Positions 1 to 64,000 of a stretch of DNA of 64,000 bases are shown here, in pieces; positions within the stretch are counted from its first letter, which is position 1; each line of letters opens with the position of its first letter. Where the stretch lies: positions 59,721 to 123,720 of the forward strand of contig CBDCWN010000002.1 in the NCBI GenBank assembly GCA_965223535.1, given 5' to 3'. Source of the stretch: Nitrospira sp. Its GTDB lineage: Bacteria > Nitrospirota > Nitrospiria > Nitrospirales > Nitrospiraceae. Under the pieces are notes generated by a model. That model was not told the origin of the DNA. It worked only from the letters and a program-made list of their open reading frames with translations, and did no database searches. The position numbers were made by a program, and so were the translations under genes.

Positions 1-78
1 TTGCGAGAAATCCTTCGCGGTACCTCTCAGGTTCCCCTCCGCTCCTACCGACTTGTCCTCCATCGCTCTCTTGCGTCC

Positions 79-519
79 TTACTCGCGGCCGGCCGGTCCT
101 CGCCCAGACCGCTTGTTCTCGTTTTCCAGACTTGTGAGAATCGGACATTGCTCGGTCGGCTGTCCAGCACGGCAATTCCGGATCAATCCTTGTAGTGCCC
201 GGGCCAGCGCCTGCAACTCCCGAACTTTCACCTTCACATGCGCCAGCTTTGCCTCTGCTTTCCGTTGAACATCCCCACATCTGGTTTTGGAGCTCACCCG
301 GAGGTTCAAGAGCTCCGCAATCTCATGCAGTGTGAAGCCCAAGGCTTGCGCGTTCTTGATGAACCGAAGGCGTTTGAGCGTCGCCTCATCGTACAGCCGG
401 TACCCTGACAATTTGCGCTCGGTTGGCTCGATAAGCTTCAGACGCTCGTAGTACCGGACTGTCTGAATATTGACCCTGACAGCTTTCGCAAGACGCCCTA
501 TCGTGAAATGTGCACCCAT
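79..519 (-). CDS. MerR-family metal-responsive transcriptional regulator (three-Cys, MerR/CadR/PbrR-like)
   Basis: N-terminal HTH TIGRLAKAVRVNIQTVRYYER. Cys81, Cys116 and Cys125 have the same spacing as MerR C82/C117/C126. Confidence 0.92.
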   Translation of the reverse strand: MGAHFTIGRLAKAVRVNIQTVRYYERLKLIEPTERKLSGYRLYDEATLKRLRFIKNAQALGFTLHEIAELLNLRVSSKTRCGDVQRKAEAKLAHVKVKVRELQALARALQGLIRNCRAGQPTEQCPILTSLENENKRSGRGPAGRE

Positions 520-929
520 AGCATAACCTTGTGCTTAACCTGCGCACTCAACTACGGTGCTGATTCAAACACCTGTGCGGCACACAGGACTACGGTCAGT
601 GGCCCCATGCATCAGAGGACGTTGGGGTATTGGACCGAATTCTTCCTGCGATCCAGCTCATAGCTTTCCTCGAGGGTCATGAGAAGTCGCACGTAAAATT
701 TGTCTCGTAGCATAGACGATCAGCCATCATTGCCCCTCCTTGATTGAAAAACAGTCTCGTCGTCTTAGGCAGACGCCCCTATCTGCCCGATCGCGTCTTC
801 TGGTTCTGGAGCTGAGGCCTTGCACCCGCCGCCAAATCGGCGGTGTGTTTTCAAAGGACAAGACGAGCTTCTATCCAAGGTACGATATCCTCTGCTTCCT
901 CTGCTTCCTCTACTGTCCCACGCCACAAC

Positions 930-961
930 ACGATACACCTTGTACCAAGGTACAGAGTCAA
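930..961 (-). promoter_or_regulatory. MerR-type promoter/operator
   Basis: Minus strand reads TTGACT (961-956), 20-bp spacer, TATCGT (935-930). The spacer holds the perfect dyad TGTACC-NN-GGTACA (941-954), resembling merT/zntA operators. Confidence 0.7.
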
Positions 962-1517
962 GGGCGGCTTAAGTCCTTGACTTTATGCAGATGAAACAGC
1001 AATGGCTATGGGTTAGTACCGCCGTCAACAAGATTTTTGTCACAGAGGTAGCCATCTCATTCCTGAGATAACCTTGCTGTGTCCTGCCCCAGCTTAAGAC
1101 CACATCCTGAACCCGACCGTGAATCGTATTCGGCTGTGATCTCTGCCTTGTTCACACACGAGCGTAGCAGCCTGGTTGAAGGCTCGGTTGTATGACATGT
1201 CGTGGGCCCCATCGAGCGACCGACAGACCACTGCTTGTTGCATCACCTCGCCAATCGTAGGTTCTCGTTCATCTTTTCACGTGACGCGATTCGCTACAGC
1301 TCCCTCGATGCCCGGCTGTCCCAAAATGCCCCACTCGTTGCGTAGAAGGAGATCGAGAGCCTCAACGCTGGTCGTCGCAAGCCATCGGAATCACAATCGT
1401 TAGTCCATGAAGGTCCTCACAGTGGTATGCTGGCATTATTGATGCTTTTGATTTCTGCAGAGGGCTATATCGGCCTTGATTGAGCTGCTGGAGTTCACAT
1501 AGACTGAGCGGGTTGAC

Positions 1518-1895
1518 GTGAGGTCTCCTCTTTCCATGATGACTGTCCCAACTAACATCCGGCTTGTGATTCTAGTCTTTGCCTTCTGCCAGGTGATAGG
1601 GGTTATGTGTGCGGTACCGGATCTGTCGTTGGCGGACGACATGCCGCAGCTGGCTGGAGAGATGAGTCACACATCCTGTCCAATGGACGGAACCACCATG
1701 TGTCCGGCGTCACTGACCTCATCTCCTGAACGTCATATTAAGATCAGTGTGGTCGCAGATGTGTATGCTCCTCTGATACTCGTCAGTGGTGCCACGACTC
1801 CGGTCAGTCCTTCAGCTCGGCCTATTGGGTCTGTGGGCAGTGCCCATTCCATTGTGCCCATCTCCATCGCTTCCTCCTCGGTCCTCCGAATCTGA
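1518..1895 (+). CDS. Hypothetical exported Met/His/Cys-containing protein at the head of the cus operon
   Basis: Hydrophobic N-terminus followed by MSHTSCPMDGTTMCP. Same strand as cusC and 84 bp upstream of it. True start is probably the ATG at 1536 or 1539. Confidence 0.55.
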   Translation: MRSPLSMMTVPTNIRLVILVFAFCQVIGVMCAVPDLSLADDMPQLAGEMSHTSCPMDGTTMCPASLTSSPERHIKISVVADVYAPLILVSGATTPVSPSARPIGSVGSAHSIVPISIASSSVLRI

Positions 1896-1978
1896 TCCCG
1901 CACCTCCGGTTTCGTCGTCCCCTGCTTGGCTGCTGACACGGAGCAGGGAGTGATGTCTTTTACCGACTGAGGTGCGCC

Positions 1979-3337
1979 ATGACACAAACTCGTATTCCTC
2001 CTTCATTCTCGCAAGTGCGGCCTCAGTGGCTGATTGCGCTGACGCTCCTGCTTGTGCCCTGGCCGGTCGGCGCAACCGATGAAGCGGCCGAACCTCACGT
2101 GAATCTTTCCAGCCTCATTCGAGAACTGGATGCCGCCAATCCCGAGATCAAGGCAGCCCGTCAACGATGGGAAGCGGCGAAGGCCGTCGTGCCACAAGTG
2201 CAAACGCTCCCGGATCCGACGGTCAAGCTGGGCTATCAACGGATGCCGATGAGGGAGCCCCTCCAAGGGGCCATGTACGGATTCGGTCAAGAGATTCCCT
2301 TTCCCGGCAAACTCCGCCTCAAAGGGGAAGTCGCTCAACGTGAGGCCGACCGGATTGAACAGGAATATTTGGCCGTACGGCTTCGCCTCATTGCCCGGCT
2401 CAAAGAAGCGTATTTTGATTTGCACTTTATCCATGACGCGATCGAGATCGTCGAACGGAACAAAATCCTCCTGATGCAGTTCGAGAGAACAGCCAAGTCG
2501 CGATATGCCGTCGGCCAGGCTGCGCAGCAAGACGTGTTCCGTGCGCAGGTGGAGATTTCCCGAGTCCTGGATCGTCTCGCGGTGCTTGACCAGCAAAAGG
2601 AGAGCCTGCATGCCGCCATCAACCGACTCTTGAACCAGCCGCCCGCCGGCCCACTCGGAGCCCCGGAAGAAATCCAGATGACGATGTTGACGCTGCCCTT
2701 GCCGGCGCTGAGTCAACGCGCGGACGAGTTCTCGCCGATTCTGCAGGCCTCCGCCAAAGGGGTGGAACGGGGTGAGCAGGCCGTGGCCCTCGCCCGCCGG
2801 GAGTACTATCCAGATTTTGACGTGAGCGCCCTCGGCCTGCACAACGACCGCATCAATGAGCACGGCTTTCAGGTAATGCTCGGCATTCGCCTTCCCCTCT
2901 ATTACACGACCAAACAACGCCAGGCGGTGAGGCAGGCGTTGGCCGAAACCACCGAAGCGCGGGAGAGCCTCACCAACACGCGGCAGGATCTTCTGTTTCG
3001 TGTGAAGGATGATTTCGTCCAGGCCCAACGGGCCGAACGGCTCGTCGCAATTCTGCGCGACGCGATCATCCCGCAAGCCACCCTGGCGCTCCGAGCCTCC
3101 CAGTCCGGTTATGGGGTCGGCAAAGTGGATTTCCTGACGCTGCTGAATAGTTTACTCACCTTGCAGGAGAGCGAACTCGAATTGCATGGTGAAATGGTGG
3201 CGCACGAGAAGGCGCTCGCGAGATTGGAGGAAGTGACCGGTGGCCCATTGACGATCTCCGGTTCCCCTCTGCCCGGCGATGGTGCGCGGATGTCGAACGG
3301 TGCAGAGCGGATCACAGAAGGAGCACGGCACCCATGA
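1979..3337 (+). CDS. cusC: Outer-membrane efflux protein, TolC/CusC family
   Basis: Signal peptide and two OEP-like repeats (NPEIKAAR...LPDP; YYPDFDV...IRLPLY). Stop overlaps the cusB start. Confidence 0.9.
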   Translation: MTQTRIPPSFSQVRPQWLIALTLLLVPWPVGATDEAAEPHVNLSSLIRELDAANPEIKAARQRWEAAKAVVPQVQTLPDPTVKLGYQRMPMREPLQGAMYGFGQEIPFPGKLRLKGEVAQREADRIEQEYLAVRLRLIARLKEAYFDLHFIHDAIEIVERNKILLMQFERTAKSRYAVGQAAQQDVFRAQVEISRVLDRLAVLDQQKESLHAAINRLLNQPPAGPLGAPEEIQMTMLTLPLPALSQRADEFSPILQASAKGVERGEQAVALARREYYPDFDVSALGLHNDRINEHGFQVMLGIRLPLYYTTKQRQAVRQALAETTEARESLTNTRQDLLFRVKDDFVQAQRAERLVAILRDAIIPQATLALRASQSGYGVGKVDFLTLLNSLLTLQESELELHGEMVAHEKALARLEEVTGGPLTISGSPLPGDGARMSNGAERITEGARHP

Positions 3338-4563
3338 CGCGCCCAACGGTTGTCGCCGGCGTGGCGCTCGTGGTGGTGATGGGCTTTGCCGCCGCGTTCT
3401 GGATCGTGACCCGCGAACAGGGGCCACCGTCAACTGAACTGCCGAAGGAATCCAGCACTAGCATGCCTGCCATGGAGCAATCCGTCGAGAGGGCGATGTC
3501 GGCTCCAAAAGGGCATAACGAGCACGCCGCGCAGGACATGCCGGATGCCAACCTGATGACGATCGCTCCGGAACGGCTCCAAACCATCGGCGTGAAATTC
3601 CAAGAAGCGACGCGCCGCCCGCTCGACAAGATCATTCGCACTGTGGGGCGCGTTGAGATCGACGAGCGCTTGGTGGGGCGCGTGAACCTCAAATTTGAAG
3701 GATGGATCGAGGAACTGCGGGTGAGCGCGATTGGTGATCACGTTAAAACAGGGCAGATCTTGTTCACCATCTACAGCCCAGATTTGGTGGCGACCCAAGA
3801 GGAGTACTTGTTGGCGCTCCAGAGTTACCGGGAACTGGGACAGAGCGAATTCCCCGAGGTGGCCAGAGGTGCCAAGGAGCTACTGGACGCCACCCGACGT
3901 CGGCTTCAGTTGTGGGACATTCGGAAAAACCATATTCAGGATTTGGAGCGGACCGGGACGGTCTTGCGGACGCTGCCGATCCATTCGCCCGCCACGGGCA
4001 CCGTGATTCGCATGGAGGCCAGAACCGGAACCTTCGTAACGCCGGGCACGGAGCTCTACTTCATCGCCGATCTATCCCGCATCTGGGTTCAGGCCGACAT
4101 CTACGAGTATGAATTGCCCTCCATCAAGGTGGGACAAGGCGCGAGCGTGACGCTGTCCTACGATCCGAACACGAAGCTGCATGGCCATGTGGCCTTCATC
4201 TATCCAACGCTTGACCCTCAGACACGCACGGTGAAGGTGCGGTTCGAGCTGGACAACCCGGGCGAGATACTCAAGCCTGGGATGTACGCCAACGTAGAGC
4301 TGAAGATCCCGCTTGGCACCAAACTCGTCGTCCCGAGAGATGCCATTCTCGAGTCTGGGGAACGTCAACTGCTCTTCATTCACCATGGAGGCGGACAGCT
4401 GGAATGGCGGAGCGTGAAACTGGGCGCGAAGGCCGGCGACTGGCTGGAAGTGATCGAGGGCCTGAAGGCAGGGGAGCACGTCGTGACGGGGGCCAACTTC
4501 CTGATCGATTCCGAAAGTCAACTGAAGGCCGCGGTCGGCGGCATGGCGGGCATGACACATTGA
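3334..4563 (+). CDS. cusB: Heavy-metal RND membrane fusion protein (CusB family)
   Basis: Motifs FEGWIEEL, IYSPDLVATQEEY and LKPGMYA. Met/His-rich N- and C-termini. Confidence 0.92.
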   Translation: MTRPTVVAGVALVVVMGFAAAFWIVTREQGPPSTELPKESSTSMPAMEQSVERAMSAPKGHNEHAAQDMPDANLMTIAPERLQTIGVKFQEATRRPLDKIIRTVGRVEIDERLVGRVNLKFEGWIEELRVSAIGDHVKTGQILFTIYSPDLVATQEEYLLALQSYRELGQSEFPEVARGAKELLDATRRRLQLWDIRKNHIQDLERTGTVLRTLPIHSPATGTVIRMEARTGTFVTPGTELYFIADLSRIWVQADIYEYELPSIKVGQGASVTLSYDPNTKLHGHVAFIYPTLDPQTRTVKVRFELDNPGEILKPGMYANVELKIPLGTKLVVPRDAILESGERQLLFIHHGGGQLEWRSVKLGAKAGDWLEVIEGLKAGEHVVTGANFLIDSESQLKAAVGGMAGMTH

Positions 4564-4636
4564 GGGGTGAACGTGCTAAGTCCCGGTCCGGACACGGAGA
4601 GCCCGTCGAAACCCATCACGCATCACAGGTTTAACC

Positions 4637-7600
4637 ATGGTTGAACGCATCATCGAATTCAGCGCGCGGAACCGATTCATTGTGTTCCTCCTGATCTTCG
4701 GTCTGGCGGCAGCCGGACTCTGGGCCATGAAGAACACGCCGGTGGATGCGATTCCAGATCTCTCTGACACGCAGGTCATCATCTACACCAAATGGCCGGG
4801 CCGCTCTCCTGATCTCGTCGAAGATCAGATCACCTATCCGATCGTCACGGCCTTGCTGTCCGCGCCAAACGTTACGGTCGTACGCGGCTTCTCCGACTTC
4901 GGTTTCTCGTATGTCTATGTCCTTTTCAAGGATGGGACGGACATCTATTGGGGTAGAAGCCGCGTCCTCGAATATATGAACCAGCTCGCGGGCCGGCTGC
5001 CTGACGGCGTGACGCCGCAGTTGGGACCGGATGCCACGTCGGTGGGCTGGGTGTTCGAATATGCCCTGGTCGATGAAACTGGGCAGCACGATCTGGCCGA
5101 GTTGCGTTCGTTCCAAGATTGGTATCTGCGGTACTGGCTGTTAAGCGTGGACGGCGTGGCCGAGGTGGCCAGCGTGGGCGGCTTCGTGCGCCAATATCAG
5201 ATCAACCTTGATCCAACCAAAGTTCTCGCCTACAAACTCTCGCTTCCGCACATTATCGAGACCATCCGACAGAGCAACGAAGATGTCGGAGGGCGTGTCG
5301 TGGAATTTTCCGGCATCGAATACATGATTCGCGGCCGCGGCTATATCAAGTCGGTCGGCGATATCGAAAAGATCGCGATCGGCGTCAATCAGAACGGAAC
5401 GCCCATTCTCCTGCGGGATGTTGCGACGGTCCGGCTCGGTCCCGACATGCGACGCGGGCTGGTCGAACTGGACGGGAAGGGCGAGGTGGTCGGCGGGATC
5501 ATTATCATGCGGTTCGGGGAGAATGCCCTCGCGGTCATCGACCGGATCAAAGCGAAGCTCACAGAACTGGAGCCCTCGATGCCCAAGGGGGTCAAAGCTG
5601 TCACGACATATGACCGGAGCGACCTCATTCAGGAATCGATTGCCACGGCCACGGAGAATCTCGTCGAAGAACTGGTCGTCGTCAGTGTGTTGATCGTCGG
5701 CTTTCTGCTGCACCTCCGCTCTGCGTTGCTGCCGATTGTGACCTTGCCGCTGGCCGTGCTGATTTCATTCATCCCGATGTATCTCATGGGGATCGGCCTG
5801 AACATCATGTCCATCGGCGGGATCATCGTGGCGATCGGCGACATGGTGGACGCGGCGATCATCATGGTGGACAACGCGCACAAACGGCTGGAGGAGTGGG
5901 ACCTCGGCGGACGACTTGGGGACCGGACACAGGTCCTGATCGATTCGGCGAAGGAGGTCGGCCCCGCGATTTTTGCCTCGCTGCTGGTGATCGCCATTGC
6001 CTTCATGCCGGTCTTTACGCTGGAGGGACAGGAAGGTCGGCTGTTCAAGCCACTCGCCTGGACGAAGAACCTGGCCATCGCTATGAGCGCGCTCCTGGCG
6101 ATTACGTTGATTCCAGCCCTGCTGGCCTTTCTCATTCGGGGCCGGATTATCACTGAACAGCGTCATCCCGTGAGCCGTCTCTTGCAACGCCTCTATGCGC
6201 CGGTCCTGCGCCTGGCGTTACAGTATCGGGTGGCGGTCGTCATGCTGGCGATCGGACTGACGCTCACGATCATTCCCGCGTTCCAGCGCATGGGGACGGA
6301 ATTTATGCCGCCCCTGTACGAAGGCACGATCCTGTACATGCCGACCACGCTCCCCGGCATCTCGGTCACGCAGGCCTCGATGCTGCTCCAGCAGATGGAC
6401 CGCAAACTGAAATCGTTTCCGGAAGTGGAATGGGTGTTCGGCAAGGCCGGCCGGGCCGATACCTCCACCGATCCGGCCCCCTTCAGCATGATCGAAACCG
6501 TCATTGAGCTGAAACCGAAGGAGCAATGGAGGCCTGGGATCACCTATGAGGCTTTGATTGATGAGATGGATCAGGCCCTCCAATTTCCCGGCGTGACCAA
6601 TTCCTGGACGATGCCCATCAAGGCCCGCACCGATATGCTGACGACCGGGATCCGGACGCCAGTGGGCATCAAGATCTTCGGGCCGGACCTCAAGCAGATT
6701 GAGGCGATCGGCAAACACCTCGAAATGTCGTTGAGGGATGTCCCTGGAACGAGGAGCGTCTACGCGGAGCGGGTGTCGGGCGGCTACTTCCTCGATTTCG
6801 AGATCAACCGGGATGAGATCGCCCGTTATGGGCTGACGGTCAGGGACGTCGGCCAGATCATCGAGACGGCGATCGGCGGCGAGAACATCGACACCACGAT
6901 CGAAGGGCGGGAACGCTACCCCATCAACGTGCGGTATCTCCGCGAACTGCGGGATGATCCAGAAAAGCTGCGTCGCGTGCTCGTCGTCACGCCGTCCGGC
7001 GTGCAGGTGCCCATCGCACAGCTGGCCACGCTTCGATTTGTGCAAGGGCCGCCGATGATCCGCGATGAAGATGGGATGTTGGCCGGGTACGTATTCGTTG
7101 ACATGACCGGCCGGGACGTCGGGAGTTATGTGGAGGATCTCAAACAGGTGGCGCGGGACACCATCACCTTGCCGCCCGGCTACACCATCGCCTGGTCCGG
7201 CCAGTACGAGTTCATGCAGCGCGTCAGGGAGCGGCTCACGATCTTCATCCCACTAACGATTGCGATCATTTTCGTCTTGTTCTATTTCACGTTCCGTTCT
7301 GTGGCCAAAACCCTCATGGTCATGCTGGGGGTGCCGCTCTCTCTGGTCGGAGGCCTCTGGTACATGGTCTGGCTCGGCTACAACATGAGCATTGCCGTGT
7401 GGGTGGGGATCATTGCCCTGGCCGGTGTCGCGGCCGAAACCAGCGCGGTGATGCTGGCCTATCTTGATGAAGCCTGTAAGCGCCGCCGGGCGGCTGGCAC
7501 CCTGCGAACGCTGGAGGAGCTCATCGAGACGGTCCACCAGGGTGCCGTCGAGCGCATCCGCCCGATGGCGATGGCCGGGTCGGCCAATATTCTGGGCCTG

Positions 7601-7771
7601 ATTCCGGTCATGTGGGCGACGGGGACGGGGGCGGATGTGATGAAACGGTTGGCCGCGCCGATGGTCGGCGGCGTGCTCTCCGCCATGCTGCTCACGCTGT
7701 TGGTCATTCCCGCGATTTATACGTTCTGGCGGTGGCATTCCGAGGTGAAAACGCGGGGAACCGGTGAATGA
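4637..7771 (+). CDS. cusA: Cu(I)/Ag(I) RND efflux permease CusA
   Basis: 1044 aa with PVDAIPDLSDTQVII and YWGRSRVLEY. Three Met are in positions matching the CusA metal-binding triad (LYMP, FSMIET, RTDMLTTG). Confidence 0.95.
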   Translation: MVERIIEFSARNRFIVFLLIFGLAAAGLWAMKNTPVDAIPDLSDTQVIIYTKWPGRSPDLVEDQITYPIVTALLSAPNVTVVRGFSDFGFSYVYVLFKDGTDIYWGRSRVLEYMNQLAGRLPDGVTPQLGPDATSVGWVFEYALVDETGQHDLAELRSFQDWYLRYWLLSVDGVAEVASVGGFVRQYQINLDPTKVLAYKLSLPHIIETIRQSNEDVGGRVVEFSGIEYMIRGRGYIKSVGDIEKIAIGVNQNGTPILLRDVATVRLGPDMRRGLVELDGKGEVVGGIIIMRFGENALAVIDRIKAKLTELEPSMPKGVKAVTTYDRSDLIQESIATATENLVEELVVVSVLIVGFLLHLRSALLPIVTLPLAVLISFIPMYLMGIGLNIMSIGGIIVAIGDMVDAAIIMVDNAHKRLEEWDLGGRLGDRTQVLIDSAKEVGPAIFASLLVIAIAFMPVFTLEGQEGRLFKPLAWTKNLAIAMSALLAITLIPALLAFLIRGRIITEQRHPVSRLLQRLYAPVLRLALQYRVAVVMLAIGLTLTIIPAFQRMGTEFMPPLYEGTILYMPTTLPGISVTQASMLLQQMDRKLKSFPEVEWVFGKAGRADTSTDPAPFSMIETVIELKPKEQWRPGITYEALIDEMDQALQFPGVTNSWTMPIKARTDMLTTGIRTPVGIKIFGPDLKQIEAIGKHLEMSLRDVPGTRSVYAERVSGGYFLDFEINRDEIARYGLTVRDVGQIIETAIGGENIDTTIEGRERYPINVRYLRELRDDPEKLRRVLVVTPSGVQVPIAQLATLRFVQGPPMIRDEDGMLAGYVFVDMTGRDVGSYVEDLKQVARDTITLPPGYTIAWSGQYEFMQRVRERLTIFIPLTIAIIFVLFYFTFRSVAKTLMVMLGVPLSLVGGLWYMVWLGYNMSIAVWVGIIALAGVAAETSAVMLAYLDEACKRRRAAGTLRTLEELIETVHQGAVERIRPMAMAGSANILGLIPVMWATGTGADVMKRLAAPMVGGVLSAMLLTLLVIPAIYTFWRWHSEVKTRGTGE

Positions 7772-7880
7772 TGCGAACGAGGAGACGAACGGTCTTATGG
7801 CGACACCGTGATCGTGCAGGGTGTGTCACTCGATGAACAGACAAACAGGCCGTACCATGTGCCGCAATTGACGGAGGGAG

Positions 7881-9329
7881 GTGAGAGTGATGCTAGAGCT
7901 CGTCGACGTGGGGGAACGAAGGCTCGACGCCTACCAAGGCGTGGCACCTGATTCGATCTTGGATACTCTCCGAGAGCTGTCTCACGATCTGCGCGGTGTG
8001 CGTGTCCTGCATGTGAATGCGACTCCCTATGGAGGAGGCGTGTCGGAGTTATTGCGCTCCGTCATTCCCTTGCTCAACGACCTCGGACTGGTGGCGGACT
8101 GGAAAATCATCCGGGGCGATGAGGCCTTCTTCCAGGCCACCAAGGCGCTGCACAACGCACTCCAGGGCGCCACGACTGGCCTCACAGGGCCGCAGCGGGA
8201 AACGTATCTCGCCAGCGCCAACGAGAACGCGAAGTTGCTGGAGGAGGACTATGATGTTGTGGTGATCCATGATCCCCAACCCGCCGCCATTCCTTCCCTG
8301 CGCGGGAAGGGAACGGCTCGCTGGATTTGGCGCTGCCACATCGACACCTCGCAACCAAACCCGGACGCGCTCGCCCTACTGCTCCCCTACGTGGCGGACT
8401 ATGACGCCGCGGTCTTCACCATGGCGGAGTTCGTTCCGCCCAGGTTCCCCGTTGAGCGCATCAGAATTATTCCTCCGGCCATCGATGCGTTGAGTCCAAA
8501 GAATCTGCCGTTAGAGGAAGGGCTGGCCAGACAGATCCTCGGGTGGATCGGGATTCACCCCGACGGCCCGCTGATCACCCAGGTGTCCCGCTTCGATCCC
8601 TGGAAGGACCCCCTGGGTGTCATCGCAGCCTACCGGCTGGCCCGCGAAGCCGTGCCGGACCTCCGCCTGGCGCTGGTGGGTTCGATGGCGCTCGATGATC
8701 CGGAGGGCTGGGATGTGTATCGCCGAATCAAAGCAGAAGCCAGCCAAGATCCAGGCATTCACGTCTTCACGAACTTAACAGGCGTGGGCAACATTGAAGT
8801 CAACGCGTTTCAGCGACTGTCGAGCGTGGTCCTTCAAAAGTCGATTCGTGAGGGGTTCGGCCTCGTCGTCTCCGAAGCGCTATGGAAGGGGACTCCGGTC
8901 GTCGCCGGGAAAGCCGGTGGCATTCCCCTGCAGATGGCTGATGGCGTCGGCGGCTTCCTGGTCGATGGTGTGGAAGCCTGTGCGCATGCGGTGATTCGAC
9001 TGCTGACACATCCTCAAGAGGCCAAGCAACTCGGAACAGCCGGTCGTGAACGGGTGCGCGAACACTTCCTGCTCCCGCGCTTGCTCCTTGATGAACTTGC
9101 CCTGATGCTGGATCTGCTCCGCGCACGACCAATCCGCCGATCGCCGGAGCATGCGGAAGTCGATCGCGATCCGGTGTGTGGGATGGCCATTGGGCCTGAA
9201 TCGTCCGTGACAGCCTCCCATGGCGGGCAGCGGTATCTGTTCTGCTCGGAAGGCTGCCGCGTTCGATTTCTCAAGTCGCCGAAACGATTTGTGGGGCACG
9301 AGCGAGGGCCAGGTGGCTTGTGGGGGTAA
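7881..9329 (+). CDS. treT: GT4 trehalose synthase TreT-like protein with C-terminal YHS domain
   Basis: Motifs [38 protein letters not shown] and [16 protein letters not shown]-terminal DPVCGM...YLFCSEGC. Confidence 0.88.
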
Positions 9330-9483
9330 GCCAAGATGAGGGAATCGTCTGCGGTGTTGGGCACAGGTAGACCCAGGCGTCAGCTTTACCAGTGTTGGAG
9401 TGGTCGCCCAATGTGTTTTCGAAAGGCCACGGTCAGAGCCACCGGTGTCCACTTTGAAATGTCTTGAAGGGGGATTATTGACC

Positions 9484-9839
9484 GTGCACTCGCAAACAGA
9501 ACCGAACAACGTCAACACTTCGGTCCACACCGATGTGACACGCATGCTCACCGAGAACCGATGGGCTTTCATTCGCTTTCTGAGCGGTCGTCTGGGGAGC
9601 CCAGATATTGCTGAGGAGGTTTTGCAAGAGTTTTACGTGCGAGCCCTCAGCAAATCGTCTGCGATCAAGAAGCGAGAGAGTATCCCGCAATGGCTGCATC
9701 GCGTCCTCAGGAGCACGCTGGCAGACTTCTATCGTGCCAAGGCGGCGAGACGGAACGTCGAGAAAGAATATTCGCACGTACAACCTGGCGTTGTGTTGGA
9801 CCACGTCGGTAAGGATCCGGAGGCCATGTGCGCCTGTTT
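9484..9839 (+). pseudogene. CorE-like (CxC-motif) ECF sigma factor truncated by a Tn3-family element
   Basis: Sigma region 2 (RFLSGRLGSPDIAEEVLQE...WLHRVLRSTLADFYR) then MCACL, cut by the IR at 9840. Region 4 is absent. The start codon is uncertain. Confidence 0.75.
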
Positions 9840-12800
9840 GGGGTAACGGGAGGGAAGCTGCGATGGCACGCAACAGCCCTCCACTTCAGCGACGCAGTAT
9901 AGTTGCGTCCTGGTGACTGGAGTCACTAGGCTGCCCTCAAAAATGACGGGCGTGCCAGATCGAGCGTGAACTGGCCATATGGATTGATGTGCCCATGGAA
10001 CAGCGGCGTCAGGGCCCGATGATCCTCGGCGCTGAGCCGTCCCCAGAGTCCTTCCTGTTCAATCGTGCGCTCGACCAGAATCGTGTTGATCAGCATCAAG
10101 CAGTTTTGCAGTAACTGCAACGAGAGCGTCACCACTTCTTGTTGTTCACGGCTGTTGGTTGCCAACTCGCCTTGGCGACCGTAGCAGATAAAGTCATTCG
10201 TCGCATTCCAGTTTTCCACGACATTCAGCCCTTCGTGCACTTCGCGCTGGGTCTCGCGGGAGGACAGGTACTGGCACAGAAACAGGGTCTTGGCGGCCTT
10301 GCCCAGCTCGGTCAACGCTTTGTAGGTCGGGTGCGTCCGGTTATACGAGTTATAGCGCTTCAGAATCGCGTCCGCGCTGGCCGTGCCCTGCTTGAGGGCC
10401 ACGGTGGCCTTCACCATCTCATCGTATTGCTGTTCGATCCATTCAAACCGGATGGGCCGAGCAAAGGTGCCGGCGAGATGGGGATATTCCGCAGCCGTCC
10501 CAGGGCCGGGCAGATACAGGCGCTCATATTTGATGCGCTTGAGCCGCGGCATGAGGCGCACGGTGCTGAGCAGGTCGCAAAACGCAAAGGCGACCTCTGA
10601 TTGACCGTGACTGTCCACGAAATTCTTCTCGACCCGCATATCCGTGTCGTGGCGCACGAGGCCTTCGATCATGGCCGCCACCTCGGAGTTGGAAAAACTC
10701 TTCAGCTGCGAGTAAATGCAGACGGCGTTGGTCTCCACGTGCCAATAGACCATGACCCCGTAGCCGTTGTACCGGGCTCGCCACTCGGTCATGGGGTTCT
10801 GCTTCCAACTCTCAAATTTGGTGGCATCCGATGCACAACTGCTGGCGCCCTGACCCCAGAGCTGTGGGTTCCGCAACGCCAGGAGTCGATTGACTACAGC
10901 GGCATTGGCGTTGCGCAGCGCCTCCGGCGAGAAGTACATCTTGCGCACATACAGGAGCTCGTCGTAGCTGTAGTGGTGGTTGGCGTTGGCCACCCGCCGG
11001 ATGCCCGTGTTCGTCCCTTCGGCAAACAGATCCAGGATCAATAAGGGACGCAATGCCTCGCGGGAACGCACTTCCTTGGTACCGGAATGCGTAAAGAAGC
11101 GCGTGAAGTCGACCAGCCGATCGGCTTCCACGAACACATCGAGCAAGTCCAAAATTCCGTACTGCGTGGTGATCGCCTCTTTGATGAGGCCAAGACTGTG
11201 CGCTTCAGGCTGTCGCTCCAGCTTGGTGAGCGCCCATAAGCCACGCTCCTCATTCTTATTGGGATGGAAGATGCGCACATGATTCAGTTGTGGCATGGTG
11301 CGGTTGAAGGCGGTTAAGCTCTCCACCAGGCGTGTCTTGAGCGTGCGCACGAACGTCTGTGCATCCACCGGCTTGCCCAACGCTTCGTAGTGGAGCCGGC
11401 GGCGCGGCTCATCACCCCAGTCACGCGGCATATCCTCGCTTGGATTGCGAAAGGCGTAGGATCCTTCGACCCAAATCTCCTTGCATTTCAGCGCCCGCTG
11501 AAGTTTCTGGAGCACGCAGAGTTCGTAATACCGCCGATGGATCTTCCGTTCACCTGCGATCGCGTCACACACCTTCTCTTCCCAGGCTGGGGTGACAACC
11601 CCCTCGAGCGGGATTGTTTCCTCCGCCGGGAAGTATCGATGGGAGCTCTGCACATGTCGTTGAATGGGAGCCAGCGCATCGAGGACGGGCTGAAAGCGAT
11701 TGTCGCTCCGAAAGGTGAGGGTCTCCAGGAGGAGGGGCAGGATGCGCCGGTAGTGACGCGCAAACTTACGCTGCATGATGGCTTGTCGAAGCAGACGCAG
11801 ATTGGGTCCGGTCAGATCAAACTCGGCCACCAGGTGCTGAAACGTTTCCTCCTTCACGCGTGGGAAGAGCACCTCACGAACAATCCCATCCGGAGACTCA
11901 ATGACGGCCTTGGCGACTGTCGACAAAATCTGCAGCTTGCCATCCACGCGTTGGAGATCGGCCAACCACTCGCGGTGAAGCTGCTTCTCTGAGCGCACGT
12001 CGAGGCGGTGGATGAGTTCAATGGCCATGCGGGTCACGTCATCGGTCACTTCCAGGCCTCGCATGTGGAGCACAGACCCCATCAGGGCATACCGGATCTC
12101 GTCGCTGTGCTCGCGCATGTCGCTGGCCTTCTCGTTCATCGCCCGCCGTCGCAAGGTCTGGAGCACTTTCCACGGGACGCGCTCAAACGGATCCGGCGAC
12201 AGCCCCACGGCGCGAATCGCCCGCAGCTTCTCCACCTCGGCTTCAAATTGACCGACCCCTGGTTTCCCGGGATCCGCCTTGATCCGTTCAAACTCGGAGA
12301 TGACGCGTCCCTCAGGCACCACTAAGAGAGCGTCGATGCGGAGGCGCACCTCGGGAGGAATGGCGGCCGCGATGTGCCGTTGGGTATCCTGAAAAAACCC
12401 GCTCAGTGCACTCTGGACGACGCGTTGGAGTTCGCCTTCGGCAGGTAATTCCACCCGGAAAGACCGCAGCCGGTGGCAGGCGCACGCGAACAGGCCGTCC
12501 AGTGTGTGGACCTCATACGCGGCTTTTTGCTGCAACCATTGTTCGAGGTCGTCCTTGTCGAAGGCGTCGCAGGGACGCCATCCCGTATAACGTCGGATCA
12601 ATGACAGATGGTGATCCCGCGTGCGACTCTCCCAGGCATAGGGCTCAGAGCAATCCCACAACAGACCAAGCTGACTGGCGACAAACGTGCGGACTTCCGG
12701 CGGGACCTCCTCCAGCCCGTCGGGGACGTGGCCTAAGTAGTCGAGGGCTTTGAGCAGGAGCGCCATCCCACACCGATTCACATCGGTGCGACATCCGAAA

Positions 12801-13088
12801 ACCAACTCGAGATCGGCAGGAGTCAAGAGAAAGAATTCGACGAGCTCCTCATGGGTATAGGACGCTCGAAAGTGAGGATAGCCCTCGCCCATCGCCGCAC
12901 CAGCCTCCGCATCAACACGGCTTCACGTAGGCAGAACGGGCAATTTTAGGGCGTCATGAGCGGAATAGCTAGATTCAACCCTCCGTCGTGGGAGGAGAGG
13001 GCCAGGGGCAATACGAAATGTGGACGTGTGTGTGAGGCTGATTCGAGCTCGCTATTGCGTGCCATCGCAGCTTCCCTCCCGTTACCCC
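9840..13088 (-). mobile_element. Resolvase-less Tn3-family element A, copy 1 (3249 bp)
   Basis: 38-bp IRs GGGGTAACGGGAGGGAAGCTGCGATGGCACGCAA(C/T)AGC at 9840-9877 and 13051-13088. Only tnpA lies inside. Confidence 0.93.
9926..12892 (-). CDS. tnpA: Tn3-family transposase (element A)
   Basis: 988 aa with DDE motifs CASDATKF, FVDSHGQSE and GLNVVE, and C-terminal HINPYG. Confidence 0.95.
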   Translation of the reverse strand: MGEGYPHFRASYTHEELVEFFLLTPADLELVFGCRTDVNRCGMALLLKALDYLGHVPDGLEEVPPEVRTFVASQLGLLWDCSEPYAWESRTRDHHLSLIRRYTGWRPCDAFDKDDLEQWLQQKAAYEVHTLDGLFACACHRLRSFRVELPAEGELQRVVQSALSGFFQDTQRHIAAAIPPEVRLRIDALLVVPEGRVISEFERIKADPGKPGVGQFEAEVEKLRAIRAVGLSPDPFERVPWKVLQTLRRRAMNEKASDMREHSDEIRYALMGSVLHMRGLEVTDDVTRMAIELIHRLDVRSEKQLHREWLADLQRVDGKLQILSTVAKAVIESPDGIVREVLFPRVKEETFQHLVAEFDLTGPNLRLLRQAIMQRKFARHYRRILPLLLETLTFRSDNRFQPVLDALAPIQRHVQSSHRYFPAEETIPLEGVVTPAWEEKVCDAIAGERKIHRRYYELCVLQKLQRALKCKEIWVEGSYAFRNPSEDMPRDWGDEPRRRLHYEALGKPVDAQTFVRTLKTRLVESLTAFNRTMPQLNHVRIFHPNKNEERGLWALTKLERQPEAHSLGLIKEAITTQYGILDLLDVFVEADRLVDFTRFFTHSGTKEVRSREALRPLLILDLFAEGTNTGIRRVANANHHYSYDELLYVRKMYFSPEALRNANAAVVNRLLALRNPQLWGQGASSCASDATKFESWKQNPMTEWRARYNGYGVMVYWHVETNAVCIYSQLKSFSNSEVAAMIEGLVRHDTDMRVEKNFVDSHGQSEVAFAFCDLLSTVRLMPRLKRIKYERLYLPGPGTAAEYPHLAGTFARPIRFEWIEQQYDEMVKATVALKQGTASADAILKRYNSYNRTHPTYKALTELGKAAKTLFLCQYLSSRETQREVHEGLNVVENWNATNDFICYGRQGELATNSREQQEVVTLSLQLLQNCLMLINTILVERTIEQEGLWGRLSAEDHRALTPLFHGHINPYGQFTLDLARPSFLRAA

Positions 13089-13262
13089 CATGAGAAGCGC
13101 TCCGGCAACCGTGAGGTCTTGTCAGAGGGGAGGCGATCCCAGAAGAGAGGCCGTGGGGTCGGGCCGAGGGAGGGACATTGACTGAAGCGAATTCTGGAGA
13201 GGGGCGAAGAACAAGGGGCGGTGGATACGCAACCGCCCCAGAACATTGCTCATGTCCCTTGT

Positions 13263-13742
13263 CTACTCGACGGATACCACGATCCGACGCGATCGGTCCT
13301 TGGCTTCGGGCGTCCAGGGTATTCGAACAGCCAGCACTCCATGCTTGCAGGCAGCCTCGGTCTTCGAGACATCGACGCCGTCCGGCAAGGCCACACTTCG
13401 ATGAAACGCGGTGTAGCGACGGCCACGGCCTTCCCCGTTGCCATCACGCCATTCACGCTCGTCCTCATAACTGACATGGAGCATACCAGGCCGGACGGTG
13501 ACATTGAGGTGTTTCGGGTCCAGTCCGGGGATGTCGGCACGGAGAAGCACGTGCTCGTCCGTCTCGTCCATCTCGATCCCAGAGCCGCCCCCGGCAAACC
13601 GAGACCATCCCGTCTCCAAGGGCGACATGAGAAACCGATCAAACAGCTGATTGATGTCATCGCGTAACGACAGAACCTCCTGCGTGTCGACCGGTTTCCG
13701 TTTCCACGGAATCATGTCTTTGAGTTTGCTCATGAGCTCCAT
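13263..13742 (-). CDS. Small heat shock protein (Hsp20/alpha-crystallin)
   Basis: Motifs LRADIPG, FHRSVALP and ACKHGVLAVRIP. SD AAGGAGG precedes the ATG at 13742. Confidence 0.88.
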   Translation of the reverse strand: MELMSKLKDMIPWKRKPVDTQEVLSLRDDINQLFDRFLMSPLETGWSRFAGGGSGIEMDETDEHVLLRADIPGLDPKHLNVTVRPGMLHVSYEDEREWRDGNGEGRGRRYTAFHRSVALPDGVDVSKTEAACKHGVLAVRIPWTPEAKDRSRRIVVSVE

Positions 13743-13978
13743 GGCGTCTCCTCCTTTCTTCCAGTTGGTACAGTGGACATTCCCTTCACCGATTTCGATA
13801 AGGCTCCTCACGCGCCGGTCAAGTCCTCGTATGCGACGTTCCACTGGTTCCTCTAGGGTAGACCTCAGGTCACCAGATCTGTCGTGGAAATCGAGGGTGA
13901 TTTCTTGTCACCCTTGGGAATACAGCATGAGCGATTGAGTTTTGGCCGTCCCCACATGAACCTCTCGACACCGGATAT

Positions 13979-14110
13979 TCACCATTTTGTCGATTTCCGG
14001 TCCGTCCGCCACGTCATCCACGCGCTCACCATGAACGCCAGGATGATCAGGCCGAAGACGACCAAGCCCATCACTTCAGTGCGCGGTAACGCGGCAAGTA
14101 ATTCTCTCAT
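13979..14110 (-). CDS. Putative 43-aa single-TM microprotein (MRELLAALPRTEVMGLVVFGLIILAFMVSAWMTWRTDRKSTKW)
   Basis: Translated by hand. GGAG SD, hydrophobic stretch and basic tail. Confidence 0.4.
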   Translation of the reverse strand: MRELLAALPRTEVMGLVVFGLIILAFMVSAWMTWRTDRKSTKW

Positions 14111-14128
14111 CGCGAGGTCTCCCGCTCT

Positions 14129-14398
14129 TCACCGACCTTTTCTGCCACCCGTGCGCATGATGTCGTTGAGGAGGCGATCCCGATGACGCATGATCATCGC
14201 CCGCCGCCTGGGCCGATCGAGCGACCACCAGCGCAGAGGGCGACTAAAGCGAACAGTCGGCGGCGGGATATTTCGTAAGACGGCTGGGTGCTGAAAGTCA
14301 TAGCCTGCAGCCTGTTGTCTGCCAACCGCAGTTGCGGGCTGAACGATGGCGGCATCGAACGTCCCTGCTAGAACTGTACTTGCACTTCTCGGTTCCAT
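14129..14398 (-). CDS. Hypothetical protein (89 aa)
   Basis: ORF with GGAG SD before the ATG at 14398, co-oriented with neighbours. No recognised motif. Confidence 0.35.
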   Translation of the reverse strand: MEPRSASTVLAGTFDAAIVQPATAVGRQQAAGYDFQHPAVLRNIPPPTVRFSRPLRWWSLDRPRRRAMIMRHRDRLLNDIMRTGGRKGR

Positions 14399-14678
14399 GG
14401 CGAATCTCCATCCTCTTGGCACTTCCTCTCTCCAATTGTGGAAGCACAACGCTATCCCGCTACTCAGTCGTGACACTTCACCACCCACAAGAGACCATTC
14501 ACGCGTCTCTCGTTCTTGCGATGGGTGATGGTTCGTGACTGATTAGGGAAGTCATCATGCAGTGTCATCATCCGTCCACGCCTGACGACTCCGCGTGACT
14601 GACAACGCAGGTAATTCCGTTCGAACACAAGTCAAGACCGACAGGACGCTGATTCAGGAGATGGACTGGGCCAATCTC

Positions 14679-14706
14679 TTGACCAAGACAAAACGAGAAT
14701 TATGAT
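14679..14706 (+). promoter_or_regulatory. Sigma70-like promoter upstream of hsp20
   Basis: TTGACC, 16-bp spacer, TATGAT, about 95 bp upstream of the ATG at 14802. Confidence 0.4.
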
Positions 14707-14801
14707 ACTCGTGAACGCAAGAGCACCGCGTATGAAGGCATACCTTACATCCATACGGGGTGGCCCTGCGCATGTGGTCACACCACGAAAGGAGGTTCAT
14801 C

Positions 14802-15251
14802 ATGAATCTGGTACGCTGGGATCCATTTCGGGAGTTGGAAGATATGAGCCATCGGCTCAACCGACTATTAGCCGGAAAAGACGTGAAGAGCCACGACGGA
14901 ACGGACACCATAATAACGGCCGATTGGGTCCCTCCCGTCGACATCAGCGAGACCGATCAGGAATTTCAGGTCAAGGCGGAGCTTCCAGGGATCAAGAAGC
15001 AGGACATCAAGGTCACGTTGGAGGGCGGCATCCTCACGTTGCAAGGTGAGCGACCGGAGGAGCAAGAGGACAAGGGTCGTCGAATTCATCGCGTGGAACG
15101 GTCCTATGGACGGTTCGTCAGAAGTTTTACGCTTCCCGATGTGGTCGACGCAACTAAGGTCAATGCGGAATTCAAAGATGGGGTGCTGACGTTGCGCCTG
15201 CACAAATCACCAGCGGCTGTCCCCAAGGCCATTGAGGTGAAGGTCGCGTAA
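14802..15251 (+). CDS. Small heat shock protein (Hsp20)
   Basis: MNLVRWDPFRELE...DWVPPVDISET...RVERSYGRFVRSFTLP...FKDGVLTLRL. SD AAGGAGG. Confidence 0.95.
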   Translation: MNLVRWDPFRELEDMSHRLNRLLAGKDVKSHDGTDTIITADWVPPVDISETDQEFQVKAELPGIKKQDIKVTLEGGILTLQGERPEEQEDKGRRIHRVERSYGRFVRSFTLPDVVDATKVNAEFKDGVLTLRLHKSPAAVPKAIEVKVA

Positions 15252-15279
15252 CTACCCTCTGCCAACCCTGTCATCGAGG

Positions 15280-15312
15280 AGCAGCCCGTTGTTCGAGAAT
15301 GGACGGGCTGTT
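15280..15312. terminator. GC-rich hairpin between convergent genes
   Basis: AGCAGCCCGT / ACGGGCTGTT stem. No clear U-tract. Confidence 0.3.
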
Positions 15313-15442
15313 CCCCCCTCTCATCGACTCTGGCGACTCAGTCTGCTCGCCACTGTTCTTGTCGGAGTCGAGGTGGTCGTTCTGATGACGGTTGGATTCT
15401 AAGTGGAGCAGCAGCCAAGCTGGTTGCTCATGGCGAGAGTCA

Positions 15443-15610
15443 TCAAGAGGCGTCTCGCCGGGGCTGTCGTGCATCGGGTCCGGCGAACGGATTGCTCGAC
15501 CGTGAGTGCGTGTCGTGATTGCCGAATAGATATATAACCAGGTACGCCATGGCAGTCGCCATGGCTACGACAATCCCTCCCATCGTGAGCGTGGCGATCA
15601 GTTCAGCCAT
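15443..15610 (-). CDS. 55-aa single-TM microprotein
   Basis: MAELIATLTMGGIVVAMATAMAYLVIYLFG... with SD AAGGAG. Confidence 0.55.
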   Translation of the reverse strand: MAELIATLTMGGIVVAMATAMAYLVIYLFGNHDTHSRSSNPFAGPDARQPRRDAS

Positions 15611-16269
15611 ATCTCGTTGCTCCTTGATGGTTGATACAGATCCGCGGAGATGATCTCGACTCCTTAGTTTAGGGTCAACCCCCTGCGTGCGCGTGCGGCG
15701 CATTTGGAGAATCGCCTCCGACAAGCGATCGCGAAGAGGCATGCTCACGGGCGATCTCATTACAGTATCCGTGACAGTTCGCTTTACCATGCGGTGCCGT
15801 AAGGGGAGGTAATAACAGGAAAAAGAAAATCAAGTTGGATAGGAGACGAGGAGGTATCCGGGACGGTGAACAGCACGATCCTCCTCAATCGTCGGCTGAG
15901 AGGCTTATAGAATTGGAGAGAGACTCATGTCCATCGTGTGGTGCACCAGTCGATGCACCCAGCGTAAGGACTGGCACGGATTGTCAAGAATGTCTCAAGC
16001 ACTCAGTGCCTTGTACCTTTTCTCATCTCCCCCTCTTGACTCATCTTATTTTGGAATTACTCGTATTATCAGAATTGACAGACTGGACTGGATGGACGTT
16101 GGTGAAGGGCCCACTGTCTAGCCACCTGTCATAGCGGTGTGCACCTCGGCCCTTCACGCAGTCCTCCCGCTCCAGCGTAACGATTTCTAACAAACTGCTG
16201 ACCCGTGTGGAAGGGTCTCGCCATGACTTTGGCGAGCCCACGCTCGGTCATGGAAGGGAGGTGAACACG

Positions 16270-16446
16270 ATGATGGACATGAGCTCCATGATTGATGCGG
16301 GCCTGGCGCTCGGTGGGGCGATGGCGGTAGTGCTGATGGGAATGGCGATGGTGTCTTCGGACTCCACCACCGTGTCCATGTCCTCCGACGAAATTAGACG
16401 TCAATCCGACGACACCCAGTATCCGCCTCTTCAGGCTGCGGCCTAG
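16270..16446 (+). CDS. 58-aa single-TM microprotein (paralog of 56437-56613)
   Basis: SD context GGAGGTGAACACG-ATGATGGA. Same length and pattern as the ORF at 56437-56613. Confidence 0.7.
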   Translation: MMDMSSMIDAGLALGGAMAVVLMGMAMVSSDSTTVSMSSDEIRRQSDDTQYPPLQAAA

Positions 16447-16488
16447 TTGAGGGCGGTGCGGTTGCCGTACTGAATCCGGGAGGAAACG

Positions 16489-16578
16489 ATGATGACGTAT
16501 CACTGGCAAATGTGGAACGCACAAGTCCTGGGAAGGGCTGATTATTTCTCGTGGCCACATCAGCGGTGGTCGCGATAA
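16489..16578 (+). CDS. Putative 29-aa Trp-rich microprotein (MMTYHWQMWNAQVLGRADYFSWPHQRWSR)
   Basis: Translated by hand. GGAGG SD 5 nt upstream; lies in a tandem gene string. Confidence 0.4.
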   Translation: MMTYHWQMWNAQVLGRADYFSWPHQRWSR

Positions 16579-16646
16579 AGGAACAGGGACATCTTCACGG
16601 GATGTCCCTGGTGCGAGTTGAAGACAGAGGAAAGGAGGGACCGACG

Positions 16647-17321
16647 ATGCCAATCACATTCAGAATGGTAACCATACTCGTGATGCTCTGCCTGGTCCTG
16701 GGATTGGTGGCCACGCCGGGCATCGCCACAGAAGGTGTGTCAACGGACGCCACACTCCCGCGTGCCTTTCAGAACGCTCAGTTCGGGATGACGCTGTCTG
16801 AATTCACAGCGGTCGTCCCTGAGGCGAAGCCAGTGTCCCTCGGAGGGCGTGATCACGCTGACCGGACGGTGGTGGTGCCATCACAAGAACGGCCCCTCCA
16901 CCGCATTGAATATCGTTTCTCCGATCGGCTCCGGGAATTCATCCTTTATTATGTGTATGCCGATGTCCCTGGTGGGTATGCTGGACTGCTCACACAATTA
17001 CGAGAGTCGTATGGGAAGCCCATAAAACAGAATCTGTACGAATATTATACGAAACCCGAAGCCTACTCAGAAAAGAAGACGATCTGGAAGGATCGTGCCA
17101 CGATGGCCACTTTGACGGAGATTCGTAAACTGAATGGTGACCAACGCGAACTGAGCGTGACGATCACCGATCTCACGGGTCAACCGGCTTCGGGGGAAGG
17201 GCAAGCGCGTCACGCACAAGAACGGAGTATCCCGATTCCAGTGCCGGAGGACCGGACTTCGAACGAACAGACGGCGGTGCCGGACCGAGCTGGGGCACAG
17301 ATCAAGCAGGCACGTGGGTGA
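16647..17321 (+). CDS. Exported hypothetical protein (224 aa)
   Basis: SD AAGGAGG and a signal peptide (MPITFRMVTILVMLCLVLGLVATPGIA). Confidence 0.7.
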   Translation: MPITFRMVTILVMLCLVLGLVATPGIATEGVSTDATLPRAFQNAQFGMTLSEFTAVVPEAKPVSLGGRDHADRTVVVPSQERPLHRIEYRFSDRLREFILYYVYADVPGGYAGLLTQLRESYGKPIKQNLYEYYTKPEAYSEKKTIWKDRATMATLTEIRKLNGDQRELSVTITDLTGQPASGEGQARHAQERSIPIPVPEDRTSNEQTAVPDRAGAQIKQARG

Positions 17322-17405
17322 GGGAGTGTGGGGAGAGAAGGACCCTGATTTGGTGAACTCATTGAAGACTACTCGTGGGGTGAGTGCGAAAGGAGGTGGT
17401 CGGCC

Positions 17406-17489
17406 ATGAAAGTGCTCTCTTGGATTCGGGCGCTGGTGGCGACCTGGCTCATCGTGGCGCCGATCATGGTCGCGATCCGAATCCTGTGA
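17406..17489 (+). CDS. Putative 27-aa hydrophobic microprotein (MKVLSWIRALVATWLIVAPIMVAIRIL)
   Basis: Translated by hand. GGAGGT SD. Confidence 0.45.
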   Translation: MKVLSWIRALVATWLIVAPIMVAIRIL

Positions 17490-17578
17490 TCGAGTTATCA
17501 CAGAGCAGATCGTTGAATCCTATCGAAGAATGCGTGAACACGAGCCGATGACGCATAGGAAGGGAGGGGGAAGAAGCA

Positions 17579-17749
17579 ATGAAACATCTACCATGGTTCG
17601 TAGCAGCGGTCGGGGGCTGGCTCATCGCCGTGCCGTTTCTGCTCAACGAGGCCGGGACTGACATGGCAACACAGAATGGTGTCGGGGTGGGTCTGGTGAT
17701 GGTGGTAAGCGCACTCGTGTGGGGATTCTCGAAATGGGTCTGGCAGTGA
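17579..17749 (+). CDS. 56-aa two-TM protein, SPW-repeat-like
   Basis: MKHLPWFVAAVGGWLIAVPFLL...NGVGVGLVMVVSALVWG. SD GGAGG. Confidence 0.55.
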   Translation: MKHLPWFVAAVGGWLIAVPFLLNEAGTDMATQNGVGVGLVMVVSALVWGFSKWVWQ

Positions 17750-18091
17750 TGTATGTACCCAACATACGAGCTAGAAGGGGCGTGGCATGATGGTAGCCAA
17801 GCCCCTCACTAATTGGTGTCGTCACAGGGAATCACAATCCCGACTACGCAGTAGGCAGTGGATGATGCTCGCACGGCGTGTTCGTCCTATCAACACCTGC
17901 CGTGTGGTCGGCCTCCCCATCTCACACAGGACTAGGGGTTTTGCCAGTCCTGATCTGCGGGAGGATCGCGATACTCGATCGATGGTCGTGCTCATTCCAA
18001 ATGAGACGAAGCGGCCGGCATCCTCGGACGGATGCCGGTTCGATCTCTCGATGTGCTCAATGTGTATGTACTGCGTGAAAGGAGGACTCAC

Positions 18092-19045
18092 ATGACGCGT
18101 CTGACTCTCTTAACATGGGCTCTTGCCGTGTCTTTCTTGAGCGTGGGAGTGGTCTTGCCCACGGGTGTCTGTGCCGCCGATGCCCAACAACCTGCAAAAA
18201 AAGCCGAGCCTCAAACCAAGGCCCAGGCATCTCAGAAAGGCGAGACTCAATCCAAAGCCTCCCAATCGGTGCAGCCAGAGGTTGACAAACAAACGGCGGA
18301 TGCCGCCACCGAAAAACGAAAGAAACTACTAGCTGAGGCGACGGCCGCCCTCGATGAATCCAAGAAGGCGCTCAAGGCGTTGGACGAGAACAAACCGGAC
18401 CGCGCGTTGGCGGCCCTGGCCGCGGTGACGGGGAAACTCGAAGTCATCGTGGCGCGGGAACCTGCCCTGGCGTTGGCCCCTGTGGATGTCCAGGTTGTGA
18501 CGGAGGACGTACTGGCCAGTCCGGAAACCATCAAGACGACCATCGAGAAAGCCAAGGAGTATCTCGACGATGGAGACATTCAAAAGGCCCGTCCGTTGGT
18601 GGCGTCGCTGTCCAGCGAAATTCAATATCGGATCATCAATATTCCGCTGGCCACCTATCCGGATGCGATCAAAGCCATTACGCCCTTAATTGACGACGGG
18701 AAGATCAAGGAGGCGAAGACCGCGTTGCAGGCAGCCCTCAATACTCTGGTGGTGACAACCGAAGTGGTCCAGCTACCTAAGCTGCGAACAGAACAGTTAC
18801 TGAAACATGCACAGGAACTTGCGGAAAAGCAGGATCGGAGCAGCACCGAAAATACGGAATTGGCTGATATTCTTCACGCCGCGCGCAAGCAACTGGAACG
18901 AGGCGAGGTGCTGGGGTATGGCAATAAGGAGGCCTATCAACCTCTCTATGAGCAGCTCGATGAGTTGGAGAAAAAATCCTCCGGCGGCAAAAGTGGCAAG
19001 GGGTGGTTCGACAAGATCAAGAAACAGCTTTCGGAGCTGTTCTAA
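18092..19045 (+). CDS. yfdX: YfdX-family periplasmic protein
   Basis: Signal peptide and helical pattern ALKALDENKPDRALAALAAVTGKLE...IPLATYPDAIK...ALQAALNTLV. SD AAGGAGG. Confidence 0.75.
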   Translation: MTRLTLLTWALAVSFLSVGVVLPTGVCAADAQQPAKKAEPQTKAQASQKGETQSKASQSVQPEVDKQTADAATEKRKKLLAEATAALDESKKALKALDENKPDRALAALAAVTGKLEVIVAREPALALAPVDVQVVTEDVLASPETIKTTIEKAKEYLDDGDIQKARPLVASLSSEIQYRIINIPLATYPDAIKAITPLIDDGKIKEAKTALQAALNTLVVTTEVVQLPKLRTEQLLKHAQELAEKQDRSSTENTELADILHAARKQLERGEVLGYGNKEAYQPLYEQLDELEKKSSGGKSGKGWFDKIKKQLSELF

Positions 19046-19441
19046 TTCTACCGTGGTTCGGGTTCTATCCCGCTTCGGCGGAACACCTCAGTACGGTTCA
19101 GCATGAGCCAGGAGGGTGTCAAGACGTCGAGACGGATATTTATACTGCGGAGTCGAAGCCTGAAGCGGGCATAATCTTGGACACGCGGGGATGATGGGAA
19201 GCCACCTCGCCGCTGAACGGCGCGTTAGGGTCAATCTCTTCGGCCAAGAGCGACAAGAGGTGTGCCAGTCCTCTAACCAGTGACTAGGTCGTTGTTTGCA
19301 ACGGGCAAGCTCAGGATGACGAGCTGAACCAGTTGCGTCGGAACTTTATCCCAGCGTGTAGCGCGAACATGAGAATCGGTGCATGTTCAATCGGGCGATC
19401 TCGGGCACGGTCTCGCGAGGCACCACGGAGGAACAGGAACG

Positions 19442-21268
19442 ATGAATAGGCAGGTCTCCTTTTCAATTTGGTATGTGCTGCTCGCCGTCATGGCGGTGGT
19501 GATCGTGCATGACTTCATTCTGGCACTGAACCAGGTCGAAGAGCTTCCGTACAGTGAATTCAAACGGCTGGTTGCGGAGGAGAAGGTCGCTGAGGTTGCG
19601 GTGACCAGCCATATGCTGGTCGGAACATTGAAATCTGAGGGGGACTCAAAAGAACAGAAAGCGTTTCGGACCGTGCGGGTTGAGGATCCGGACCTCGTCC
19701 GTGAACTCAATGAACATGGAGTCACCTTCACCGGCGTCATTGAATCCACGTTCTTGCGCGATCTCCTTTCATGGATCATTCCGGTCGCACTCTTCGTCGG
19801 CATCTGGTTTTTCATCTTTCGGCGATTGGGACAGGCTCAAGGCGGCTTTATGCAGGTCGGCCAGTCGAAGGCCAAAATCTACATGGAGAAGGACGTCAAC
19901 GTCACATTCGCGGATGTCGCCGGAGTGGATGAGGCCAAAGAAGAGCTGCGAGAGGTGATCGAATTCCTCAAGACGCCGGAGAAATTCACCAAGCTCGGCG
20001 GCAAGATCCCGAAAGGGATCTTACTCGTTGGACCACCTGGAACAGGGAAGACACTGCTCGCACGCGCGGTGGCAGGAGAGGCGTCGGTGCCGTTCTTCAG
20101 CATCAGTGGATCGGAATTTGTGGAGATGTTCGTGGGAGTCGGGGCGGCGCGGGTTCGTGACCTCTTCGAACAGGCGAAGGGCAAAGCTCCCTGTATCATT
20201 TTCATCGATGAATTGGATGCGCTTGGGAAAGCCCGGGGTATGGGGCCCATGGCGCATGAGGAACGGGAGCAAACACTCAATCAACTGCTGGTTGAGATGG
20301 ATGGATTCGATCCTCGCGTCGGGGTCATCCTCATGGCCGCGACCAACCGTCCGGAAATTCTTGATCCGGCCTTGCTCCGCGCCGGGCGATTCGATCGTCA
20401 TGTGACCGTGGATCGCCCCGACAAGAAGGGACGTCTGGATGTGCTTCGAGTTCACGCGAAGAAGGTGGCGTTGCGCCCTGACGCAGATCTGGAACAGATC
20501 GCGGCGATGACCCCAGGATTCTCAGGGGCGGACCTAGCCAACGTGATCAACGAATCGGCCCTGCTTGCAGTTCGTCGCGGGAAGGACCAGGTAAGCGTCG
20601 ACGAGTTGCAGGAGGCGGTGGAGCGAGTCATCGCGGGCTTGGAAAAAAAGAATCGCGTCCTGAACAAGATGGAGAAAGAACGGGTGGCCTATCATGAAAC
20701 CGGTCATGCCCTCATCGCCCTGTCCATTCCGGGGACCGACCACGTGCAGAAGATCTCCATTATTCCTCGTGGCGTAGCAGCGCTCGGCTATACGTTGCAG
20801 CTTCCGACGGAAGACCGGTTTCTGATGACGCAATCCGAGTTGGAGAATAAAGTGGCCGTATTACTGGGCGGGCGAATTGCCGAAGAAACCATCTTCGGCG
20901 AGGCCTCCACCGGAGCACAGAACGATCTCGTGAAAGCCACTGATATCGCAAAAAGCATGGTCAAGGCCTACGGGATGAGCGACAAGCTCGGCACCATCAC
21001 CTTAGAGCAAGAGCGACAGCCACAATTTCTCCAGCTTCCTGTCGCTTCCGAAAGAGGGGACTACTCGGAAGAAACTGCTCGTGAGATTGATTGCGAAGTG
21101 CGGCGAATTATCGAGGAGCAGTATGGACGGGTGAGGCGACTACTGGAGGAGAGGAAAGCGGCTCTGCAAAAAGGGGCACAGCTCTTGTTGGAACGGGAGG
21201 TGATTACCGGGGCTGAGCTGAAGGCGATAATGGATGTTAATTTAGTAGAACAATCTGCGCGGAGATAA
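19442..21268 (+). CDS. ftsH: ATP-dependent zinc metalloprotease FtsH
   Basis: Two N-terminal TMs, Walker A GPPGTGKT, Walker [30 protein letters not shown] and HETGH Zn motif. Confidence 0.97.
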
Positions 21269-21355
21269 CCGAAGGAGGTTCACCGGTATCTTCGCTATCG
21301 TACGCGTGTCAACACTCGCTGATATCATCGACTGAACAGCCGGAACCGAAGGGCT

Positions 21356-22288
21356 ATGGAATACAAAGACTACTACAAGATCCTCGGCGTGGAGCGCACC
21401 GCGACGGCCGATGACATCAAAAAAGCCTACCGCAAGCTGGCGCGCACCTATCATCCGGATGTCAGCAAGGAGGCCGGGGCGGAAGCGCGCTTTAAAGAAA
21501 TCGGTGAGGCCTACGAAGTCCTTCAAGATCCACAGAAGCGAGCGGCCTATGACCAACTCGGGACCCGCTGGCAGGCGGGACAGGACTTTACACCTCCGCC
21601 GGACTGGGGGACAGGTTTCGAGTTCACCCAGGGCAGAGCATCGAGGGAGGCCGCCCCCGACTTCAGCGACTTCTTTTCCAGTCTCTTCGGCAATTTTGCT
21701 CGTCAGGCCGATGCGAGCCGGGCGCGCGGCGAGGACCATCATGCGAAGATCCTCATCCCGCTCGAAGACGCATTTCATGGGGCGACCCGCACCATTACCC
21801 TGCGTGCACCCCAACTGGATGCGCAGGGTCGCGTGGTGCTGCGCGAACACACGCTCAACATACGGATTCCCAAAGGCATTCGTGACGGCCAGCTCATCCG
21901 ACTAGCCGGCCAAGGCACGCCGGGAACAGGTGGGGCGCCCGGAGGTGATCTCTACCTAGAAATTCATTTCGATCCCCATGCGTTGTACCGGGTGGAGGGG
22001 CATGATCTCTCGCTGACCCTGCCACTTGCTCCATGGGAAGCGGCGCTCGGCGCGACGGTCAAAGCGCCGACCCCGACCGGTGTGGTCGAAGTCAAGGTGC
22101 CAGCCGGTTCGCAGAGCGGGCGGAAGCTTCGGCTCAAGGGCCGGGGAATTCCCGGCGAGCCGCCGGGTGATCTCTATCTCGTCCTGGACGTGGTCCTTCC
22201 GAAAGCGGACACCGCGCGGGCCCAGGAGCTTTATCGGACGATGGCGCAGGAACTGTCCTTCAATCCCCGACGGGCTCTTGGCGTGTGA
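21356..22288 (+). CDS. cbpA: Class II J-domain protein CbpA
   Basis: KDYYKILGV...YHPD, DnaJ C-terminal domains, no CxxCxGxG zinc finger. Followed by cbpM. Confidence 0.92.
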   Translation: MEYKDYYKILGVERTATADDIKKAYRKLARTYHPDVSKEAGAEARFKEIGEAYEVLQDPQKRAAYDQLGTRWQAGQDFTPPPDWGTGFEFTQGRASREAAPDFSDFFSSLFGNFARQADASRARGEDHHAKILIPLEDAFHGATRTITLRAPQLDAQGRVVLREHTLNIRIPKGIRDGQLIRLAGQGTPGTGGAPGGDLYLEIHFDPHALYRVEGHDLSLTLPLAPWEAALGATVKAPTPTGVVEVKVPAGSQSGRKLRLKGRGIPGEPPGDLYLVLDVVLPKADTARAQELYRTMAQELSFNPRRALGV

Positions 22289-22300
22289 GGAGGTTCTGTC

Positions 22301-22618
22301 ATGGAGTATGAAATTCTGACAGGGAACATCATCGGCGATGAGGGCGTGCTCACGACGGAGGAGTTGGCGCGAGCCTGCCGGGCCGAGGTGTCATGGATTG
22401 CTGAATTGATCGACGTCGGGATCTTAGCGCAAGAAGGAGAAGACCCGTCACGGTGGCGATTCTGCGCGGGGGACCTCACCTGTGCTCGCCGAGCCGCCCG
22501 CCTGCAACAGGCGTTTGCAGTGAACACGGACGCGCTGGCGGTCATGCTTGATCTGCTGACCGAGATCGAGCGCCTGCGTGATCGTCTGAAGCGGGCGGGA
22601 TTGGATTCGGAGGAGTGA
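22301..22618 (+). CDS. cbpM: Chaperone modulator CbpM (MerR-like fold)
   Basis: LTTEELARACR...WIAELIDVGIL...ARLQQAFAVN...MLDLLTEIERLR, 12 bp after cbpA. Confidence 0.88.
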   Translation: MEYEILTGNIIGDEGVLTTEELARACRAEVSWIAELIDVGILAQEGEDPSRWRFCAGDLTCARRAARLQQAFAVNTDALAVMLDLLTEIERLRDRLKRAGLDSEE

Positions 22619-22622
22619 GCCA

Positions 22623-23046
22623 GTGCGCATCGTCTGTCCCCATTGCCAGAGCGTCAATCGCGTGCCGGGAACCCGCGTGAGCAATGGTTCCAGTGCGCAG
22701 TGCCATAGGCCGCTGTTCATCGGACAGCCGATCGCTCTGACCGTGGCGGATTACGATGTGCACGCGACACGGAACGACATCCCGGGGGTGTGGACTTCTG
22801 GGCGCCGTGGTGTAGGCCCTGCCGGGTGATGGCACCGGCCCTTGCGCAAGCAGCCAAGATTCTTGAGCCAGACGTTCGTCTGGTCAAGGTAAAGACAGAG
22901 AAGGAACAGGCGCTGGGGGTCCGCTTTGGCATTCAGAGTCTCCCGACTATGATCATACTCAGAGGGGGACATGACGTGGCGCGACAATCCGGGCCCTCGG
23001 TACGCAGGACATCGTGCGTTGGGTCCGCACATATACGTATAGGTGA
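22623..23046 (+). pseudogene. trxC: Thioredoxin 2 (Zn-finger TrxC) pseudogene
   Basis: CPHC start and DFWAPWCRPC active site lie in different frames. Frameshifts near 22785 and 22993; second Zn-finger CxxC is damaged. Confidence 0.85.
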
Positions 23047-23297
23047 GTCGAACCGCGCTACGCATGTAGCGATTTTGGCGAGTTATGAGCTCCATTCAAT
23101 GGCGCGTAATGCTACAGCTCCTCCATTCGTTCTGTCGCACGTCTCCTCTCCATAAATTTCATTCTATTCTCTAGCCAGTTGGCACGCACGAATGCTCACA
23201 TGACCTTCGAATAATTCTTTATCCTGTGGACAACTTTCCCAGACTGAACCAGGCACTCGAATTGCTGAGCTAGATGTCTGTCGTAGGAGTGGCCATC

Positions 23298-23407
23298 ATG
23301 TCCCGCTCCTTCTCGACCGGAGACCAGATTCTTAACGCGATTCGGCCCAGACGGGGCTGTGAACTCAACGCTCTGCTGAGAGAATGCTTCGGTTTGACTC
23401 GGAACTA
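23298..23407 (+). pseudogene. Truncated small gene (C-x-L-x6-C-x2-LT-x-N family), cut at the Tn3 element B left IR
   Basis: SD AGGAG then MSRSFSTGDQILNAIRPRRGCELNALLRECFGLTRN, ending at the IR. Same Cys/Leu spacing as the pseudogene at 39407. Confidence 0.5.
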
Positions 23408-26400
23408 CGCCTATTAGCCACATCCACCCGAAAATCCACAATAAGAAACAATAGCGTCTAGCCACAGCTTTTCAAGGTAGGTATCTCTCATATTCCATAG
23501 GCTTCCCCCTCCGCTCTCGATCCCGTTCCGTTCAGGTTGACAAGCCATTACAATGCTCTAGCTTGTGTGTGTTCGCACAGTCGTGTCTTCACGATCAGGA
23601 TGGATGCCGCGTCGTTTCCCTCAGACAACGATCCGACGGAGACCGATGATCAGGAGCGCCTCACGGAGGCCGACCGCCTGCCCGTCGACATTGATCCCGA
23701 GACCCTGCGGAAATATTTCACGCTGACTGAATCGGATTTAGTCCAGGTCCATCAATGCCGTGGCATCCTCAACAAACTCGGGTTCGCCGTGCTGTTGTGC
23801 ACCCTGCGATGGCGTGGGGCCTTCCTGCGCTCGCTGCAGGATCTGCCCCAGGCCGTCCTCGAAACGGTGGCGACCCAGGTGGGCGTGCTGCCGATCCCGT
23901 TGGATGGCTATCCGCAACACGAGAACACGCGCTACGAACACTATGAACGCATCCGTCAGTACTTGCAGTTCGTGCGCTGTGATGCCACGCAACGGGAGCG
24001 CTTGTTCGATCACTTGGTCGCGATGGCCCAAGGCCGTCCTCGCGCCACGGCTCTCCGTCACGTGGCGGAAGACTGGCTCCAACGGGAACGGATCGTGCGA
24101 CCCGGACGAACGACCCTGCGCGATGCCATTACGGCCGCACGGGAAACCGCACTGCAGGGTGTGTATACGGTGCTGTCTGCGGCCCTCACGGAGAAGCACG
24201 CCGCGGAACTGGATGCCTGGTTGGTCAGTGGTGCTCCAGACTTGGATCACACACCTCCTCAGAAGAGCGTCCCGCGATTCCGTTCACGCCTGGAGTGGTT
24301 GAAGACGGTGCCACGCAAAGAATCCCCGAACGCCCTCCTCACTTTACTGGATCGACTGACGGAGCTGTGCGCCTCCCATCTCAGTACCCTGCCGATCCTG
24401 AGCGAGGTCCATCCCGCCACGCGTCGACTCTTAGCCAGCTGGGGCTACCGCTATGATGTGTGGAGTTTGCGCCGGTTCGCTCCCGCCAAACGGCAGGCGA
24501 TCGTCTTGTGTTTTCTGCAGGCGGCTCGTGCTGAAACAACAGATGGCATCATCGAGATGCAAGATAAACTCATTACCGGCGTCCATAATAAGGCGCGCCA
24601 CCGCTATGAGGAGCTGTTACGCGCGTCAGAGGAGGCACGAACACGAGCCGTCGAGGTGCTGGAGGAGCTGGGAAGCCTGGTACTGGATGACACGGTGTCG
24701 GATGAGGTGCTGCGTCAAGCCATCTTCACCAAGATTCCGAGCGACGATCTGAACCGATTAGTGGCGGGCTGTCGTGCGTTACGAAACGACTCTGCGGGAT
24801 CTCCGCTGGAGTTGGTGGCGCAGTGGTATGGGTATACTCGCCAATATTCTCCCGTGCTGCTGGAGCGGACACCGTTTCAGTTCGCCGAGCACTCTCCCCT
24901 CCGTCGAGCGATCACCTATGTGAACCAGCTCAATCGGCATCATGCGCGGAAGCTGGACGCGGATGCGCCCATTGAGTTTCTGCCGCCCCGGTGGGTGAAG
25001 CATGTGGTGCGACGAGATCGCACGGGAGTCGTGACTCTGTCACGACCGCACTATGAACCGGCGCTCCTGACGACGCTCAATGAGCGGCTGAAATCAGGTG
25101 ATGTGACCGTAGCGGGCTCCCGACGATGGACGGATTTTGAGGACTATCTCATTCCACGCCCGGTGTGGGCAGAGCGACGAGGCGCTTACTATGCTGCGCT
25201 TGGATTGCCCCAAGAGGTGGACCGGTACCTCGCACAGCTGAATGAGAACTTGGGTCAAGTCGCCGGGGCCATTGACCGGCGCGTGCCCTACAATCAGGCC
25301 CTACGCATCGATGCGGCGAAACGCCAGTTCCATCTCGCCGCCCTGAAGGGCCTTGAGCGGCCGGATACGGTGAAGCAGGCGAAAGCATTAATCCAATCAC
25401 GGCTGGCACGCATTGATTTGGTGGACCTCTTGATCGAGATGGACCACCAGACCAACATGCTGCATCACTTTCTCCGCCATCCGGATGCCTCCCGGTTATC
25501 CCCGGCGATTCGTCGCCGAAACGTCCTGGCCGCGTTAATCGCGATCGGCTGTAATATGGGTCCACAGCGGATGGCCGTGGCTTCTGGTCTTCACCTTCAC
25601 GACATTAGTTTTGTCGCAGACTGGTACCTCACCGACGAGGCCTTGAAAGCCGCGAGCGTCGATCTTGTCAACTTTGCAACGCGCCAACCGATGAGCCGCG
25701 TCTATGGCCAAGGGAATACCTGCTCTGCTGATGGCATGCGGTTCTATGTGCCAGTCAACATCTTGGCGGCGGACTATAGTCACGTGCTGCAAGGCCGTGG
25801 CGTGACCCTGTTTGCCCATACATCCGACACCGGCCTGCGGCTCCATCAGCAACCGATTCCCTGTCGGCTGCGGGAGGCCGCCTTCAGTCTCGATGGCTTA
25901 CTGGAGCACGATACCGAACTCAATCCCACCGTCTGCTACACCGACACCCATGGCTATACGGAAGTCGTGATGGCGGCAGGGGCCCTGTTGGGGTTTGATC
26001 TGGCTCCACGCATCAAAGACATTAAGGATCAAACACTCTATAAGATGGACCGTCAGCAGTCCTTCCCGAATTTGGATCCCATACTCACCGGCACGATCAA
26101 ACCGCACCTCGTGCGACAGGCGTGGGATGAAACGGTACGCGTGGTCGCCTCCATTCAGGACCGGATTGTGTCGGCCTCGCTCATCCTGCACCGACTGGGT
26201 TCCTATGCACGACAGAATAGCATCCATCAGGCGTTGGCGGAGATCGGCCGGGTTCACAAGACGATCCACATCCTCAAGACCTTGGACGATGAGGAGTACC
26301 GCCGTCGGATGGGGCGGGAACTCAATAAAGGGGAGGCGTCCCATGCGCTCTCCCGGTTTCTCTGTTTTGGGAAGGAAGGTCATCTGCAAGGGCGGGAATT

Positions 26401-26674
26401 TGGCGATCAGCTCCATACCTTCAGTTGCTTATCCGTGCTTCATAATGCGGTGGTGGCATGGAACATCTTGCACATCGGGCGCGTGGTCGACGAACTCCGC
26501 GCTGAAGGGCATGTGCTTGACGAGGCGACGCTCTCGCTCACGACTCCGCTGTTGCACAAGCACGTGAATCCATACGGACGCTACCATTTTGATGTGGATC
26601 GCATGCGCCAAACGCTCGATCCGGTGGCTCCTGAGGCTTAATGTGGTTTTTCGGGTGGATGTGGCTAATAGGCG
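23408..26674 (+). mobile_element. Resolvase-less Tn3-family element B with CGCC-terminated 38-bp IRs (3267 bp)
   Basis: IRL 23408-23445 CGCCTATTAGCCACATCCACCCGAAAATCCACAATAAG and IRR 26637-26674 match at 36/38. Flanks are AACTA and AATTA. Confidence 0.85.
23600..26641 (+). CDS. tnpA: Tn3-family transposase (element B)
   Basis: DDE motifs CSADGMRF, YTDTHGYT and ELNKGE, and C-terminal HVNPYGRYHF. Probable start is the ATG at 23600. Confidence 0.93.
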   Translation: MDAASFPSDNDPTETDDQERLTEADRLPVDIDPETLRKYFTLTESDLVQVHQCRGILNKLGFAVLLCTLRWRGAFLRSLQDLPQAVLETVATQVGVLPIPLDGYPQHENTRYEHYERIRQYLQFVRCDATQRERLFDHLVAMAQGRPRATALRHVAEDWLQRERIVRPGRTTLRDAITAARETALQGVYTVLSAALTEKHAAELDAWLVSGAPDLDHTPPQKSVPRFRSRLEWLKTVPRKESPNALLTLLDRLTELCASHLSTLPILSEVHPATRRLLASWGYRYDVWSLRRFAPAKRQAIVLCFLQAARAETTDGIIEMQDKLITGVHNKARHRYEELLRASEEARTRAVEVLEELGSLVLDDTVSDEVLRQAIFTKIPSDDLNRLVAGCRALRNDSAGSPLELVAQWYGYTRQYSPVLLERTPFQFAEHSPLRRAITYVNQLNRHHARKLDADAPIEFLPPRWVKHVVRRDRTGVVTLSRPHYEPALLTTLNERLKSGDVTVAGSRRWTDFEDYLIPRPVWAERRGAYYAALGLPQEVDRYLAQLNENLGQVAGAIDRRVPYNQALRIDAAKRQFHLAALKGLERPDTVKQAKALIQSRLARIDLVDLLIEMDHQTNMLHHFLRHPDASRLSPAIRRRNVLAALIAIGCNMGPQRMAVASGLHLHDISFVADWYLTDEALKAASVDLVNFATRQPMSRVYGQGNTCSADGMRFYVPVNILAADYSHVLQGRGVTLFAHTSDTGLRLHQQPIPCRLREAAFSLDGLLEHDTELNPTVCYTDTHGYTEVVMAAGALLGFDLAPRIKDIKDQTLYKMDRQQSFPNLDPILTGTIKPHLVRQAWDETVRVVASIQDRIVSASLILHRLGSYARQNSIHQALAEIGRVHKTIHILKTLDDEEYRRRMGRELNKGEASHALSRFLCFGKEGHLQGREFGDQLHTFSCLSVLHNAVVAWNILHIGRVVDELRAEGHVLDEATLSLTTPLLHKHVNPYGRYHFDVDRMRQTLDPVAPEA

Positions 26675-26679
26675 AATTA

Positions 26680-26884
26680 CGCGTGCTCTCGTTGCAACTC
26701 CTCCAGAATTGCCCGATGCTCATCAACACCATTCTTGTGGAGCGCACCGTGGAGCGGCAGAAGCTGTGGCCTCGGCTCAAGGTGAGGATTTCCGTGGTCT
26801 GACGCCACTCTTCTACAATCCATCAATCCCTACGGTACGTTCAGTCTGGATCTGAACCGCCGATCATTTCCGGACGTGGCCTGA
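26680..26884 (+). pseudogene. Frameshifted C-terminal remnant of an element-A-like Tn3 transposase
   Basis: Translates to VLSLQLLQNCPMLINTILVERT...DFRGLTPLFY...INPYGTFSLDL, which parallels the element A TnpA C-terminus. Confidence 0.8.
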
Positions 26885-26984
26885 GCCTGTGGCACCTTAT
26901 CACAGCGTCAGATCCGTTGGGCCTTCTATAGCTAAGCCCACTATTACCGATAGACATGGAGGTCGATTTGAGTGATCATGGGGC

Positions 26985-27311
26985 ATGAGATGCTCAGTCG
27001 ACTTGCGTCAACGGGTGGTGGAGTTTGTGCGGAGTGGAGGCAGCAAGGCCGAAGCGGCTCGGCGGTTCAAGGTCGGTGAGGCCAGCGTGTACCGCTGGCT
27101 CAAGCCTGGCGGCATCGCCTACAAGCGCCCAGGCCCTCGCGGTTCTCGCAAGCTGGATTGGGAGCAATTACGCCGTCATGTGGCGGCGCATCCCGATCGC
27201 ACACAAGCGGAACGGGCGCGGCATTTCCAGGTGTCTCGGCATTGCATCTGGAACGCACTCCACAAACTAGCAGTGACCCATAAAAAAAAGGATGGGCTAC
27301 CAAGAACGTGA
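26985..27311 (+). CDS. IS630 transposase OrfA (HTH)
   Basis: SVDLRQRVV...AEAARRFKVGEASVYRWLK. Ends after an A8G run. Confidence 0.85.
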   Translation: MRCSVDLRQRVVEFVRSGGSKAEAARRFKVGEASVYRWLKPGGIAYKRPGPRGSRKLDWEQLRRHVAAHPDRTQAERARHFQVSRHCIWNALHKLAVTHKKKDGLPRT

Positions 27312-27813
27312 TCCGCAGCAACGGAAACGGTTCCTGCGCCTGCGAGAACGGTTCTTTCGTCGCGGCAAACAGCCCGTCCATATCGATGAATGCGGCTTTG
27401 CCCCTTCGATGGCGCGGCGGTATGGGTACGCGCCGAAGGGCCGACGTGTGGACGGCCTGGCCTCCGGGCATCGCCGGCCACGGACCTCGCTGATTGCGGC
27501 CCGTATGGAAGGGCGACTCGCAGAGCCACTGCTCTTCGAGGGGACGTGCGATACGGTGGGCTTCAACTCCTGGCTGCAGACGCAGCTATGCCCGCGCCTC
27601 AACGCTCAGCACCTCGTCATACTGGACAATGCCGCTTTTCACAAATCGCCAGAGACAGCACAGCTCATCGCAGCCACCGGCGCCACGCTGCTCTTCCTGC
27701 CACCGTACTCCCCTGACTTCAACCCGATTGAGCATGACTTTGCCGCTCTCAAAAAACGTCGCGAATATCGGGACACCGTTTCTCTCGAGGAAATTGTCAA
27801 GGCCTATCACTAA
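27292..27813 (+). CDS. IS630 transposase OrfB (DDE)
   Basis: Motifs HIDECGF, ILDNAAFHK and LPPYSPDFNPIE. Confidence 0.85.
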   Translation: MGYQERDPQQRKRFLRLRERFFRRGKQPVHIDECGFAPSMARRYGYAPKGRRVDGLASGHRRPRTSLIAARMEGRLAEPLLFEGTCDTVGFNSWLQTQLCPRLNAQHLVILDNAAFHKSPETAQLIAATGATLLFLPPYSPDFNPIEHDFAALKKRREYRDTVSLEEIVKAYH

Positions 27814-28132
27814 CTATGGGCTTAGCTATAATTCGGTATCTAACCATGGTCCTGAATGACGAACTGGAAGGAGTCTTTCGTCGCTGGTACCCGTTGCTCT
27901 CGGAAGACAGGCATGCGTGAACTGTTGCCTTCTGCGACAGCGGCAATGTGTTCCCTGTTGCCAATTTCCCCTGTGCATAACTTCTCCATTTCCAAAGCGG
28001 CAGCTTTCTCGGTCAGATCCATCGCCCAGCTGAAGTCTTCCTCAATGGCTCCCTCCTTGCAGGACGTTGGCCACATCAGCAGGACAGCCACCAAACAAGA
28101 ACCCCATTGTCGTCAAGTTGTAAGAGGAGGTC

Positions 28133-30553
28133 ATGCAACGGCTGCCGGTCTATTTTCTGTTCTGCCTCAGCTTGATTCTGCCCTTCGCCCAGGAGAGTGC
28201 GACCGCAAAACCATTGACCACCGTGCAGATTGCGACTGTCCGAGATGGACCATCGGACCTCGTGCCGGAGCTCCGTGATCTCATTCGCAAAGAACTCACG
28301 GAATTGACCAGCCATGAGTTCGACGTGCGGTTTCCCGACGAGTGGCAACTGCAGGGAGGATGGTCGGTCAAGGGAGTGAACCAGGCGATTGATCGCGTGC
28401 TGACTCAGCCTCGTGTCGATCTTGTCATCGCTCTCGGGATTCTCGCCTCCCACGAAGTCAGTCAGCGGCGGCAACTTTCCAAGCCTGTGATCGCCCCCTT
28501 CGTCATTGATCCGCATCTGCAGGGCGTGCCTTTCAAGAAGGGCACAAGCGGGGTCAAGAACTTGAACTATCTGGTCTCCTTGAAGAACTTCGAGCGTAAT
28601 CTCGAGGCCTTTCAAGAGGTGTTTCCCTTCACGCAGCTGAGTGTGCTTGCCGATCGCGTGTTGCTCGAGGCGTTTCCGTTGCTTGAGAGCCGAGCGCGCA
28701 CCCTCGCCAAAGCGCATGGTGTCAGCCTCACAGTCGTCCCGGTGGAGACCTCCGCTGAAGCGATACTTGGCTCGCTTCCTCAGAATACCGACGCTGTCTA
28801 TCTGTCGCCGTTGCCGCGTCTATCCTCTCGTGAGCAGGATCGTCTGATTGCAGGGCTGAACACCCGCCGGCTGCCCAGCTTTTCGGCAGTGGGGCAACGG
28901 GAAGTGCAGCGGGGCGTCACCGTGGCCCTGTCTCCTGAATTGGATCCCCGCAAACTGGCACGAACCATCGCCGTCAATATCCAGCGCATTCTGTTAGGAA
29001 CGGATGCCGGACAAGTTGAGGTGACATTCACACGGGGCGAGCACCTCACCATCAATATGGCCACGGTCCGCGCGATCGACAAATGGCCAAGTTTCCAAGT
29101 GCTGAGTGAAGCCGAATTACTCAATGAGGATAGCTCTCTGTCCTCACAGCGCCTGTCACTGTTCGATGCCGTGCACCATGCCATGGGAGGAAATCTTGAT
29201 CTGGCTGCCGCGGATCGCAAAGTGGAGGCGGGAGTCGGCCAGGTGGGCCAGGCGCGCTCCGCCCTCTTACCTCAGGTGCTCGTCGGCACATCGGGTGTCT
29301 TAAATGGTCGAGGACCGGATGCGTTTGGAACCGGTGGGACTCCAGGCCAAGGAGCGGTGGTGTTCGGAGGATTTCGGCAAACCCTGTATTCGGATAATGC
29401 CTGGACCAACTATACGGTCCAGCAGAAGGCCCAACTCTCTCGTGAAGAAGAGCTCAATCAGCTGCGGTTGGACACCGCTCAGCATGCGGCCATCGCCTAT
29501 CTCACCGTTCTGCGGGCCAAGACCGTCCGACGCATTCAGAAGGAGAACCTCAAGCTCACACGCTCCAACTTGGAGCTGGCCTCGGCTCGTGAGGCGGTGG
29601 GCTACGCGCTCCGGGATGAGGTGTTTCGATGGGAGGCGGAGGTGGCGAATGGGCAAAAAGCCGTGGTGTCGATCGAAGCGCAAGAACGGCAGGCGGAAGT
29701 CCAGGTGAATCGGATCTTGAATCGACCGTTGGAAGAGCCATTCCAAACCGTGGAACAGACGTTGGAAGACCCTGCGTTGCTGGGTGATACGCGCCAGCTC
29801 TTTGCCTACATCGAGAATCCTCGGGGATTCCAATTGTTTCGGGCGTTCGAAGCGGAAGAGGGGATCAAGGCTGCGCCGGAGATCCGGCGGCTTGATGCGT
29901 TGATCGCGGCGAAGGAACGGATGATCACGAATGCGGAACGAGCCTTCTGGATGCCGGAACTGACCTTGCAAGGAGCGGGATTTCAGCAATACGCGCGCGG
30001 CGGCGGCGGAGCCGGCAGCTTGACAATCCCCTTTGGTCCTGTCGGCTTTGCCCAGAGCCAGACCGATTTTTATGTCGCCAGCATTGGACTGACTTTCCCA
30101 TTGTTTCAAGGCGGGCATAAGACGGCCACGGCCCTGAGGGTCCGTAAAGAGCTGCGTGAGGTGCAGCTCGAACGGACCGCGACGATACAACGCGTGGAAG
30201 AACGGGTCCGTGCCGCCCTCTACCAAACCGGTGCATCCTTCCCCAGCATCAGACTCTCGCGGAAAGCGGCTGAGTCGGCCGGTAAGACGTTGGATCTCGT
30301 CCTGGATCAATATTCTCGAGGCACGGTCGACATCATCAAACTCTTGAATTCCCAACATGCCGCGGTGACCGCACACGAGGCGGCGGCCAACGCAGTGTAC
30401 GATTTCCTCATCGATTTGATGCGGGTCCAACGCGCCGTCGGGCACATGAGTTTTTTTGAGAGCCCGGAGGAACGAGCCGCTTGGTTCCAACGCTTGAAAA
30501 CATTCTTTGTAAACGCCGGTGTCTCGCCGATGCGACGCGAAGGTCAACGATAG
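28133..30553 (+). CDS. Fusion of an ABC substrate-binding-like domain and a TolC-family outer-membrane efflux domain (806 aa)
   Basis: N-terminal ~330 aa ends in LPSFS...NIQRILLG...LTINMATVRAI, like the ABC_sub_bind C-terminus. Two OEP repeats follow (LLPQV, FWMPEL). Confidence 0.75.
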   Translation: MQRLPVYFLFCLSLILPFAQESATAKPLTTVQIATVRDGPSDLVPELRDLIRKELTELTSHEFDVRFPDEWQLQGGWSVKGVNQAIDRVLTQPRVDLVIALGILASHEVSQRRQLSKPVIAPFVIDPHLQGVPFKKGTSGVKNLNYLVSLKNFERNLEAFQEVFPFTQLSVLADRVLLEAFPLLESRARTLAKAHGVSLTVVPVETSAEAILGSLPQNTDAVYLSPLPRLSSREQDRLIAGLNTRRLPSFSAVGQREVQRGVTVALSPELDPRKLARTIAVNIQRILLGTDAGQVEVTFTRGEHLTINMATVRAIDKWPSFQVLSEAELLNEDSSLSSQRLSLFDAVHHAMGGNLDLAAADRKVEAGVGQVGQARSALLPQVLVGTSGVLNGRGPDAFGTGGTPGQGAVVFGGFRQTLYSDNAWTNYTVQQKAQLSREEELNQLRLDTAQHAAIAYLTVLRAKTVRRIQKENLKLTRSNLELASAREAVGYALRDEVFRWEAEVANGQKAVVSIEAQERQAEVQVNRILNRPLEEPFQTVEQTLEDPALLGDTRQLFAYIENPRGFQLFRAFEAEEGIKAAPEIRRLDALIAAKERMITNAERAFWMPELTLQGAGFQQYARGGGGAGSLTIPFGPVGFAQSQTDFYVASIGLTFPLFQGGHKTATALRVRKELREVQLERTATIQRVEERVRAALYQTGASFPSIRLSRKAAESAGKTLDLVLDQYSRGTVDIIKLLNSQHAAVTAHEAAANAVYDFLIDLMRVQRAVGHMSFFESPEERAAWFQRLKTFFVNAGVSPMRREGQR

Positions 30554-30574
30554 CCAGATAATCGGAGCGAACCT

Positions 30575-31564
30575 ATGTCGAATCCGAAGATTCCTCGCCC
30601 AGTCATTGCCGGAATCGTGATTCTGCTCATTGGATTGGGGGTGTCTGTATGGTGGTTCTTCATTCGAACTCCGCCGTTGGTGGGATTTGGAAGCGGCAAT
30701 GGGCGGCTTGAGGTCCAGGAAATAGACGTGGCCACCAAGTTCCCTGGCCGGATTGCGGAAGTGCTAGCTGATGAAGGTCAGCCAGTGCAGGCCGGACAGG
30801 TTGTCGCTCGTATGGATATCAGTTCATTGCAGGCCCAATTGCGGGAAGCAGAAGCCCAGGTTCAGCGTACCCGTCAAGGGCAGAGAACCGCCAAGGCGTT
30901 GCACGCGCAGCGACAGGGTGAGTTGCTCTTGGCGTCACGAGATCTGGAGCGGGCGCGTGGTCTCTACGTCAATGCCAATATCTCCGTGAAGGATTACGAT
31001 CGTGCGCAGACCGCGATGAAAACCGCGACGGCTGCCTTAACAGCAGCCGAGGCCCACATGGCCGAAGCGGACGCCGCAGTCCAGGCGGCCCTTGCTCAAA
31101 CGGAACGGATCCAGGCAGACCTCAAGGAGTGCGACTTAACGGCACCGCGGAACGGCCGGGTGCAATTCAGGTTGCATGAGCCCGGTGAGGTGCTCCCACC
31201 AGGCGGGAAAGTCCTGACGCTCATCGATCCGACGGATGTCTACATGACGGTATTTCTCCCGGCTGAGGAGACCGGACGGATCGCGTTAGGAGCAGATGCC
31301 AGGATTACGCTGGATGCGGCCCCGAATCTGGTGATCCCGGCCACGGTCTCCTTCGTCGCCGACAAGGCGCAGTTCACCCCGAAGGAAGTGGAGACGAGGT
31401 CGGAGCGCGAGAAACTGATGTTCCGGATCAAGGTCCAGATTGATCCGGAGGTGGTCAAGGGCCATGAGGCGATGGTCAAACCAGGACTCCCGGGAATGGC
31501 CTACGTGCGACTCGATTCGGCCGCGCAGTGGCCCTCATCCCTTCAAACGAGGCTCAGGCCATGA
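30575..31564 (+). CDS. yhiI: HlyD-family membrane fusion protein (YhiI-like)
   Basis: [20 protein letters not shown] and [22 protein letters not shown]. Upstream of rbbA. Confidence 0.85.
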
Positions 31565-34305
31565 ATGCGCTGGCAACCGTCGCTCGTCTTGAGCAGGTCA
31601 CCCATCGCTATGGGGATACGACGGCCCTCGAAGCGGTGACGCTTGACATTCCAGCCGGGGGCATGGTGGGGCTCATCGGTCCGGACGGGGTCGGGAAATC
31701 CAGTTTATTGGGGTTGCTCGCCGGCGCGAAGAAAATCCAAAGTGGCCACGTCGACGTCCTCGGTGGCGATATGGCGATCGTGCGGCATCGTACCGAAGTC
31801 TACCCGCGGATTGCGTATATGCCGCAAGGACTCGGGGGGAATCTCTATCCCACACTGTCCGTGTTCGAGAATGTGGATTTCTTCGGCCGCCTGTTCGGGC
31901 AGGGTCGAGAAGAACGGGAATGGCGGATCACGGAGCTGCTACAGAGCACGGGCCTGGCGCGCTTTCGAGAGCGCCCAGCGGGAAAACTCTCGGGCGGCAT
32001 GAAACAAAAGCTGGGACTCTGCTGCGCACTGATTCATGACCCGGAGTTGCTGATTCTGGATGAACCGACGACCGGAGTGGATCCTCTGTCGCGTCGACAG
32101 TTCTGGGAGTTGATCAACCGGATCCGTGAACGCCGCATGGACATGAGTGTGTTGGTGGCCACGGCCTACATGGAAGAGGCTGAGCGTTTCGACTGGCTGG
32201 TGGCGATGGATGCCGGCAGGGTCCTGGCGACGGAGAGCCCGGGGGATCTGAAGACCCGATTCGCGGTCCAGACTCTGGAGGAAGCGTTCATTGCCCTGCT
32301 CCCCGAAGAAAAGCGTCGAGGTCACAAGACCATCACGATCTCCCCTCGGCAAAATCAGGAGGGCACGCTGGCCATCGAGGCGCAGGGCCTCACGATGCGG
32401 TTCGGGACGTTCACCGCCGTGGATCATGTGAGCTTCCGCATCGAGCGGGGTGAAATCTTCGGCTTTCTCGGTTCCAACGGTTGTGGCAAGACCACCACGA
32501 TGAAGATGCTCACGGGACTGCTCTCCGCGACGGAAGGCGAGGCCAGCCTGTTCGGACATCCGGTGAATGCCCAGGATCTGGAAACACGGAAACGCGTCGG
32601 GTTCATGTCCCAGGCCTTCTCCCTCTATGGTGAACTGACGGTGCGCCAGAACCTCGAGTTGCACGCGAAGCTCTTCCATCTCCAGCCGGAGCGGATTCCG
32701 GGACGTATGGCTGAGCTGACCGAACGGTTTAAGCTGGACGCTTATCTGGATGATCTGGCCGAGGCGCTCCCGCTCGGGATTCGCCAACGTCTCTCCCTGG
32801 CGGTCGCGGTGGTCCACGAGCCGGAGATGTTGATCCTGGATGAGCCAACCTCCGGCGTCGACCCGGTCGCCCGCGACGGGTTCTGGGAACTGCTGATCGA
32901 ACTCTCTCGAAAAGACAGTGTAACGATCTTCATCTCGACCCATTTTATGAACGAGGGCGAACGGTGCGACCGCATCTCCTTGATGCACGCGGGGCGCGTG
33001 CTCGTGAGCGATACGCCGGACGCTTTGATCAAAACTCGCGGCACGGCCTCCCTCGAAGAGGCCTTCATCAGTTGTCTCGAAGAAGCGAGCCGGGGTGGGA
33101 TGCAGAAAGCACCTCCGGAGAAAGCTACCGCGAGCACACTGCGCGCCGCACCACCGGTGCAAGACCATCGTCGGGCCTCGTTCAGCCTCCACCGCATGCT
33201 GGCGTATGCCAGGCGGGAAAGTCTGGAGATTTGGCGCGATCCCATTCGGCTGACCTTTGCGCTGCTCGGATCGGTGGTCCTGATGTTTATCCTTGGGTAC
33301 GGCATTAATCTAGACGTGGAACATCTTCGATTCGCCACGTTGGACCGAGACCGAACCCTGCAGAGCCGGGACTATAGTTGGAACATTGCAGGTTCGCACT
33401 ATTTTATCGAACGGCCGCCGATCACCGACGATGCCGAGCTGGATCGTCGAATGCGGAGCGGCGAACTCAGTATGGCGCTCGAAATTCCTTCCGGATTCGG
33501 CCGGGACCTCAAACAAGGACGGCAGCCGGAGATCGGCGTGTGGATTGACGGTGCCATGCCGTTTCGGGCTGAGACCATCAAGGGCTATGCGCAGGGACTT
33601 CACGTCCAGTATCTCGGCGACCTTGCCCAACGCACCTATGGCCTCACACCCAAAGCAGGCTTTGCTGATCTCGAGTTTCGCTACCGATACAATCAGGATT
33701 TCGAGAGCCTCGAGGCTATGGTCCCGGCCGTGATTCCGCTGCTCTTGGTCTTCATTCCGTCCATTATGATGGCGCTGGGTGTGGTGCGAGAGAAGGAACT
33801 CGGATCCATTACCAATCTCTATGTCACACCGGTCACCCGCCTTGAGTTTCTGCTTGGAAAGCAACTGCCGTACATCGTGGTCAGCATGATCAGTTACTTT
33901 GGGCTGGTCGCACTGGCTGTGGTGGTGTTCAAGGTGTCTCTGAAAGGCAGTTTCGCGACTCTCACGCTGGGCGCCTTGCTCTACGTGACGGCGACGACGG
34001 GCGTAGGGCTCCTGATCTCCGCCTTCACCAACAGCCAGGTTGCCGCATTGGCCGGGACAGCGATCGGGACACTGTTGCCGACCATTCAGTTTTCTGGGTT
34101 GATCGAGCCGGTGGGGTCGATCGAGGGGGCGGGTGCGTTCATCGGACCCATCTGGCCTGCGACCTATTTCCTCGTCATCAGTCGCGGAGTCTTTACCAAG
34201 GCGCTTGGGGTCGGAGACCTCTATGGGGAACTGATGGCGTTGGCAGTGTTCATCCCCGTCTTGACCCTGCTCAGCATGGTTCTGTTGAAGAAACAAGGCA
34301 CCTGA
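31561..34305 (+). CDS. rbbA: RbbA-type ABC protein (two ATPase domains plus ABC-2 membrane domain)
   Basis: [34 protein letters not shown] and a C-terminal permease. ATG at 31561 overlaps the upstream stop. Confidence 0.92.
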
Positions 34306-34307
34306 GC

Positions 34308-35432
34308 ATGAACCGATTTACCAATATCATCCAGCTAGGCATCAAAGAGCTACGGAGTCTCTGGCATGACAAGGTGCTCTTCTTCCTCATCATCTGGATG
34401 TTTTCTGGTCAGGTCTATACGGCCGCGAAAGCGGCGTCCCGAGAGCTACATCACGCCCCCATTGCTGTCGTGGATGAGGACCGATCGGCGTTGTCCGAGC
34501 GCATCATCGGTGCCTTTTACCCTCCGCATTTCAACCCACCGCGGCTGATCTCGCTGGCAGAAGTTGACCCAGGTCTCGATACCGGTCGGTACACCTTTAT
34601 TCTCGATATTCCTCCGGACTTTCAAAAGGATGTGCTTGCCGGGAAACAGCCGGCGCTCCAGGTCAATATCGATGCTACACGGATGACGCAAGCGTTCATC
34701 GGCATGAACTATATCCGGAGTATCGTGACGGGTGAAGTCCACGAATTTGTGCAGCGACATCGTGGTGGACTGGCATTGCCGGTCACGCTTACCACTCATG
34801 TGAAGTTCAACCCCAATCTCAACGGCATCTGGTTCGGCGGCGTGATGGAGATCATCAGTGAGGTGACGCTGCTGTCAATTATCCTGACCGGCGCCGCGCT
34901 CATTCGTGAGCGCGAGCACGGGACGCTTGAACATCTGCTCGTCATGCCACTCAGACCCTTCGAAATTATGATGGCCAAAGTGTGGGCCAACAGTCTCGTG
35001 GTGCTGGTCTGCGCCGCATTGTCGTTGCGGTTCATGGTACAGGGAGCGTTGGAAATGCCCATCGCCGGCTCCACGGTCTTGTTCCTGTTTGGAGTCCTGC
35101 TGCACCTGTTCTCAACCGCGTCGATTGGTATTCTGATGGCCACGCTGGCTCGCTCCATGCCGCAATTCGGGCTGCTGATGATTCTCGTCATCCTGCCGCT
35201 CCAATTGCTGTCAGGAGGTGTCACGCCACGAGAAAGCATGCCGGAGGTTGTCCAGACCATCATGCTGGCTGCGCCAACGACCCATTTCACCGCCGCAGCC
35301 CAGGCCATCCTGTACCGCGGCGCCGGATTGGAGGTGGTGTGGCCCCAGTTTGCGGCCATTATCGGCATCGGTGTCGTCTTTTTCGTGGCGGCCCTGCGGC
35401 GCTTCCGTGCGAGCCTCGCCGCCCAAAGCTGA
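34308..35432 (+). CDS. yhhJ: ABC-2 permease YhhJ-like
   Basis: LGIKELRSL, VNIDAT, REREHGTLEHLLVMP and LSGGVTPRESMP. Confidence 0.88.
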   Translation: MNRFTNIIQLGIKELRSLWHDKVLFFLIIWMFSGQVYTAAKAASRELHHAPIAVVDEDRSALSERIIGAFYPPHFNPPRLISLAEVDPGLDTGRYTFILDIPPDFQKDVLAGKQPALQVNIDATRMTQAFIGMNYIRSIVTGEVHEFVQRHRGGLALPVTLTTHVKFNPNLNGIWFGGVMEIISEVTLLSIILTGAALIREREHGTLEHLLVMPLRPFEIMMAKVWANSLVVLVCAALSLRFMVQGALEMPIAGSTVLFLFGVLLHLFSTASIGILMATLARSMPQFGLLMILVILPLQLLSGGVTPRESMPEVVQTIMLAAPTTHFTAAAQAILYRGAGLEVVWPQFAAIIGIGVVFFVAALRRFRASLAAQS

Positions 35433-35528
35433 AAAGTGACACGAGTACCTTTCGTCTGGAGGTCAGAGGCGAATGCATTCTGAGGCTGACCTGCTTCGAT
35501 CTGTGTCGCGTTTCGGAAGGCACTTTCA

Positions 35529-36473
35529 ATGACGTGGGTTCTGTCGATGAGATACGGAGGCGTCGTAGGCTGGCTGCTGACCCTGACCGCGCTGACGGTG
35601 AGCCAGGTCAGTGCAGAAGAAGCGTCGGAGAAGACGGTCAGTGCGGTCATTGATTGCCGATACGAGCAGAGCGATGGCGGCACTCGTCAGTCAGCATTCC
35701 CGAAGGACGACGTGTTCCGGCCCTTACTCGCCGATCCGAAGCAACCGCAATTCTTTGCCAGCTGGCAGGCAACCCGTGTGAGGACCAATCAAACGTCAGC
35801 CAATATCGGATCGGTGGGGTTCGGTGAGAACTTCGGCTTCTACACGAGGCGAGAGGGGTGTAACGGCTGGCAGGTCGGGATCCTGGCGGGTGTCTTTGCG
35901 CAGTTTAATCTCGATGCGCCGTCAAAGGATCTGATCAACGCCGATTATGTGGTGGGCATACCGGTATCCTGGCGATCCGGAGGATGGTCGACGAGAGTCA
36001 GGCTTTATCACCAGAGCAGCCATCTCGGCGACGAGTTTCTGCTGGGCCGGCCAGGATTTGACCGGGTGAACCTCAGTTTTGAGGAGATCGAAGCCATCGT
36101 GTCGTACGACAATCGATGGGCGAGGCTGTATGCGGGTGGAGGGCATTTGATTCATCGAGAACCAGACTCGCTCGACCGGAATCGAGTGCAGTGGGGATTT
36201 GAACTCCGAGGCCCGGCGATGCCATCGCCGATCCTGGGAAGCATGGTTGAAGGTCTGTTCATCACGCCCATCCTCGGCGCAGACTTCAAGTCTTTCGAGG
36301 AATTGCACTGGATTATCAACACGAATGTCATCGGCGGACTCGAATGGTCGATGGAAGGATCGACCCGCCGGTTTCGGGTCTTGGTGAACTACTATCACGG
36401 CTTCAATCCGTACGGGCAGTTCTTTGCGCAGAAAATTGAGACCATCGGGTTCGGGCTGTATCTCGCACTCTAA
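35529..36473 (+). CDS. DUF1207-like exported/outer-membrane protein
   Basis: Signal peptide, FRPLLADPKQP, LINADYVVG, RLYHQSSHLGDE and a terminal aromatic pattern GFGLYLAL. Confidence 0.7.
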   Translation: MTWVLSMRYGGVVGWLLTLTALTVSQVSAEEASEKTVSAVIDCRYEQSDGGTRQSAFPKDDVFRPLLADPKQPQFFASWQATRVRTNQTSANIGSVGFGENFGFYTRREGCNGWQVGILAGVFAQFNLDAPSKDLINADYVVGIPVSWRSGGWSTRVRLYHQSSHLGDEFLLGRPGFDRVNLSFEEIEAIVSYDNRWARLYAGGGHLIHREPDSLDRNRVQWGFELRGPAMPSPILGSMVEGLFITPILGADFKSFEELHWIINTNVIGGLEWSMEGSTRRFRVLVNYYHGFNPYGQFFAQKIETIGFGLYLAL

Positions 36474-36501
36474 CTGGGGGTGCGATGCCGAAGACGACGG
36501 C

Positions 36502-38583
36502 ATGGACACAAAGATTGTCGGAACAGACGTGGACCGATGGGCGGCACAAGAAGGGACGCCATCACCGTTGGGGGTGACGTGGGTGGAAGCAGAGCAGGCG
36601 TTCAACTTTGCGCTCTACTCCAAACATGCCACAGGGGTGACCTTGGTACTCTATGCCGCGAATGATATCGTAACGCCGGTCATCCAGTACCACTTCAACT
36701 ATCTCATCAATAAGTCCGGCAGAATCTGGCACTGTCGGATCCCAGCCTCCCAGTTACGTAACGTGGCGTACTATGCGTATCAGGTGGAAGGGCCGTTTAA
36801 CCCCTCAGAGGGCCATCGTTTCGATCCGGGCAAGGTGCTTCTTGATCCTTATGCCAAAGGGGTCTTCTTTCCCATGGGGTTTGATCGGGAGGCGGCTCGA
36901 GAGTCGGGCGCAAATGCGGGTCGTGCCCCACTTGGAGTCATTCCTCACGATCACAAGCGATTCGAATGGGGGCAAGACAGGCCGCCGCGTCATACGCACG
37001 ACCTGGTGATCTACGAGATGCATGTCAAGGGATTCACCAGGAGGCCCAACTCAGGCATCTCTGATGAAAGACGCGGGACCTATGCTGGGGTAATCGAGAA
37101 GGTTCCCTATCTCACCGAGCTTGGCGTGACAGCCGTCGAACTACTTCCCGTCCACCAGCGTGATCCCCAAGAAGGGAACTATTGGGGGTACATGCCGCTC
37201 AATTTCTTCTCGCCCCATCACGAATATGCTAGCGATCCAGCTGTGAGAGAGCAGGTCCAGGAATTTCGTGTCATGGTGAAGGCGCTCCATGAGGCCGGCA
37301 TCGAGGTCCTGCTTGACGTGGCATATAACCACACGACAGAAGGCAATCAAAACGGCCCCACTTACTCGTACCGAGGGCTCGACAATACGACCTACTATCT
37401 CTTGGAACAGGACCGCCGCTGGTACCGCAACGACACCGGAACCGGCAATGTGATTCACGCCGCGAATCGCTATGTGCGGCGCATGGTCGTGGAGAGCCTG
37501 TTGTATTGGACGGAAGCGATGCAGGTGGACGGATTTCGGTTCGATCTGGCGTCGCTCTTTACCAGAAATGCGGATGGCTCGATCAACTTGGATGATCCTC
37601 CGATCATCGCCGAGATCAGCGGCCTGGCGGAGCTGAAGAGGATTCGGCTCATCGCGGAGGCTTGGGACCTGTCCTCCTATCAACTTGGGCGAAGTTTTCC
37701 AGGACTGAACTGGCTACAGTGGAACGGCAAGTTTCGTGACAATGTCCGCGCGTTTGTGAAGGGAGATCCTGGAACGGTGCCGGCACTCATAACCAGGTTG
37801 TACGGCAGTGACGACCTCTTTCCTGACCAGCTCCTCCATGCGTACCATGCCTATCAAAGCGTCAACTTCGTCACGTGCCACGACGGATTCTGCCTATACG
37901 ATCTGGTCGCCTATAACGACAAACATAATTGGGCCAACGGTCATCAGAATCAAGACGGGCGCGATGACAACTATAGCTGGAACTGTGGGTGGGAGGGCGA
38001 CCAGGAGGTGCCGGCTGACGTCATGGCCTTGCGCAAGCAGCAGATCAAGAATTTCTGCTGCCTTCTCTTCCTGTCCAACGGCACGCCGATGTTCTGCGCC
38101 GGTGATGAGTTCATGAACACACAGGGAGGGAACAACAATCCCTACAACCAAGATAATGAGACGACGTGGTTGGACTGGAGTCTGCTGGAACGCAATCAGG
38201 ACATCTTTCGGTTTTTCACACGCATGATCGCGTTTCGCAAAGCGCACCCGTCCCTCGGGCGCAGCCGCTTCTGGCGCGAGGACGTCCATTGGTATGGCGT
38301 GGGGCCGGAAGTCGATCTGTCGCACGACTCACATAGCCTGGCGTTCTTCCTCTCTGGGGCTTCGCAACAGGACGTTGATCTCTACGTGATGATCAACGCC
38401 TATTGGGAGGATCTCTCCTTCACCGTCCAGGAAGGTGCAGCACAGGACTGGTGGCGAGTCATCGATACGAGTCTGCTAAGCCCAGAGGATTTTCGCGAAC
38501 CGGGACAAGAACAAACTGTTCCATCTCTTGACTACAGAGTGAAGGCACGGTCAATCGTGGTTTTGTTGCGGAAAACAATCTGA
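36502..38583 (+). CDS. glgX: Glycogen debranching enzyme/isoamylase (GH13, GlgX)
   Basis: FALYSKHA, IYEMHVKGFT, NYWGY and catalytic DGFRFDL / IAEAWD / TCHDGF. Probable start is the ATG at 36502. Confidence 0.92.
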   Translation: MDTKIVGTDVDRWAAQEGTPSPLGVTWVEAEQAFNFALYSKHATGVTLVLYAANDIVTPVIQYHFNYLINKSGRIWHCRIPASQLRNVAYYAYQVEGPFNPSEGHRFDPGKVLLDPYAKGVFFPMGFDREAARESGANAGRAPLGVIPHDHKRFEWGQDRPPRHTHDLVIYEMHVKGFTRRPNSGISDERRGTYAGVIEKVPYLTELGVTAVELLPVHQRDPQEGNYWGYMPLNFFSPHHEYASDPAVREQVQEFRVMVKALHEAGIEVLLDVAYNHTTEGNQNGPTYSYRGLDNTTYYLLEQDRRWYRNDTGTGNVIHAANRYVRRMVVESLLYWTEAMQVDGFRFDLASLFTRNADGSINLDDPPIIAEISGLAELKRIRLIAEAWDLSSYQLGRSFPGLNWLQWNGKFRDNVRAFVKGDPGTVPALITRLYGSDDLFPDQLLHAYHAYQSVNFVTCHDGFCLYDLVAYNDKHNWANGHQNQDGRDDNYSWNCGWEGDQEVPADVMALRKQQIKNFCCLLFLSNGTPMFCAGDEFMNTQGGNNNPYNQDNETTWLDWSLLERNQDIFRFFTRMIAFRKAHPSLGRSRFWREDVHWYGVGPEVDLSHDSHSLAFFLSGASQQDVDLYVMINAYWEDLSFTVQEGAAQDWWRVIDTSLLSPEDFREPGQEQTVPSLDYRVKARSIVVLLRKTI

Positions 38584-38718
38584 AGGCCTAGCAGGGGTCC
38601 CCTTATTCTTGATGTAATAACGGACGGTACGATTCGCCGGTATGTTCAGTGCCATCAGACGATCACTTTTGGTGTCATAGATATTGTGCTGTTCATGGAA
38701 AACCGTGGCGTTATAGTC

Positions 38719-38990
38719 GGGGAGACCCCAAGAAACGGATTTTTACGTACGCTAAGAACCGGTGAGCCTGGGACCGGGAGGCCGAAGAGGGCGGAAGTTG
38801 CCTTTCGAGACTCGCTTGTCGATACGCCACAAGTAATCGCCGGTGAGGCCGATGTGCTCCCACCGGAGCGGTGACACGGCGTGTTCCAGATAGACCGTGT
38901 TCCACAGCATGATCGCGGCACCAGGAGATTTAAGCCGCTGGCGCGATGATCTTGGTTCTCCTCGGCAAGATCACGGATGCGCAGCGCGAA
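38719..38990 (-). mobile_element. Right-end remnant of a Tn21/Tn501-type transposon (IR plus decayed tnpA 3' end)
   Basis: 38-bp IR GGGGAGACCCCAAGAAACGGATTTTTACGTACGCTAAG at 38719-38756. Minus strand reads [10 protein letters not shown] / [31 protein letters not shown] with a frameshift and an internal deletion. Confidence 0.82.
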
Positions 38991-39406
38991 GTGAAATCCG
39001 AGTAAGGGCCAATGGGACGGCAGCTACCATTGCGCCACACGCATCATCAGGCCGTGCCGACGTGTCGGATCCTGCTCAATCATGAACGACTGGCGGGACA
39101 CATTGCGCTGGGCGAGCCACAAGAATCGACGAAGGCCATCCCTCAGCGGTGGACATGCAACGCCTGTCTTGTGGCGCTTTCACGCATCGTCCGTCCCGGT
39201 GCCCCATAAAGAAGGGCGCACAATGCGTCAGCAAGTCATCTCAGCGATCACCTCAGTACGGGTTGAAGTGGACTGTGCGGCCGGTAACGTTCTCGTCGAG
39301 AACTGGGCATCCCCCTAGTGGACAAGGTCTCCGTTCCATTCTAGCCTGGTGTCTCCGCTGACAACACGCCAACGCACGAATGAGAAGAAACAAGGAGGGA
39401 TGACTC

Positions 39407-39623
39407 ATGGTCACGGGAGCCCTCAGGGAGCGAGTCCAAACGACGTTGGCACAACTTGGCGGTGAATGTCCGCTGGAAGAGGTCATGGACCTCTGTCCAG
39501 AGCTGACCTGGAATCAGGTGTTCCTGGCCCATTGACCATTTGAGTCAGGAAGGGCAGGTGCGTGAGACGGTGGATACCAGCAGGACCTACTGGGTCCAGG
39601 CTGCTCGCGCTAAGGGTGATTAG
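39407..39623 (+). pseudogene. Frameshifted small hypothetical gene (CPELTWNQVFLA/IDHLS)
   Basis: SD AAGGAGG. One extra C at about 39528 (CTGGCCCATTGAC) breaks the reading frame. Confidence 0.55.
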
Positions 39624-39808
39624 GGTGTGCCCCGCGTGTCGGGTGACGTGTACCCATGGGTCAGCGTGACCGGAGCGTTTCCTCAGCCTGTTTGAGCAAA
39701 CCCTGAGCCGAAGGCTCAGAGGAGAGCTCTAACTGGAGGATCTCAGGGGCTGAGTCTCTTGCCCTCTCGGAAGCAGAAACTGGGATGCCACGGAAGGCGG
39801 AGGCGCGA

Positions 39809-39985
39809 ATGGAATCTGACATTGAATTCCGAAGGCTTCAGCCCGGTACCATCGCGCCGACAACGCTCTGCGAGCACAGGCGGCTCATCGCTGAGGTTCT
39901 GACTCGAGGCGATCAACGAACAGGCAAAGTTCGTTGTCTCGAATGCCTCGCCGTGATCGACGATCCGTATCGTCGTCAGACGTAG
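39809..39985 (+). CDS. 58-aa Cys/His-containing small protein (possible Zn-binding)
   Basis: CEHRR...RCLECLAVIDDPY. SD GGAGG. Confidence 0.55.
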   Translation: MESDIEFRRLQPGTIAPTTLCEHRRLIAEVLTRGDQRTGKVRCLECLAVIDDPYRRQT

Positions 39986-40538
39986 GCATCATGCTCGGAT
40001 AAGGCCACGTGTTCATTTTTCGCCACCTTCTTTCCTACGTGAGCAAGTCGAGGAAGAAGCAAGCTCCGATCATCGTCGACATAGTGCCCTTGCAGTGGCG
40101 TGGCATGCTGAGGTCGAACAGAATGTTAAACAAGTCTTCTAGGGGTAGGGCGGGTCGATTTGATATCCCGCAAGAAGAAGGCCATTTGCCGCCAATTTCA
40201 CGATAAACCTGGTTTTTTCGTGGCGCGCTCGGCAACAGATCCGTCCATGGCCAGAATCGACAATGTTCCGGCTCTGGAACGCGTCTGGAACCAGTCAGCA
40301 GGGGCATTCGACGGGGAAACTGCCACGGCCCATCCTCAAAGTGGAAATGTGCGGTCATATTCTCAGAGTTCTAGGGCAGTTGGTCGCAGCTACCCTCCCG
40401 TTACCCCATCAGGTATGTGGCGATCATTGCACTGTCACGACTCGCTTGAGTGATGGTTAAAATCCGTCGAAGGGAACAGTCATGTGCGTGAGAAGCGAGA
40501 GTGGTGTTGTTTGCTCACCTGACTGAAAGGGGACGAAC

Positions 40539-41072
40539 ATGAGAAGAATCAATTGCTTGTTATGCGCAGTTGGGATGAGTTTCTTTCTCGTGTACGGTGT
40601 TGTCACTCTGGCTTTCGGGAAGACCGTCGAGGCTGGAGATTCCAGTGCAAGTTGGCATGGATCTGGCGAGTTCCTGGAACTTGGAAATGGAGATCAGGTT
40701 GTCAATGGGATGGTTAAAGGAGTGCTAATATCGCGGCATAAGGATGGAGGCAAGCTGATTGTACACTCATCCAAAATGACCTGTCCGGTGCGTGTGAAGC
40801 TCAACAGGGGCAAAGATTCTCTAGCGATAGATGGGCTTTGTACGATGATAGCGCATGAAGGCAAAGACATCGCGTACGGCGCTTGGAAGTGCACTGGAAC
40901 GTTGAAAGAATGTGTGGGCGATTTTACGTTTACAGGCGGATCCGGTGGATTCACTGGAATATCAGGAACCACCCCCTTCCAGACCAGTATCGTCTTTGAA
41001 TTACAGGAAGGGAAAATCGGTCAAGCCGTCGGCTATGCGGTCTGGCCGAACCTGGCATATACGTTGCCGTAG
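40539..41072 (+). CDS. Exported beta-rich hypothetical protein (177 aa)
   Basis: Signal peptide, four mature-region Cys and a GDFTFTGGSGGFTGISG motif. Confidence 0.7.
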   Translation: MRRINCLLCAVGMSFFLVYGVVTLAFGKTVEAGDSSASWHGSGEFLELGNGDQVVNGMVKGVLISRHKDGGKLIVHSSKMTCPVRVKLNRGKDSLAIDGLCTMIAHEGKDIAYGAWKCTGTLKECVGDFTFTGGSGGFTGISGTTPFQTSIVFELQEGKIGQAVGYAVWPNLAYTLP

Positions 41073-41156
41073 GGTCATTCCGTGGCACGCGCCGCTCCTC
41101 CTGGCTTGGCGTTCGACATTTGAGGTTAGACTCAAGCCTATCGAAAGGAGTGCCTA

Positions 41157-41999
41157 GGCTCAGGACTCATTAAGTTTTAGCATTCCCTTGGGAAACGAGA
41201 TGCGCTTCACTCTGGCTGGGAGGTGGCCATGAGTGACGTGTTTCTGTTGACCCGTCCGCAGTTGAAAAGGAGCACACCGTACTTCCCGGTCTCGCACGGC
41301 ATTCCGCGAGTGGATGATTTGCGGGTGCTCAGTGGGATCATCTATGTCATCCGGTACGGTCTGCAAGGGAAGGATGCGCCGAAGGCCTATGGGCCGTACA
41401 AGACGCTCTACAACCGGTTTGTGCGCTGGAACTGGGCGGGGATCTTCAACAAGATCTTCCACGAGTTGTCACGGCAGCACGAGACGACCGAGTGCCTGAT
41501 GATCGACGCCACGCATCTGAAAGCCCACCGAACGGCGGCTAGCCTGCTCAAAAAGGGGCGCTACCACGCTGTCTTGGCCGCGCGAAAGGCGGGCTGAATT
41601 CGAAGCTGCACGCCGTGTGCGACAGCACCGGCAAACCGGTGCGGCTGTTGCTGACCGCCGGGCCGACGAGCGATTACACCGGCGCGAGACACCTGCTCGC
41701 CAGTCACCCACGAACACAGCATCTGATCGCCGACCGTGGGTATGACGCCGATTGGTAGGTCGCCGCCTTGAAGAAGAACGGCATCACACCGTGCATCCCG
41801 CCGCGCAACACTCGCAAAAAGAAACGCCGTTACAGCCAACAACTCTACAAGCAACGTCACAAGATTGAGATCATGTTTGGGCGCATCAAGGATTGGCGCC
41901 GTATTGCGATGCGGTACGACCGCTGCGCCCACACGTTCTTCTCGGCCATCTGCATCGCCGCAACCGTCACCTTCTATCTCAAAGAATGAGTCCTGAGCA
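41157..41999 (+). mobile_element. IS5-family (IS427-like) element, inactivated
   Basis: IRs GCTCAGGACTCATT and AATGAGTCCTGAGC with TA duplication in a CTAG site. -1 slip site AAAAAGGGG at 41550-41558. In-frame TAG at 41756 in orfB. Confidence 0.85.
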
Positions 42000-42080
42000 T
42001 AGGGATTCTGGTAGTCCTCAGGGGATGAGAGCGTCGCTAACCTCAGTGGTGATGTGGCCAGGTGTTCGAACGCTCACGTA

Positions 42081-45000
42081 GGGGTAACGGGAGGGAAGCT
42101 GCGATGGCACGCAATAGCGAGCTCGAATCAGCCTCACACACACGTCCACATTTCGTATTGCCCCTGGCCCTCTCCTCCCACGACGGAGGGTTGAATCTAG
42201 CTATTCCGCTCATGACGCCCTAAAATTGCCCGTTCTGCCTACGTGAAGCCGTGTTGATGCGGAGGCTGGTGCGGCGATGGGCGAGGGCTATCCTCACTTT
42301 CGAGCGTCCTATACCCATGAGGAGCTCGTCGAATTCTTTCTCTTGACTCCTGCCGATCTCGAGTTGGTTTTCGGATGTCGCACCGATGTGAATCGGTGTG
42401 GGATGGCGCTCCTGCTCAAAGCCCTCGACTACTTAGGCCACGTCCCCGACGGGCTGGAGGAGGTCCCGCCGGAAGTCCGCACGTTTGTCGCCAGTCAGCT
42501 TGGTCTGTTGTGGGATTGCTCTGAGCCCTATGCCTGGGAGAGTCGCACGCGGGATCACCATCTGTCATTGATCCGACGTTATACGGGATGGCGTCCCTGC
42601 GACGCCTTCGACAAGGACGACCTCGAACAATGGTTGCAGCAAAAAGCCGCGTATGAGGTCCACACACTGGACGGCCTGTTCGCGTGCGCCTGCCACCGGC
42701 TGCGGTCTTTCCGGGTGGAATTACCTGCCGAAGGCGAACTCCAACGCGTCGTCCAGAGTGCACTGAGCGGGTTTTTTCAGGATACCCAACGGCACATCGC
42801 GGCCGCCATTCCTCCCGAGGTGCGCCTCCGCATCGACGCTCTCTTAGTGGTGCCTGAGGGACGCGTCATCTCCGAGTTTGAACGGATCAAGGCGGATCCC
42901 GGGAAACCAGGGGTCGGTCAATTTGAAGCCGAGGTGGAGAAGCTGCGGGCGATTCGCGCCGTGGGGCTGTCGCCGGATCCGTTTGAGCGCGTCCCGTGGA
43001 AAGTGCTCCAGACCTTGCGACGGCGGGCGATGAACGAGAAGGCCAGCGACATGCGCGAGCACAGCGACGAGATCCGGTATGCCCTGATGGGGTCTGTGCT
43101 CCACATGCGAGGCCTGGAAGTGACCGATGACGTGACCCGCATGGCCATTGAACTCATCCACCGCCTCGACGTGCGCTCAGAGAAGCAGCTTCACCGCGAG
43201 TGGTTGGCCGATCTCCAACGCGTGGATGGCAAGCTGCAGATTTTGTCGACAGTCGCCAAGGCCGTCATTGAGTCTCCGGATGGGATTGTTCGTGAGGTGC
43301 TCTTCCCACGCGTGAAGGAGGAAACGTTTCAGCACCTGGTGGCCGAGTTTGATCTGACCGGACCCAATCTGCGTCTGCTTCGACAAGCCATCATGCAGCG
43401 TAAGTTTGCGCGTCACTACCGGCGCATCCTGCCCCTCCTCCTGGAGACCCTCACCTTTCGGAGCGACAATCGCTTTCAGCCCGTCCTCGATGCGCTGGCT
43501 CCCATTCAACGACATGTGCAGAGCTCCCATCGATACTTCCCGGCGGAGGAAACAATCCCGCTCGAGGGGGTTGTCACCCCAGCCTGGGAAGAGAAGGTGT
43601 GTGACGCGATCGCAGGTGAACGGAAGATCCATCGGCGGTATTACGAACTCTGCGTGCTCCAGAAACTTCAGCGGGCGCTGAAATGCAAGGAGATTTGGGT
43701 CGAAGGATCCTACGCCTTTCGCAATCCAAGCGAGGATATGCCGCGTGACTGGGGTGATGAGCCGCGCCGCCGGCTCCACTACGAAGCGTTGGGCAAGCCG
43801 GTGGATGCACAGACGTTCGTGCGCACGCTCAAGACACGCCTGGTGGAGAGCTTAACCGCCTTCAACCGCACCATGCCACAACTGAATCATGTGCGCATCT
43901 TCCATCCCAATAAGAATGAGGAGCGTGGCTTATGGGCGCTCACCAAGCTGGAGCGACAGCCTGAAGCGCACAGTCTTGGCCTCATCAAAGAGGCGATCAC
44001 CACGCAGTACGGAATTTTGGACTTGCTCGATGTGTTCGTGGAAGCCGATCGGCTGGTCGACTTCACGCGCTTCTTTACGCATTCCGGTACCAAGGAAGTG
44101 CGTTCCCGCGAGGCATTGCGTCCCTTATTGATCCTGGATCTGTTTGCCGAAGGGACGAACACGGGCATCCGGCGGGTGGCCAACGCCAACCACCACTACA
44201 GCTACGACGAGCTCCTGTATGTGCGCAAGATGTACTTCTCGCCGGAGGCGCTGCGCAACGCCAATGCCGCTGTAGTCAATCGACTCCTGGCGTTGCGGAA
44301 CCCACAGCTCTGGGGTCAGGGCGCCAGCAGTTGTGCATCGGATGCCACCAAATTTGAGAGTTGGAAGCAGAACCCCATGACCGAGTGGCGAGCCCGGTAC
44401 AACGGCTACGGGGTCATGGTCTATTGGCACGTGGAGACCAACGCCGTCTGCATTTACTCGCAGCTGAAGAGTTTTTCCAACTCCGAGGTGGCGGCCATGA
44501 TCGAAGGCCTCGTGCGCCACGACACGGATATGCGGGTCGAGAAGAATTTCGTGGACAGTCACGGTCAATCAGAGGTCGCCTTTGCGTTTTGCGACCTGCT
44601 CAGCACCGTGCGCCTCATGCCGCGGCTCAAGCGCATCAAATATGAGCGCCTGTATCTGCCCGGCCCTGGGACGGCTGCGGAATATCCCCATCTCGCCGGC
44701 ACCTTTGCTCGGCCCATCCGGTTTGAATGGATCGAACAGCAATACGATGAGATGGTGAAGGCCACCGTGGCCCTCAAGCAGGGCACGGCCAGCGCGGACG
44801 CGATTCTGAAGCGCTATAACTCGTATAACCGGACGCACCCGACCTACAAAGCGTTGACCGAGCTGGGCAAGGCCGCCAAGACCCTGTTTCTGTGCCAGTA
44901 CCTGTCCTCCCGCGAGACCCAGCGCGAAGTGCACGAAGGGCTGAATGTCGTGGAAAACTGGAATGCGACGAATGACTTTATCTGCTACGGTCGCCAAGGC

Positions 45001-45329
45001 GAGTTGGCAACCAACAGCCGTGAACAACAAGAAGTGGTGACGCTCTCGTTGCAGTTACTGCAAAACTGCTTGATGCTGATCAACACGATTCTGGTCGAGC
45101 GCACGATTGAACAGGAAGGACTCTGGGGACGGCTCAGCGCCGAGGATCATCGGGCCCTGACGCCGCTGTTCCATGGGCACATCAATCCATATGGCCAGTT
45201 CACGCTCGATCTGGCACGCCCGTCATTTTTGAGGGCAGCCTAGTGACTCCAGTCACCAGGACGCAACTATACTGCGTCGCTGAAGTGGAGGGCTGTTGCG
45301 TGCCATCGCAGCTTCCCTCCCGTTACCCC
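42081..45329 (+). mobile_element. Resolvase-less Tn3-family element A, copy 2 (3249 bp)
   Basis: Same IRs (42081-42118, 45292-45329), same length and same translated TnpA as copy 1, in opposite orientation. Confidence 0.93.
42277..45243 (+). CDS. tnpA: Tn3-family transposase (element A)
   Basis: 988 aa, translation matches 9926-12892. Confidence 0.95.
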   Translation: MGEGYPHFRASYTHEELVEFFLLTPADLELVFGCRTDVNRCGMALLLKALDYLGHVPDGLEEVPPEVRTFVASQLGLLWDCSEPYAWESRTRDHHLSLIRRYTGWRPCDAFDKDDLEQWLQQKAAYEVHTLDGLFACACHRLRSFRVELPAEGELQRVVQSALSGFFQDTQRHIAAAIPPEVRLRIDALLVVPEGRVISEFERIKADPGKPGVGQFEAEVEKLRAIRAVGLSPDPFERVPWKVLQTLRRRAMNEKASDMREHSDEIRYALMGSVLHMRGLEVTDDVTRMAIELIHRLDVRSEKQLHREWLADLQRVDGKLQILSTVAKAVIESPDGIVREVLFPRVKEETFQHLVAEFDLTGPNLRLLRQAIMQRKFARHYRRILPLLLETLTFRSDNRFQPVLDALAPIQRHVQSSHRYFPAEETIPLEGVVTPAWEEKVCDAIAGERKIHRRYYELCVLQKLQRALKCKEIWVEGSYAFRNPSEDMPRDWGDEPRRRLHYEALGKPVDAQTFVRTLKTRLVESLTAFNRTMPQLNHVRIFHPNKNEERGLWALTKLERQPEAHSLGLIKEAITTQYGILDLLDVFVEADRLVDFTRFFTHSGTKEVRSREALRPLLILDLFAEGTNTGIRRVANANHHYSYDELLYVRKMYFSPEALRNANAAVVNRLLALRNPQLWGQGASSCASDATKFESWKQNPMTEWRARYNGYGVMVYWHVETNAVCIYSQLKSFSNSEVAAMIEGLVRHDTDMRVEKNFVDSHGQSEVAFAFCDLLSTVRLMPRLKRIKYERLYLPGPGTAAEYPHLAGTFARPIRFEWIEQQYDEMVKATVALKQGTASADAILKRYNSYNRTHPTYKALTELGKAAKTLFLCQYLSSRETQREVHEGLNVVENWNATNDFICYGRQGELATNSREQQEVVTLSLQLLQNCLMLINTILVERTIEQEGLWGRLSAEDHRALTPLFHGHINPYGQFTLDLARPSFLRAA

Positions 45330-45585
45330 TCATGATGATGTCATCCTCGCGCAAGCGCCGGGGCCTCCAGCTGGGCGCCTATCTGCCAATGGAGACCTCA
45401 TCGACGCCTGGCCGTTCGCTGCCACTTTTGCTCCTTCCGCTCAGCAAGACTTGACTTCCCGTACGACAGAATTATCACACATCCTAGTTGGCGGAATCGT
45501 CAGGCTCCCATTGGATGATGGCACCGCACGACGATCTCACCGCCAGTAATAGTTTGCTCAATCCACCAACTTCAAGGAGGGACGT

Positions 45586-45972
45586 ATGAAAGTCACAGCT
45601 GTTCTCTGCGCGCTGTCCCTGCTGATTGGCGGGGTGGCGCTCATGCCCACTTCTGTCTCAGGAGCGCCCTGGATCTCGGGAGCGGAGACCTATGCCGCAC
45701 CCTGGGTGAAGGACATGGAGCACGAACTGTTGAAGAAAGACTATTGGCCGATCTACGCCAATGATCCGCGGACTCCTCAGATGGTTGCCCTTCGCCTGTT
45801 GAATCAGGCCGCCAAGGCGCAGGAGGCGAATGATCCCGCGCTGGCGCAGCAACTCGTGCAGGATGCGCTCGAAGTGTTTGAAGAAGGCGTGCGGCGACAC
45901 TATTACTCAGCCTCGGAGATTCAACCAATCACGAGCTTTATTCGTGAACATGCTCCAGGTACGAGCAGTTAA
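45586..45972 (+). CDS. Exported hypothetical helical protein (128 aa)
   Basis: SD AAGGAGG and a signal peptide (MKVTAVLCALSLLIGGVAL). Confidence 0.65.
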   Translation: MKVTAVLCALSLLIGGVALMPTSVSGAPWISGAETYAAPWVKDMEHELLKKDYWPIYANDPRTPQMVALRLLNQAAKAQEANDPALAQQLVQDALEVFEEGVRRHYYSASEIQPITSFIREHAPGTSS

Positions 45973-46083
45973 CATCTCTGGCCGCGATGGCTGTCCATCG
46001 CGGCCTCTACCCTATGAGGGGAACCAGGGCAATTGATCTATTTCTTCATCGCAAGTGAGAAGATGATCATCGCGAGGTGACAT

Positions 46084-46311
46084 ATGACATGCGAACGCTG
46101 CAAGGGGCTCTTCATTCCCGTGTCGTTCGTGGGGAGCGATGACGCGGGTCGTGCGTGGGAATACGATGGGCTGAAGTGTGTGAACTGTGGCCATATCACC
46201 GATCCGCTGCTCGAGAAAAACCGGGAGCGTCGACCGCAGAACCTCGTGCGGCAGTACTCGGGAGCTAGCCGGGTGATGAAGGCCGATGTGGGGACCGTGC
46301 ACGCGGCTTAA
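46084..46311 (+). CDS. Small Zn-ribbon-like protein
   Basis: MTCERCKG...KCVNCGHITDP (two CxxC). SD GAGGTGA. Confidence 0.7.
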   Translation: MTCERCKGLFIPVSFVGSDDAGRAWEYDGLKCVNCGHITDPLLEKNRERRPQNLVRQYSGASRVMKADVGTVHAA

Positions 46312-46377
46312 TCGGATAGCACGGGGTTGTGATCCAAACATTGTTTTCTCCTACAGATGATGTGGAGGGCGACGACC

Positions 46378-47886
46378 ATGAAGCGAGTCAATCGGCTGAG
46401 CCAGCGGCTCTGGAATGTGTTCTTCGTGCCAATCGTGATGGTCTTCTTGTTTGGAACGGTGAAGTGTTCGCAGCTGGCGGACCAGAGTGTGCAGGCACCG
46501 GTGGCCATGGCTGCCCAAGAGACCGCTCAGAGTCCAGCTGCCCCGGTTGTCTCAGATCAACCCTTTATCGCCGTCGCCAACCAGGCCAAGGCCGCGGTCG
46601 TGAATATCTCGTCGGTCAAGAAACGGGGCACTCAACGGTTCGAGACGCCGTTCTTTGACGATCCCTTTTTCCGCCGCTTCTTCGGAGAAGAATTCGAACG
46701 ACGGAATCCCCCGCCTCGCGAGCACCAGGAACAGGGGCTCGGGTCTGGTGTGCTGGTCACTCCGGATGGCTACATCATCACGAACAATCACGTCGTCGAC
46801 GGAGCCGATGAACTAAATGTCTCCTTACCGGATAAACGAACGTTCAAAGCCACGGTGATCGGGACAGACCCCAAAACCGATGTGGCGGTGGTCAAGATCG
46901 AGGCCTCCAATCTCCCCGTCCTTCCGTGGGGGGATGCGAGTCAGCTGCAGGTGGGAGAAATGGTCCTGGCGGTGGGCAATCCCTTCGGGTTGAACCAGAC
47001 GGTGACGATGGGGATCATCAGCGCGGTCGGGCGGGCCAATATGGGCATCGTGGACTATGAGGATTTTATCCAAACCGACGCGGCGATCAATCCCGGCAAT
47101 TCCGGTGGCGCCCTAGTAAACCTCAAGGGTGAGCTAATCGGCATTAATAGCGCGATTTTTTCTCGGAACGGTGGGTTCATGGGCATCGGCTTTGCCATCC
47201 CCAGTAACATGGCCAAAAGTGTGATGGAGAGCCTCATCAACCATGGCAAGGTCGTGCGAGGATGGTTGGGCGTGTCCATCCAAGAGGTGACGCAAGATCT
47301 TGCCAAGGAGTTTGGCGCAGCCAGTACCGCCGGTGCGTTGGTGGGTGACATTGTGGAGGATGGTCCCGCCGCGAAGGCCAAGGTCCAGCGCGGCGACATT
47401 CTGACTGCCTATAACGGCACGACGATCCGCGATCCGGGCCACTTACGGTCCCTGGTGGCTGAGACCGCACCGGGCACGGACGTGACGGTCTCGGTTTTCC
47501 GGGACAAGCGCGCGCAGGACCTGCGGGTGACGATCGGTGAGATGCCCACAGAGTTCGCCACCGCCGGTCGTCGAGGGGGAGCTGGCAGCAAGGGTGACCA
47601 TGCTCTTGCAGGGGTGACCGTTGAAAACGTCTCGAAACCGTCGGAACGCTTCGGCCGGTCCACGGTGCAATCTGGCGTGGTCATCACCAACATCGACGCC
47701 GACAGTCCGGCGGAACGAGCGGGACTCCGAAGCGGCGACGTGATCCGCGAAATCAACCGCAAGCCGGTGAAGGATGTCCGGGATTTTGAGCGACTCACCA
47801 GTCAGCTGCGTCCCAAGGCGTCGGTTCTGCTCCTGCTCCATCGGGGGAACGCGACCATCTTCTTGTCGATTACACCGGATGGCTAG
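46378..47886 (+). CDS. degP: HtrA/DegP (Do-type) serine protease with two PDZ domains
   Basis: Catalytic triad TNNHVV, PKTDVAV and GNSGG. Two PDZ-like domains. SD GGAGG before the ATG at 46378. Confidence 0.95.
   Translation: MKRVNRLSQRLWNVFFVPIVMVFLFGTVKCSQLADQSVQAPVAMAAQETAQSPAAPVVSDQPFIAVANQAKAAVVNISSVKKRGTQRFETPFFDDPFFRRFFGEEFERRNPPPREHQEQGLGSGVLVTPDGYIITNNHVVDGADELNVSLPDKRTFKATVIGTDPKTDVAVVKIEASNLPVLPWGDASQLQVGEMVLAVGNPFGLNQTVTMGIISAVGRANMGIVDYEDFIQTDAAINPGNSGGALVNLKGELIGINSAIFSRNGGFMGIGFAIPSNMAKSVMESLINHGKVVRGWLGVSIQEVTQDLAKEFGAASTAGALVGDIVEDGPAAKAKVQRGDILTAYNGTTIRDPGHLRSLVAETAPGTDVTVSVFRDKRAQDLRVTIGEMPTEFATAGRRGGAGSKGDHALAGVTVENVSKPSERFGRSTVQSGVVITNIDADSPAERAGLRSGDVIREINRKPVKDVRDFERLTSQLRPKASVLLLLHRGNATIFLSITPDG
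46819..47000. repeat. 182-bp perfect inverted repeat shared with 55654-55835 (inside two degP paralogs)
   Basis: Base-by-base comparison shows an identical tract, with synonymous differences immediately on both sides. Confidence 0.9.
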
Positions 47887-48109
47887 GCGCCCGTTGCTGT
47901 CACCGAGCAATGAGCGGTCTTGAATGTGGCCTGCTTGTCTCGATGAGCGCGATGCGCCATCGCAATGCAGATGTTGGGCACCTCATGGTCAAGTCGGCAC
48001 ACCGTGTGAATCGCAGGGAGTGCGGCTGACCGATGATCCGTCTCCCCCCCACCGATTACGACGGACGGTTGGGTGATGAATGTGTGGCCGAAGAGGAGGT
48101 TGGTTCCAC

Positions 48110-49732
48110 ATGATGACCTCATCGTCATCGAGCGCATTTCATCCCACCCTGGCGATCCTGTGGGTCGGAGTGTTGTTCACCTTTTTTGCCGCGGTCTTCG
48201 TCGCTACCGGACAGCGTCCCCCCACGCGCACTAACTGGTTTGGAGTCCGGACGCTCAAATGGGTGTCCATGATGAGATTGGTGGTTGTAGCCGCAGGGTT
48301 TGCGACGGGCTTGACGACGGCACACCCCTTGATCGACAAAAACTACGCGGCGGTATTCGTCACCACCTCTGGCTGGTTGCTTATCGCAAAACTAACGATG
48401 ACGTGTCTCATGCTGGCCATCGCCTTACGAATCCATGTTGTTTCGTTGCCGACCATTGCCAAAGATCAGGAATCGGCGACCACTGCGAAGTGCAGCCTCC
48501 GCCGATGGGTCGTCATCGAGGGTGTGTTGACACTGGCGCTGATCTGGGCGGGACACGTGGTGGCAAATGAACACCCGCCCAATCACGCCGTCATTCACAA
48601 CTGGCCCTATCCCTTTCGCTTCTCCATCATGAACACCTGGGGCATGGGCATGCTGGACGCGGTGATCGGGGTCTGGGTTGCGATGGTTCTGCTCATCGTG
48701 GCAGGGGCCATCGCGTTACTTGGCCAGATGAAACGCTGGAGACCAAGTCGGCGAATCGCGCTACCGGTCGCTCTCACAATGTCAGCACTCGTCGTTGGGT
48801 TATACGCCGTGGCCGTTGAGGCCTTTCCGGAAACCTATCGGCCCACGCCGGTACCGTTCAAAGCCGAATCGATCGCGCACGCCATGACCCTCTTTGCTGA
48901 CAACTGCGTCCCCTGCCACGGACATCAGGCAAAAGGTGACGGGATCTTGGCCAAAACCATGCCGAAAAAACCGATCGATTTACTCACGGAACCTCACGCG
49001 ACCATGCATACGCCAGGAGATTTTTTCCACTGGCTCACCAATGGTGTTCCTGGAACAGGCATGCCGGCATGGGGTGAAAAATTTTCCGACAAAGAGCGTT
49101 GGGACCTTGTCAACCTCATCCATGCCATTAACCGAGGCTATCAAGCGCGCATTATGACTACTCGGATCCTCCCCAATCAACCATTTCTCGCCCCTCCAGG
49201 CTTCTCCTATACCACCCATGACGGAACCACCGGCAGATTGAAGGACTTCCGTGGAGAAAAAGCCGTCCTCCTGGTCCTGTTTTCCTGGCCAGACTCACGT
49301 GAACGGCTCGATCAACTCCGGCTCGCCTATCCGGCGTTACGAGACCACAAGGCCGAGGTATTAGCCGTACCCCTAACGGAGCTCACTTCGCAGCAGATCG
49401 CCGATATTGGAAAGGACTTCCCTTTCCCCTTGGTTGAAAAAGAAGCAGCCGAGATCGCCCGCACCTATTCGCTGTTCCGCAGGACGATCTCTCATCCCGA
49501 CTTGATGGGTCCGGCAACCGTCCCAAAGCACATGGAGTTCTTATTCGACCGATTCGGATATCTGCGGGCACGGTGGATCCCGGAAACCGATGGATCTGAC
49601 TGGAACGATATCGAATTCGTGACGCAACAGGTGGATCAATTGCATCAGGAACCGGAAATTATGCCTCCACCTCCCGACTATGTGCAGGAGTCCGGACATG
49701 ACATGCACATGATGGGCGGGATGAAGATGTAA
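48110..49732 (+). CDS. CopD-like membrane domain, cytochrome c and thioredoxin/peroxiredoxin-like fusion
   Basis: TM helices with LLIAKL, heme motif CVPCHG, GTGMPAW, LKDFRGEKAVLLVLF...EFLFDRFGYLRARW and a C-terminal HDMHMMGGMKM. Confidence 0.72.
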   Translation: MMTSSSSSAFHPTLAILWVGVLFTFFAAVFVATGQRPPTRTNWFGVRTLKWVSMMRLVVVAAGFATGLTTAHPLIDKNYAAVFVTTSGWLLIAKLTMTCLMLAIALRIHVVSLPTIAKDQESATTAKCSLRRWVVIEGVLTLALIWAGHVVANEHPPNHAVIHNWPYPFRFSIMNTWGMGMLDAVIGVWVAMVLLIVAGAIALLGQMKRWRPSRRIALPVALTMSALVVGLYAVAVEAFPETYRPTPVPFKAESIAHAMTLFADNCVPCHGHQAKGDGILAKTMPKKPIDLLTEPHATMHTPGDFFHWLTNGVPGTGMPAWGEKFSDKERWDLVNLIHAINRGYQARIMTTRILPNQPFLAPPGFSYTTHDGTTGRLKDFRGEKAVLLVLFSWPDSRERLDQLRLAYPALRDHKAEVLAVPLTELTSQQIADIGKDFPFPLVEKEAAEIARTYSLFRRTISHPDLMGPATVPKHMEFLFDRFGYLRARWIPETDGSDWNDIEFVTQQVDQLHQEPEIMPPPPDYVQESGHDMHMMGGMKM

Positions 49733-49975
49733 CTGCCTGAGCTGATCGATCGGTATGTGACGCCCGCGAAGAACCCAAGAACCAACGGAGCACGTCGGGT
49801 GGGGGAAACCGGTGCAGCCCCAGCAGCCGCGGCAACAGCGCCCAGCGCATGAGGGTTGGTAGACAAGATCCCCGTCGTGAGTGCAACGACAGGCTGCCGT
49901 CCAAAACCGCCAATCGCCGATATCTTGGCATCACACCCTTCTCGAGCTTTCTTTACGTCGATCGATCCGTAGGGA

Positions 49976-50992
49976 TCAGCTCTTCGCCGAAGCAGAACCA
50001 GCCGAAGCGGTATTCAGCAATTGCGTGCGGTCGGCTACTTCAAGCAGCGCCGTGGCTTGATAGGACGGGAGTCGGAAATATTCCGGGCGATTGGATACCT
50101 TCAGCGTGTAGTCATCTGTCTTTGGATTCTTGCCGAGGATATACGTCAGGGTATCGCCTGATTTCCGAGTGACGGTAACCGTGAATAATGGTTTCTCAAG
50201 CCCATAATCTTGACGGAGGTCCCGGCCTAGCACCCTGTCGAAGGTCAGATCGGCCACCAGCCGAGTCAATGTATCAACCGCATCGGGTTTGATCTCTAAA
50301 CGTCGGTCTCCTTTCAGTTCTCTGGCCTCCCAGGCGAGTGATGGGATAGCTGGGTGCGGCTGATCGTCCGTCTGTGTTCCATCTGAAGAAGGTGCGGGCT
50401 GTGTGGATTGTTCGAGTCGAAGTCCTGCGACCTCAAGGGCCTTGATCTCAGTTTTTGGAAACTGGAGGATCCTCTTGTCCTCCCACTCGGCCAGTTGCAT
50501 CGGCATCTCGTACGCCGCCAGCTCAAGCGAAAAAATGGCGTCCTCGCCGTCGGCACGGACGTAACTCCGGCGAGGCCCTGGTGAGGAACCTAGGTAGAGG
50601 ATAGCCAACGCCGTGTCGTTCTCGGCTAACGTGATGCGTCGCTCGAATGCCTCGCTGCTGACTTTAAATCGTGATTTGGCTCCGCTCGTCACGGCCATTG
50701 GCGAGCCGGGTTTCGAGCCCAATATCTTTGCCAGTAGCGTGTTTACGCGAGTCGAATCTGCAGGAAACTTTTCCAGTTCCGGCAGGAGCCAGGCCTCTTC
50801 TTCTTTGACGAGGACGACTTTGGATTGGTCTGGTCCTTCGAGCACTACACGGTTAATCTGGCTTTTCGCTACTTCAACCAGCGACGCTGCTCCGGGTTGC
50901 GCAGATGGCCAGAGCGTGGAGAAGTTGAGTCCCACGGCCATCACAATTTGAACTGCTAACAGCACTCCGAGCCATCTAATGGTCTTTGGCAT
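49976..50992 (-). CDS. DUF4340-domain protein
   Basis: N-terminal TM, W-x6-FPADSTRVNTLL and LYLG...SYVR pattern. Last gene of a Gld-type ABC operon. Confidence 0.75.
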   Translation of the reverse strand: MPKTIRWLGVLLAVQIVMAVGLNFSTLWPSAQPGAASLVEVAKSQINRVVLEGPDQSKVVLVKEEEAWLLPELEKFPADSTRVNTLLAKILGSKPGSPMAVTSGAKSRFKVSSEAFERRITLAENDTALAILYLGSSPGPRRSYVRADGEDAIFSLELAAYEMPMQLAEWEDKRILQFPKTEIKALEVAGLRLEQSTQPAPSSDGTQTDDQPHPAIPSLAWEARELKGDRRLEIKPDAVDTLTRLVADLTFDRVLGRDLRQDYGLEKPLFTVTVTRKSGDTLTYILGKNPKTDDYTLKVSNRPEYFRLPSYQATALLEVADRTQLLNTASAGSASAKS

Positions 50993-50995
50993 GAC

Positions 50996-53840
50996 TCACG
51001 CCTCCCTGAGCACATGCTGATACCGTCGTTGGTCTGTTATCGCGACGCGGCGACGCCAGATCCAGATCGCCAGCAGGCCGATCAACGCCAAACCATAATT
51101 CGCCGACTCCCAGAGTTGCTGGCGCCCATGTGGTAACGGATCAAGGGTACGAGCCAGCTGTGTGCGGCCCCGTAACGCTAACAGGCTGCGATCCTCCAAC
51201 GACCAATCGACCGCATTTTGGATAAACGCCAACGGTTTCGTGTAACGGGTGCTGAGTCCCTGAGAGACCAGTTCCGTCGCCATGTCGGACGCGAAGGTAT
51301 TGCTGGATACTAGGATCAGGCGTGCCGAATCGGGCGAATGGGTGATGATTCCCGTTCCTTGCACAGGAGGTTCGTTCTCCGTGCTGGCCGTGCCGTTCGT
51401 TGACGTGAGCGGTGATTCCTTCTCTTGGTAAAAAGAATCGAACTTCCCTTCAATGGCAACAGCCATTAGAGATCCGGCCTGTTCGTCGCCAACGGGGAAT
51501 CCGGTGTCGGGATAGGCTTGGTAGTCGGGAAGGATGTTCTGGCTTTCCGACGTCCAGCTCATGGCAGAGCTCCGCACGAGCTCTGTCACCGTTCGTTCTG
51601 TATTCTTCAGTGCATCAACCGTCACCGGTGAAGCCCAGTTGAGCGTCAATTGAACTAAGGAAGCCGTAATCGGAGAGTCTTGACTGAGCTCTTCGTTCCG
51701 CAGATCAGGAAAGTGTGGATAGGGGAGCATGCGGATCTCGCGCACGGTGATCCCCCCCAGGTGCCGTTCCACTGGAACCGGCAAGGCCGCGTTGTGCAGG
51801 TCGAGCACCATGGTCTCCTCAATCGTAATTCCATGGTGCGCCAACCATTCTTCAAGCCCAGAGGTCTTCTTGGTCGCCGTCAGGCTACCGGCAACCTGGA
51901 CATTGAAGGGGGAGGTCGTGACAACCACGCTGCCGCCCTGCATGAGGAACTGATCGATGGCGAAGCGTTGTTTGTCATCCAGTTGACCGGGTGCGAGTAC
52001 CAGAAGCAAATCGGCTTCAGCCGGTACTCGGCCATTCTTTAGGTCGGCTTCCTTGAGCCGGACATTTTCGGCAAGGGTTTTTTCCAATTCAGTGTATCGT
52101 AGACTCCCGGGTCCGGTTGGCTGAGGCTTCACAACCACCACGGTCTTGAGCACACCGGGCGCCAATCGCTGGAGGGCCGCCTCCACCGTGCGTGTGAGTT
52201 CCTCCTTACCCAGGGTCGTCGGGAGGGGCACTTGCACGACCTCGCCATCGGCTTCCAGAACCATGTAAAACCAGAATGGCTTGGGATCGAGGGGGCTGAC
52301 AATTTGGGGGCGAAATCCATACTTCTGCTGCAACTCCTCGGCGAGCTGACCACCCTCCGCGTCGGGATCCGCAAATCGTATGGTGAGCCGATCGCCCGCT
52401 TCCTTCCCAAGCTCGTTCAGCAAGACTTCCAAGTCGGTACGGAGTTCACGGAGAGCCTTCGGCAGTCGCTTCTCAGACGACATGTACCCGTGAAACGTCA
52501 CGGAGCGAGTCAAGTTATCAAACACATTCCCACCAGCCTGATAGGCACCTGCTACCTTGCGGATCGCGCGGGTAATCGCGTACTCAGGGTCTTTCAAGAC
52601 CACGTCTACATCGGCTTCGCTGTACGCTTTCACTTCGATGAGATCTTGAAAACCCAACCGTTCATATTGGTCCCCATAGGCGATCACCAGGTCAAAGTAG
52701 GAACTGACCACCGCCGCCTGGTAGCGATCCGCGGTCTGGAAGGGAACGGGGCGAACGCCATATCGGGACGCGGCCTCCTCTTCCGCGTCGCGGTCACGGG
52801 TGGGGTCGATGATCTCCACGCGAGCGTGGCCTCCGGAAGCGACGACATATTCCTGGAGCAGATCCTTGAGGCGCGGGACAAGTGGTGCCAACAATGGATG
52901 GGTTTTAGCCGAGAAATAGCCGCGAATGAGGAGTGGTTCTCGCAGTTGCGTGAGTTGCTGTTGCGTCGAGTGAGAAAGGGAATAGAGGTTCCCGTGGGTC
53001 ATGTCGATCCGCGCGTGCGTGATCGACCCAAGCCAGAGATTTCCCGCGATGAAGTTCGCCGCCGTCAGTCCGGCTACCCAAGCCCATTGGCGATGTCTCC
53101 GGCTGACCGGGTTCCCTGCCCATCGGATTTGTTCAAGCGAGAAGACGTTGAGCGTCAGGAAGACCCCGACGATCGAACCATAATAGTAGAGGTCCCGGAG
53201 GTCAAGGACACCTCGGCTGATCGATTCGAAGCGCGTGCCGGTGCTGAGCAGCGCAAGCCAGCTGCCGACCTCGTGCCCAAACAACGTGGTGATGGTCTCT
53301 GCGCCGATCAGGTAGAACAATCCGCAGACGACGGAGGTGAGAATCAACGCGACGATCGAGTTATCGGTGCGGACGCTCATGTACAGCCCGATCGCTACAT
53401 AGGCGGCCGCGAGGAACAGTGTGGCCACATACCCGCCGATCACCGGTCCCCAATCCAGAGGGCCGAGCAGTGCCACCGTCACCGGGAGGGGTAGCGTCAA
53501 GAGCAGCGCGATGGAGACCAATAGTAAGGAGGCACAGAACTTTCCTAAGACCAGTTCAAGTGGACGCACTGGGGCGGTCAGGAGGCTTTCGAGGGTGCCA
53601 CCAACCCGTTCCTCAGCCCAACTGCGCATGGTCAAGGCCGCCACGAGGAAAATCAGCAACAGCGGGAGCCATTCAAACAAGGGACGCACGTCTGCGATGT
53701 TGCGGGCGAAGAACGTCTCCAACCAAAAGAACATGAAGAGGACCAGCGTCAGGAAGGCGCCGACGAACAGATAGGCTGCCGGCGTCGAAAAGAAGCCGCG
53801 GAATTCCTTCTTCGTTACGCGGTGGATGATAGGGAGGAAT

Positions 53841-53848
<8 letters not shown>
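50996..53848 (-). CDS. GldF-GldG-like fused ABC permease / accessory protein (950 aa)
   Basis: KEFRGFFSTPAAY, RSWAEERVGGTLESLL, RGVLDLRDLYY, DMTHGNLYSLS and IDQFLMQGG. Confidence 0.82.
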
Positions 53849-54755
<907 letters not shown>

Positions 54756-54785
54756 GCAACCTCTCCAATCTAGTGATGCTTTCTG

Positions 54786-56270
54786 TCACTGTTCCCCGCT
54801 GATTGACAAGAAAATGGTGCTGTTCCCCCTTTTCACCAACAGCAAGACACGTGACCGTGGAGCAAGCTGGCTTGTCAGACGCTCGAAATCTTTCACGTCT
54901 TTGACCGGCTTCCGGTTGATTTCATGGATGACGTCCCCTTTCTGCAGTCCTGCTCGTTCGGCCGAGCTCTCAGGTTCAATATCCGTCACCACGACGCCGG
55001 AGGACGCCTTTGAGCGACCAGACTGACGAGCATTTTCCACGGTCAGGCCCGCGAGCGCATGGTCCCCCTTTCCGCTGCCGTCGCGGCTCGCCTTGGCCAA
55101 TTCCTTGGGTAGCTCCCCGATGGTGATGGTGAGATCCAAGGGCTTCTTGTCGCGCAAGACAGACAGGTGTACTGTCGTCCCAGGCGGAGTCTCGGCCACC
55201 AACCCACGGAGGTGATTCGAGTCTCGCACGGGGACTCCGTTATACGCCGTCATGATGTCGCCCCGCTCGAGCTTGGCTTTCGACGCTGGACTATCTTCCA
55301 GGACATCACCCACGAGCGCCCCTGTGTTCTCGGTTGCGCCGAATTCCTTTGCGAGGTCTGGCGTGACATCCTGAATCGATACGCCGAGCCATCCACGGAT
55401 GACCTTGCCGTGCGTGATCAGGCTCTGCATCACGCTCTTGGCCATGTTGCTCGGAATGGCGAAGCCAATACCCATGTAGCCGCCGCTCCTAGAGAAGATC
55501 GCGGTATTAATCCCGATCAATTCCCCCTTGAGGTTCACCAAGGCGCCGCCGGAATTGCCGGGATTGATGGCGGCGTCAGTTTGGATAAAGTCTTCATAGT
55601 CCACGATCCCGACATTGGCGCGGCCGATCGCACTGATAATCCCCATCGTCACGGTCTGGTTCAACCCGAAGGGATTGCCCACCGCCAGGACCATTTCTCC
55701 CACCTGCAGCTGACTCGCATCCCCCCACGGAAGGACGGGGAGATTGGAGGCCTCGATCTTGACCACCGCCACATCGGTTTTGGGGTCTGTCCCGATCACC
55801 GTGGCTTTGAACGTTCGTTTATCCGGTAAGGAGACGTTTAGTTCATCGGCCCCTTCGACGACGTGATTGTTGGTGATGATGTAGCCATCCGATGTCACAA
55901 TCACACCCGACCCCAAGCCCTGCTGCTGAAACTCGCGTGGAGACGGCATTCGACGCTTGAATTCCTCACCAAAGAACCGGCGGAAGAAGGGGTCATCGAA
56001 GAAAGGATTTTGGAAACTCTGGCCCTCCTGCTTGGTTTTCCTGACGGACGAGACGTTGACGACAGACGCTTTGGCGAGTTTGGCGATTGGCACCAAGAGC
56101 TGTCCGGGCAGTGCCTCTTCCGCTGTGGGGGCGTTCGTGAGCTGAGACGGGGCCGTTGACGATGGAGACGCCGCCGCAGTCGAAAACAACGAGAACACAT
56201 TCGGACTGGAGACGAACAGTGTTCCTCCACACAACAAGGCAATTGCACCACGCCAGTGTAGTATCTTCAT
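54786..56270 (-). CDS. degP: HtrA/DegP (Do-type) serine protease with two PDZ domains
   Basis: Catalytic triad TNNHVV, PKTDVAV and GNSGG. Close paralog of 46378-47886. Confidence 0.95.
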   Translation of the reverse strand: MKILHWRGAIALLCGGTLFVSSPNVFSLFSTAAASPSSTAPSQLTNAPTAEEALPGQLLVPIAKLAKASVVNVSSVRKTKQEGQSFQNPFFDDPFFRRFFGEEFKRRMPSPREFQQQGLGSGVIVTSDGYIITNNHVVEGADELNVSLPDKRTFKATVIGTDPKTDVAVVKIEASNLPVLPWGDASQLQVGEMVLAVGNPFGLNQTVTMGIISAIGRANVGIVDYEDFIQTDAAINPGNSGGALVNLKGELIGINTAIFSRSGGYMGIGFAIPSNMAKSVMQSLITHGKVIRGWLGVSIQDVTPDLAKEFGATENTGALVGDVLEDSPASKAKLERGDIMTAYNGVPVRDSNHLRGLVAETPPGTTVHLSVLRDKKPLDLTITIGELPKELAKASRDGSGKGDHALAGLTVENARQSGRSKASSGVVVTDIEPESSAERAGLQKGDVIHEINRKPVKDVKDFERLTSQLAPRSRVLLLVKRGNSTIFLSISGEQ

Positions 56271-56436
56271 GATTGTTTCCCTATCCTTAGCCTATGTCGA
56301 CGCACACTACTAAATCCTTCCGGCACTCGGCGTTGATAGTTCATGGTCGTTCACGGACGACATGTAAAGAGCACCATCGCGAGCGGCCTGCTTATCACAA
56401 GCCGCTCGCGGTAACGAACCGACAGTCTGTGCACGA

Positions 56437-56613
56437 TTAGGCCGCTTCTGGGAGCGACCCGAGATCGGCCTGATGGGATTGTGTAGGGACCGCTGATCCG
56501 GAGATGGACACGGTGCTAGATTCGGTGGACAACGTCCACAGCCCCATCAGCAGCACCACCATCGCACCCCCTATCACGAGTCCGGCATACATGACCGCAC
56601 TCCAATCCATCAT
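56437..56613 (-). CDS. 58-aa single-TM microprotein (paralog of 16270-16446)
   Basis: MMDWSAVMYAGLVIGGAMVVLLMG...LPEAA with the same GGAGGTGAACACG-ATGATGGA context. Confidence 0.7.
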   Translation of the reverse strand: MMDWSAVMYAGLVIGGAMVVLLMGLWTLSTESSTVSISGSAVPTQSHQADLGSLPEAA

Positions 56614-57030
56614 CGTGTTCACCTCCTTTCATCTTGCGACGGACAACACATATGCGTGTAGTTTCAGAACAGGTTGTGCGCCAGGGAGCTCGTGCACGGT
56701 TTGATCGAACGGTCGTCATCCTCTCACGCACGGCCTCCTCGCTGTCTCCGCAAAAACCAGGTACGCCTCCCCGAAACTCCCTGTACGTGACGCCCTTTCT
56801 GTGGTTGGTCTTGTTCTCGGTCCTCGGCACGCCATCGTCTGAACAGCTTGCCTTATCTCCTGTTCTCCTCGTTCACCTTCGTCACATGCCTGCGCTCTAT
56901 CCACTATTTTGAGGACCTGATCCTTCGACTCCTGTCGCGTAACCCCGGGGATGCGAGGGAGCCGCACCGCATGAGAACACTCGTGCGGCTTCCCTCGCTT
57001 GGACCACACTGGAGGAAGTTGAGCGACTAT

Positions 57031-57468
57031 TTAAGCTTCTTCGATCAAGATGCGTCGACACTTGGCCTCTTCCCGTTTCGGGAAGGTAATCGTTAAAAGG
57101 CCATGCTTGTGAGTCGCAGACGCCTTGTCTTGTTCGACAAAAGACGGTAACCGGAAGCGCCGTGTGAATTGTCCACCCGCAATCTCGTGGAGGTGGAATT
57201 TCACAGGATTGGTAGGCTCAGCACTCTGCTCACCCTTGACGGTGAGGATACGGTTATCGACCTCCAGACTGATGTTCTTGGGCTCCCATCCGGGCAGTGC
57301 CATCTGCACATAGAACCCATTGTCATCTTCCCAGGCATTCGCGGCTGGAGCCCAGGCCTGATCAGCGACATCAAAGGTTCGTACCGCGTCATGAAGCAGC
57401 CGATCAATCTGACGATCGAACGCATCGGTTTGGATGGCTGACACGACATTTGGCAAGTAGGTGCTCAT
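57031..57468 (-). CDS. Small heat shock protein (Hsp20)
   Basis: WAPAANAWED...QFTRRFRLP...HKHGLLTITFPK. SD GGAGG. Confidence 0.93.
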   Translation of the reverse strand: MSTYLPNVVSAIQTDAFDRQIDRLLHDAVRTFDVADQAWAPAANAWEDDNGFYVQMALPGWEPKNISLEVDNRILTVKGEQSAEPTNPVKFHLHEIAGGQFTRRFRLPSFVEQDKASATHKHGLLTITFPKREEAKCRRILIEEA

Positions 57469-58361
57469 AACACTCCCTCCTCCTCTCTGCGAGAGGTCTG
57501 GTTATGGGTTAAGAGTTAACTTAGTGGATGGTGAGTAGGCTAAACCGGGGGTTGGGGCAATCGATGCCGCCAGTACTCCGCCAGTGTTGGGCCTTACACC
57601 AATCCATCTGGTCAAGTATCAGCAACAGTTTGAAGATAAATACTCGCAATGAGAAGTCAAGAGGGGTCGTTCGATAACCCAGGATTCAATAAATATAGCT
57701 CTGGCTGTGGATCCGTGGAGAATGGTCCGTAGCTAACGGGGCGGGTATCCCGCCAGGCCCGGCCTACGAGTGTTTGTGTGTCGCCTGGTTGTCCAGGCTC
57801 GGATGTCTTTGCAGGGTGGTGGGCAGGCGGCGATCGACCTGCCACAGGAACGTCCAACGCTTCTCAGGACGATGGCAGGTTGGTGCCACGTAAGATCTCT
57901 CCCCTAATCACTTGAAGAGCTGACTCACCCACATAGAAGGCTAACGCCTTCTTGGGCGGATTCATGTATAACTCGACCACCTTCCGACCTTCTTCACAAA
58001 GAAAGGATAGGAAGACAGCTTGAAGGTCCGCCCACAATGCACCTGGACCTTCAAAATGGACAGATCCAGCTGCACCGTGCTGTGCCGGACTTTAAAGGAT
58101 ACCCGTCTCATGTGTGACCTCCCAACGCACGAGAGTATGCGGCAGATCGTGGCCGGGTACGCAGTGGTGTGGTTCGCACGCCGGGCATCGGCGCGCATTG
58201 GCCGTATGGGAGTCGTCTACCGCCCAAATAGCACCGAGGCACCTCCTTGATGAGAAGCCTGCACCAGCAAAGTACAAACGTTTAGGTACTTTATTGCGGT
58301 TACTCTTGGGGCACCATACAAGGAAACCTCGGATGTTCGTCGAAGCGGGTCCATAAACAGG

Positions 58362-59513
58362 TTAAGTGCCCGGTTGCAGTTCCACTCGTACTTCGCGGGT
58401 TGTGCCTTTTCGTTCAACGGTCAAACGGACGATGTCGCCAACACGATGATCGTCGATCCGTGCCAAGAGGCCAGGAACGCCGTCGATCGACGTGCCGTCG
58501 ATGGCCGTGATCAGGTCCCCAGGGGTAATACGTTGCGAGGCAATGGTGATGCCGACCAATCCTGCCCTTTGAGCGGTGGACCCGGGTTGCACCCGCAGCA
58601 CGAAGACGCCTTGGTGCCCGGTCACCATCTGCAGTCGCTGATTCAGTTGCTCGTCCACCTCAATGCCTAAGGCAGGGCGGATGTACCGGCCAGATTTGAC
58701 GAGCTGGGGGACGACACGCATGACCGTGTCGACTGGTACCGCGAAACCAATGCCTGCCGAGGCTCCGGAAGGACTGTAGATGGCCGTGTTAATCCCGATC
58801 AGTCGTCCCGCCGAATCTAGCAGGGGGCCGCCGGAGTTGCCAGGATTGATGGCAGCATCGGTCTGAATCAGATGCTCGATCGTCGGACCAGCGGCGTCAC
58901 TGGCCAGGGAACGGTCGAGCGCCGAGATAATTCCTGTGGTCAGCGTCCAGTCCAGTCCAAACGGGTTGCCGATGACGAAAACCTTCTGGCCAGCCTTGAG
59001 GTCAGCGCTGGTGCCGATGGGGACTGCCGGCGGCCGCTTGAAGCCGACACCGATCTTGAGCACGGCGATATCGTGCGCTGGGCTTGTGCCAACGAGGGCG
59101 GCTTGATAGTCACGGCCATCGGTGAGCTTCACTATCGCCTGCGAGGCGTCCTGGATGACATGGAAATTGGTGACGACATGTCCCGCCTCATCCCATATGA
59201 ACCCGGAACCGGTCCCACGCGGCACCGAAAACACATTGCGTGTCCACACATCCCGCACAAGCTTGACCGTCGAAATATATACGACCGAATCGCGGGATTT
59301 CTCGAAGAGTTCGATGGTCGCGCGCTCGTCGGCGGCCAAGTCGCCGCGCGGCGTGACCGTTCTCTCGACGGCCTGCCGAGGGCTGAACCAGGCTTCGATG
59401 GCGGGCAGGAACCGCCAAAACAGCATGAGTGCCGCGACGGAGGCGGTGATAATGAGCCAGCGAGTCACAAACCGGTCAGACGCTACGTGACCGTAGGGAT
59501 CGTGGGCAGTCAT
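58362..59513 (-). CDS. degP: Membrane-anchored HtrA protease with one PDZ (tLST DegP-like)
   Basis: N-terminal TM, GTGSGFIWD, TNFHVI, HDIAVL and GNSGG. ATG at 59513. Confidence 0.92.
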   Translation of the reverse strand: MTAHDPYGHVASDRFVTRWLIITASVAALMLFWRFLPAIEAWFSPRQAVERTVTPRGDLAADERATIELFEKSRDSVVYISTVKLVRDVWTRNVFSVPRGTGSGFIWDEAGHVVTNFHVIQDASQAIVKLTDGRDYQAALVGTSPAHDIAVLKIGVGFKRPPAVPIGTSADLKAGQKVFVIGNPFGLDWTLTTGIISALDRSLASDAAGPTIEHLIQTDAAINPGNSGGPLLDSAGRLIGINTAIYSPSGASAGIGFAVPVDTVMRVVPQLVKSGRYIRPALGIEVDEQLNQRLQMVTGHQGVFVLRVQPGSTAQRAGLVGITIASQRITPGDLITAIDGTSIDGVPGLLARIDDHRVGDIVRLTVERKGTTREVRVELQPGT

Positions 59514-59638
59514 GGCAAGTCTCCGCGGTGAAAATTCAGTCCCAGAAACGGTTGTATTCGGGTGGAGAGCGGATCTCCGTGACGAGTTTCGAGGCAACAT
59601 AGCACCATTGGATGCGCAGTACCACGGCGTGCGGGGGA

Positions 59639-59713
59639 CGCGAGTTCAAGCAGTTGGGCGATGCGATCCAGCGTGACTCGATGGATGCGTAACCCAGACG
59701 GTTCTGGATTTCG
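59639..59713 (-). pseudogene. Relic of an HtpX-like (M48) Zn protease C-terminus
   Basis: Reads *RNPEPSGLRIHRVTLDRIAQLLELA, resembling (from memory) WGNPEPSWLRTHP..ERI.RLL. Directly upstream of the tLST-like degP. Confidence 0.45.
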
Positions 59714-59908
59714 TCAGCTTGCCCGCTTCGTAGTTCACCCATTGGAACTTTGGTACTATCAGTTTCCTGAGGGACACTGTCCATACCATCATCATTTGCT
59801 TGCAGCCTGAGACCCAAGGCCATATTTTCGGCATGGTGCTGCGTTTGAACCGGTATCCGGTTCTACACGTTCCTGTGTCGGTCGGGAATAGCGGGCGCCT
59901 TCTCACCG

Positions 59909-61003
59909 CTAGATCTGCGTCACCGCCTCCTCCGCCCCTTCCAGCAGCTTCTGCACTTCTTCCACATAGATCTCCGTCGTCGCATAATGCTGATGCCGCA
60001 TCATCTTCTGAACTCTCGTTGGATTGGCATCATTGAGCAAGGCAAAGGTGGGAGTGGAATGGCGGAGGCTGTGCACGACAATCCCCGGCTTCTTCACGCC
60101 CGCCAAGAGTAGGCCTTCCGTGATGATGCGATGAATCGCCCGCGTTGAAAGCTTCAGACCGGCTGGCGTGACCACATTCCCGCCCCGATCATGACAGGCC
60201 GTGGTCGCAAACAGTGGATCACTCCCCTGCACCGGCCCCGGCCTCAATGAGAGAGACTCCTGGATCTTGTCATAGACTTCCTTCAGCACCTGCACCGACT
60301 CATCCGCTGCCGACCTCCCCTTCCCATGCACCCACAACCGCCACTTCTCTCCCGGCACATGTTCCTGTAAGTGTTCAATCCTTGCCCGACTCACCTCAAT
60401 CGTACGGAGCCCCGTCTTCAGCATCAGATAGGCCATCGCGACATTCCGTGCGCGTTGGACCTCCGACTTCCGCGGATCCGTCTCCAGTGCCGCGAGCAAC
60501 TTCTTTGCATCCTCCACCGGCAGATGCCGCCGCGTATGCGTGCGACTGTGCCGCCAGCCCTTCACGAATTCCGCCGCGTTCACCAAGCCGGGATGATATT
60601 GCCTGAGAAACATCAGAAAGTGGCGGACCGCGGTGAGATAGCCGTTCTTCGTCCGGGGATTCGTAAACTTCTGATCGAGATAGTGGCGATAGGCCTCGAC
60701 ACAGGCGCGGTCGAGCCGCCGGAGGTCCGGCGGTCTCCCCTGCTCGAGCCAGGTCACGAAGGCGCGGCCTCGTTTGCGATAGGTGGCGACTGTCGCCGCC
60801 GAGGGGGTGCGCTGGGCGAGTTGCCGGGTCCACTCCTCGAGATAGACCCGCAACCCGATCAGCGTGGAGGACGAGAGGGCGAGACAGACCGGCGGCAGCT
60901 CCCCGTCTGCCCGGCGGAGCGCGGACGTGGCCAGCGGGACCAAGGACGTTTCATCGTGCGGCTTCTGAGGCAGTGGGTCACGGATGGCTGGCACGAGATC
61001 CAT
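59909..61003 (-). CDS. Tyrosine recombinase (XerC/D-like resolvase/integrase)
   Basis: Catalytic set KTGLR, HGKG, HSLRH, MRHQ and TEIY, with an N-terminal SAM-like domain. Confidence 0.93.
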   Translation of the reverse strand: MDLVPAIRDPLPQKPHDETSLVPLATSALRRADGELPPVCLALSSSTLIGLRVYLEEWTRQLAQRTPSAATVATYRKRGRAFVTWLEQGRPPDLRRLDRACVEAYRHYLDQKFTNPRTKNGYLTAVRHFLMFLRQYHPGLVNAAEFVKGWRHSRTHTRRHLPVEDAKKLLAALETDPRKSEVQRARNVAMAYLMLKTGLRTIEVSRARIEHLQEHVPGEKWRLWVHGKGRSAADESVQVLKEVYDKIQESLSLRPGPVQGSDPLFATTACHDRGGNVVTPAGLKLSTRAIHRIITEGLLLAGVKKPGIVVHSLRHSTPTFALLNDANPTRVQKMMRHQHYATTEIYVEEVQKLLEGAEEAVTQI

Positions 61004-61493
61004 AGGTGCACGGTCCTCCTAGAACATCACAGGCAGCGAAGTCTCAACAGGGACCGACGACGGCCAGGGTACATGCTCCATATATATGGAGATATTGGTT
61101 ATCGGTCCCGCCATGTTGCTGAGGGGGGCGTCCGGGCGTCCTCCATCTTTATAGATGGATGGAAGCGGAGAAATCCGCGCCCAGTTCTCTCGGTGAGCCC
61201 CCCTACTCGGTCTTCCCCGCCCTCTGCCTATATATAAATGGTGGATTGTCTCCCCGGCGGACCCGTCCGACCCACCAGGAGTCGATTCCCTCTTAACCCG
61301 ATTTCCTCGGTCTCTCCCCGGTCCCGCCCAACCCTATCCCCTCCCTCATCCGAAGTCAAGGCATCCGAGAAGGGCGCCATCCCGGATCCTAAGATTATCT
61401 GACGCTGCCCGATGCAGTATATCTATAAGTAATTGACATGATACTTAGAGGTATGATACGTGATCTATCTGAGTCTTGATTTTTGAGGTCTCG

Positions 61494-62177
61494 ATGGATA
61501 CTGGAAAATCTTCAGAAGTCTTTGATGAAGAAGCACTTGCGCGAGAGTTTGAACAACCGGAATCTGTGACTCAAACTACCTCGGCGGCGTCACCTCAAGG
61601 ACTCGATTTCAATCCCGCACGTTTTGCAGAGTTGGTCTGTCATACCCTCGACCATCCTGATTTTCGTGCCCTCCCTTCCCATCAGCAGATCCTCTACTTA
61701 CAGTTTCTTCGGCACAGCCACGGGTGTGGCACCAGCCGGATCAAGGCGTCGATCTCCGATATCGCGCAATGGGCCGGTACCCGCGGAAAGAATGCGCTCC
61801 GTACCAGACAGCAACTAGTTACGGCAGGCTTACTCAAAATCACGGTTCGCCCCCGTCAATTTCTTAAAGGTCAATTTGAAGTGCGACTCTTTCCGCGGCA
61901 GACTCGCCCCCATATCTCTCCCGACACCATGATCCATCGCTTTCACCAATTCACGGCGAAGGATCTTGAAATCCTCGATTCCCAAATTCGAACAGCTGAT
62001 CCTGAAGTGCGCGAAGCGTTACTCGCCGATACACAACAACTTCTAGCCGACATGAAGAGAGGAGGTTTTGAGATTCCACCTGAAACAGAAACAAAGATCT
62101 ATAAGTATTTAGCCTTCGTACGTCTAACTGGACGTTGGAGAATTACCTCGCTCTTCAAGGATTGGGACTGTATTTAG
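61494..62177 (+). CDS. Winged-HTH protein, candidate replication initiator
   Basis: LPSHQQILYLQFLR...ASISDIAQWAG...RQQLVTAGLLKI resembles the wHTH of Rep/DnaD-like proteins. Lies between the recombinase and the AT-rich region/parA. Confidence 0.5.
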   Translation: MDTGKSSEVFDEEALAREFEQPESVTQTTSAASPQGLDFNPARFAELVCHTLDHPDFRALPSHQQILYLQFLRHSHGCGTSRIKASISDIAQWAGTRGKNALRTRQQLVTAGLLKITVRPRQFLKGQFEVRLFPRQTRPHISPDTMIHRFHQFTAKDLEILDSQIRTADPEVREALLADTQQLLADMKRGGFEIPPETETKIYKYLAFVRLTGRWRITSLFKDWDCI

Positions 62178-62179
62178 TC

Positions 62180-62860
62180 CCTTTCTTTATTTTCAATAAT
62201 TGTACACAAATATTTATATGTTTCGCGTTTTCATTTTTTATCACCACGTTGCTGAGCTCTGAAATTTCTGATTGTCATTTTGAATTGACGGGCGCCTTCA
62301 TATTTATTTCAAAATGCCTGATAACAATACCCCTCTCGTAGCCTGTGTTTGATCCCATTAATATTTTTCACCAGTCCATCCACAAGGTAACAGTCGCGAT
62401 TCGATATAAGAGATAAGTTGCGTCAACGCAATTAATAAATGTTCTCATACGTTGATAGATCGTATTTCTTTTCTAATAAATTTTATAAACATTACTATGC
62501 CATTTATATAATGTTTTCTATATCGCATTTGCGTTGTTTTATTTTTATTAACTATAAACTCACCCGATCAATATATTGTGTAATGTTTATTAGTTGCGTT
62601 GACGCAACAGCTATTCGCCATGAGAGTCATGGATGCTGTCACCGATATTATCCAATTTTGGATAACTCATACCTCATAATCATCATAAGTATGGTCCACA
62701 ATCAGGCTAGATCTATCTACTCGCAAGTCTAATTGGCCCTATAACAAGGGGGTAATTCACTGAATCCTACAATTTGCCCACGTATTTCCCTTGACTTTGT
62801 TATTCGAGTCCTATACTTCAAAGAACACTTAATCGACTTTTATCATAACTAGGAGGTCTG
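62180..62860. other. AT-rich non-coding region, candidate replication origin/centromere
   Basis: Sharp drop in GC, no credible ORF, several palindromes, directly upstream of parA. Confidence 0.55.
62417..62608. repeat. Two 16-bp parS-like palindromes (62417-62432, 62593-62608) within a ~27-bp inverted repeat
   Basis: GTTGCGTCAACGCAAT and GTTGCGTTGACGCAAC. The flanking TTTATTA also matches in inverted orientation. Confidence 0.6.
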
Positions 62861-62862
62861 CA

Positions 62863-63735
62863 ATGGGGGTGATAGTAGCCATAGCCACCCATAAAGGAGG
62901 TGTTGGAAAGACCACAACAGCAGCGAATCTCGCTGCCGGCCTGGCACGCAGCAGTAAAGGGAAAAAATACCTTGTAGTAGATGCTGATCCGCAGGCAAAC
63001 CTCACAGCCACGCTTTTCCCTCACGAACGTCGAGATTATAAAGGACAGACAACGATGGCACACGTTCTTGGAGGCACTGCGGTGCTTGATGAAGCCATTG
63101 TTGAAACCTCCACTAAAAATCTGGATCTCATTCCATCCCATATCGATCTTTTTGAACAGGAGAGTTATATCCAAGGGACGCCGCGTGCCCTGCTCGGTTT
63201 AGATGCTGCATTCCGACAGTCTGCCTTACTGAATAACTATGAAATGATCATCATTGATTGCCCACCGAATCTCGGCACCTTTATGTCCAACGCCTTGTAC
63301 GCGGCGAACTACGTCATTGTGCCAGTTGCAGCGGGCGACAAATACGCTCTGGATGGGCTGCGTTCCTTGCAAAACAAGGTTCAACAGGTCAATGTCGTCA
63401 AGACTGAGCGCAAGACCGAACTACTGGGGTACCTTCTAACCCGATGTGACATGCGTACAAACGTCGCGAAAACCATCGTCAAGACAATGCGGGACACCTT
63501 CGGAGATCAGGTCTTTTCGACCATCATTCGAGAGAACACAGAATTTGGCAAAGCCATCATGGTGAACAAGACGATCTTCCAACAGGAACTACGCGCCTCC
63601 GGCGCTGAAGATTATGCTGGGCTCGCCACTGAGGTCGTATCGCGCGTAGCAAAGGCCGGCAAAAAAAGAGACCTCTTGGAGGCTCAAGTGGCGACTGCAT
63701 CAGAAACACCCTCCGCTGAGGTCGGAGTCAGCTGA
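62863..63735 (+). CDS. parA: ParA-family partition ATPase
   Basis: Deviant Walker A KGGVGKTT, VDADPQANLT and IIDCPP. SD AGGAGG. Confidence 0.95.
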   Translation: MGVIVAIATHKGGVGKTTTAANLAAGLARSSKGKKYLVVDADPQANLTATLFPHERRDYKGQTTMAHVLGGTAVLDEAIVETSTKNLDLIPSHIDLFEQESYIQGTPRALLGLDAAFRQSALLNNYEMIIIDCPPNLGTFMSNALYAANYVIVPVAAGDKYALDGLRSLQNKVQQVNVVKTERKTELLGYLLTRCDMRTNVAKTIVKTMRDTFGDQVFSTIIRENTEFGKAIMVNKTIFQQELRASGAEDYAGLATEVVSRVAKAGKKRDLLEAQVATASETPSAEVGVS

Positions 63736-64000
63736 TGAGTGGCAAGCAACGAGTATCCAAGGAACGGCAGGAGCTCGAGGAACAAAGCCGGAAGGCTTTG
63801 ATGGGATTAGGCATCACTAATGAAACGGCAATCCACGGCGTCCTTGCTGAAACACTCGGGGTCACAGCGCACCCACCCCAATCTGACCTGTCCCACACGC
63901 CTTCCCCATCTACCGACAAGAGTACCGCGCCAACACAGACTCGACCTGCTGCATCAGCCAGCACGTCAAACCCCGCACCTCCTCCAGTCACTGGGCCTGC
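63735..64000 (+). CDS. ORF translationally coupled to parA, truncated by the window end
   Basis: TGATG overlap with the parA stop. Open to the window end (MSGKQRVSKERQELEEQSRKALMGLGI...), with a Pro/Ser/Thr-rich linker. Product unknown. Confidence 0.6.
   Translation, partial: MSGKQRVSKERQELEEQSRKALMGLGITNETAIHGVLAETLGVTAHPPQSDLSHTPSPSTDKSTAPTQTRPAASASTSNPAPPPVTGP

Follow-up and report, generated by a model that had tools for sequence, protein, structure and literature searches.

A trehalose synthase TreT with a C-terminal YHS domain on a plasmid-like contig of Nitrospira sp., a fusion recurrent in metal-resistance clusters

The metal ligands named for the YHS/TRASH domain are one Asp and three Cys (Linder, 2015; PMC4626032). 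The sole studied enzyme with this domain at its C-terminal end is the class III adenylyl cyclase of Mycobacterium phlei, which is activated by 1–10 µM Cu2+ and only when the YHS domain is present (PMC4626032). The YHS domain of toluene-4-monooxygenase was crystallized without metal and has no known role, and in ribosomal protein L24e the TRASH domain binds its metal in a structural role (PMC4626032). A literature search combining TreT, trehalose or glycosyltransferase with YHS, TRASH or copper returned no paper on a fusion of the trehalose synthase TreT to a YHS domain, and the paper on the Streptomyces mirabilis plasmid that we discuss below mentions neither trehalose nor YHS; TreT plus YHS is visible as a combination in precomputed domain tables. 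The parts are known, and their combination is widespread yet uncharacterised.

Here we describe one such fusion gene, treT-YHS, from a window of 64,000 nt (the whole stretch of DNA analysed) of Nitrospira sp. The window is part of a 170-kb plasmid-like contig, C2, which carries parA and an integrase gene, in a genome of 4.21 Mb assembled in three contigs.

The treT-YHS gene and its product

The reading frame at 7881–9329 (+ strand) is open throughout and translates into 482 aa, with the longest ORF starting at GTG 7881. A Shine-Dalgarno sequence, GGAGGGAGG, was read at 7873–7881 (+), with its last nucleotide 8 nt before ATG 7890, and homologues of the product start at the Met located three codons after the GTG. 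Because the Shine-Dalgarno sequence overlaps GTG 7881 and the homologues begin at that Met, the true start is likely ATG 7890, which would give a CDS at 7890–9329 (+) and a product of 479 aa.

Pfam searches identified TreT_GT1 (PF21269) at residues 44–186 (E 2.4e-51; 173.7 bits, with a cut-off of 27), over the whole length of the profile (1–144), Glycos_transf_1 at residues 226–391 (E 7e-22), and YHS (PF04945) at residues 430–473 (E 9.4e-12; 45.2 bits against a gathering cut-off of 30.3). The YHS domain scored 49.8 bits in a scan of the whole genome, in which TreT was the sole YHS protein on contig C2. The GT-B catalytic body, composed of the TreT_GT1 N-domain and the Glycos_transf_1 C-domain, is thus encoded at 8010–9053 (+) according to Pfam, PDB matches, the alignment and a structural model; it is separated from the YHS/TRASH domain (9168–9299, +; Pfam and alignment) by a poorly conserved linker of lower model confidence (residues 416–429; 9126–9167, +). 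These Pfam hits and the matches to solved structures bear out what the earlier note had read in the sequence, a complete GT4 TreT body followed by a C-terminal YHS domain.

Residue conservation was examined in an alignment of 96 fused homologues. The EX7E glutamates E324 and E332, which align with the EX7E motif of the TreTs in the PDB (E326 in Pyrococcus horikoshii), and other core residues were invariant. Within the YHS tail, D430, C433, F454, C459 and F463 were also invariant and C455 was kept in at least 90% of the sequences, so that the set of one Asp and three Cys proposed as YHS/TRASH ligands is present (D430, C433, C455, C459). An AlphaFold model built on these 96 homologues had a mean pLDDT of 90.2 and a pTM of 0.90, with pLDDT values of 85–92 for the YHS domain and around 64 for the linker.

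The best match among solved structures was the TreT from P. horikoshii (2x6q; phmmer E 3e-107, residues 9–402), followed by that from Thermoproteus uzoniensis (6zj4; E 1e-103), with an identity to the solved TreTs of 42–50% end to end. Foldseek comparisons of the modelled body with solved TreTs gave an E of 1e-41 and TM scores of 0.89–0.96 (0.95 to the T. uzoniensis TreT). By all sequence and fold tests except one NCBIfam equivalog, the body belongs to the TreT family. This equivalog, NF041139 (TreT_Thcocales), gave 390 bits, under its cut-off of 775, and we found no assayed enzyme from the bacterial clade of TreT-YHS; both points could be taken to mean that TreT-YHS is a TreT-like GT4 forming some other glucoside instead of trehalose. 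We consider this very improbable, in view of the identity and fold similarity to two solved TreTs, of the far lower scores of the next-best families, and of the restriction of NF041139 to Thermococcales.

Surroundings of treT-YHS on the plasmid-like contig

Profile searches identified three genes for a tripartite efflux system upstream of treT-YHS, all in the + strand: cusC, for the outer-membrane factor (1979–3337); cusB, for a CusB/CzcB-type adaptor (3334–4563); and cusA, for a CusA/CzcA-family RND pump (4637–7771). The product of cusA scored 1173 bits with TIGR00914 (cut-off, 701), its TM4 motif reads AIGDMVDAAIIMVDN, and it has Met at all three expected motifs. Cus-type RND pumps are characterized by A-I/V-G, and not D-F-G, in TM4, together with a methionine triad (E. 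coli numbering). We therefore take the TM4 motif and the three Met to place the cusA product as a Cus-type HME-RND pump (monovalent Cu/Ag); a Czc-type pump was ruled out by the TM4 motif. The position of treT-YHS directly after a Cus-type pump gene, as the earlier note had claimed, was hence confirmed. The gap from the end of cusA to ATG 7890 is 118 nt. It is plausible that cusA and treT-YHS are on one transcript, because this gap holds no terminator-like or sigma-70-like site.

Downstream of treT-YHS there is a fragment of an ECF sigma factor gene (9484–9846, +; Pfam and sequence), in whose product region 2 is followed by the motif C116-A-C118. An IS inverted repeat that starts at 9840 truncates the gene at codon 119, and the C-terminal Cys-rich domain and region 4.2 are absent. 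A CxC motif between sigma-2 and sigma-4.2 is a hallmark of the metal-sensing CorE-like ECF44 factors, located at C120/C122 in CorE and C108/C110 in CorE2; the fragment appears like these factors by its CxC, with class membership read from the remaining N-terminal part only. At the other side of the cus genes, profile searches and cysteine spacing (C81, C116, C125) identified a MerR-family regulator (79–519, −). Its spacing is MerR/ZntR/PbrR-like (Hg/Zn-type), unlike that of CueR, and it scored under all NCBIfam equivalog cut-offs. The proposal that glgX could supply carbohydrate to the enzyme fared poorly: glgX (36424–38583) lies 27 kb away, within another IS-bounded segment, and does not recur beside TreT genes, and we rejected it as an unsupported functional partner.

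The right edge of the cus-treT block is a Tn3-family IS-like unit (9840–13088, −; 3,249 bp) with 38-bp inverted repeats and tnpA, which has an identical inverted twin at 42081–45329. The tnpA of these twin units codes for 988 aa and a resolvase is absent; the units bracket a 29-kb segment of stress and efflux genes. Their outer 5-bp flanks are unequal (TGTTT vs. TCATG), which rules out a plain composite-transposon insertion. The inner flank CATGA (13089–13093) reads as the reverse complement of TCATG, the outer flank at 45330–45334, and these flanks therefore suggest an inversion or an intramolecular replicative transposition. A third, distinct Tn3-family unit, with a 1034-aa tnpA product and 38-bp inverted repeats at 23408–23445 and 26637–26674, occupies 23408–26674 and is followed by a DDE_3 transposase gene (27292–27813). 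A megablast comparison of positions 7000–10000 against plasmids yielded no match.

The window is also rich in genes related to protein damage, at 13263–22618 and 46357–59600, which recall transmissible heat/stress-tolerance loci. These include genes for three sHSPs (13263–13844, 14760–15251 and 57031–57468), a YfdX protein (18032–19045), an extra copy of FtsH located 10 kb from treT-YHS (19379–21268), a DnaJ/CbpA-like protein with a MerR_2 partner (21356–22618), and three DegP-like proteases (46357–47886, 54786–56270 and 58362–59600). Additionally, the gene at 48080–49732 codes for a 550-aa fusion of unusual architecture, comprising a CopD-like membrane domain, a c-type cytochrome and an AhpC/TSA thioredoxin-fold domain.

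Distribution and gene context of the fusion

In a collection of 5.8 billion proteins, PF04945 was present on 117 of the 120 best homologues, with identities of 64–94%, those of the closest relatives being 94, 82 and 80%. These 120 sequences come from many phyla, and in every one of them at least the beginning of the domain is retained; together with the query, 120 of 121 contain the full D..C...C...C motif, and the exception ends just past DPVCG. Such conservation of the junction and the motif rules out a local chance fusion or a frameshift artefact. The named sources of the fusion include Planctomycetota, Nitrospira bockiana, Binatia, Thermoleophilia, Gaiellaceae, Deltaproteobacteria and Fraserbacteria, and the fused loci come from Myxococcota, Acidobacteriota, Actinomycetota and Gemmatimonadota.

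The fusion is, nonetheless, a minority form of TreT, accounting for around 3% of the family clusters. Two similarity-biased scans showed fused genes at 17 of 160 loci; the fused form made up about five of the best 150 representatives at 50% identity, and was found in four of the 118 TreT-bearing genomes from a sample of 301 Actinomycetota, the phylum of locus L010 (the 118 include an unpublished genome, G287, with an unfused match; without it the count is 4/117, with no change). Only two of the 371 genomes of the host's family, those of the host and of G552, contain the fused form, and no TreT extends beyond about residue 425 in any of 200 further genomes from the host's phylum. On the host chromosome there are two TreT paralogues without the fusion, with 52 and 42% identity to the plasmid copy; the first of these comes after a GalT-like gene, in a locus that is 81–86% identical, at the protein level, to loci from Nitrospira MAGs. 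Since the fused form is lacking in the 200 further genomes from the phylum and occurs in only one of the family's other 370, the plasmid treT-YHS is, by its distribution, a horizontally acquired xenologue. In a FastTree phylogeny of the catalytic body, 34 of 42 fused rows grouped in one main clade and there were eight changes of YHS state, at least two of them forced by supported branches; according to this tree, TreT has gained or lost its YHS domain on more than one occasion.

We compared the neighbourhoods of fused and unfused loci, with genes called by codon-position GC score. A Cu-type P-ATPase gene was found within 6 kb of 4/17 fused and 3/143 unfused loci (naive Fisher p 0.003, which does not consider phylogenetic independence; with only two well-supported contrasts, a sign test is powerless). 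Overall, about half of the nearly 20 fused loci with readable flanks are in metal-resistance clusters, with genes for Cu P-type ATPases, Cus RND pumps, multicopper oxidase and CopB, cupredoxins or merA. Among the outcomes that the earlier note had set against its idea was a widespread fusion without a link to metal loci. The fusion is widespread, but it is found repeatedly inside metal-resistance clusters; the metal link that the note proposed is thus supported by gene context.

A Myxococcota locus (L009) has a gene for a CopA with two HMA domains upstream of the fusion; immediately after the fusion come genes for an OEP, an adaptor and a Cus-type RND pump that shares 49% identity with the CusA of the window. 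In a Jiangellaceae locus (L010) the neighbours are DUF305 and a divergent P-ATPase gene (7017–9749) coding for an N-terminal cupredoxin and a C-terminal YHS domain; in L120 they are two P-ATPases, a cupredoxin, an FtsH fragment (12606–15155) and a GalT-like gene (11515–12525). There is a P-ATPase gene 33 nt downstream in L125, CusC- and CusB-like genes at a contig edge in L011, and in L122 a gene for an ABC-transporter ATPase that itself ends in YHS (1206–2051). The only other fused copy among the 371 family genomes, that of G552, adjoins genes for a P-ATPase, a multicopper oxidase and CopB. A copper cluster is also present on the host chromosome (C3:1981356–1992961), encoding a CopA-type ATPase whose N-terminal part carries two YHS domains, together with a multicopper oxidase and CopB; these last two products are 72 and 63% identical, respectively, to those encoded beside the G552 treT-YHS. 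On a metagenome contig (L153), a gene for a CusA 61% identical to that of the window is directly upstream of a TreT gene cut by the contig end.

The fused gene was present in three plasmid records from PLSDB, all of them Streptomyces megaplasmids. In plasmid pI of S. mirabilis P16B-1 (L198, 3935–10461), a strain originating from a metal-polluted site, genes for a SHOCT protein, a heavy-metal P-ATPase and FtsH precede treT-YHS, with a second ATPase gene and DUF302 nearby. In plasmid pFRL4 of Streptomyces sp. F2 (L199), treT-YHS is surrounded by genes for an HMA protein, CbtAB, HtpX, PspA, ArsR and merA, as well as by a GalT gene (10504–11592) and genes for a CsoR-like regulator, FtsH and a P-ATPase. 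The record from Streptomyces sp. FR1 was counted as metal context solely from its identity and score, equal to those of pFRL4. A gene for FtsH recurrently accompanies a heavy-metal P-type ATPase gene and treT-YHS on mobile elements (L198, L199, L120).

Around ten fused loci have other neighbours, such as genes for WS/DGAT (in Amycolatopsis tucumanensis), a sigma-54 activator, BNR proteins, CofD or MetH; there were no metal genes within 6 kb at L013, L023, L032, L033, L036, L118, L121, L123 and L124. We also found split forms: a Nitrospira MAG contains, in one string, a 62-aa YHS gene, a GalT-like gene, an unfused TreT gene and a PEP synthase gene, and another contig (L166) contains a P-ATPase gene with a C-terminal YHS, then DUF302 and then TreT.

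The metabolic gene that recurs beside TreT is not glgX but one for a GalT-like nucleotidyltransferase, of the galactose-1-phosphate uridylyltransferase family. It directly adjoins fused or unfused TreT genes in several lineages (the host chromosome, C3:2444691–2446984; L046, 8712–13725; and the L120 and pFRL4 loci above), and is absent beside the plasmid copy. Its product likely supplies NDP-glucose to TreT.

A candidate metal-responsive enzyme and its comparison with known systems

We propose that TreT-YHS is a trehalose synthase with a built-in metal-sensing YHS domain that would tune trehalose synthesis, carried on mobile resistance islands, a reading to which we assign a probability of roughly 0.5. 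The enzyme is predicted to make trehalose from NDP-glucose and glucose, with release of NDP, and its YHS/TRASH domain to bind a soft metal ion through Asp430, Cys433, Cys455 and Cys459. As an in-built sensor, the domain would tune the enzyme, most likely by activation; a rise in cytoplasmic copper, or a similar thiophilic metal, could then lead at once to the chemical chaperone trehalose, with no need for new transcription. The gene would move as accessory cargo of mobile islands for resistance to metals and protein damage. We infer metal binding, the metal involved and the effect on activity by analogy, and copper control of the enzyme is suggested by the gene context together with the example of the Cu-activated M. 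phlei cyclase. A bolder version, which we regard as tentative, is that TreT-YHS is a direct, transcription-independent switch for Cu (or Ag/Cd), spread horizontally as standard cargo of resistance islands in at least six phyla, and that it forms with FtsH and the P-type ATPase an unrecognised module of metal efflux and protein protection.

Several observations count against a sensor. About half of the fused loci lack metal genes within 6 kb, the YHS domain of toluene-4-monooxygenase was crystallized free of metal and has no known regulatory role, the L24e TRASH is structural (PMC4626032), and the cysteines of the nearby MerR regulator are of the Hg/Zn type, not the CueR type. All but the last of these would agree with a YHS domain that is a constitutive structural Zn module, not involved in sensing, which stabilises or oligomerises the enzyme or docks a partner, such as the GalT-like enzyme, with the islands carrying the gene as general stress cargo; that the domain was modelled as a compact and confident unit would fit as well. 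However, most TreTs, including all those solved, function without YHS, the neighbours are specifically genes of the Cu/Ag type, and the repeated gain or loss of the domain better fits an optional regulatory add-on, for which reasons we find a purely structural role unlikely, if conceivable.

Lower still we place two other roles for the tail. Its three conserved cysteines could be a thiol redox switch, by which oxidative or disulfide stress, also caused by copper, would alter trehalose synthesis, and the abundance of protein-damage genes in the plasmid (for sHSPs, FtsH, the DnaJ-like protein, DegP and the AhpC/TSA fusion) is in line with this; but the Asp-Pro-Val-Cys-Gly-Met signature and the Asp ligand are typical of metal sites, and the context is dominated by metal transporters, not by thiol-redox enzymes, which makes a redox switch improbable. 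The YHS domain might otherwise be a metal buffer or chaperone, with an abundant cytosolic enzyme sequestering Cu(I) or passing it to the efflux ATPases or the Cus system, irrespective of catalysis. YHS domains do occur at the termini of Cu-ATPases, including the two of the host chromosomal CopA, and in L010 and L166 ATPases with a C-terminal YHS are encoded next to TreT genes. Nevertheless, one site per 480-residue enzyme would be a costly buffer when small dedicated YHS/HMA proteins exist, and the strict retention of the catalytic residues indicates that the enzyme function is under selection; we thus give buffering little credence.

Should the metal-sensing reading be true, TreT-YHS would add a protective-solute arm to metal resistance, usually described in terms of efflux, oxidation and sequestration, and would be only the second class of enzyme with a demonstrable job for its YHS domain. 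The hypothesis is cheap to test because there are cultured carriers, namely S. mirabilis P16B-1 (pI), Streptomyces sp. F2 (pFRL4) and Amycolatopsis tucumanensis, and the enzyme assay is standard. A metal-gated TreT might also be of use as a biosensor or in the controllable production of trehalose.

TreT-YHS shares with the solved TreTs from P. horikoshii and T. uzoniensis (2x6q, 2xmp, 6zj4, 6zn1) the GT-B fold, the TreT_GT1 N-domain and the EX7E motif. These proteins, however, have 400–416 residues, end where the linker of TreT-YHS begins, lack a YHS domain and are encoded in archaeal chromosomes, whereas treT-YHS is on a bacterial metal-resistance plasmid. P1B-type copper ATPases share the Pfam YHS domain, with two copies in the host CopA and one in each of the ATPases beside TreT in L010 and L166; in them, the domain is on a membrane transporter and its metal binding is putative (PMC4626032), while in TreT-YHS it is on a soluble enzyme of sugar metabolism. 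The M. phlei adenylyl cyclase is built in the same order as TreT-YHS, from a catalytic domain through a short linker to a YHS domain at the C-terminal end, and has the same signature of an Asp and three Cys, although the linker is of 8 residues in the cyclase and 14 in TreT-YHS, and the output is a cAMP signal in the first and would be a protective sugar in the second. Activation by metal was shown for the cyclase, whereas TreT-YHS is known here from its sequence.

Follow-up and report, generated by a model that had tools for sequence, protein, structure and literature searches.

A 29-kb inversion between identical copies of a Tn3-family insertion sequence on an environmental Nitrospira plasmid

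A segment of 28,992 bp lies inverted in a 64,000-nucleotide stretch of DNA from Nitrospira sp. (hereafter the window; contig CBDCWN010000002.1 of assembly GCA_965223535.1). It is bracketed by two identical, oppositely oriented copies of a new insertion sequence (IS), element A, whose outer and inner flanks share a split 5-bp target-site duplication. Related sequences retain the uninterrupted target and the ancestral gene order. The inversion was probably produced in one step, through intramolecular replicative transposition of element A. The replicon is a plasmid with a parA-parB-repA region and a gene for a XerC/D-like recombinase. The features on which the argument draws are as follows.

9400-9839, truncated ECF sigma-factor gene (sigma′), ending at element A copy 1
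9835-9839, TGTTT, outer flank of copy 1, inside the sigma-factor gene; a putative old flank of the donor copy
9840-13088, minus strand, element A copy 1, 3249 bp, delimited by exact comparison of ends and by inverted repeats
9926-12892, minus strand, tnpA of copy 1, 988 aa, the sole gene of element A
13089-13093, CATGA, half of the new 5-bp target-site duplication, at the inner flank of copy 1
13089-42080, inverted segment, 28,992 bp, its orientation judged relative to 45335 and beyond in relatives
13.1-23.1 kb, proteostasis block with two hsp20 genes, yfdX, ftsH, cbpA, cbpM and trx (Pfam)
13263-13811, minus strand, hsp20, 182 aa
23408-26674, plus strand, second Tn3-family IS, 3267 bp, transposase-only, with 38-bp inverted repeats
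40384-40407, minus strand, solo terminal inverted repeat of element A
42076-42080, ACGTA, inner flank of copy 2; the other putative old donor flank
42081-45329, plus strand, element A copy 2, 3249 bp, the reverse complement of copy 1
42277-45243, plus strand, tnpA of copy 2
45330-45334, TCATG, the second half of the new duplication, at the outer flank of copy 2
45586-45972, plus strand, orf128, a small secreted protein of no family
46357-47886, plus strand, degP, following orf128

Element A is a transposase-only, resolvase-less Tn3-family IS. Exact comparison of copy 1 with the reverse complement of copy 2 gives identity at 3249 of 3249 positions (100%). A repeat search of the window returns a single inverted pair, 9840-13095 and 42074-45329; its seven additional bases are a tolerant extension outside the element, whose ends are set by the exact comparison. 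The terminal inverted repeats start GGGGTAACGG, agree at 34 of the first 35 positions and have the form characteristic of the Tn3 family (∼38 bp, beginning GGGG), and a 32-mer taken from them is found at the four element ends only. The start-proximal end of copy 1, with respect to tnpA, is position 13088. TnpA carries an N-terminal DUF4158 domain (Pfam E = 5e-120) and a C-terminal DDE_Tnp_Tn3 domain (E = 4e-36), and scores 793 bits against NCBIfam model NF033527, for which the cutoff is 500. The gene fills 2967 of the 3249 bp. No second credible gene, resolvase or res site was seen, and the one-gene element has no room for a resolvase. Plasmid-borne Tn3-family transposases in PLSDB are at most ∼42% identical to TnpA, and megablast searches of PLSDB plasmids with the IS and with the hsp20 flank returned no matches. 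Tn3-family elements transpose replicatively and leave 5-bp duplications (PMC4471558, PMC5142620). By family membership, element A would likewise move replicatively, via a cointegrate.

Besides the proteostasis block, the inverted segment contains the second Tn3-family IS, an IS630-family element, an ABC/OEP/HlyD export system, DUF1207, a glgX-like gene, the solo inverted repeat and an IS5-like element. The second Tn3-family IS encodes a transposase of 1034 aa, only 26% identical to that of element A. The solo repeat matches the element A terminus at 23 of 24 positions and has no element attached. A loose end in run X5 (‘IS|40408’) was considered as a new insertion and rejected, because this solo repeat is already present in the window.

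The flanks of the two copies point to how the segment came to be inverted. A reading made earlier from the sequence alone had proposed that two 3249-bp copies lie in opposite orientation, that CATGA and TCATG are reverse complements of each other whereas TGTTT and ACGTA do not match, and that the matching pair is a target-site duplication split by the inversion; copies, ends and flanks all proved correct on exact comparison and direct reading. One half of the pair lies inside the inverted segment and the other outside it. The remaining flanks, TGTTT and the reverse complement of ACGTA (TACGT), form no duplication. A 5-bp match has a chance of 1/1024 per comparison, or ∼0.4% over the roughly four flank comparisons that are sensible here. 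That the five bases are a genuine target-site duplication follows from the uninterrupted relatives, which carry a single TCATG; the empty site thus holds one copy of the motif and the window one per IS, in keeping with the 5-bp duplications of the Tn3 family. At the far end of copy 1, the sigma-factor gene breaks off at the element. In relatives this gene runs on into ...TGTTTGAATCAGCTTCTCCC, and TGTTTGAATCAGCTTCTCCC is absent from the window.

Relatives preserve the order that the sequence-only reading had predicted, namely that undoing the inversion of 13089-42080 would join the hsp20...trx block directly to the degP side. The reverted junction, composed of the reverse complement of the sequence from 13089 onward and the sequence from 45335, occurs in two metagenome contigs, L008 (FKKE01000006.1) and L009 (JACCDV011091494.1), and in contigs of runs X12 and X14, each time with one TCATG and no IS. 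For both L008 and L009, one alignment of 11.3 kb and 93.7% identity covers revcomp(13089-22909)+45335-46852 from end to end and is ungapped at the junction. The run contigs pass from 13089 directly into revcomp(45335-45364) at the same empty site. In these relatives hsp20 (13263-13811) stands directly upstream of orf128 in the same direction, and five more distant loci (L012, L013, L014, L017 and L018) retain hsp20 beside orf128-degP at 70-80% identity. Orf128 and degP are the ancestral downstream neighbours of hsp20. The hsp20 stop codon is followed, before the target site, by the gene's terminator-like hairpin. The new junction cuts no coding sequence; it parts the hsp20...trx block from the orf128-degP block.

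An exact 22-mer of the hsp20-side flank found no match in metagenome_contigs, a consequence of a single-base difference in the relatives. In genome_contigs the same 22-mer gave one match, inside a cas3-like ORF of a Binatia MAG that is otherwise dissimilar; this was rejected as chance. Distant-mode blastn with the ancestral junction region returned only an irrelevant degP match, and exact-protein look-ups of degP, hsp20 (182 aa) and orf128 found nothing on record.

In the mechanism that we favour, a single element A would initially have been flanked by the truncated sigma-factor gene (TGTTT) on one side and, on the other, by the sequence now ending in ACGTA at 42076-42080. This donor copy would have attacked, by the ‘trans’ pathway, the 5-bp target TCATG on the opposite strand, in the 430-bp spacer that separates hsp20 from orf128. 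As the strand-transfer intermediate was replicated, both the IS and the 5-bp target would have been duplicated and the intervening 29 kb inverted. The expected product is sigma′-[A]-CATGA-inverted segment-ACGTA-[A′]-TCATG-orf128-degP, in which the inversion and the second copy of element A would have been born in the same step. Identical inverted copies, a split reverse-complement duplication and an uninterrupted single target in relatives are the marks of the trans pathway, and all three are observed here together with the inverted order. For IS26 and Tn4401, this flank pattern has been published as the signature that one-step trans events leave behind (PMC4471558; PMC5142620, Fig. 1).

Identical inverted repeats invite the suspicion that the true segment has the other orientation and that the assembly took a wrong path through them, a misjoin that the earlier reading had named as grounds for its own refutation. 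Short-read unitigs indeed overlap by 30 nt within 34-nt identical termini, which makes it impossible to assign flanks to copies from them, and GC skew tracks the coding strand and is uninformative on the inversion. Two lines of evidence answer the concern. A separate 18,985-bp contig (L001), 100% identical to window positions 1-18784, runs through copy 1 from sigma′ into hsp20 and has the same flanks as the window. In addition, a soil-metagenome variant (X1) holds a single copy of element A, flanked by sigma′ and hsp20 (depth 13-16x over the IS, 13-14x over its flanks and 22.6x for the terminal-repeat unitig), and one of its contigs runs from 26674 straight to 49979 without a change of strand. 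The resulting 23-kb deletion, 26675-49978, is colinear only in the inverted arrangement. The inverted order is physically real and a misjoin highly improbable; the inversion of 13089-42080 is thereby upheld, together with the ancestral junction in relatives. Even less credible is the insertion of a composite transposon, a 35.5-kb A-29 kb-A unit that landed whole between the sigma-factor gene and orf128. Two IS copies do bracket cargo here and such structures can move (PMC4471558, discussion), but the unit's outer flanks, TGTTT and TCATG, do not form a duplication, and the contiguity of hsp20, inside the unit, with orf128, outside it, in relatives refutes this account.

A more serious competitor, though still an unlikely one, separates the insertion from the inversion. 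A second element A would have inserted at TCATG with a direct duplication, for instance by moving from one plasmid copy to another, with the cointegrate then resolved, and homologous recombination between the inverted copies would later have flipped the 29 kb. This route yields the same four junction sequences (reasoning from PMC5142620, Fig. 1), and subsequent flip-flop would wipe out any difference between the two models. Perfect 3.2-kb inverted repeats are good substrates for RecA-dependent recombination, and a parA-parB-repA plasmid with a XerC/D-like recombinase could resolve cointegrates or dimers. Against it, the route takes three events rather than one, involves an IS without a resolvase and passes through an intermediate seen in no contig or run. 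Frequent flipping also predicts a mixture of orientations, whereas the three observations that resolve orientation (the window, L001 and X1) all have the arrangement that one-step transposition directly produces, which favours that model. He et al. argue that one step is the likelier origin of the same pattern (PMC4471558). Intramolecular events are moreover typical of this lineage: the X1 deletion is IS-adjacent, starting ≤1 nt from the terminus of the second Tn3-family IS, whose right end forms its left edge, and the donor copy of element A has no duplication of its own and abuts a truncated gene. One-step transposition has its own difficulties. The mismatched flanks of the donor copy need an extra, earlier, unobserved event, and no genome with the linked donor state (element A at the sigma site and an empty TCATG) was present among the related sequences found. 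It is also possible that the window, L001 and X1 do not sample the population independently. On a multicopy plasmid, a simple insertion through a cointegrate resolved by recombination is not implausible. Tn3-family elements are also known for target immunity, which should disfavour a second copy in the same molecule and counts against the one-step event.

The rearrangement is real but of a well-known kind. With the signature already on record for IS26 and Tn4401, nothing here is out of the ordinary: the IS is new, its behaviour on this environmental plasmid is familiar, and no new mechanistic question is opened. Its value lies in a clean, independently validated natural inversion driven by a Tn3-family element, where documented cases of the signature come mostly from IS26 on clinical plasmids. 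For annotation, it supplies a new IS and the true ancestral hsp20-orf128-degP neighbourhood. It also illustrates that flank logic applied to raw sequence can predict ancestral gene order correctly, and it is a caution that assemblies with inverted repeats have orientation ambiguity. More tentatively, two unrelated resolvase-less Tn3-family ISs might now be reshaping a region of proteostasis and metal-resistance genes carried on a plasmid in environmental bacteria. Public metagenomes would then capture successive states: an IS-free ancestor (L008, L009, X12 and X14), the 29-kb inversion (the window, L001 and X2) and, derived from it, a 23-kb deletion next to an IS (X1). The 35-kb IS-bounded unit that the inversion creates could conceivably move hsp20-yfdX-ftsH-cbpAM-trx as a composite transposon.

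The closest mechanistic precedent is IS26 of the IS6 family, for which trans intramolecular replicative transposition has been reconstructed in resistance plasmids (He et al. 2015, PMC4471558; He et al. 2016, PMC5142620). In both systems identical inverted IS copies bracket the inverted segment, the target duplication is split into reverse-complement halves, one per copy, and a single-copy ancestor whose target was intact can be deduced. Both elements lack a resolvase, and adjacent deletions of the cis-pathway type occur in the same lineages. Unlike IS26, element A belongs to the Tn3 family, is 3.2 kb long, generates a 5-bp rather than an 8-bp duplication and resides on an environmental plasmid with stress and metal genes instead of a clinical resistance plasmid. 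Within the Tn3 family, intramolecular transposition of Tn4401 led to an inversion in pKPC-727 (PMC4471558, Fig. S6). Tn4401 shares with element A the transposase family, the 5-bp duplication and the inferred inversion mechanism; it differs in having a resolvase and cargo (blaKPC), whereas element A has tnpA only. In build, element A is likened by description to IS1071-type elements, which are transposase-only members of the Tn3 family of ∼3.2 kb with a single transposase of ∼1000 aa, no resolvase and a 5-bp duplication. It resembles them in size, lone transposase, inverted repeats, absence of a resolvase and 5-bp duplication, although its inverted repeats are ∼34 bp long as against ∼110 bp in IS1071.

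The cargo recalls the transmissible stress-tolerance locus (tLST), or locus of heat resistance, with its core of dna-shsp20-clpG(K) (PMC8290217). Among the ORFs of the window there is no clpG or clpK, the disaggregase gene of that core, and no Clp/AAA+ disaggregase; the region is tLST-like. As in tLST, mobile elements flank the rearranged cargo, which includes sHsp20 genes, yfdX, an additional ftsH, trx and degP. Unlike tLST, the window has cbpA/cbpM and several degP copies, and it sits on a parAB-repA plasmid beside an RND metal-efflux operon. What the inversion has left on this environmental plasmid is a tLST-like stress module that is split, reoriented and bracketed by ISs.

A repeat search of the window returned one long inverted pair (9840-13095 and 42074-45329), in which the few bases past the ends of element A reflect tolerant extension. 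Exact comparison places the ends of this insertion sequence (IS) at 9840-13088 (copy 1) and 42081-45329 (copy 2), 3249 bp each, and the two copies are exact reverse complements. The terminal inverted repeats start GGGGTAACGG and agree at 34 of their first 35 positions; the terminal 32-mer occurs at the four ends only. Direct reading of the flanks gives TGTTT (9835-9839) and CATGA (13089-13093) for copy 1 and ACGTA (42076-42080) and TCATG (45330-45334) for copy 2, just as the sequence-only reading reported. CATGA is the reverse complement of TCATG, and the second pair does not match. Across four sensible comparisons a 5-bp flank match has a chance of ~0.4%; the relatives described below are stronger evidence than this probability.

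Element A carries one gene, for a 988-aa transposase with DUF4158 and DDE_Tnp_Tn3 domains (Pfam) that fits NCBIfam NF033527, 'Tn3 family transposase', at 793 bits. Because this single gene is of Tn3 type and a resolvase would not fit, element A is a transposase-only Tn3-family IS. No protein on PLSDB plasmids exceeds about 42% identity to its transposase, and no near match to the element or its flank was found there. Element A appears to be a Tn3-family IS not described before. At 40384-40407 (minus strand) its terminal inverted repeat also occurs alone (23 of 24 positions), with no transposase homology alongside and ∼1.8 kb without long ORFs to its left (38.6-40.4 kb). An older copy or a miniature derivative may have left this repeat behind.

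Pfam and NCBIfam assignments gave the following gene map.

Features of the window
79-519, merR
1979-7771, RND efflux operon
7881-9329, TreT-like glycosyltransferase with YHS domain
9400-9839, ECF sigma-factor gene, cut off at 9839
9840-13088, minus strand, element A copy 1
13263-13811, minus strand, hsp20 (182 aa)
14802-15251, second hsp20
18032-19045, yfdX
19379-21268, ftsH
21356-22618, cbpA and cbpM
~22624-23050, trx
23408-26674, second Tn3-family IS, unrelated to A, 38-bp inverted repeats
26927-27830, IS630-family element
28133-35432, OEP/HlyD/ABC exporter
35529-36473, DUF1207
36424-38583, glgX-like gene
~38.6-40.4 kb, non-coding stretch
41148-42008, IS5-like element
42081-45329, plus strand, element A copy 2
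45586-45972, orf128
46357-47886, degP
48080-49732, CopD/cytochrome c/AhpC fusion
49976-54755, minus strand, ABC genes
54786-59600, minus strand, degP, hsp20 and a further degP-like gene
59909-61003, XerC/D-like recombinase

The sequence-only reading held that 13089-42080 had been inverted and proposed searching relatives for the reverted junction, the ancestral join of the hsp20 and orf128 sides. That junction exists, free of the IS and with one TCATG. When Logan contigs of public runs were aligned to 12089-15088, contigs from runs X12 (metagenome) and X14 (marine metagenome) that reach 13089 from the right enter GCCCCGGCGCTTGCGCGAGGATGACATCAT, the reverse complement of 45335-45364, rather than the IS; viewed conversely at 45329, the adjoining flank is that of the hsp20 side. 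An orf128 protein-guided scan of metagenome contigs yielded 11 loci. Two of them, L008 (FKKE01000006.1) and L009 (JACCDV011091494.1), match the predicted revcomp(13089-13148)+45335-45394 at 116 of 120 positions and carry a single TCATG and no IS at the junction. L008 aligns with revcomp(13089-22909)+45335-46852 in one BLAST alignment (11.3 kb, 93.7% identity), ungapped at the junction. In five more distant loci (L012, L013, L014, L017 and L018; 70-80% nucleotide identity) hsp20 lies directly upstream of orf128. The ancestral order was therefore trx-cbpM-cbpA-ftsH-yfdX-...-hsp20 | orf128-degP, TCATG was ancestrally present once, and the breakpoints coincide exactly with the IS ends. The spacer that holds the target is 430 bp long; within it the target is 251 bp upstream of orf128 and downstream of a terminator-like hairpin following hsp20. 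The new junction cuts no coding sequence. The hsp20-side flank also has an exact 24-nt match (CATGAGAAGCGCTCCGGCAACCG) in a cas3-like ORF of a Binatia MAG (L003, OY282457.1, 2761-2784), which shows no similarity elsewhere and was taken as chance.

Short unitigs are uninformative on orientation because both IS ends share the same outermost 34 nt and would yield the same junction contigs either way. A separate JGI contig (L001, 18,985 bp), 100% identical to window 1-18784, spans the whole of copy 1 from the truncated sigma-factor gene (sigma') through A to hsp20. In X1, a soil metagenome sequenced to about 13x, depth is 13-16x over the IS, 13-14x over its flanks and 22.6x for the terminal-repeat unitig, which indicates one copy of element A; it is joined to two flanks only, sigma' and hsp20. 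X1 coverage is zero over 40000-42080 and 45330-46960, and a 1426-bp contig joins 26350-26674 to 49979-51080 with no change of strand. The corresponding deletion (26675-49978, 23.3 kb) starts within 1 base of the right terminus of the second Tn3-family IS, a hallmark of cis-pathway IS-adjacent deletion, and takes the right part of the inverted segment, copy 2, orf128, degP and the CopD fusion. X1 thus derives from the inverted form, since the deleted parts are contiguous and colinear only in the window arrangement. The deletion contig has about half its neighbours' depth, and X1 may hold two sub-populations. The IS|hsp20 junction also occurs in runs X2, X3 and X7 and in locus L005 (2014-2025, several studies); the arrangement is inherited and widespread, not one-off. 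The observation of the sequence-only reading is confirmed, and its interpretation as a transposon-mediated inversion is supported by the relatives, L001 and X1. Separately, in run X5 ('organism A') depth is 2-4x over the hsp20-yfdX part (13060-19500) vs 7-10x elsewhere in the region, and a 96% variant across 13131-13844 diverges left of 13131, which suggests a mixed or recombinant population.

GC content drops to 46% past about 61.39 kb, from 58% in the cargo region to the left; the high-GC region is accreted or mobile cargo. The 46% GC backbone (~61390-64000) holds parA, and other contigs sharing this ParA (including L019) encode ParB and a replication initiator as well, which places the window on a plasmid. 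X1 coverage ends at ∼61.39 kb, where high GC ends, just past the XerC/D-like recombinase, and the cargo region sits in another context in X1. The trx gene is of Trx2 type (zinc-finger N-terminus and WCRPC fold) and reads in three frames across 22624-23050, with shifts near 22785 and 22990, each in a G/C run; the first is not a window assembly error, because there is no indel relative to L008 across it. Two degP paralogues (46639-47417 and 55237-56015) lie in inverted orientation with 83% identity over 779 nt. With a third degP-like gene (58362-59600) and three hsp20 genes, protein-quality-control genes are thus multiplied on one plasmid.

The donor copy, the proposed original copy of A, has mismatched flanks (TGTTT and TACGT). 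Copy 1 truncates the sigma-factor gene (9400-9839), leaving region 2 alone; relatives are 100% identical up to 9840, where their gene runs on as ...TGTTTGAATCAGCTTCTCCC or ...GAATCAGCTTCTCCCTGCACTG, and its 3′ part is absent from the window. An earlier adjacent deletion at the donor copy is likely. The second Tn3-family IS (23408-26674) is likewise transposase-only (3267 bp; TnpA 1034 aa, 26% identical to that of element A). Its 38-bp inverted repeats are 95% complementary and start CGCCTATTAGCC, not GGGG, and 4 of the 5 flanking bases (AACTA/AATTA) agree. Runs X9 and X12 carry a related element, inserted after 9337. Directly to its right lies an element-A-like tnpA 3′-end relic (26722-26869; residues ~935-984, 67-75% amino-acid identity), followed by the IS630-family element (26927-27830).

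Tn3-family elements move by replicative transposition (PMC4471558, PMC5142620). With a target on the same molecule, the trans pathway adds a second copy in inverted orientation, flips the DNA between the copies and leaves the two parts of the target duplication separated, one in reverse complement to the other; the cis pathway yields adjacent deletions (PMC5142620 Fig. 1; PMC4471558). He et al. saw the same pattern in IS26 and the Tn3-family transposon Tn4401 and favour one step over insertion plus recombination (PMC4471558). The window fits the trans product exactly. The old junctions would be sigma'-TGTTT, where copy 1 ends distal to the tnpA start, and ACGTA, where copy 2 ends proximal to it. 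The new ones would be CATGA-hsp20 on the tnpA-proximal side of copy 1 and TCATG-orf128 on the distal side of copy 2.

We infer that the inversion probably arose in this single step. Identical junctions would result if a copy had inserted at TCATG in the ordinary way and the two inverted copies had then undergone homologous recombination; later flip-flop would wipe the history, and cointegrate resolution is easy on a multicopy plasmid. This second route nevertheless costs three events against one, and we consider it less likely. One step is further favoured because element A lacks a resolvase, because all orientation-resolving observations show the direct product, and because the lineage also shows cis-type events, namely the X1 deletion and the absence of a duplication at the donor copy, which abuts a truncated gene. 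Against it, Tn3-family elements show target immunity, which ought to make a second insertion into one molecule less likely, and no linked donor-state genome was found.

The event belongs to the same class as the well-documented intramolecular inversions of IS26 and Tn4401. It is scientifically ordinary, yet as a natural example it has unusually good support. In its gene content (sHsp20, yfdX, ftsH, trx and degP) the cargo resembles tLST/TLPQC (PMC8290217), but within the window it lacks the clpG/K core of tLST and is therefore not to be filed as tLST.

Follow-up and report, generated by a model that had tools for sequence, protein, structure and literature searches.

Gene content and rearrangement of the locus

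The window analysed here, a 64,000-nucleotide stretch of a 170-kb contig, contains an island of genes for protein repair and degradation, carried on a plasmid associated with Nitrospira, a nitrifying bacterium. An earlier reading made from the sequence alone had listed three Hsp20 proteins, FtsH, YfdX, CbpA/CbpM, a Trx pseudogene, three HtrA proteases and an htpX relic, all of which are present, and had described the island as a variant of the tLST, a heat- and chlorine-tolerance island of Proteobacteria. The following mobile elements lie in and around it, together with one IS630 and one solo inverted repeat:

9840-13088, minus strand: Tn3-family IS-like element, copy A (exact ends, flanks and repeats)
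23408-26674, plus strand: second, unrelated Tn3-family element, tnpA 1034 aa (Pfam, inverted repeats I6)
42081-45329, plus strand: Tn3-family IS-like element, copy B (Pfam DDE_Tnp_Tn3 and DUF4158)
59909-61003, minus strand: tyrosine recombinase adjoining the htpX truncation point (Pfam Phage_integrase)

Copies A and B are identical (3249/3249) and enclose positions 13089-42080. Copy A encodes a tnpA of 988 aa (9926-12892) and has 38-bp inverted repeats starting GGGGTAACGGG; neither copy contains a resolvase. The flank CATGA (13089-13093) is the reverse complement of the flank TCATG (45330-45334), and seven related contigs (L003-L009) carry the uninterrupted site, with position 13089 next to 45329. 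Contigs of the independent runs X41 and X1 also carry the inverted junction (inverted repeat/Hsp20), so the inversion is real and not an assembly artefact. Reverting it joins 13089-23407 to 45330-59712 in an island of ~24.7 kb, in agreement with the inversion and the contiguous island of about 24 kb proposed earlier, and nucleotide homology to an M48-DegP cassette stops at 59712, within one base of the end given there, 59713. On its right side the YfdX-FtsH segment is bounded by the second Tn3-family element; homology ends at 23408 in L003 and at 23292 in L004. The resolvase-less Tn3-family element of copies A and B would have split the island later, inverting 29 kb either by replicative transposition within the molecule or by insertion followed by recombination with its twin.

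It is very improbable that the region arose by assembly or binning error, with Nitrospira chromosomal stress genes misjoined to a plasmid backbone. Misjoins are typically caused by repeats such as the two Do-type DegP genes, paralogues with 83% nucleotide identity, and the duplicated Tn3 element, and sibling contigs break within DegP1, but a contig from another run (L026) is 100% identical over 51075-59999, integrase side included, the inverted junction is crossed by the X41 and X1 contigs, the target-site duplication logic is exact, and in the sibling contig L003 the same genes lead on to conjugation genes.

The replicon backbone is represented in the window by one gene:

62863-63735, plus strand: ParA, plasmid backbone (Pfam)

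Here the G+C content drops to about 0.47, and a contig 99.5% identical to the end of the window goes on to ParB and a replication protein of RPA type, which also follow in L010/L011, bearing out the plasmid-like replicon of the sequence-only reading. Many window genes have 90-99% matches on Nitrospira chromosomes; this similarity and MAG labels support Nitrospira as the probable host, as had been suspected. Counting against this host, the labels of the two nearest sibling contigs read 'Proteobacteria bacterium HN_bin10' and 'uncultured Nitrosospira sp.', and the G+C content of the backbone is unlike that of Nitrospira.

Modules related to Nitrospira chromosomal genes

The following genes have relatives in Nitrospira or accompany such genes:

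13263-13742, minus strand: Hsp20, 159 aa (Hsp20_159), Nitrospira type (Pfam HSP20)
14802-15251, plus strand: Hsp20, 149 aa (Hsp20_149; Pfam HSP20, E 6.6e-26)
16270-16446, plus strand: microprotein 1, 58 aa, single TM (called as a 58-aa gene in L003-L008)
16647-17321, plus strand: o224, secreted protein of a Nitrospira-restricted family (signal-peptide-like N-terminus)
19442-21268, plus strand: FtsH, copy of a Nitrospira chromosomal paralogue (passes TIGR01241)
45586-45972, plus strand: o128, secreted, 128 aa, Nitrospira family (signal peptide)
46084-46311, plus strand: 75-aa zinc-ribbon ORF, CxxC-N24-CxxC (Ca. N. kreftii has a homologue, also downstream of o128)
46375-47886, plus strand: DegP1, Do-type, two PDZ domains (Pfam; TIGR02037 above cut-off)
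48110-49732, plus strand: CopD/cytochrome c/AhpC-TSA-domain fusion protein (Pfam)
49976-54755, minus strand: Gld-like ABC system (Pfam), comprising an ATPase (53841-54755), a GldF/GldG-like fusion (50996-53848) and DUF4340 (49976-50992)
54786-56270, minus strand: DegP2, Do-type, two PDZ domains (Pfam, TIGR02037)
56437-56613, minus strand: microprotein 2, 58 aa, single TM (gene call in L026; paralogue of microprotein 1)
57031-57468, minus strand: Hsp20, 145 aa (Hsp20_145; Pfam)

The best identities to Nitrospira chromosomal loci were 99% for Hsp20_159, 98% for DegP1, 93% for o128 and 93% for the CopD fusion (these four on chromosome OZ245008), 95% for FtsH, 94% for GldFG, 92% for YfdX, 92% for the ATPase and 91% for DegP2 (Nitrospira sp. 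YTPLAS72), and cluster mates matching at ≥90% carry Nitrospira labels. By their chromosomal relatives, the ABC system, the two secreted proteins, the sHSPs and the two Do-type DegPs are also native to Nitrospira, and native clusters were found in Ca. N. kreftii, Nitrospira sp. YTPLAS72 and N. tepida. Hsp20_149 shares 70% identity with an N. tepida chromosomal sHSP versus 46-49% with tLST sHSP20-GI, and Hsp20_145 shares 79% with a Ca. N. kreftii gene that is itself first in the same operon there. DegP1 and o128 are 75% and 65% identical to their N. tepida counterparts, the catalytic motifs of DegP1 are present, the CopD fusion retains a CVPCH haem site, and the Gld-like ABC genes match chromosomal genes in the same order at 76-94% identity. 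The two microproteins are 47% identical to each other. The o224 family has 38 representatives among 1.84 billion, every named member being from Nitrospira; its AF2 model (pLDDT 79) gave no significant fold match. In the zinc-ribbon ORF, the N-terminal half is conserved with the Ca. N. kreftii homologue, and the region is 99% identical to L009, the neighbouring genes about 94%; a 109-aa ORF on the opposite strand is probably spurious.

FtsH has intact Walker A, Walker B and HEXXH motifs. A syntenic FtsH encoded on a Nitrospira chromosome, in the conserved context DUF1207-ftsH-mlaEFD, matches it at 95% identity, and the 600-aa FtsH proteins of many Nitrospira chromosomes do so at 86-95%. The best 120 matches are 600-aa proteins of 86-100% identity, mostly Nitrospira-labelled and many on Mb-size contigs, while identity to tLST FtsH is 56% and to E. 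coli FtsH 47%.

A promoter-like motif, CTTGAC-N16-TTAY, occurs in six copies in the window, sited upstream of island genes (six exact matches against 0.07 expected):

13798-13823, minus strand: CTTGAC-N16-TTAT, upstream of Hsp20_159 (kept in L003, L004 and L009)
14611-14636, minus strand: without a convincing downstream gene (motif scan of the window)
14678-14703, plus strand: upstream of Hsp20_149 (motif scan; best regional sigma-70-type match, TTGACC-16-TATGAT)
16035-16060, plus strand: upstream of microprotein 1 (motif scan)
45450-45475, plus strand: upstream of o128 (the Ca. N. kreftii and N. tepida homologues of o128 are preceded by it too)
57636-57661, minus strand: upstream of Hsp20_145 (L027 and L030 have orthologous copies whose spacers have diverged)

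The ORF called in relatives downstream of the 14611-14636 copy contains internal stops. The motif recurs at matching positions on Nitrospira chromosomes, where the spacers have diverged and the motif is kept. Island sequences are present in metatranscriptome X18, with depths of about 830 for Hsp20_149, about 827 for microprotein 1, 232 for Hsp20_159 and 172 for o128, and a high depth for Hsp20_145, all taken from assembled contigs of ≥90% identity whose source may be chromosomal paralogues or contaminating DNA.

Genes related to the tLST pool

The remaining island genes resemble those of the tLST or of unlabelled metagenome contigs:

18092-19045, plus strand: YfdX-family periplasmic protein, single copy (PF10938, E 2.6e-37)
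21356-22288, plus strand: CbpA-type J-protein (Pfam DnaJ and DnaJ_C)
22301-22618, plus strand: CbpM-like MerR_2 protein (Pfam MerR_2)
22623-23043, plus strand: Trx-GI/TrxC-like pseudogene with at least two frameshifts (three-frame alignment with tLST Trx-GI)
58362-59513, minus strand: tLST-type HtrA, DegP_GI, one PDZ domain (78-80% identity to tLST DegP)
59514-59712, minus strand: htpX (M48), tLST-type, decayed 3' remnant (residue and nucleotide homology)

YfdX shares 47-53% identity with tLST YfdX1/YfdX2, and synonymous/nonsynonymous counts of 61/26 and 48/10 indicate that it is under purifying selection. CbpA has the HPD motif and lacks the CxxCxGxG zinc finger. Its nearest relatives are 76-80% identical, come from unlabelled metagenome contigs, as do those of CbpM, and are arranged CbpA-CbpM-Trx, with CbpM after CbpA in every relative. 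Residues 5-59, 50-129 and 130-146 of tLST Trx-GI align to the pseudogene in three frames at 45-54% identity; Trx is split in L003 and L004 as well and intact in the CbpA-CbpM-Trx loci L040, L041 and L043. Metagenomes contain recurrent CbpA-CbpM-Trx(-DegP_GI) clusters and also YfdX-sHSP-DegP-CbpA-CbpM clusters; a broader pool of tLST-related genes from the environment includes YfdX and CbpA-CbpM-Trx'.

DegP_GI is 85% identical to Ca. Accumulibacter and Cupriavidus genes and only 38% identical to its best match in Nitrospira loci, with no Nitrospira-labelled relative among the matches listed. The htpX relic at 59633-59710 (minus strand) corresponds to M48/HtpX residues 264-289 (65-74% identity over 23-26 residues), and the nucleotide match with the M48-DegP cassette of Accumulibacter (76%) extends as far as 59712. 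By these identities (78-85% to proteobacterial genes), htpX'-degP is the only part of the island close to the tLST gene pool.

These data bear on whether a tLST-like ancestor gave rise to all 24.7 kb, which would then be a non-proteobacterial tLST that has diverged, losing ClpG and KefB and acquiring other genes. The hallmark YfdX, a Trx-GI-like gene and htpX'-degP are present, sHSP ... YfdX ... Trx follow one another as in the tLST, the htpX-degP adjacency is retained, and the clusters CbpA-CbpM-Trx-DegP_GI and YfdX-sHSP-DegP-CbpA-CbpM exist in metagenomes. The FtsH proteins of Nitrospira type, the tLST and an alphaproteobacterial plasmid, all about 600 aa, also share 55-64% identity with one another versus 44-47% with E. 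coli FtsH. We nevertheless regard this ancestry as rather unlikely. The tLST core, dna-sHsp20-clpG (PMC8290217), is absent from the island within the window, and ClpK/ClpG, KefB, PsiE and HdeD were not found within the 64-kb window, although they could lie elsewhere on the 170-kb contig; the sequence-only reading had noted that ClpG and KefB were lacking here. At the nucleotide level, conservation with the tLST is confined to ftsH (68.5%) and degP (75%). FtsH, each of the three sHSPs and the two Do-type DegPs cluster with Nitrospira chromosomal copies that have conserved native contexts, the promoter type common to Nitrospira chromosomes is missing from the five tLST and tLST-like proteobacterial loci scanned, and YfdX branches outside the YfdX1 and YfdX2 clades. 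The sole close match, DegP_GI, lies at the island end opposite Trx, in Accumulibacter it forms a cassette that is mobile on its own, and the identities already suggest different donor lineages for the components. Of the two outcomes that the sequence-only reading had named as contrary to it, grouping with chromosomal copies is seen for FtsH, the sHSPs and the Do-type DegPs, and the gene set does co-occur elsewhere.

Since the island consists mostly of copies of Nitrospira's own stress genes with few tLST pieces, it is a tLST relative and not a tLST member. The earlier claim of a related but distinct mobile stress island thus holds for mobility, for recurrence of the gene set in other assemblies, for the tLST-family YfdX, the Trx-GI-like pseudogene and htpX'-degP, and for the additions (CbpA/CbpM, two Do-type proteases, a Gld-type ABC system and microproteins); it fails for a diverged whole tLST.

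A probable mosaic proteostasis island and its possible function

We consider it reasonably probable that a plasmid-like replicon of 170 kb, resident in Nitrospira or a very recent partner of it in DNA exchange, carries the region as an accessory proteostasis island of mosaic make-up. On this reading, which we favour, stress modules native to Nitrospira were brought together on a plasmid and supplemented from the tLST pool; the data support a cluster of protein-quality-control genes that is mobile and recurrent and in which envelope proteases are strongly represented. Its bulk would be Nitrospira's own stress modules, also found on Nitrospira chromosomes: (i) o128, the zinc-ribbon ORF, DegP1 and the CopD/cytochrome c/AhpC-TSA fusion, beside Hsp20_159 and pointing away from it; (ii) Hsp20_149, and microprotein-o224; (iii) Hsp20_145, microprotein, DegP2, GldA-like ATPase, GldF/G-like permease and DUF4340; and (iv) a duplicate of the chromosomal FtsH normally found between DUF1207 and mlaEFD. 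YfdX, the CbpA-CbpM-Trx block, with Trx now a pseudogene, and the truncated htpX'-degP cassette of betaproteobacterial type would have been grafted from the wider tLST-related pool.

In the mechanism we propose, proteotoxic stress would activate the genes for the sHSPs and the microproteins, and o128 together with the genes that follow it, presumably as operons, through the common promoter CTTGAC-N16-TTAT read by a host factor, possibly a sigma factor. The sHSPs may hold unfolding cytoplasmic proteins, which CbpA, modulated by CbpM, would pass to host Hsp70, while FtsH would clear damaged membrane proteins. Damaged periplasmic proteins may be handled by the three HtrA proteases, YfdX, o128 and o224, and the CopD fusion and the ABC system may protect or repair the envelope. 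Plasmid carriage would provide extra gene dosage and a transferable set, and the island could confer stress tolerance.

Two features speak against a single coordinated unit: Trx and htpX are dead genes, and there are large gaps between o224 and YfdX (770 nt) and between YfdX and FtsH (396 nt). The region might instead be partly decaying cargo accreted by transposons and recombinases, with no joint selective value, which would account for the two pseudogenes, the abundance of mobile elements and the variable content among relatives; the OZ245008 locus, for example, has YfdX without FtsH, CbpA or CbpM. Such accretion seems to us quite unlikely, given one promoter-like motif conserved across species, intact catalytic motifs, the apparent selection on YfdX, the existence of transcript contigs, a functional theme that every component fits, and identical island arrangements in many independent samples.

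Gene content of the island

ORF listing and Pfam scans of the window bore out the gene inventory of the sequence-only reading, which comprised three Hsp20 proteins, FtsH, YfdX, CbpA/CbpM, a thioredoxin pseudogene, three HtrA/DegP proteases and an htpX-like relic. The principal genes lie in two blocks (13089-23407 and 45330-59712):

13263-13742, minus strand: Hsp20, 159 aa (Hsp20_159; Pfam)
14802-15251, plus strand: Hsp20, 149 aa (Hsp20_149; Pfam)
18092-19045, plus strand: YfdX (PF10938, 128.5 bits against a gathering cut-off of 26.6)
19442-21268, plus strand: FtsH (TIGR01241, 791.5 bits against a cut-off of 600)
21356-22288, plus strand: CbpA-type J-protein (J-domain with HPD and DnaJ C-terminal domain, no zinc finger)
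22301-22618, plus strand: CbpM-like MerR_2 protein, directly after CbpA (Pfam)
22623-23043, plus strand: thioredoxin remnant, Trx' (Trx-GI aligned in three different frames)
46375-47886, plus strand: Do-type DegP1 (TIGR02037, 509 bits against a cut-off of 416)
48110-49732, plus strand: CopD-cytochrome c-AhpC/TSA fusion (Pfam)
between the CopD fusion and DegP2, minus strand: DUF4340, then a GldF/GldG-like permease fusion, then an ABC ATPase (Pfam)
54786-56270, minus strand: Do-type DegP2 (TIGR02037, 519 bits against a cut-off of 416)
57031-57468, minus strand: Hsp20 (Hsp20_145)
58362-59513, minus strand: DegP_GI, an HtrA with a single PDZ (Trypsin_2 and one PDZ)

A motif check found the catalytic motifs unbroken in FtsH, all three HtrAs and the J-domain. 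FtsH carries the Walker A/B motifs and the HETGH zinc site of its family. DegP_GI scored 288 bits with TIGR02037, under the cut-off of 416; both catalytic motifs were nonetheless there. The genes at 21356-22618 are a CbpA/CbpM pair, a predicted co-chaperone and its partner.

A Tn3-family element divides the island

Two copies of a 3249-bp Tn3-family element (9840-13088 and 42081-45329) lie in opposite orientation and are identical at all bases. The element matches DDE_Tnp_Tn3 in Pfam (E 5e-120) and ends in 38-bp terminal inverted repeats that are 97% complementary. In the ORF listing tnpA occupies the 3249 bp, with no resolvase or second gene, and the element is an IS-like Tn3-family member rather than a full transposon. 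We take it to resemble the resolvase-less, IS1071-like members of the family (about 3.2 kb, tnpA alone, 38-bp repeats, 5-bp duplication), although IS1071 itself has long terminal repeats, compared with only 38 bp here.

The sequence CATGA (13089-13093), on the inner side of the left copy, is the reverse complement of TCATG (45330-45334), on the outer side of the right copy; the remaining two flanks are unmatched. Seven related contigs of other assemblies (L003-L009) are empty sites, where positions 13089 and 45329 adjoin and overlap by the 5-bp target; the uninterrupted site is also spanned by a metatranscriptome contig. The flank complementarity and the empty sites in relatives indicate that the element divided a formerly contiguous locus and that 13089-42080 was inverted. 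Reverting the inversion joins 10.3 and 14.4 kb into an island of about 24.7 kb, in agreement with the 24 kb or so first estimated. Replicative transposition of such Tn3-family elements can invert DNA between donor and target, and the inversion could have arisen in one step by intramolecular replicative transposition; alternatively, insertion would have been followed by recombination between the twin copies. Both routes predict the same flanks, and the observed flanks fit both. The junction of inverted repeat and Hsp20 gene is crossed, as in the window, by contigs from two sequencing runs (X41 and X1).

Further mobile-element traces lie nearby. A second Tn3-family element (23408-26674), whose repeats (CGCCTATTAGCC...) are unusual and whose 5-bp flanks do not match, is followed by an IS630-family element (26927-27830). 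The sibling contig L004 carries a different Tn3-family element at nearly the same place as the second element, suggesting an insertion hot spot. A solo terminal repeat at 40370-40407, 74% like the right end of the duplicated element, and IS4/5-type transposase debris at 41223-41597 point to earlier transposition events within the inverted segment. An ECF-type sigma factor ORF (9400-9846) that has just region 2 extends into the left terminal repeat, where the element truncates it; its missing end was absent across either Tn3 junction and after the solo repeat.

Comparison with the proteobacterial tLST

According to Kamal et al. [quoted passage not shown] We compared the window in both directions with two reference tLSTs, K. 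pneumoniae pVA684-388 (L001) and E. coli p38M23CPO005_A (L031, ftsH intact). The dna (HTH)-sHsp20-clpG/clpK core was absent from these 64 kb of the 170-kb contig: in tblastn with the ClpK and HTH proteins of the two references, ClpK gave only weak AAA-domain matches inside FtsH (E 0.02), and the HTH protein gave none. Blastn against L001 aligned only ftsH (68.5% over 813 nt) and degP (75% over 989 nt), below the >80% DNA conservation of tLST variants. HdeD, orf11, KefB and PsiE of both references had no match in the window, and the tLST accessory set in its conserved order (sHSP20-GI, YfdX1, YfdX2, HdeD, orf11, Trx, KefB, PsiE, HtpX, DegP) was present only in part. An NCBIfam scan returned generic families only and no tLST-specific model. 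A 570-aa Na/H-exchanger beside the chromosomal FtsH of Nitrospira sp. OZ245008 was considered as a link to KefB and dismissed, being just 27% identical to KefB-GI.

Like the tLST, the island is a mobile plasmid- or chromosome-borne protein-quality-control set bounded by transposable elements. Those of the window are of the Tn3 family and IS630, with an integrase and a ParA-bearing backbone alongside. The two share the families sHSP, FtsH, YfdX, Trx, HtpX and HtrA, the htpX-degP adjacency and the order sHSP > YfdX > Trx. DegP_GI is 78-80% identical to tLST DegP, and 23-26 residues of the HtpX C-terminus remain just upstream of it; YfdX is 47-53% identical to tLST YfdX1/2, and Hsp20_149, at 46-49% to sHSP20-GI, is closer (70%) to a Nitrospira chromosomal gene. 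Unlike the tLST, which has two YfdX, the window has one, placed outside both clades; its FtsH, sHSPs and two DegPs are host-native (Nitrospira) rather than xenologues; and its promoter type differs. It also adds CbpA/CbpM, the Gld-like ABC system, the CopD-cytochrome c-AhpC/TSA fusion, the secreted proteins o128 (45586-45972) and o224 (16647-17321), and microproteins. Alphaproteobacterial plasmid stress clusters, such as those of Brucella anthropi pOANT01 (L014) and Rhizobium pRetKim5d (L015), resemble the window in combining several Hsp20 genes with an accessory FtsH (about 600 aa, 60% identical to that of the window); in Rhizobium a DegQ lies next to it. However, pOANT01 retains ClpK/ClpG, a sigma factor, HdeD, YfdX1/2, TrxC and KefB, which makes it a genuine relative of the tLST, unlike the window.

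Most modules are native to Nitrospira

On identity, FtsH provides what we regard as the decisive result on gene origin. The window protein is 95% identical to the OZ245008 gene, compared with 56% to tLST, 60% to alphaproteobacterial plasmid and 47% to E. coli FtsH. Its best 120 relatives are 86-100% identical, 600 aa long and mostly labelled Nitrospira, often on megabase contigs, and the chromosomal context DUF1207-ftsH-mlaE-mlaF-mlaD is the same in OZ245008 and Ca. N. nitrosa. A DUF1207 gene of the window (35529-36473) is 58% identical to the DUF1207 directly upstream of the chromosomal Nitrospira FtsH. The FtsHs of about 600 aa from Nitrospira chromosomes (L033, L035), tLST (L031) and alphaproteobacterial plasmids (L014, L015) share 55-64% mutual identity, with only 44-47% to E. 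coli FtsH, and may form one 'accessory FtsH' subfamily.

The remaining modules were compared with Nitrospira chromosomal clusters of N. tepida OX365700 (L120), Ca. N. kreftii CP047423 (L027), OZ245008 (L009) and Nitrospira sp. YTPLAS72 (L030). Proteins that cluster at ≥90% with the permease fusion, the ATPase and the Tn3 transposase bear Nitrospira labels, Ca. N. kreftii among them. An Hsp20-DegP-ATPase-GldFG-DUF4340 arrangement occurs on the Ca. N. kreftii chromosome and, beside integrases, in YTPLAS72; CopD fusion-DegP-o128-Hsp20_159 ... o224-YfdX occurs on the OZ245008 chromosome at 74-99% protein identity; and in cultured N. tepida, DegP and o128 genes point away from Hsp20 and an o224 homologue (34-75%). 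Genes, order and promoter motif are alike between these clusters and the window, with identities of 65-99% (from 34% in the N. tepida set), and the modules recur in Nitrospira chromosomes and related contigs. In the window, by contrast, the modules are gathered on a probable plasmid, where another copy of FtsH, CbpA-CbpM-Trx', YfdX and htpX'-degP_GI adjoin them, and were afterwards split by the transposon.

Genes related to the tLST pool

DegP_GI had no Nitrospira-labelled relative among the matches listed, and its best named relatives (85%) are from Ca. Accumulibacter and Cupriavidus. The Accumulibacter M48-HtrA pair is a small cassette amid transposases, and its homology to the window stops at 59712, where the htpX relic ends.

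The YfdX search matched 311 plasmids, the best annotated 'heat resistance protein YfdX2' at 53-54% identity. Just three relatives exceed 70% (97%, 92% and 86%), the 92% one being on the OZ245008 Nitrospira chromosome; below 70% come proteobacterial MAG matches (57-69%). The branch of YfdX lies outside the two tLST paralogues, and the protein evolves under purifying selection. Among the Nitrospira loci examined it is present in OZ245008 and in none of L027, L030, L033, L035 and L120. A full-text literature search returned no paper in which both Nitrospira and YfdX are mentioned.

The nearest relatives of CbpA (76-80%) are on unlabelled metagenome contigs, arranged CbpA-CbpM-Trx; farther relatives occur as CbpA-CbpM-Trx-DegP_GI, CbpA-CbpM-HtpX-Trx-sHSP and YfdX-sHSP-DegP-CbpA-CbpM, and in none of these loci does FtsH stand beside CbpA. 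The CbpA/CbpM pair is conserved in 80 metagenome loci (L040-L119); a Trx-GI-like thioredoxin, 60-69% identical to tLST Trx-GI, very often comes next, and sometimes a tLST-type HtrA or HtpX does. CbpA-CbpM-Trx-DegP_GI clusters are common in metagenomes. Such linkage of CbpA-CbpM to Trx, HtrA or HtpX is absent from the tLST reference loci and from the available passages of the tLST literature.

Promoter-like motif, leaders and transcripts

Six sites in the window match the motif CTTGAC-N16-TTA(T/C) exactly, where 0.07 would be expected; all are within the island and upstream of stress genes only (the sHSP genes, the first microprotein and o128):

13798-13823, 14611-14636, 14678-14703, 16035-16060, 45450-45475 and 57636-57661: exact matches to CTTGAC-N16-TTA(T/C)

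Orthologous sites in sibling contigs and on the chromosomes of Ca. N. kreftii, YTPLAS72, OZ245008 and N. tepida retain the motif with diverged spacers, and none of the five proteobacterial loci scanned (tLST or tLST-like) has it, which ties regulation of the island to the Nitrospira lineage. The motif may mark a Nitrospira stress regulon. As a lead, it resembles the alphaproteobacterial RpoH consensus, CTTG-N17-18-CYTAT-NT. The E. coli-type sigma-32 promoter, CTTGAAA-N11-16-CCCCATNT, was rejected, as it occurs upstream of no island gene at ≤3 mismatches.

The leaders of two sHSP genes (14712-14815, plus strand; 57456-57600, minus strand) fold somewhat more stably than shuffled sequences (z about -2.3), and in the predicted fold part of the ribosome-binding site or start codon is paired, a hint that they could be RNA thermometers; a scan of the window with Rfam at its gathering threshold gave no hit to any family, known RNA thermometers included. 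In a bioreactor metatranscriptome (X18), assembled contigs span the sHSPs, microprotein 1, o224, YfdX, o128 and DegP1. Depth was greatest on the sHSPs and microprotein 1, contig depth being a poor expression measure to which chromosomal paralogues of at least 90% identity may contribute.

Nature and possible role of the island

By identity, and for YfdX by branching, the view of these genes as tLST relatives distinct from chromosomal copies stood in part: FtsH, the sHSPs and the Do-type DegPs are Nitrospira-native, DegP_GI is nearest to proteobacterial genes among the named matches and YfdX lies outside YfdX1/2. Likewise, the description of a tLST-like island stood in that the locus is mobile, recurrent, envelope-heavy, set in a Nitrospira context and shares genes with the tLST; it failed on the core, in these 64 kb, and on DNA conservation. 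Collectively, the sequence comparisons indicate that the island is no tLST and is mostly native Nitrospira stress machinery on a probable plasmid, with additions from the tLST pool, two of which are already pseudogenes. The locus would show tLST-pool genes mixing with the native stress regulon of a non-proteobacterial host; this mixing, and the common CbpA-CbpM-Trx-DegP_GI clusters, offer concrete material for tracing tLST origin.

In wastewater plants, biofilters and chloraminated drinking-water systems, Nitrospira oxidise nitrite and perform complete ammonia oxidation. If chaperones and proteases tuned to Nitrospira's stress promoter can be transferred as a block, this could help to explain how the bacteria persist under heat, disinfectant or metal stress. 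A wider proposal, which we consider improbable, is that the island is a transmissible, host-wired stress module for nitrifiers, whose genes would answer the Nitrospira stress promoter CTTGAC-N16-TTAT and make the Nitrospira of engineered water systems more tolerant of heat, copper or oxidising disinfectants, and that its environmental clusters (sHSP-YfdX, CbpA-CbpM-Trx-DegP_GI) belong to the long-sought reservoir of the envelope and redox modules of proteobacterial tLSTs. Three points lower the interest: the components are for the most part ordinary stress genes, two of the tLST-type genes are defunct, and the tolerance to heat, chlorine or pressure that a tLST confers is a candidate role here.

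Small and uncertain ORFs

Two 58-aa single-TM ORFs (16270-16446, plus strand; 56437-56613, minus strand) are paralogues with 47% identity, one in each island half, and both stand behind promoters or sHSPs. Between o128 and DegP1, a 75-aa zinc-ribbon ORF (46084-46311, plus strand; CxxC-N24-CxxC), with a homologue in Ca. N. kreftii, supersedes a 109-aa antisense ORF picked by gene callers. The 330 nt around it are 99% identical to a Nitrospira chromosome whose adjoining genes are only about 94% identical. The ORFs o99, o100, o119, o109 (minus strand), o55, o102 and o84 are probably non-genes, being Arg-rich, antisense to better candidates or interrupted by stops in relatives.

The microproteins, o128 and the zinc-ribbon ORF had no Pfam match, and PDB sequence searches with o224 and YfdX gave no significant match. 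An AF2 model of o224 (pLDDT 79) gave weak structural matches only (E ≥0.006, TM ≤0.35), to which no fold was assigned; several of these model-based matches have Mog1/PsbP/DcrB-like folds. The o224 family has 38 representatives among 1.84 billion, and all named ones are Nitrospira.

Probable plasmid backbone and other cargo

The parent contig is 170,010 bp long, and two further genes lie to the right of the island:

59909-61003, minus strand: tyrosine recombinase (Pfam)
62863-63735, plus strand: ParA (Pfam)

Toward ParA, G+C drops from about 0.58 to 0.47, sharply after about 61 kb, and contigs overlapping the window end at 92-99.5% identity carry ParB and an RPA-type replication protein. Literature searches on Nitrospira plasmids or megaplasmids returned nothing relevant, and ORFs in 38600-41200 and 61476-62732 had no Pfam match. 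In an efflux-like operon at 28133-35432, the outer-membrane factor is fused to a domain like periplasmic binding proteins; the other products are an adaptor of HlyD type, an ABC-2 permease and a double-ATPase/ABC-2 fusion. The region 79-9329 encodes a regulator of MerR type, an RND efflux system like CusCBA, and a glycosyltransferase that resembles trehalose synthase and is fused to a YHS metal-binding domain; these genes suggest metal resistance as a second theme of the replicon. In the sibling contig L004, a multicopper oxidase and CopB adjoin the island.

Follow-up and report, generated by a model that had tools for sequence, protein, structure and literature searches.

A transposase-only Tn3-family element of Nitrospira with non-GGGG tips, and its environmental relatives

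A 64,000-nt stretch of a Nitrospira sp. genome (the window) contains a Tn3-family transposon whose terminal inverted repeats start with CGCC. In this family, the terminal box A, 5'-GGGGT, is highly conserved (PMC9579193), and the literature agrees with the initial annotation that a GGGG start is nearly universal; as TnXax1 begins GAGGG (PMC4337579), GGGG is a usual, not a strictly defining, family feature. The locus raises the question of whether CGCC is the true end of the element and whether such an end works. We find that CGCC is the true end. It is very probable that the element is autonomous and belongs to the Tn3 family with a transposase as its only gene, that it comes from an uncatalogued environmental lineage and that its 38-bp ends, tipped C/G-G-C-C, are functional.

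The element and its transposase

The element comprises the following features, in window coordinates.

23408..26674, + strand: complete 3,267-bp transposon of the Tn3 family, IS-like with tnpA as its only gene, delimited by the two inverted repeats
23408..23445, + strand: left terminal inverted repeat, CGCCTATTAGCCACATCCACCCGAAAATCCACAATAAG, with tip (box A position) CGCC and inner boxes CCGAAAA...TAAG
26637..26674, - strand: right terminal inverted repeat, reading inward as CGCCTATTAGCCACATCCACCCGAAAAACCACATTAAG
23600..26641, + strand: tnpA, 1,013-aa Tn3-family DDE transposase (PF01526, PF13700, NF033527), its stop codon within the right repeat

The two repeats, 38 nt each, are complementary at 36/38 positions, as had been described, and their inner 22-mer occurs at two sites in the window, which are both repeats (chance expectation, 0). 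Both tips of the window element are CGCC, and the family-typical box A, 5'-GGGG(T), is absent. The inner part, CCGAAAA(T/A)CCACA(A/T)TAAG, is common to this element and to GGGG-tipped sister elements, and we take it to resemble the inner motif of Tn3. The window element has the repeats of ~38 bp, with inner boxes ending ...TAAG, by which the Tn3 family is recognized. Only tnpA fits between the repeats; there is no room for a second gene and so no resolvase and no resolution module, which upholds the earlier view that a resolvase is missing. The Tn3 family accepts transposase-only members.

The tnpA open reading frame spans 23537-26641 from a TTG, and the ATG at 23600, the start common to the relatives, gives 1,013 aa. 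Its product matches DDE_Tnp_Tn3 (PF01526, E 3.7e-121) and DUF4158 (PF13700) in Pfam and scores 839 bits against the NCBIfam equivalog NF033527 (cut-off 500). Residues D711, D782 and E912 align to D679, D751 and E881, the DDE triad assigned for Tn4430 (PMC9579193), and the triad columns are invariant in 72/72 aligned sequences. Together, these matches and the aligned triad confirm the intact DDE TnpA proposed from the open reading frame. One substitution, R930Q, is private to the window TnpA: the position is R in 68/72 relatives and aligns to Tn4430 R899, which touches end DNA (PMC9579193), and the window copy, with R930Q, may be impaired. Among the window copy and two relatives (L134 and L135), dN/dS for tnpA was 0.095-0.10 at dS 0.40-0.69, so tnpA is under purifying selection in these three diverged copies; their repeats differ at 0-2/38 positions despite the divergence of tnpA.

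Tips across the lineage

The lineage is multi-copy in other genomes and metagenomes, with its closest copies in Nitrospira MAGs. Tips in the relatives are CGCC or GGCC and, further off, CGCG or GGCG. Within the clade, positions 1 and 4 are C or G, and the two ends of a single element can differ in this (CGCC/GGCC in L134 and CGCG/GGCG in L153), while positions 2-3 hold GC in all intact copies across dS 0.4-0.7; in the comparison of the window, L134 and L135 copies, bases 2-4 (GCC) are constant. A decayed relic (L010) has the tip TACC. The CGCC tip first described thus stands for the window element and does not extend to the whole lineage, whose tips are C/G-G-C-C, with CGCG/GGCG in more distant relatives. 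Two relatives (L152 and L154) also carry a tyrosine recombinase and a third (L153) a serine resolvase.

In a neighbour-joining tree, the non-GGGG elements formed one clade (bootstrap 85) with a CGCC/GGCC core (bootstrap 100), in line with the distinct Tn3 subgroup that had been proposed. By this sequence comparison, the non-GGGG tips (CGCC, GGCC, CGCG and GGCG) mark a monophyletic environmental clade that is sister to GGGG-tipped relatives. The non-GGGG tip is probably the derived state, because of the tree and because the sister elements, at about 67-71% amino-acid identity, carry GGGG in the same register. No previously catalogued subgroup of this kind was found among 72,556 plasmids, in the PDB or in the literature, ISfinder and TnCentral lying outside this scope: tblastn against the plasmids gave a best match of 33% identity, and megablast of the element against them gave no match, nor did viral contigs match either of two repeat patterns. 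A metagenome scan used the 15-base pattern CCTATKAGCCACATC, which is too short; 1 of the 120 loci returned was a real repeat (L063).

How the transposase came to act at such tips was considered through the Tn4430 residue K560, which reads G4. Replacement of this residue in the non-GGGG clade was rejected, as the equivalent residue is still a lysine, and a simple recognition-code change therefore does not explain the new tip. Two residues away, in the box A-reading helix, lies an L-to-A/V change that is specific to the non-GGGG clade. We tentatively suggest that box A was re-specified together with the transposase, such that C/G-G-C-C and GGGG elements would no longer cross-mobilise or cross-immunise.

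A somewhat unlikely alternative is that tip recognition was relaxed and not re-targeted: the cut would be measured from the inner boxes, CGCC, GGCC, CGCG and GGGG would all work, the tip would need only to be G+C-rich and bendable with G at position 2, and the clade would have drifted. The unchanged K560 equivalent and the C/G variation at positions 1 and 4, even within L134 and within L153, are as this explanation predicts, and DNA bending with indirect read-out has been named as the main reason for box A conservation (PMC9579193). Drift is harder to reconcile with the invariance of positions 2-3 at such divergence, with a GGGG that is just as frozen in the large sister clade and with the clade-specific L-to-A/V change beside the box A-reading lysine; nor was a mixed element, with GGGG at one end and a non-GGGG tip at the other, seen.

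If box A was indeed re-specified with its transposase, two Tn3-type elements could function in parallel in a single genome, as in the window, and the transferred 3' end nucleotide could be either G or C in the Tn3 family. The tip change may reflect an altered tip-handling surface of TnpA. The changed cleavage specificity suggested in the initial annotation can be retained only in the sense that, judging from the sequences, processing of the ends evidently takes place at a tip other than GGGG.

Flanks, junctions and rearrangements

The sequences abutting the element, here and in related runs, are as follows.

23299..23407, + strand: start (~37 codons) of a 65-aa ORF truncated by the insertion (left flank), known from the empty allele L159
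26675..26884, + strand: frameshifted C-terminal relic of a different Tn3-family tnpA (988-aa type, GGGG-tipped), the right-end target in this genome
49980..49984, + strand: right-end target CTCTT in run X6, corresponding to deletion of 26675-49979
58281..58285, + strand: right-end target TTTAG in run X7, from an 18-nt loose end

In the empty allele the sequence is ...CGGAACTAC|CTCTTCCTCGC..., with the 65-aa ORF complete. The relic on the right matched residues 919-955 and 969-984 of the window's other, 988-aa TnpA by tblastn, and its DNA is 73% identical to 45042-45136. It was thus correct that each end truncates a different gene. A simple insertion, with the upstream half of the relic's tnpA as the left flank, was rejected: tblastn found no upstream part of that gene left of the element, and L159 shows a different gene there.

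The flanking 5-mers, AACTA and AATTA, match at 4/5 positions and had been considered an ambiguous target duplication. As the two flanks were never neighbours, with the relic on the right and the L159 gene on the left, the match is by chance and not a target duplication. The 5-bp duplications anticipated at the tips of other copies did not materialize either: when the 5-mers at both ends were compared, with offsets, no perfect duplication was present around any complete copy, and the one pooled match (ATCTT) is within chance expectation. A duplication is not expected of nested-deletion products. A simple insertion by these ends was not directly seen; an 85%-identical copy (L001) is single-copy, with no empty allele found in its source runs, and the ancestral right junction that would be expected, GGCG|AACTACCTCTTCC, did not turn up. 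The consensus loose ends of several contigs were mixed and their sequence was not readable. We also rejected the tip 4-mer as a 4-bp target duplication, as it is inverted and not direct in CGCC elements and moves with the element to different sites.

Empty and occupied alleles of the left site occurred together in runs X8 and X12, and the depth of the repeat sequence was 10-30 times that of the flank. The same left junction was paired with four different right junctions, all breaking at the outer end of the right repeat: with window position 26675 (window and X10), with 49980 (X6), with 58281 (X7) and with unmapped sequence (L158). Pairing of left and right junctions across the 3.3-kb repeat was made from short-read contigs, with matched depth and missing DNA, and not from spanning reads. 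A 1,426-nt contig from X6 passed, with 0 mismatches, from position 26674 of the element to 49980 of the window; depth in this run was 0 over 26675-41780 and 45428-49978, contigs of 100% identity covered 49979-61325, and a left junction at 49980 was absent. For X7, the junction is a single 18-nt loose end from a mixed community, TTTAGGTACTTTATTGCG, lying behind 26674, whose sole window match is 58281-58298 on the + strand. Within the window, the X6 junction lies 23 kb downstream and the X7 junction 32 kb downstream, both in the same orientation.

This junction set is a nested adjacent-deletion pattern, which fits intramolecular replicative transposition. A second Tn3 element of the window, of the GGGG type, has the 5-bp inverted-flank signature (CATGA, TCATG) of intramolecular inversion, and so intramolecular events do occur in this genome. 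The element is active or was so until recently, given the purifying selection and near-constant repeats, the co-occurring empty and occupied alleles and the varied right junctions. Its right end is the probable breakpoint of deletions of up to ~32 kb in this region of the Nitrospira genome. This region holds stress, proteostasis and efflux genes common to environmental strains.

It is improbable that the element is instead a dead relic with mutated tips, and that the variable right junctions arose by homologous recombination between copies or as assembly chimeras. Some copies are frameshifted (P0009 type), the window copy has R930Q and target duplications were not found, all as a relic might have it, and short-read chimeras are possible across repeats, with L135 and L136 sharing a left flank and differing on the right. 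Against this, selection has maintained tnpA and near-identical repeats across diverged copies, every breakpoint falls exactly at the tip and the empty allele coexists with the occupied one; furthermore, X6 lacks both 26675-49979 and the left junction at 49980 that is a prerequisite for inter-copy recombination.

The same junctions locate the ends. At more than 25 independent junctions in other genomes and metagenomes, homology ended exactly at C/G-G-C-C and the flanks diverged immediately outside, as had been predicted for other copies. A 3,291-bp contig at 40x coverage (L139), a high-coverage collapsed repeat, runs exactly from repeat to repeat, and the break in the empty left-site allele is at 23408 +/-1 nt. 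In L001, homology with the window begins exactly at 23408 and stops at the right repeat, and a copy of 99.97% identity (L158) has the same left flank as the window copy and departs from it from 26675 on. CGCC is therefore the true end of the window element. That the real ends lie further out, with a canonical GGGG and an internal CGCC, is refuted by these junction data and has next to no probability: we found no supporting points, the outside sequence is different in every context, the empty site breaks at the tip and the GGGG-tipped sister repeats, also 38 bp, align with the CGCC repeat base for base in the same register.

By analogy with Tn4430 and Tn3, the reaction chemistry would be as in those elements. 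TnpA would bind the conserved inner part of the repeats, ...CCACATCC..CCGAAAA..CCACA.TAAG, pair both ends and nick the 3' strand exactly at the tip; the 3'-OH would then be joined to a staggered target cut, and replication would copy the element. Since resolvase and res site are both missing, cointegrates would be the product of intermolecular events, to be resolved by the host's recombination, and intramolecular events would lead to deletion or inversion of adjacent DNA.

Comparison with known systems

No part of Tn3-family ends is more conserved than the GGGG tip, the site of DNA bending and cutting in the Tn4430 structure; this conservation may reflect base read-out or DNA shape. Here, an evidently functional natural clade departs from GGGG at two or three positions, the terminal one included, and together with its close GGGG-tipped sisters it provides a natural comparison pair for end recognition and cutting. 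Annotation tools that seek GGGG...TAAG repeats would miss or mis-delimit such elements.

The closest solved and named TnpA is that of Tn4430 from Bacillus thuringiensis (structures 7QD4, 7QD5, 7QD6 and 7QD8), the best PDB match (residues 37-998, E 1e-137); identity is only 32%, and our tree was built without a reference set of all seven subgroups. The Tn4430 subgroup is marked by a TnpA that groups with those of Tn4430, Tn5401 and TnBth4 and by tnpI and irs upstream of tnpA. The DDE triad, R901 and the equivalents of K560, R44 and R267 are conserved between the two transposases, and the focal element shares with Tn4430 its 38-bp repeats and their inner ...AAAA..CCAC..TAAG part. In L152 and L154, the tyrosine recombinase (PF00589) is co-linear and upstream of tnpA, like tnpI of Tn4430. 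Unlike Tn4430, the focal element has neither tnpI nor an internal resolution site, its tip is CGCC or GGCC and not the GGGGT box A, and its hosts are environmental Gram-negative lineages (Nitrospira MAGs) and not Bacillus.

The IS1071 subgroup and similar 'IS' entries resemble the focal element in carrying tnpA alone between family-type inverted repeats, a build that therefore relies on the host's recombination to resolve cointegrates and is prone to composite structures and rearrangements. IS1071 has 110-bp repeats starting with GGGG, whereas those of the focal element are 38 bp with a non-GGGG tip, and the two differ in TnpA subgroup (the subgroups are listed in PMC7157771). The exception to the run of G, TnXax1 (Xanthomonas, Tn4651 subgroup; PMC4337579), differs at one base and has 92-bp repeats, whereas the focal clade departs from GGGG at two or three tip positions, including the first, the nucleotide of the cleaved 3' end.

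The nearest comparison is the GGGG-tipped sister clade (L002-L009 and L154), from Acidobacteriota, Bryobacteraceae and Chthoniobacterales MAGs. Its TnpA proteins are 66-71% identical to the focal one, and its repeats match in length and register and have almost the same inner part, GGGGTAGTAGCCACATCCAACCGAAAACCTCCGTTAAG; unlike the focal element, they are tipped GGGG, and several sister elements carry tyrosine recombinases and cargo.

Repeats, transposase and true ends of the element

The 38-bp, CGCC-tipped inverted repeats and the intact 1,013-aa DDE transposase without a resolvase, as described in the initial annotation, were confirmed with the following features.
23408-23445 and 26637-26674: terminal inverted repeats, 38 nt, complementary at 36/38 positions
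23537-26641: ORF with a TTG start, the sole long ORF in the element

The inner 22-mer of the repeats had no further occurrence in the 64 kb (0 expected by chance). Relatives use the ATG at 23600 as tnpA start, giving 1,013 aa, and the stop codon falls within the right repeat; no resolvase was found in the element, and no space is left for one beside tnpA between the repeats. TnpA matches Pfam DDE_Tnp_Tn3 and DUF4158 and scores 839 bits against the NCBIfam equivalog ‘Tn3 family transposase’ (cut-off 500). Its best solved relative is Tn4430 TnpA (32% identity), with which its catalytic D, D and E (D711, D782 and E912) all align. Residue 930 (window 26387-26389) is a Q private to the window copy and an R in 68/72 relatives, the two closest included; it aligns to R899 in the switch helix of Tn4430, a residue that shifts onto the end DNA upon activation (PMC9579193). 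Because this private R-to-Q change lies at a residue that contacts end DNA in Tn4430, the window copy may be weakened.

CGCC marks the true ends of the element, as the initial annotation had proposed should be checked in other copies. A second copy, in a Nitrospira metagenome-assembled genome (MAG; L001, 85% nucleotide identity), carries these tips at both repeats, and its homology to the window starts exactly at 23408. Further ends came from contigs encoding the exact window protein or close TnpA relatives (P0001, 92% identical; P0002, 89%; P0009, 93%, frameshifted), and from loose ends of metagenome contigs placed on the element ends. Together these gave more than 25 different flanks adjoining the tip directly, and no GGGG-like sequence lies outside the tip. 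Contig L139 (3,291 bp, 40x coverage) carries the repeats exactly at both contig ends, which is how a multi-copy repeat collapsed in assembly should look. The empty allele of the window’s left target, ...CGGAACTAC|CTCTTCCTCGC..., was present in seven sequencing runs and in contig L159, with its break point at 23408 ± 1 nt.

Flanking sequences and probable nested deletions

Other mobile elements, relics and further features of the window are as follows.
9840-13088 (- strand) and 42081-45329 (+ strand): two inverted, 100% identical copies of the 988-type element, 3,249 bp, transposase-only
26675-26884: right flank, frameshifted final ~70 codons of another Tn3-type tnpA, of the 988-aa type
26927-27830: IS630-like element with 34-bp imperfect inverted repeats, DDE_3 ORF at 27292-27813
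40370-40407: solo GGGG-type repeat relic, 74% identical to the 988-type repeat, ending ...CCCGTTACCCC, with no transposase gene beside it
46639-47417 and 55237-56015: 779-nt inverted repeat (83% identity) in two paralogous DegP-like genes of opposite orientation
59909-61003: integrase
62863-63735: ParA

Each end truncates a different gene, as initially noted. On the left, the flank comprises codons 1 to ~37 of a 65-aa ORF unrelated to the right-flank relic, whose 988-aa source type is intact elsewhere in the window; the IS630-like element sits just downstream of the relic, at the expected place of its own terminal repeat. Because of these unrelated genes, and because the empty-allele sequence beyond the target is absent from the entire window, the two flanks were never neighbours, and AACTA/AATTA, first considered a possible target duplication, is a chance 4/5 match.

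The left junction recurs with three other right junctions.
L158 (contig, element 99.97% identical): continues into GTCCTCTGG..., absent from the window
Run X6: continues into CTCTTCGCC..., window 49980, + strand
Run X7: continues into TTTAGGTAC..., window 58281, + strand (an 18-nt junction in a mixed community)

In X6, one 1,426-nt contig links 26674 to 49980 with 0 mismatches, 100% identical contigs span 49979-61325, and depth is zero over 26675-41780 and 45428-49978, the interval between being the multi-copy 988-type element; left junctions were paired with right ones in the short-read data on the basis of depth and absence of the deleted DNA. A single fixed end, combined with several co-linear breakpoints at the opposite end, is the pattern classically left by intramolecular replicative transposition (adjacent deletion), and products of this kind would not be expected to show target duplications. 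The fixed left junction and co-linear right breakpoints thus fit a reading in which the flanks would reflect nested deletions rather than a duplication. None of the complete copies, the GGGG-tipped sister L008 included, had a perfect 5-bp duplication around it, so plain insertion by these ends was not directly observed.

The 988-type element has 38-bp repeats with canonical GGGG tips and a 988-aa TnpA, and its copies bracket ~29 kb. Their 5-bp flanks, CATGA (13089-13093) and TCATG (45330-45334), are mutual reverse complements, the signature expected of intramolecular replicative inversion, the inverting counterpart of adjacent deletion, which lends independent support to such intramolecular events here.

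Run X1, labelled with the window’s organism, contained the focal element and both junctions at a depth of ~2.3 and was nearly without contigs over 27256-41780, which could reflect low coverage or a strain difference. Protein-quality-control and stress genes are densely packed at 13263-23155 and 46357-59600: two small heat-shock proteins, YfdX, FtsH, a DnaJ-like protein, a MerR_2 regulator, three DegP-like proteases, and a zinc-ribbon ORF with a thioredoxin-domain ORF directly behind it, the two overlapping by 1 nt in different frames. Genes for efflux and ABC transporters are present as well. The region bears some likeness to transmissible heat-resistance or proteostasis islands.

Tip variation, recognition and activity of the lineage

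The proposal of a distinct subgroup with CGCC ends stood as regards a single non-GGGG clade, but the tip is not uniformly CGCC. Within the close group (>88% identity) ends are mostly CGCC and otherwise GGCC, the latter at both ends of the P0009 type and one end of L134, while elements at 70-75% identity (L151; L152, which carries a tyrosine recombinase; L153, which carries a serine resolvase) have CGCG or GGCG. GGGG tips, in register with these and next to an almost identical inner repeat, occur in 66-71% identical elements of Acidobacteriota, Bryobacteraceae and Chthoniobacterales MAGs. In a neighbour-joining tree the non-GGGG elements formed one clade (bootstrap 85; CGCC/GGCC core, 100) whose sister is the GGGG group, and Tn4430 and additional GGGG elements branched further out; this topology marks the non-GGGG tip as the derived state.

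In Tn4430, trans contacts to base pairs 1-6 come from the linker, scaffold and RNase H-like domains, K560 reads G4 and K564 reads T6; a sharp bend beside the cut falls at box A (5′-GGGGT, described as highly conserved), and E881 lies opposite the scissile bond at C1 (PMC9579193). Since the K560 equivalent is kept in the non-GGGG clade, the K564 position varies in all groups and that helix shows a single clade-specific change, L562 to A or V, no simple new read-out of the tip is apparent from the sequences. The transferred 3′ end would read ...GGCG-3′ for a CGCC tip and ...GGCC-3′ for a GGCC tip; its terminal nucleotide is evidently not fixed. We weakly favour a re-targeted tip-handling surface over a relaxed, shape-based tip requirement, which is also possible.

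The intact tnpA genes of the window, L134 and L135 differ pairwise by a dS of 0.40-0.69 (dN/dS ~0.10), over which their repeats differ at 0-2/38 positions and tip bases 2-4 are constant in the close group; in the decayed relic L010 the tip reads TACC. Empty and occupied alleles of the window’s left site were found within the same runs. Word depth of the 38-bp repeat, compared over window 23408-23446 and 26637-26674, was 10-30x flank depth in runs X6, X8, X9 and X12, and in those runs a second, unrelated interior (GAGGGGAGTGTCCGTTCACAATATTC...) lies behind this repeat in a GGCC-tipped form; these two observations indicate that other elements, possibly cargo-carrying or miniature, share the ends. 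Separately, a frameshifted GGCC-tipped copy (L141-L146; for example, L142 3513-3911) recurs in one context in 10 or more samples drawn from separate studies, and on the right it adjoins an N-terminally truncated tyrosine-recombinase gene, again an element end coinciding with a gene break.

Place among Tn3-family elements

No TnpA encoded on PLSDB plasmids was >33% identical to that of the element, and the sources examined, which did not include ISfinder or TnCentral, gave no specific name for its close relatives; an earlier catalogue entry is possible. One published tip exception, TnXax1, differs by one base (GAGGG; PMC4337579), and no others were found in the literature consulted. The observation is genuine and of use for work on mechanism, yet lies inside a well-understood family. 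By transposase, repeat architecture and behaviour the element belongs to the Tn3 family; it is transposase-only, as are IS1071-type members, and has Tn4430 as its nearest named relative, but departs from these known relatives in its tip.

Follow-up and report, generated by a model that had tools for sequence, protein, structure and literature searches.

Gene content and setting of the locus

The window (a 64,000-nucleotide stretch of a Nitrospira genome) carries on its + strand a compact row of genes, headed by a fusion gene (28133..30553) that joins a domain of the periplasmic binding protein (PBP) kind to a TolC-type outer-membrane channel (OMF) within a single open reading frame. This assignment is drawn from the open reading frame and its translation, from Pfam and NCBIfam matches, and from full-length homologues of ~800 aa. 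The encoded protein is 806 aa long, and its ATG start codon has the Shine-Dalgarno sequence GAGGAGG upstream.

A gap of 21 nt separates the fusion gene from a gene (30575..31564, + strand) for a periplasmic adaptor of the HlyD type, anchored in the membrane at its N-terminus (HlyD_3 and HlyD_D23; PRK03598, E 4e-39). This is followed by rbbA (31561..34305, + strand), whose product combines two ATP-binding domains with a fused ABC-2 membrane domain and matches NF033858 over its full length (1546 bits, against an equivalog cut-off of 1050), and, after a further 2 nt, by a gene (34308..35432, + strand) for a YhhJ-like ABC-2 permease (ABC2_membrane_3, E 3.6e-37), the partner half of RbbA. The rbbA frame is open from a GTG at 31528; because the alignment to the RbbA of Sulfuricurvum begins at residue 15, its probable start is the ATG at 31561, which overlaps the hlyD stop. 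An earlier note on this DNA had placed hlyD, rbbA and yhhJ behind the fusion gene, and all three do lie there, tightly packed on the same strand. A gene for a DUF1207 protein comes next (35529..36473, + strand; PF06727, E 3e-64), and in eight Nitrospira-type loci DUF1207 stands after yhhJ, at position +4 or +5. Promoter and terminator scans gave results at chance level.

The window belongs to a 170-kb contig with a GC content of 57.2%, versus 54.8% for a 4.0-Mb contig that is presumably the chromosome. The genome holds one copy of the fusion and several ordinary TolC paralogues, and a related ABC-2 exporter on the 4.0-Mb contig is headed by an ordinary TolC of 482 aa. Directly upstream of the fusion gene lie an IS630 element (26927-27830) with inverted ends of 34 nt and a 1034-aa open reading frame (23537-26641), which was considered as an RND pump and proved to encode a Tn3-family transposase; downstream, past DUF1207 and a GlgX-like gene, a 38-bp end of the Tn3 type is found (38719-38756). 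The gene is patchily distributed in its own lineage, being present in three of 200 other genomes sampled from the phylum, ten of 300 from the family and two of 74 from the genus. Because of these flanking Tn3 and IS630 elements, and of the patchy distribution, the block is classed as accessory and was probably acquired by transfer.

Architecture of the fusion protein

The fusion protein begins with a signal peptide of the Sec type (residues 1-25, MQRLPVYFLFCLSLILPFAQESATA; 28133..28207, + strand), read directly from the sequence, which is without a lipobox. It continues with the PBP domain (residues 29-330; 28217..29122, + strand), whose fold is type I as in PF04392 (ABC_sub_bind), whose cleft is remodelled, and which is supported by structure and profile matches; with a linker (residues 331-340; 29123..29152, + strand) that lies C-terminal to a conserved EAELLNE motif; and with the TolC-type channel (residues 341-795; 29153..30517, + strand), in which the secondary structure of the model and the fold search identify four beta-strands and long helices, the makings of one protomer. 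The earlier note had described a signal peptide, an ABC_sub_bind-like region and TolC repeats within 806 aa, and the open reading frame, Pfam and the predicted fold agree with that description; the ABC_sub_bind resemblance stands as well, at a length of ~300 residues instead of the 330 aa first given.

The channel is readily recognized at the level of both sequence and structure. Pfam OEP (PF02321) matches it in two tandem stretches (E 7.5e-31, 107.8 bits), and TIGR01844 matches the fusion protein with an E value of 8.8e-34, yet below the cut-off of that subfamily. In an AlphaFold2 monomer model (computed with 42 homologues as input; pLDDT 82), residues 343-795 form a TolC protomer of four beta-strands and long coiled helices. 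A search with the channel fold gave Foldseek E values of about 1e-18 to TolC, OprM and CusC and VIA Z scores of 29-30 to TolC; in the VIA alignment, residues 341-776 superpose on residues 1-411 of TolC (1EK9) with a Z score of 29.3, 395 aligned residues and an rmsd of 3.3 Å. The channel also shares with TolC the two OEP repeats and, within each protomer, four strands together with long helices. Solved OMFs in general (TolC 1EK9 and 2XMN, OprM 1WP1, CusC 3PIK) share the fold of residues 341-776, with Z scores of 26-30 over ~395 aligned residues at about 18-20% identity; they differ from the protein described here in that the latter has an N-terminal domain of 300 residues, a length of 806 aa and no lipid anchor. 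A survey published in 2016 gives a mean length of 472+/-30 residues for the OMF family, and notes that outer-membrane pore proteins are rarely fused to other domains (PMC4827864).

Residue 341 of the model aligns with residue 1 of TolC, which is the mature N-terminus in E. coli, and the linker before it is a block of about ten residues with a pLDDT of about 63, the columns of which are variable in family alignments. The N-terminus of TolC is found at the equatorial belt, on the outer face of the helical barrel; for this reason, three such domains would ring the barrel below the outer membrane of a trimer. Going by pump tomograms, the attachment point lies between the outer membrane and the level of the wall. 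An anchoring to peptidoglycan was also considered, and is left as speculation in view of this position and because no wall-binding motif was found.

A binding-protein fold with a remodelled cleft

The nature of the N-terminal domain was examined by sequence and by structure. The Pfam ABC_sub_bind match to residues 85-314 of the window protein is weak (E 3.6e-4, 20.3 bits), and across searches the protein scores 20.3-23.5 bits against PF04392, the gathering score of which is 25.9. When the N-terminal domains of 42 diverse family members are searched individually, however, 37 of them match PF04392 (best E 8.6e-12), and a profile built from all 42 finds 3LKV (E 1.7e-9) and 3LFT (E 5.6e-5) in the PDB. 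In the model, residues 29-330 are arranged in lobes of alternating strands and helices, and residues 29-331 superpose by VIA on 3LKV with a Z score of 26.2 and an rmsd of 3.4 Å, 291 of 296 residues being aligned (the Z scores to 3LFT and 6HNI are 25.2 and 24.8). Since the family profile, the 37 members and the model all agree, the weak Pfam match is genuine. The earlier note had made its reading hinge on whether this region folds as a periplasmic binding protein, and the two-lobed type I fold is indeed present.

The structures concerned are those of VC_1101 (3LKV, with Phe), SP1069/TrpX (3LFT, with Trp) and CD0873 (6HNI, with Tyr), all of which share the two-lobed type I fold with the domain. 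At the level of sequence, PF04392 proteins and the domain have in common an NxT/NLNY strand, an ERG loop and an INxxxA helix. Those proteins partner ABC importers, either free or by way of a lipid anchor; the domain does not, and it has its own family-specific invariant residues (D38, K117, S139, Y146 and R277).

The ligands of the solved PF04392 proteins are Phe, Tyr or Trp (PMC10443332), and in TrpX of S. suis the conserved residues T108, A127, T129, D152 and N233 hold the amino and carboxyl groups of the ligand (PMC9382623, PMC6816091). In a HMMER alignment, the equivalents of these five residues in the window protein are I103, F123, I125, S149 and R229, and the same five columns across the 42 diverse members read V/I/L, F, I, variable, and R/Q/H; all five canonical contacts have thus been lost in the fusion family. 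A different set of residues is invariant in all 42 (D38, K117, P118, S139, N143, Y146, P248, G261, R277, N308 and P319), and this set is identical in members linked to RND pumps and in those linked to RbbA. Some invariant residues, namely D126 (in a TDP-like motif), N143 and N308, belong to motifs that PF04392 has in general, and their conservation may be a matter of structure alone. Over 83 sequences, the mean pairwise identity is 45.5% in the domain versus 49.2% in the channel. Because the contact residues have been replaced, and because the invariant set is the same under both classes of pump, canonical capture of an amino acid by the domain appears, from its sequence, very unlikely.

A duct family found in many phyla

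The fusion of a binding-protein domain to a TolC channel is real, and is conserved across many phyla. A phmmer search with residues 26-335 against 1.84 billion representatives returned 1735 matches. At E<=1e-30 there are 614 representative clusters, and of the best 150 matches 106 are full length (>=739 aa). The survey of domain architectures that the earlier note had proposed has uncovered a large, multi-phylum family. No stand-alone orthologue of the domain was found among the twelve shortest matches inspected from that search; the prospect of a free-standing or split domain was dropped, as these sequences stop inside the domain, enter the first TolC helix or are frameshifted. That the fusion might be an artefact, two genes joined by an error of assembly or a frameshift, can practically be dismissed, given hundreds of independent full-length homologues of ~800 aa, which come from many sources and phyla and include those in the complete genomes of two cultured bacteria, Sulfuricurvum kujiense and Desulfosarcina alkanivorans.

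When species-representative genomes were scanned, 332 relatives were found, the best 80 of which come from Nitrospira, other Nitrospirales, Nitrospinota, Thermodesulfobacteriota (with the isolate Desulfosarcina alkanivorans PL12 among them), Gemmatimonadota, Acidobacteriota, Gammaproteobacteria, KSB1 and others. At the level of phyla, the family is found in Nitrospirota, Thermodesulfobacteriota, Gemmatimonadota, Acidobacteriota, Pseudomonadota and Campylobacterota. A search of plasmids retrieved a full-length fusion (31% identity) from pSULKU01 of Sulfuricurvum kujiense, as well as a far more distant protein of 726 aa from Cetobacterium, to which the profile of the N-terminal domain gives no match.

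The public names of the fusion proteins are inconsistent: some sources use ‘TolC family protein’, others ‘ABC transporter substrate binding protein’, and some combine the two. The Sulfuricurvum protein WP_041667226.1 carries the second of these names. The fusion has apparently not been the subject of prior study: literature searches by domain accessions and by words found no paper on it.

Two unrelated classes of pump partner

The neighbours of the fusion were surveyed at 88 loci, which are those of the members most similar to the window protein. At 55 of the 88 (a ratio of pump classes that describes this sample and not the whole family), the fusion gene lies beside genes for an adaptor of ~375 aa and an RND transporter of ~1030 aa that matches ACR_tran with 540 bits; the genes are arranged either OMF-adaptor-RND or adaptor-RND-OMF. 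Among the same 88 loci, HlyD-RbbA-YhhJ follows only Nitrospira-type fusions that are >=57% identical to the window protein, and the four-gene order of the window recurs in ten further Nitrospira-type loci, nine of them complete and one ending at a contig edge. ABC importer genes adjoin the fusion at none of the 88 loci; its neighbours are components of efflux systems.

Five of the RND partners, drawn from five clades, score about 395-485 bits versus 1250 and fall below every NCBIfam cut-off for an RND subfamily. An assignment of the partner pumps to the heavy-metal or multidrug class was accordingly rejected, since all five lie far below the cut-offs of those subfamilies, and for the same reason these pumps form a divergent, unnamed group.

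The relationship between the two pairings was examined in a maximum-likelihood tree of 83 rows (a quick search, with long branches). The RbbA-linked members from Nitrospira form a single clade (SH-aLRT 100), which is sister to RND-linked members from Nitrospirota with a joint support of 100. This tree fitted one change of partner, from RND to RbbA, but that account was abandoned because of Sulfuricurvum, whose RbbA-linked member occupies a long outlying branch outside the Nitrospira clade; given that placement, pairing with RbbA recurs and the class of the partner is labile. In a related genome of the same bacterial family, an RbbA operon occurs without any OMF (sigma-54 activator, 239-aa open reading frame, HlyD, RbbA, YhhJ). 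As 55 of the 88 loci are paired with RND pumps, and as pairing with RbbA is found in a single clade of Nitrospira and, separately, on a plasmid of Sulfuricurvum, the domain goes with the duct and not with the RbbA pump.

These results bear directly on the proposal, made in the earlier note, of a self-contained tripartite exporter with an exit duct that might be gated by a ligand or might capture its substrate. The first part holds, in that the OMF, adaptor and ABC genes form a compact and conserved unit. Capture of the substrate of RbbA by the domain is not supported: at the surveyed loci the domain is mostly paired with RND pumps, its invariant residues are the same with both classes, and its contact residues are lost.

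Comparison with related operons and accessory proteins

The yhiI-rbbA-yhhJ genes of E. coli have the same order of HlyD-type adaptor, RbbA and ABC-2 permease, and are not known to have an OMF gene alongside; the operon described here, unlike that of E. coli, is headed by a dedicated duct gene. The order of OMF fusion, HlyD, rbbA and permease is also found on pSULKU01, a plasmid of the cultured campylobacterotal Sulfuricurvum kujiense DSM 16994 (WP_041667226.1), the rbbA of which is 64% identical to that of the window, while its OMF, which retains most of the invariant residues, shows 31% identity to the fusion protein over 782 residues. Unlike the operon in the window, that of pSULKU01 is accompanied by two flanking TetR regulators and by lipid-hydrolase genes (in its vicinity are genes for a true PLA1 and for a patatin).

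The model of the DUF1207 protein is a predicted 12-stranded outer-membrane beta-barrel, with its best TM-scores to outer-membrane phospholipase A. The possibility that it is a homologue of the Sulfuricurvum phospholipase A was discarded, as the BLASTP match is non-significant (E 0.41) and the resemblance is one of fold and motif only. The DUF1207 fold and the Sulfuricurvum lipase genes, which concern two lineages only, give a weak hint that the RbbA-type version handles lipids.

A periplasmic accessory to TolC has been described in the form of YbjP, which is reported to bind TolC in a 3:3 arrangement (PMC13095208). The TolC-YbjP complexes 9V52 and 9TG4 (PMC13095208 and 10.1101/2025.03.19.644130) were among the matches in a structure search with the model, and present a periplasmic accessory on a TolC trimer that resembles the putative collar by analogy only. 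YbjP, a lipoprotein in its own right, contains a DUF3828 domain, whereas the accessory domain here is a binding-protein fold fused to the duct itself.

Possible roles of the domain

The best explanation of these observations, which we hold with moderate confidence, is that the domain is a duct-intrinsic accessory module in the dedicated exit duct of a four-gene exporter of the ABC-type, tripartite kind. That explanation is favored because the residues for binding amino acids are gone and yet the domain has kept invariant residues of its own. In the proposed arrangement, the PBP-OMF protein would be the dedicated outer-membrane exit duct, with the HlyD adaptor, RbbA and the YhhJ-like permease as its partners; to judge from their families, RbbA together with YhhJ would make up the ATP-driven part in the inner membrane, with the anchored HlyD protein as the bridge to the duct's tip. 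The 300-residue domain, which descends from solute-binding proteins, would be tethered by ~10 residues at the point of the mature N-terminus of TolC, and a trimer would carry three of them as a periplasmic collar. Such a domain would be a trait of the duct lineage, whichever pump operates below it; it may bind one conserved partner or a ligand other than an amino acid (probably a hydrophobic one), and would act on the stability, placement or opening of the duct, and not as a receptor for the substrate of the pump.

A second explanation, possible but distinctly less probable, is that the domain is a pure scaffold: a binding protein no longer functional as such, its cleft filled, which serves only to stabilize or position a non-lipidated trimer beneath the outer membrane, much as a lipid anchor or YbjP might for other ducts. 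The exchange of polar ligand residues for hydrophobic ones, and the presence of the same domain with two unrelated classes of pump, would both be expected of such a scaffold, and the 3:3 binding of YbjP to TolC (PMC13095208) offers a precedent. Furthermore, a lipobox-like motif is found in just two of 83 members of the fusion family, whereas many pump-linked OMFs are lipoproteins (10.1101/2025.03.19.644130). Against it stands the conservation, across phyla, of both lobes, of the hinge and of invariant strand-end loops, for which a scaffold would have no need.

A third explanation, which we regard as doubtful, is that the domain acts as a ligand-operated gate or clamp, closing round a small molecule so that movement at the equatorial belt controls the opening of the duct. 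The two lobes are preserved, as is the hinge, the purifying selection on the domain equals that on the channel, and the model is nearer to the closed form of CD0873 (6HNI, Z score 24.8) than to the open form (6HNJ, Z score 20.8). Type I binding proteins usually bind their ligands at the ends of beta-strands, and the invariant or near-invariant residues D38-G39, G102, D126, Y146 and S251 come just after such ends; by that general rule of the fold, they would be placed where a ligand might sit. Conversely, three of the five lost contacts have become bulky hydrophobic residues that may fill the pocket, the periplasmic tip, where TolC opens, is tens of angstroms away from the point at which the domain is attached, and the gene context suggests no ligand. 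The more specific proposal that the domain is a working sensor, closing on a conserved periplasmic or envelope-derived molecule to clamp or release the duct, is on balance unlikely, and a little more so than gating in general.

Capture of the exported compound in the periplasm, with delivery to the pump or the duct, is the role that descent from transporter-feeding binding proteins would lead one to expect, but it is highly improbable here: the canonical site is lost, the same invariant residues accompany RND and RbbA pumps across many phyla, and TolC ducts are not known to have a lateral entry.

Implications for the study of efflux ducts

Exit ducts of the TolC family are regarded as passive tubes of ~470 residues, opened by their pumps and bearing no more than a lipid anchor. 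The ducts described here form an entire lineage, spread over at least six phyla, in which a binding-protein domain is well conserved. Were the sensor reading to prove true, this channel would be the first of the outer-membrane efflux kind to contain an allosteric ligand switch of its own, compatible with either RND or ABC pumps. The fusion also gives a handle on two unstudied groups of pumps (the RbbA/YhhJ exporters and a divergent RND subfamily), and it is open to experiment because cultured carriers exist, in Sulfuricurvum kujiense DSM 16994 and Desulfosarcina alkanivorans PL12. Should the domain prove to sense a ligand or to position the duct, an extra layer of regulation or assembly would operate at the outer-membrane end of these efflux pumps.

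Mobile elements flanking the block

The block formed by the fusion gene (PBP-OMF), the rbbA gene, the DUF1207 gene and glgX is bordered on both sides by sequences of transposon type: upstream lies a full-length Tn3-family transposase (23537-26641; DDE_Tnp_Tn3, 405 bits), and downstream a 38-bp terminal repeat of the Tn3 type (38719-38756; GGGGAGACCCC...ACGCTAAG). An IS630-family element (26927-27830), with 34-nt imperfect inverted ends (76%) and TA on both sides, lies 300 bp upstream of the fusion gene, the native promoter or regulator of which it may have displaced. Its transposase is split over two frames (26985-27311 and 27292-27813), and an A8 run lies at about 27283-27290, ahead of the second.

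Variation, apparent decay and possible transfer of the fusion

Longer architectures of the fusion are rare among the representative proteins, and could be either genuine or the product of gene-calling merges: a protein kinase domain (P0265, 1190 aa), an SH3_3 domain (P0228, 881 aa) or a beta-propeller-like N-terminus (P0239, 1268 aa) precedes the PBP and OEP regions. Within the Nitrospira family, one copy of the gene carries an in-frame TGA (locus L011, genome G336) and another is broken into three pieces by TAA stops (L019, L021 and L022, genome G214); some genomes are apparently losing the gene through decay, unless the stops are sequencing errors.

The entire operon is also present on a contig of a metagenome-assembled genome labelled 'Planctomycetaceae bacterium' (L056, JAHBXU010000001.1). 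Because this copy is 76-79% identical to the window operon and is placed within the Nitrospira clade, its presence there points to mis-binning or recent transfer.

A paralogous locus was also observed outside the window, on the 4.0-Mb contig of the same genome (G000:C3:1206374-1212318). Here a TolC of the ordinary kind (482 aa) is encoded together with a double ATP-binding protein of 726 aa and a pair of ABC-2 permeases (39-47% identity to parts of RbbA); the locus is a YbhGFSR-like system whose duct, unlike the PBP-OMF of the same organism, is unfused.

Neighbouring genes

On pSULKU01, the 118-kb plasmid of a cultured strain of Sulfuricurvum kujiense (L119, NC_014754.1, 6355-15050), the order is TetR, PBP-OMF, HlyD, rbbA, permease, TetR, adjoined by genes for a phospholipase A (PLA1 plus Sel1 repeat), a patatin-like phospholipase and an HD phosphohydrolase; the sole annotation of the fusion protein is 'ABC transporter substrate binding protein'. 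A protein of roughly 185 aa that matches nothing in Pfam or NCBIfam (cluster F2) is encoded in 12 loci (L045 15650-16246 and 11 others); its gene lies immediately 3' of the RND gene in nine, chiefly in Nitrospirales PBP-OMF loci.

The DUF1207 protein downstream of the window operon (35529-36473) is predicted to form a 12-stranded outer-membrane beta-barrel (pLDDT 73). In a fold search the top TM-scores of this model were to outer-membrane phospholipase A (1QD5, 1FW3 and 7EZZ; TMt 0.60-0.65), and autotransporter barrels matched with similar E-values. Its sequence gave no significant match to a real PLA1 (E 0.41); an invariant motif, H161-Q-S-S-H165-x-G-D-E, resembles the H-x-S-x-G site of OMPLA. 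The DUF1207 family is frequent in Nitrospira (6213 hits).
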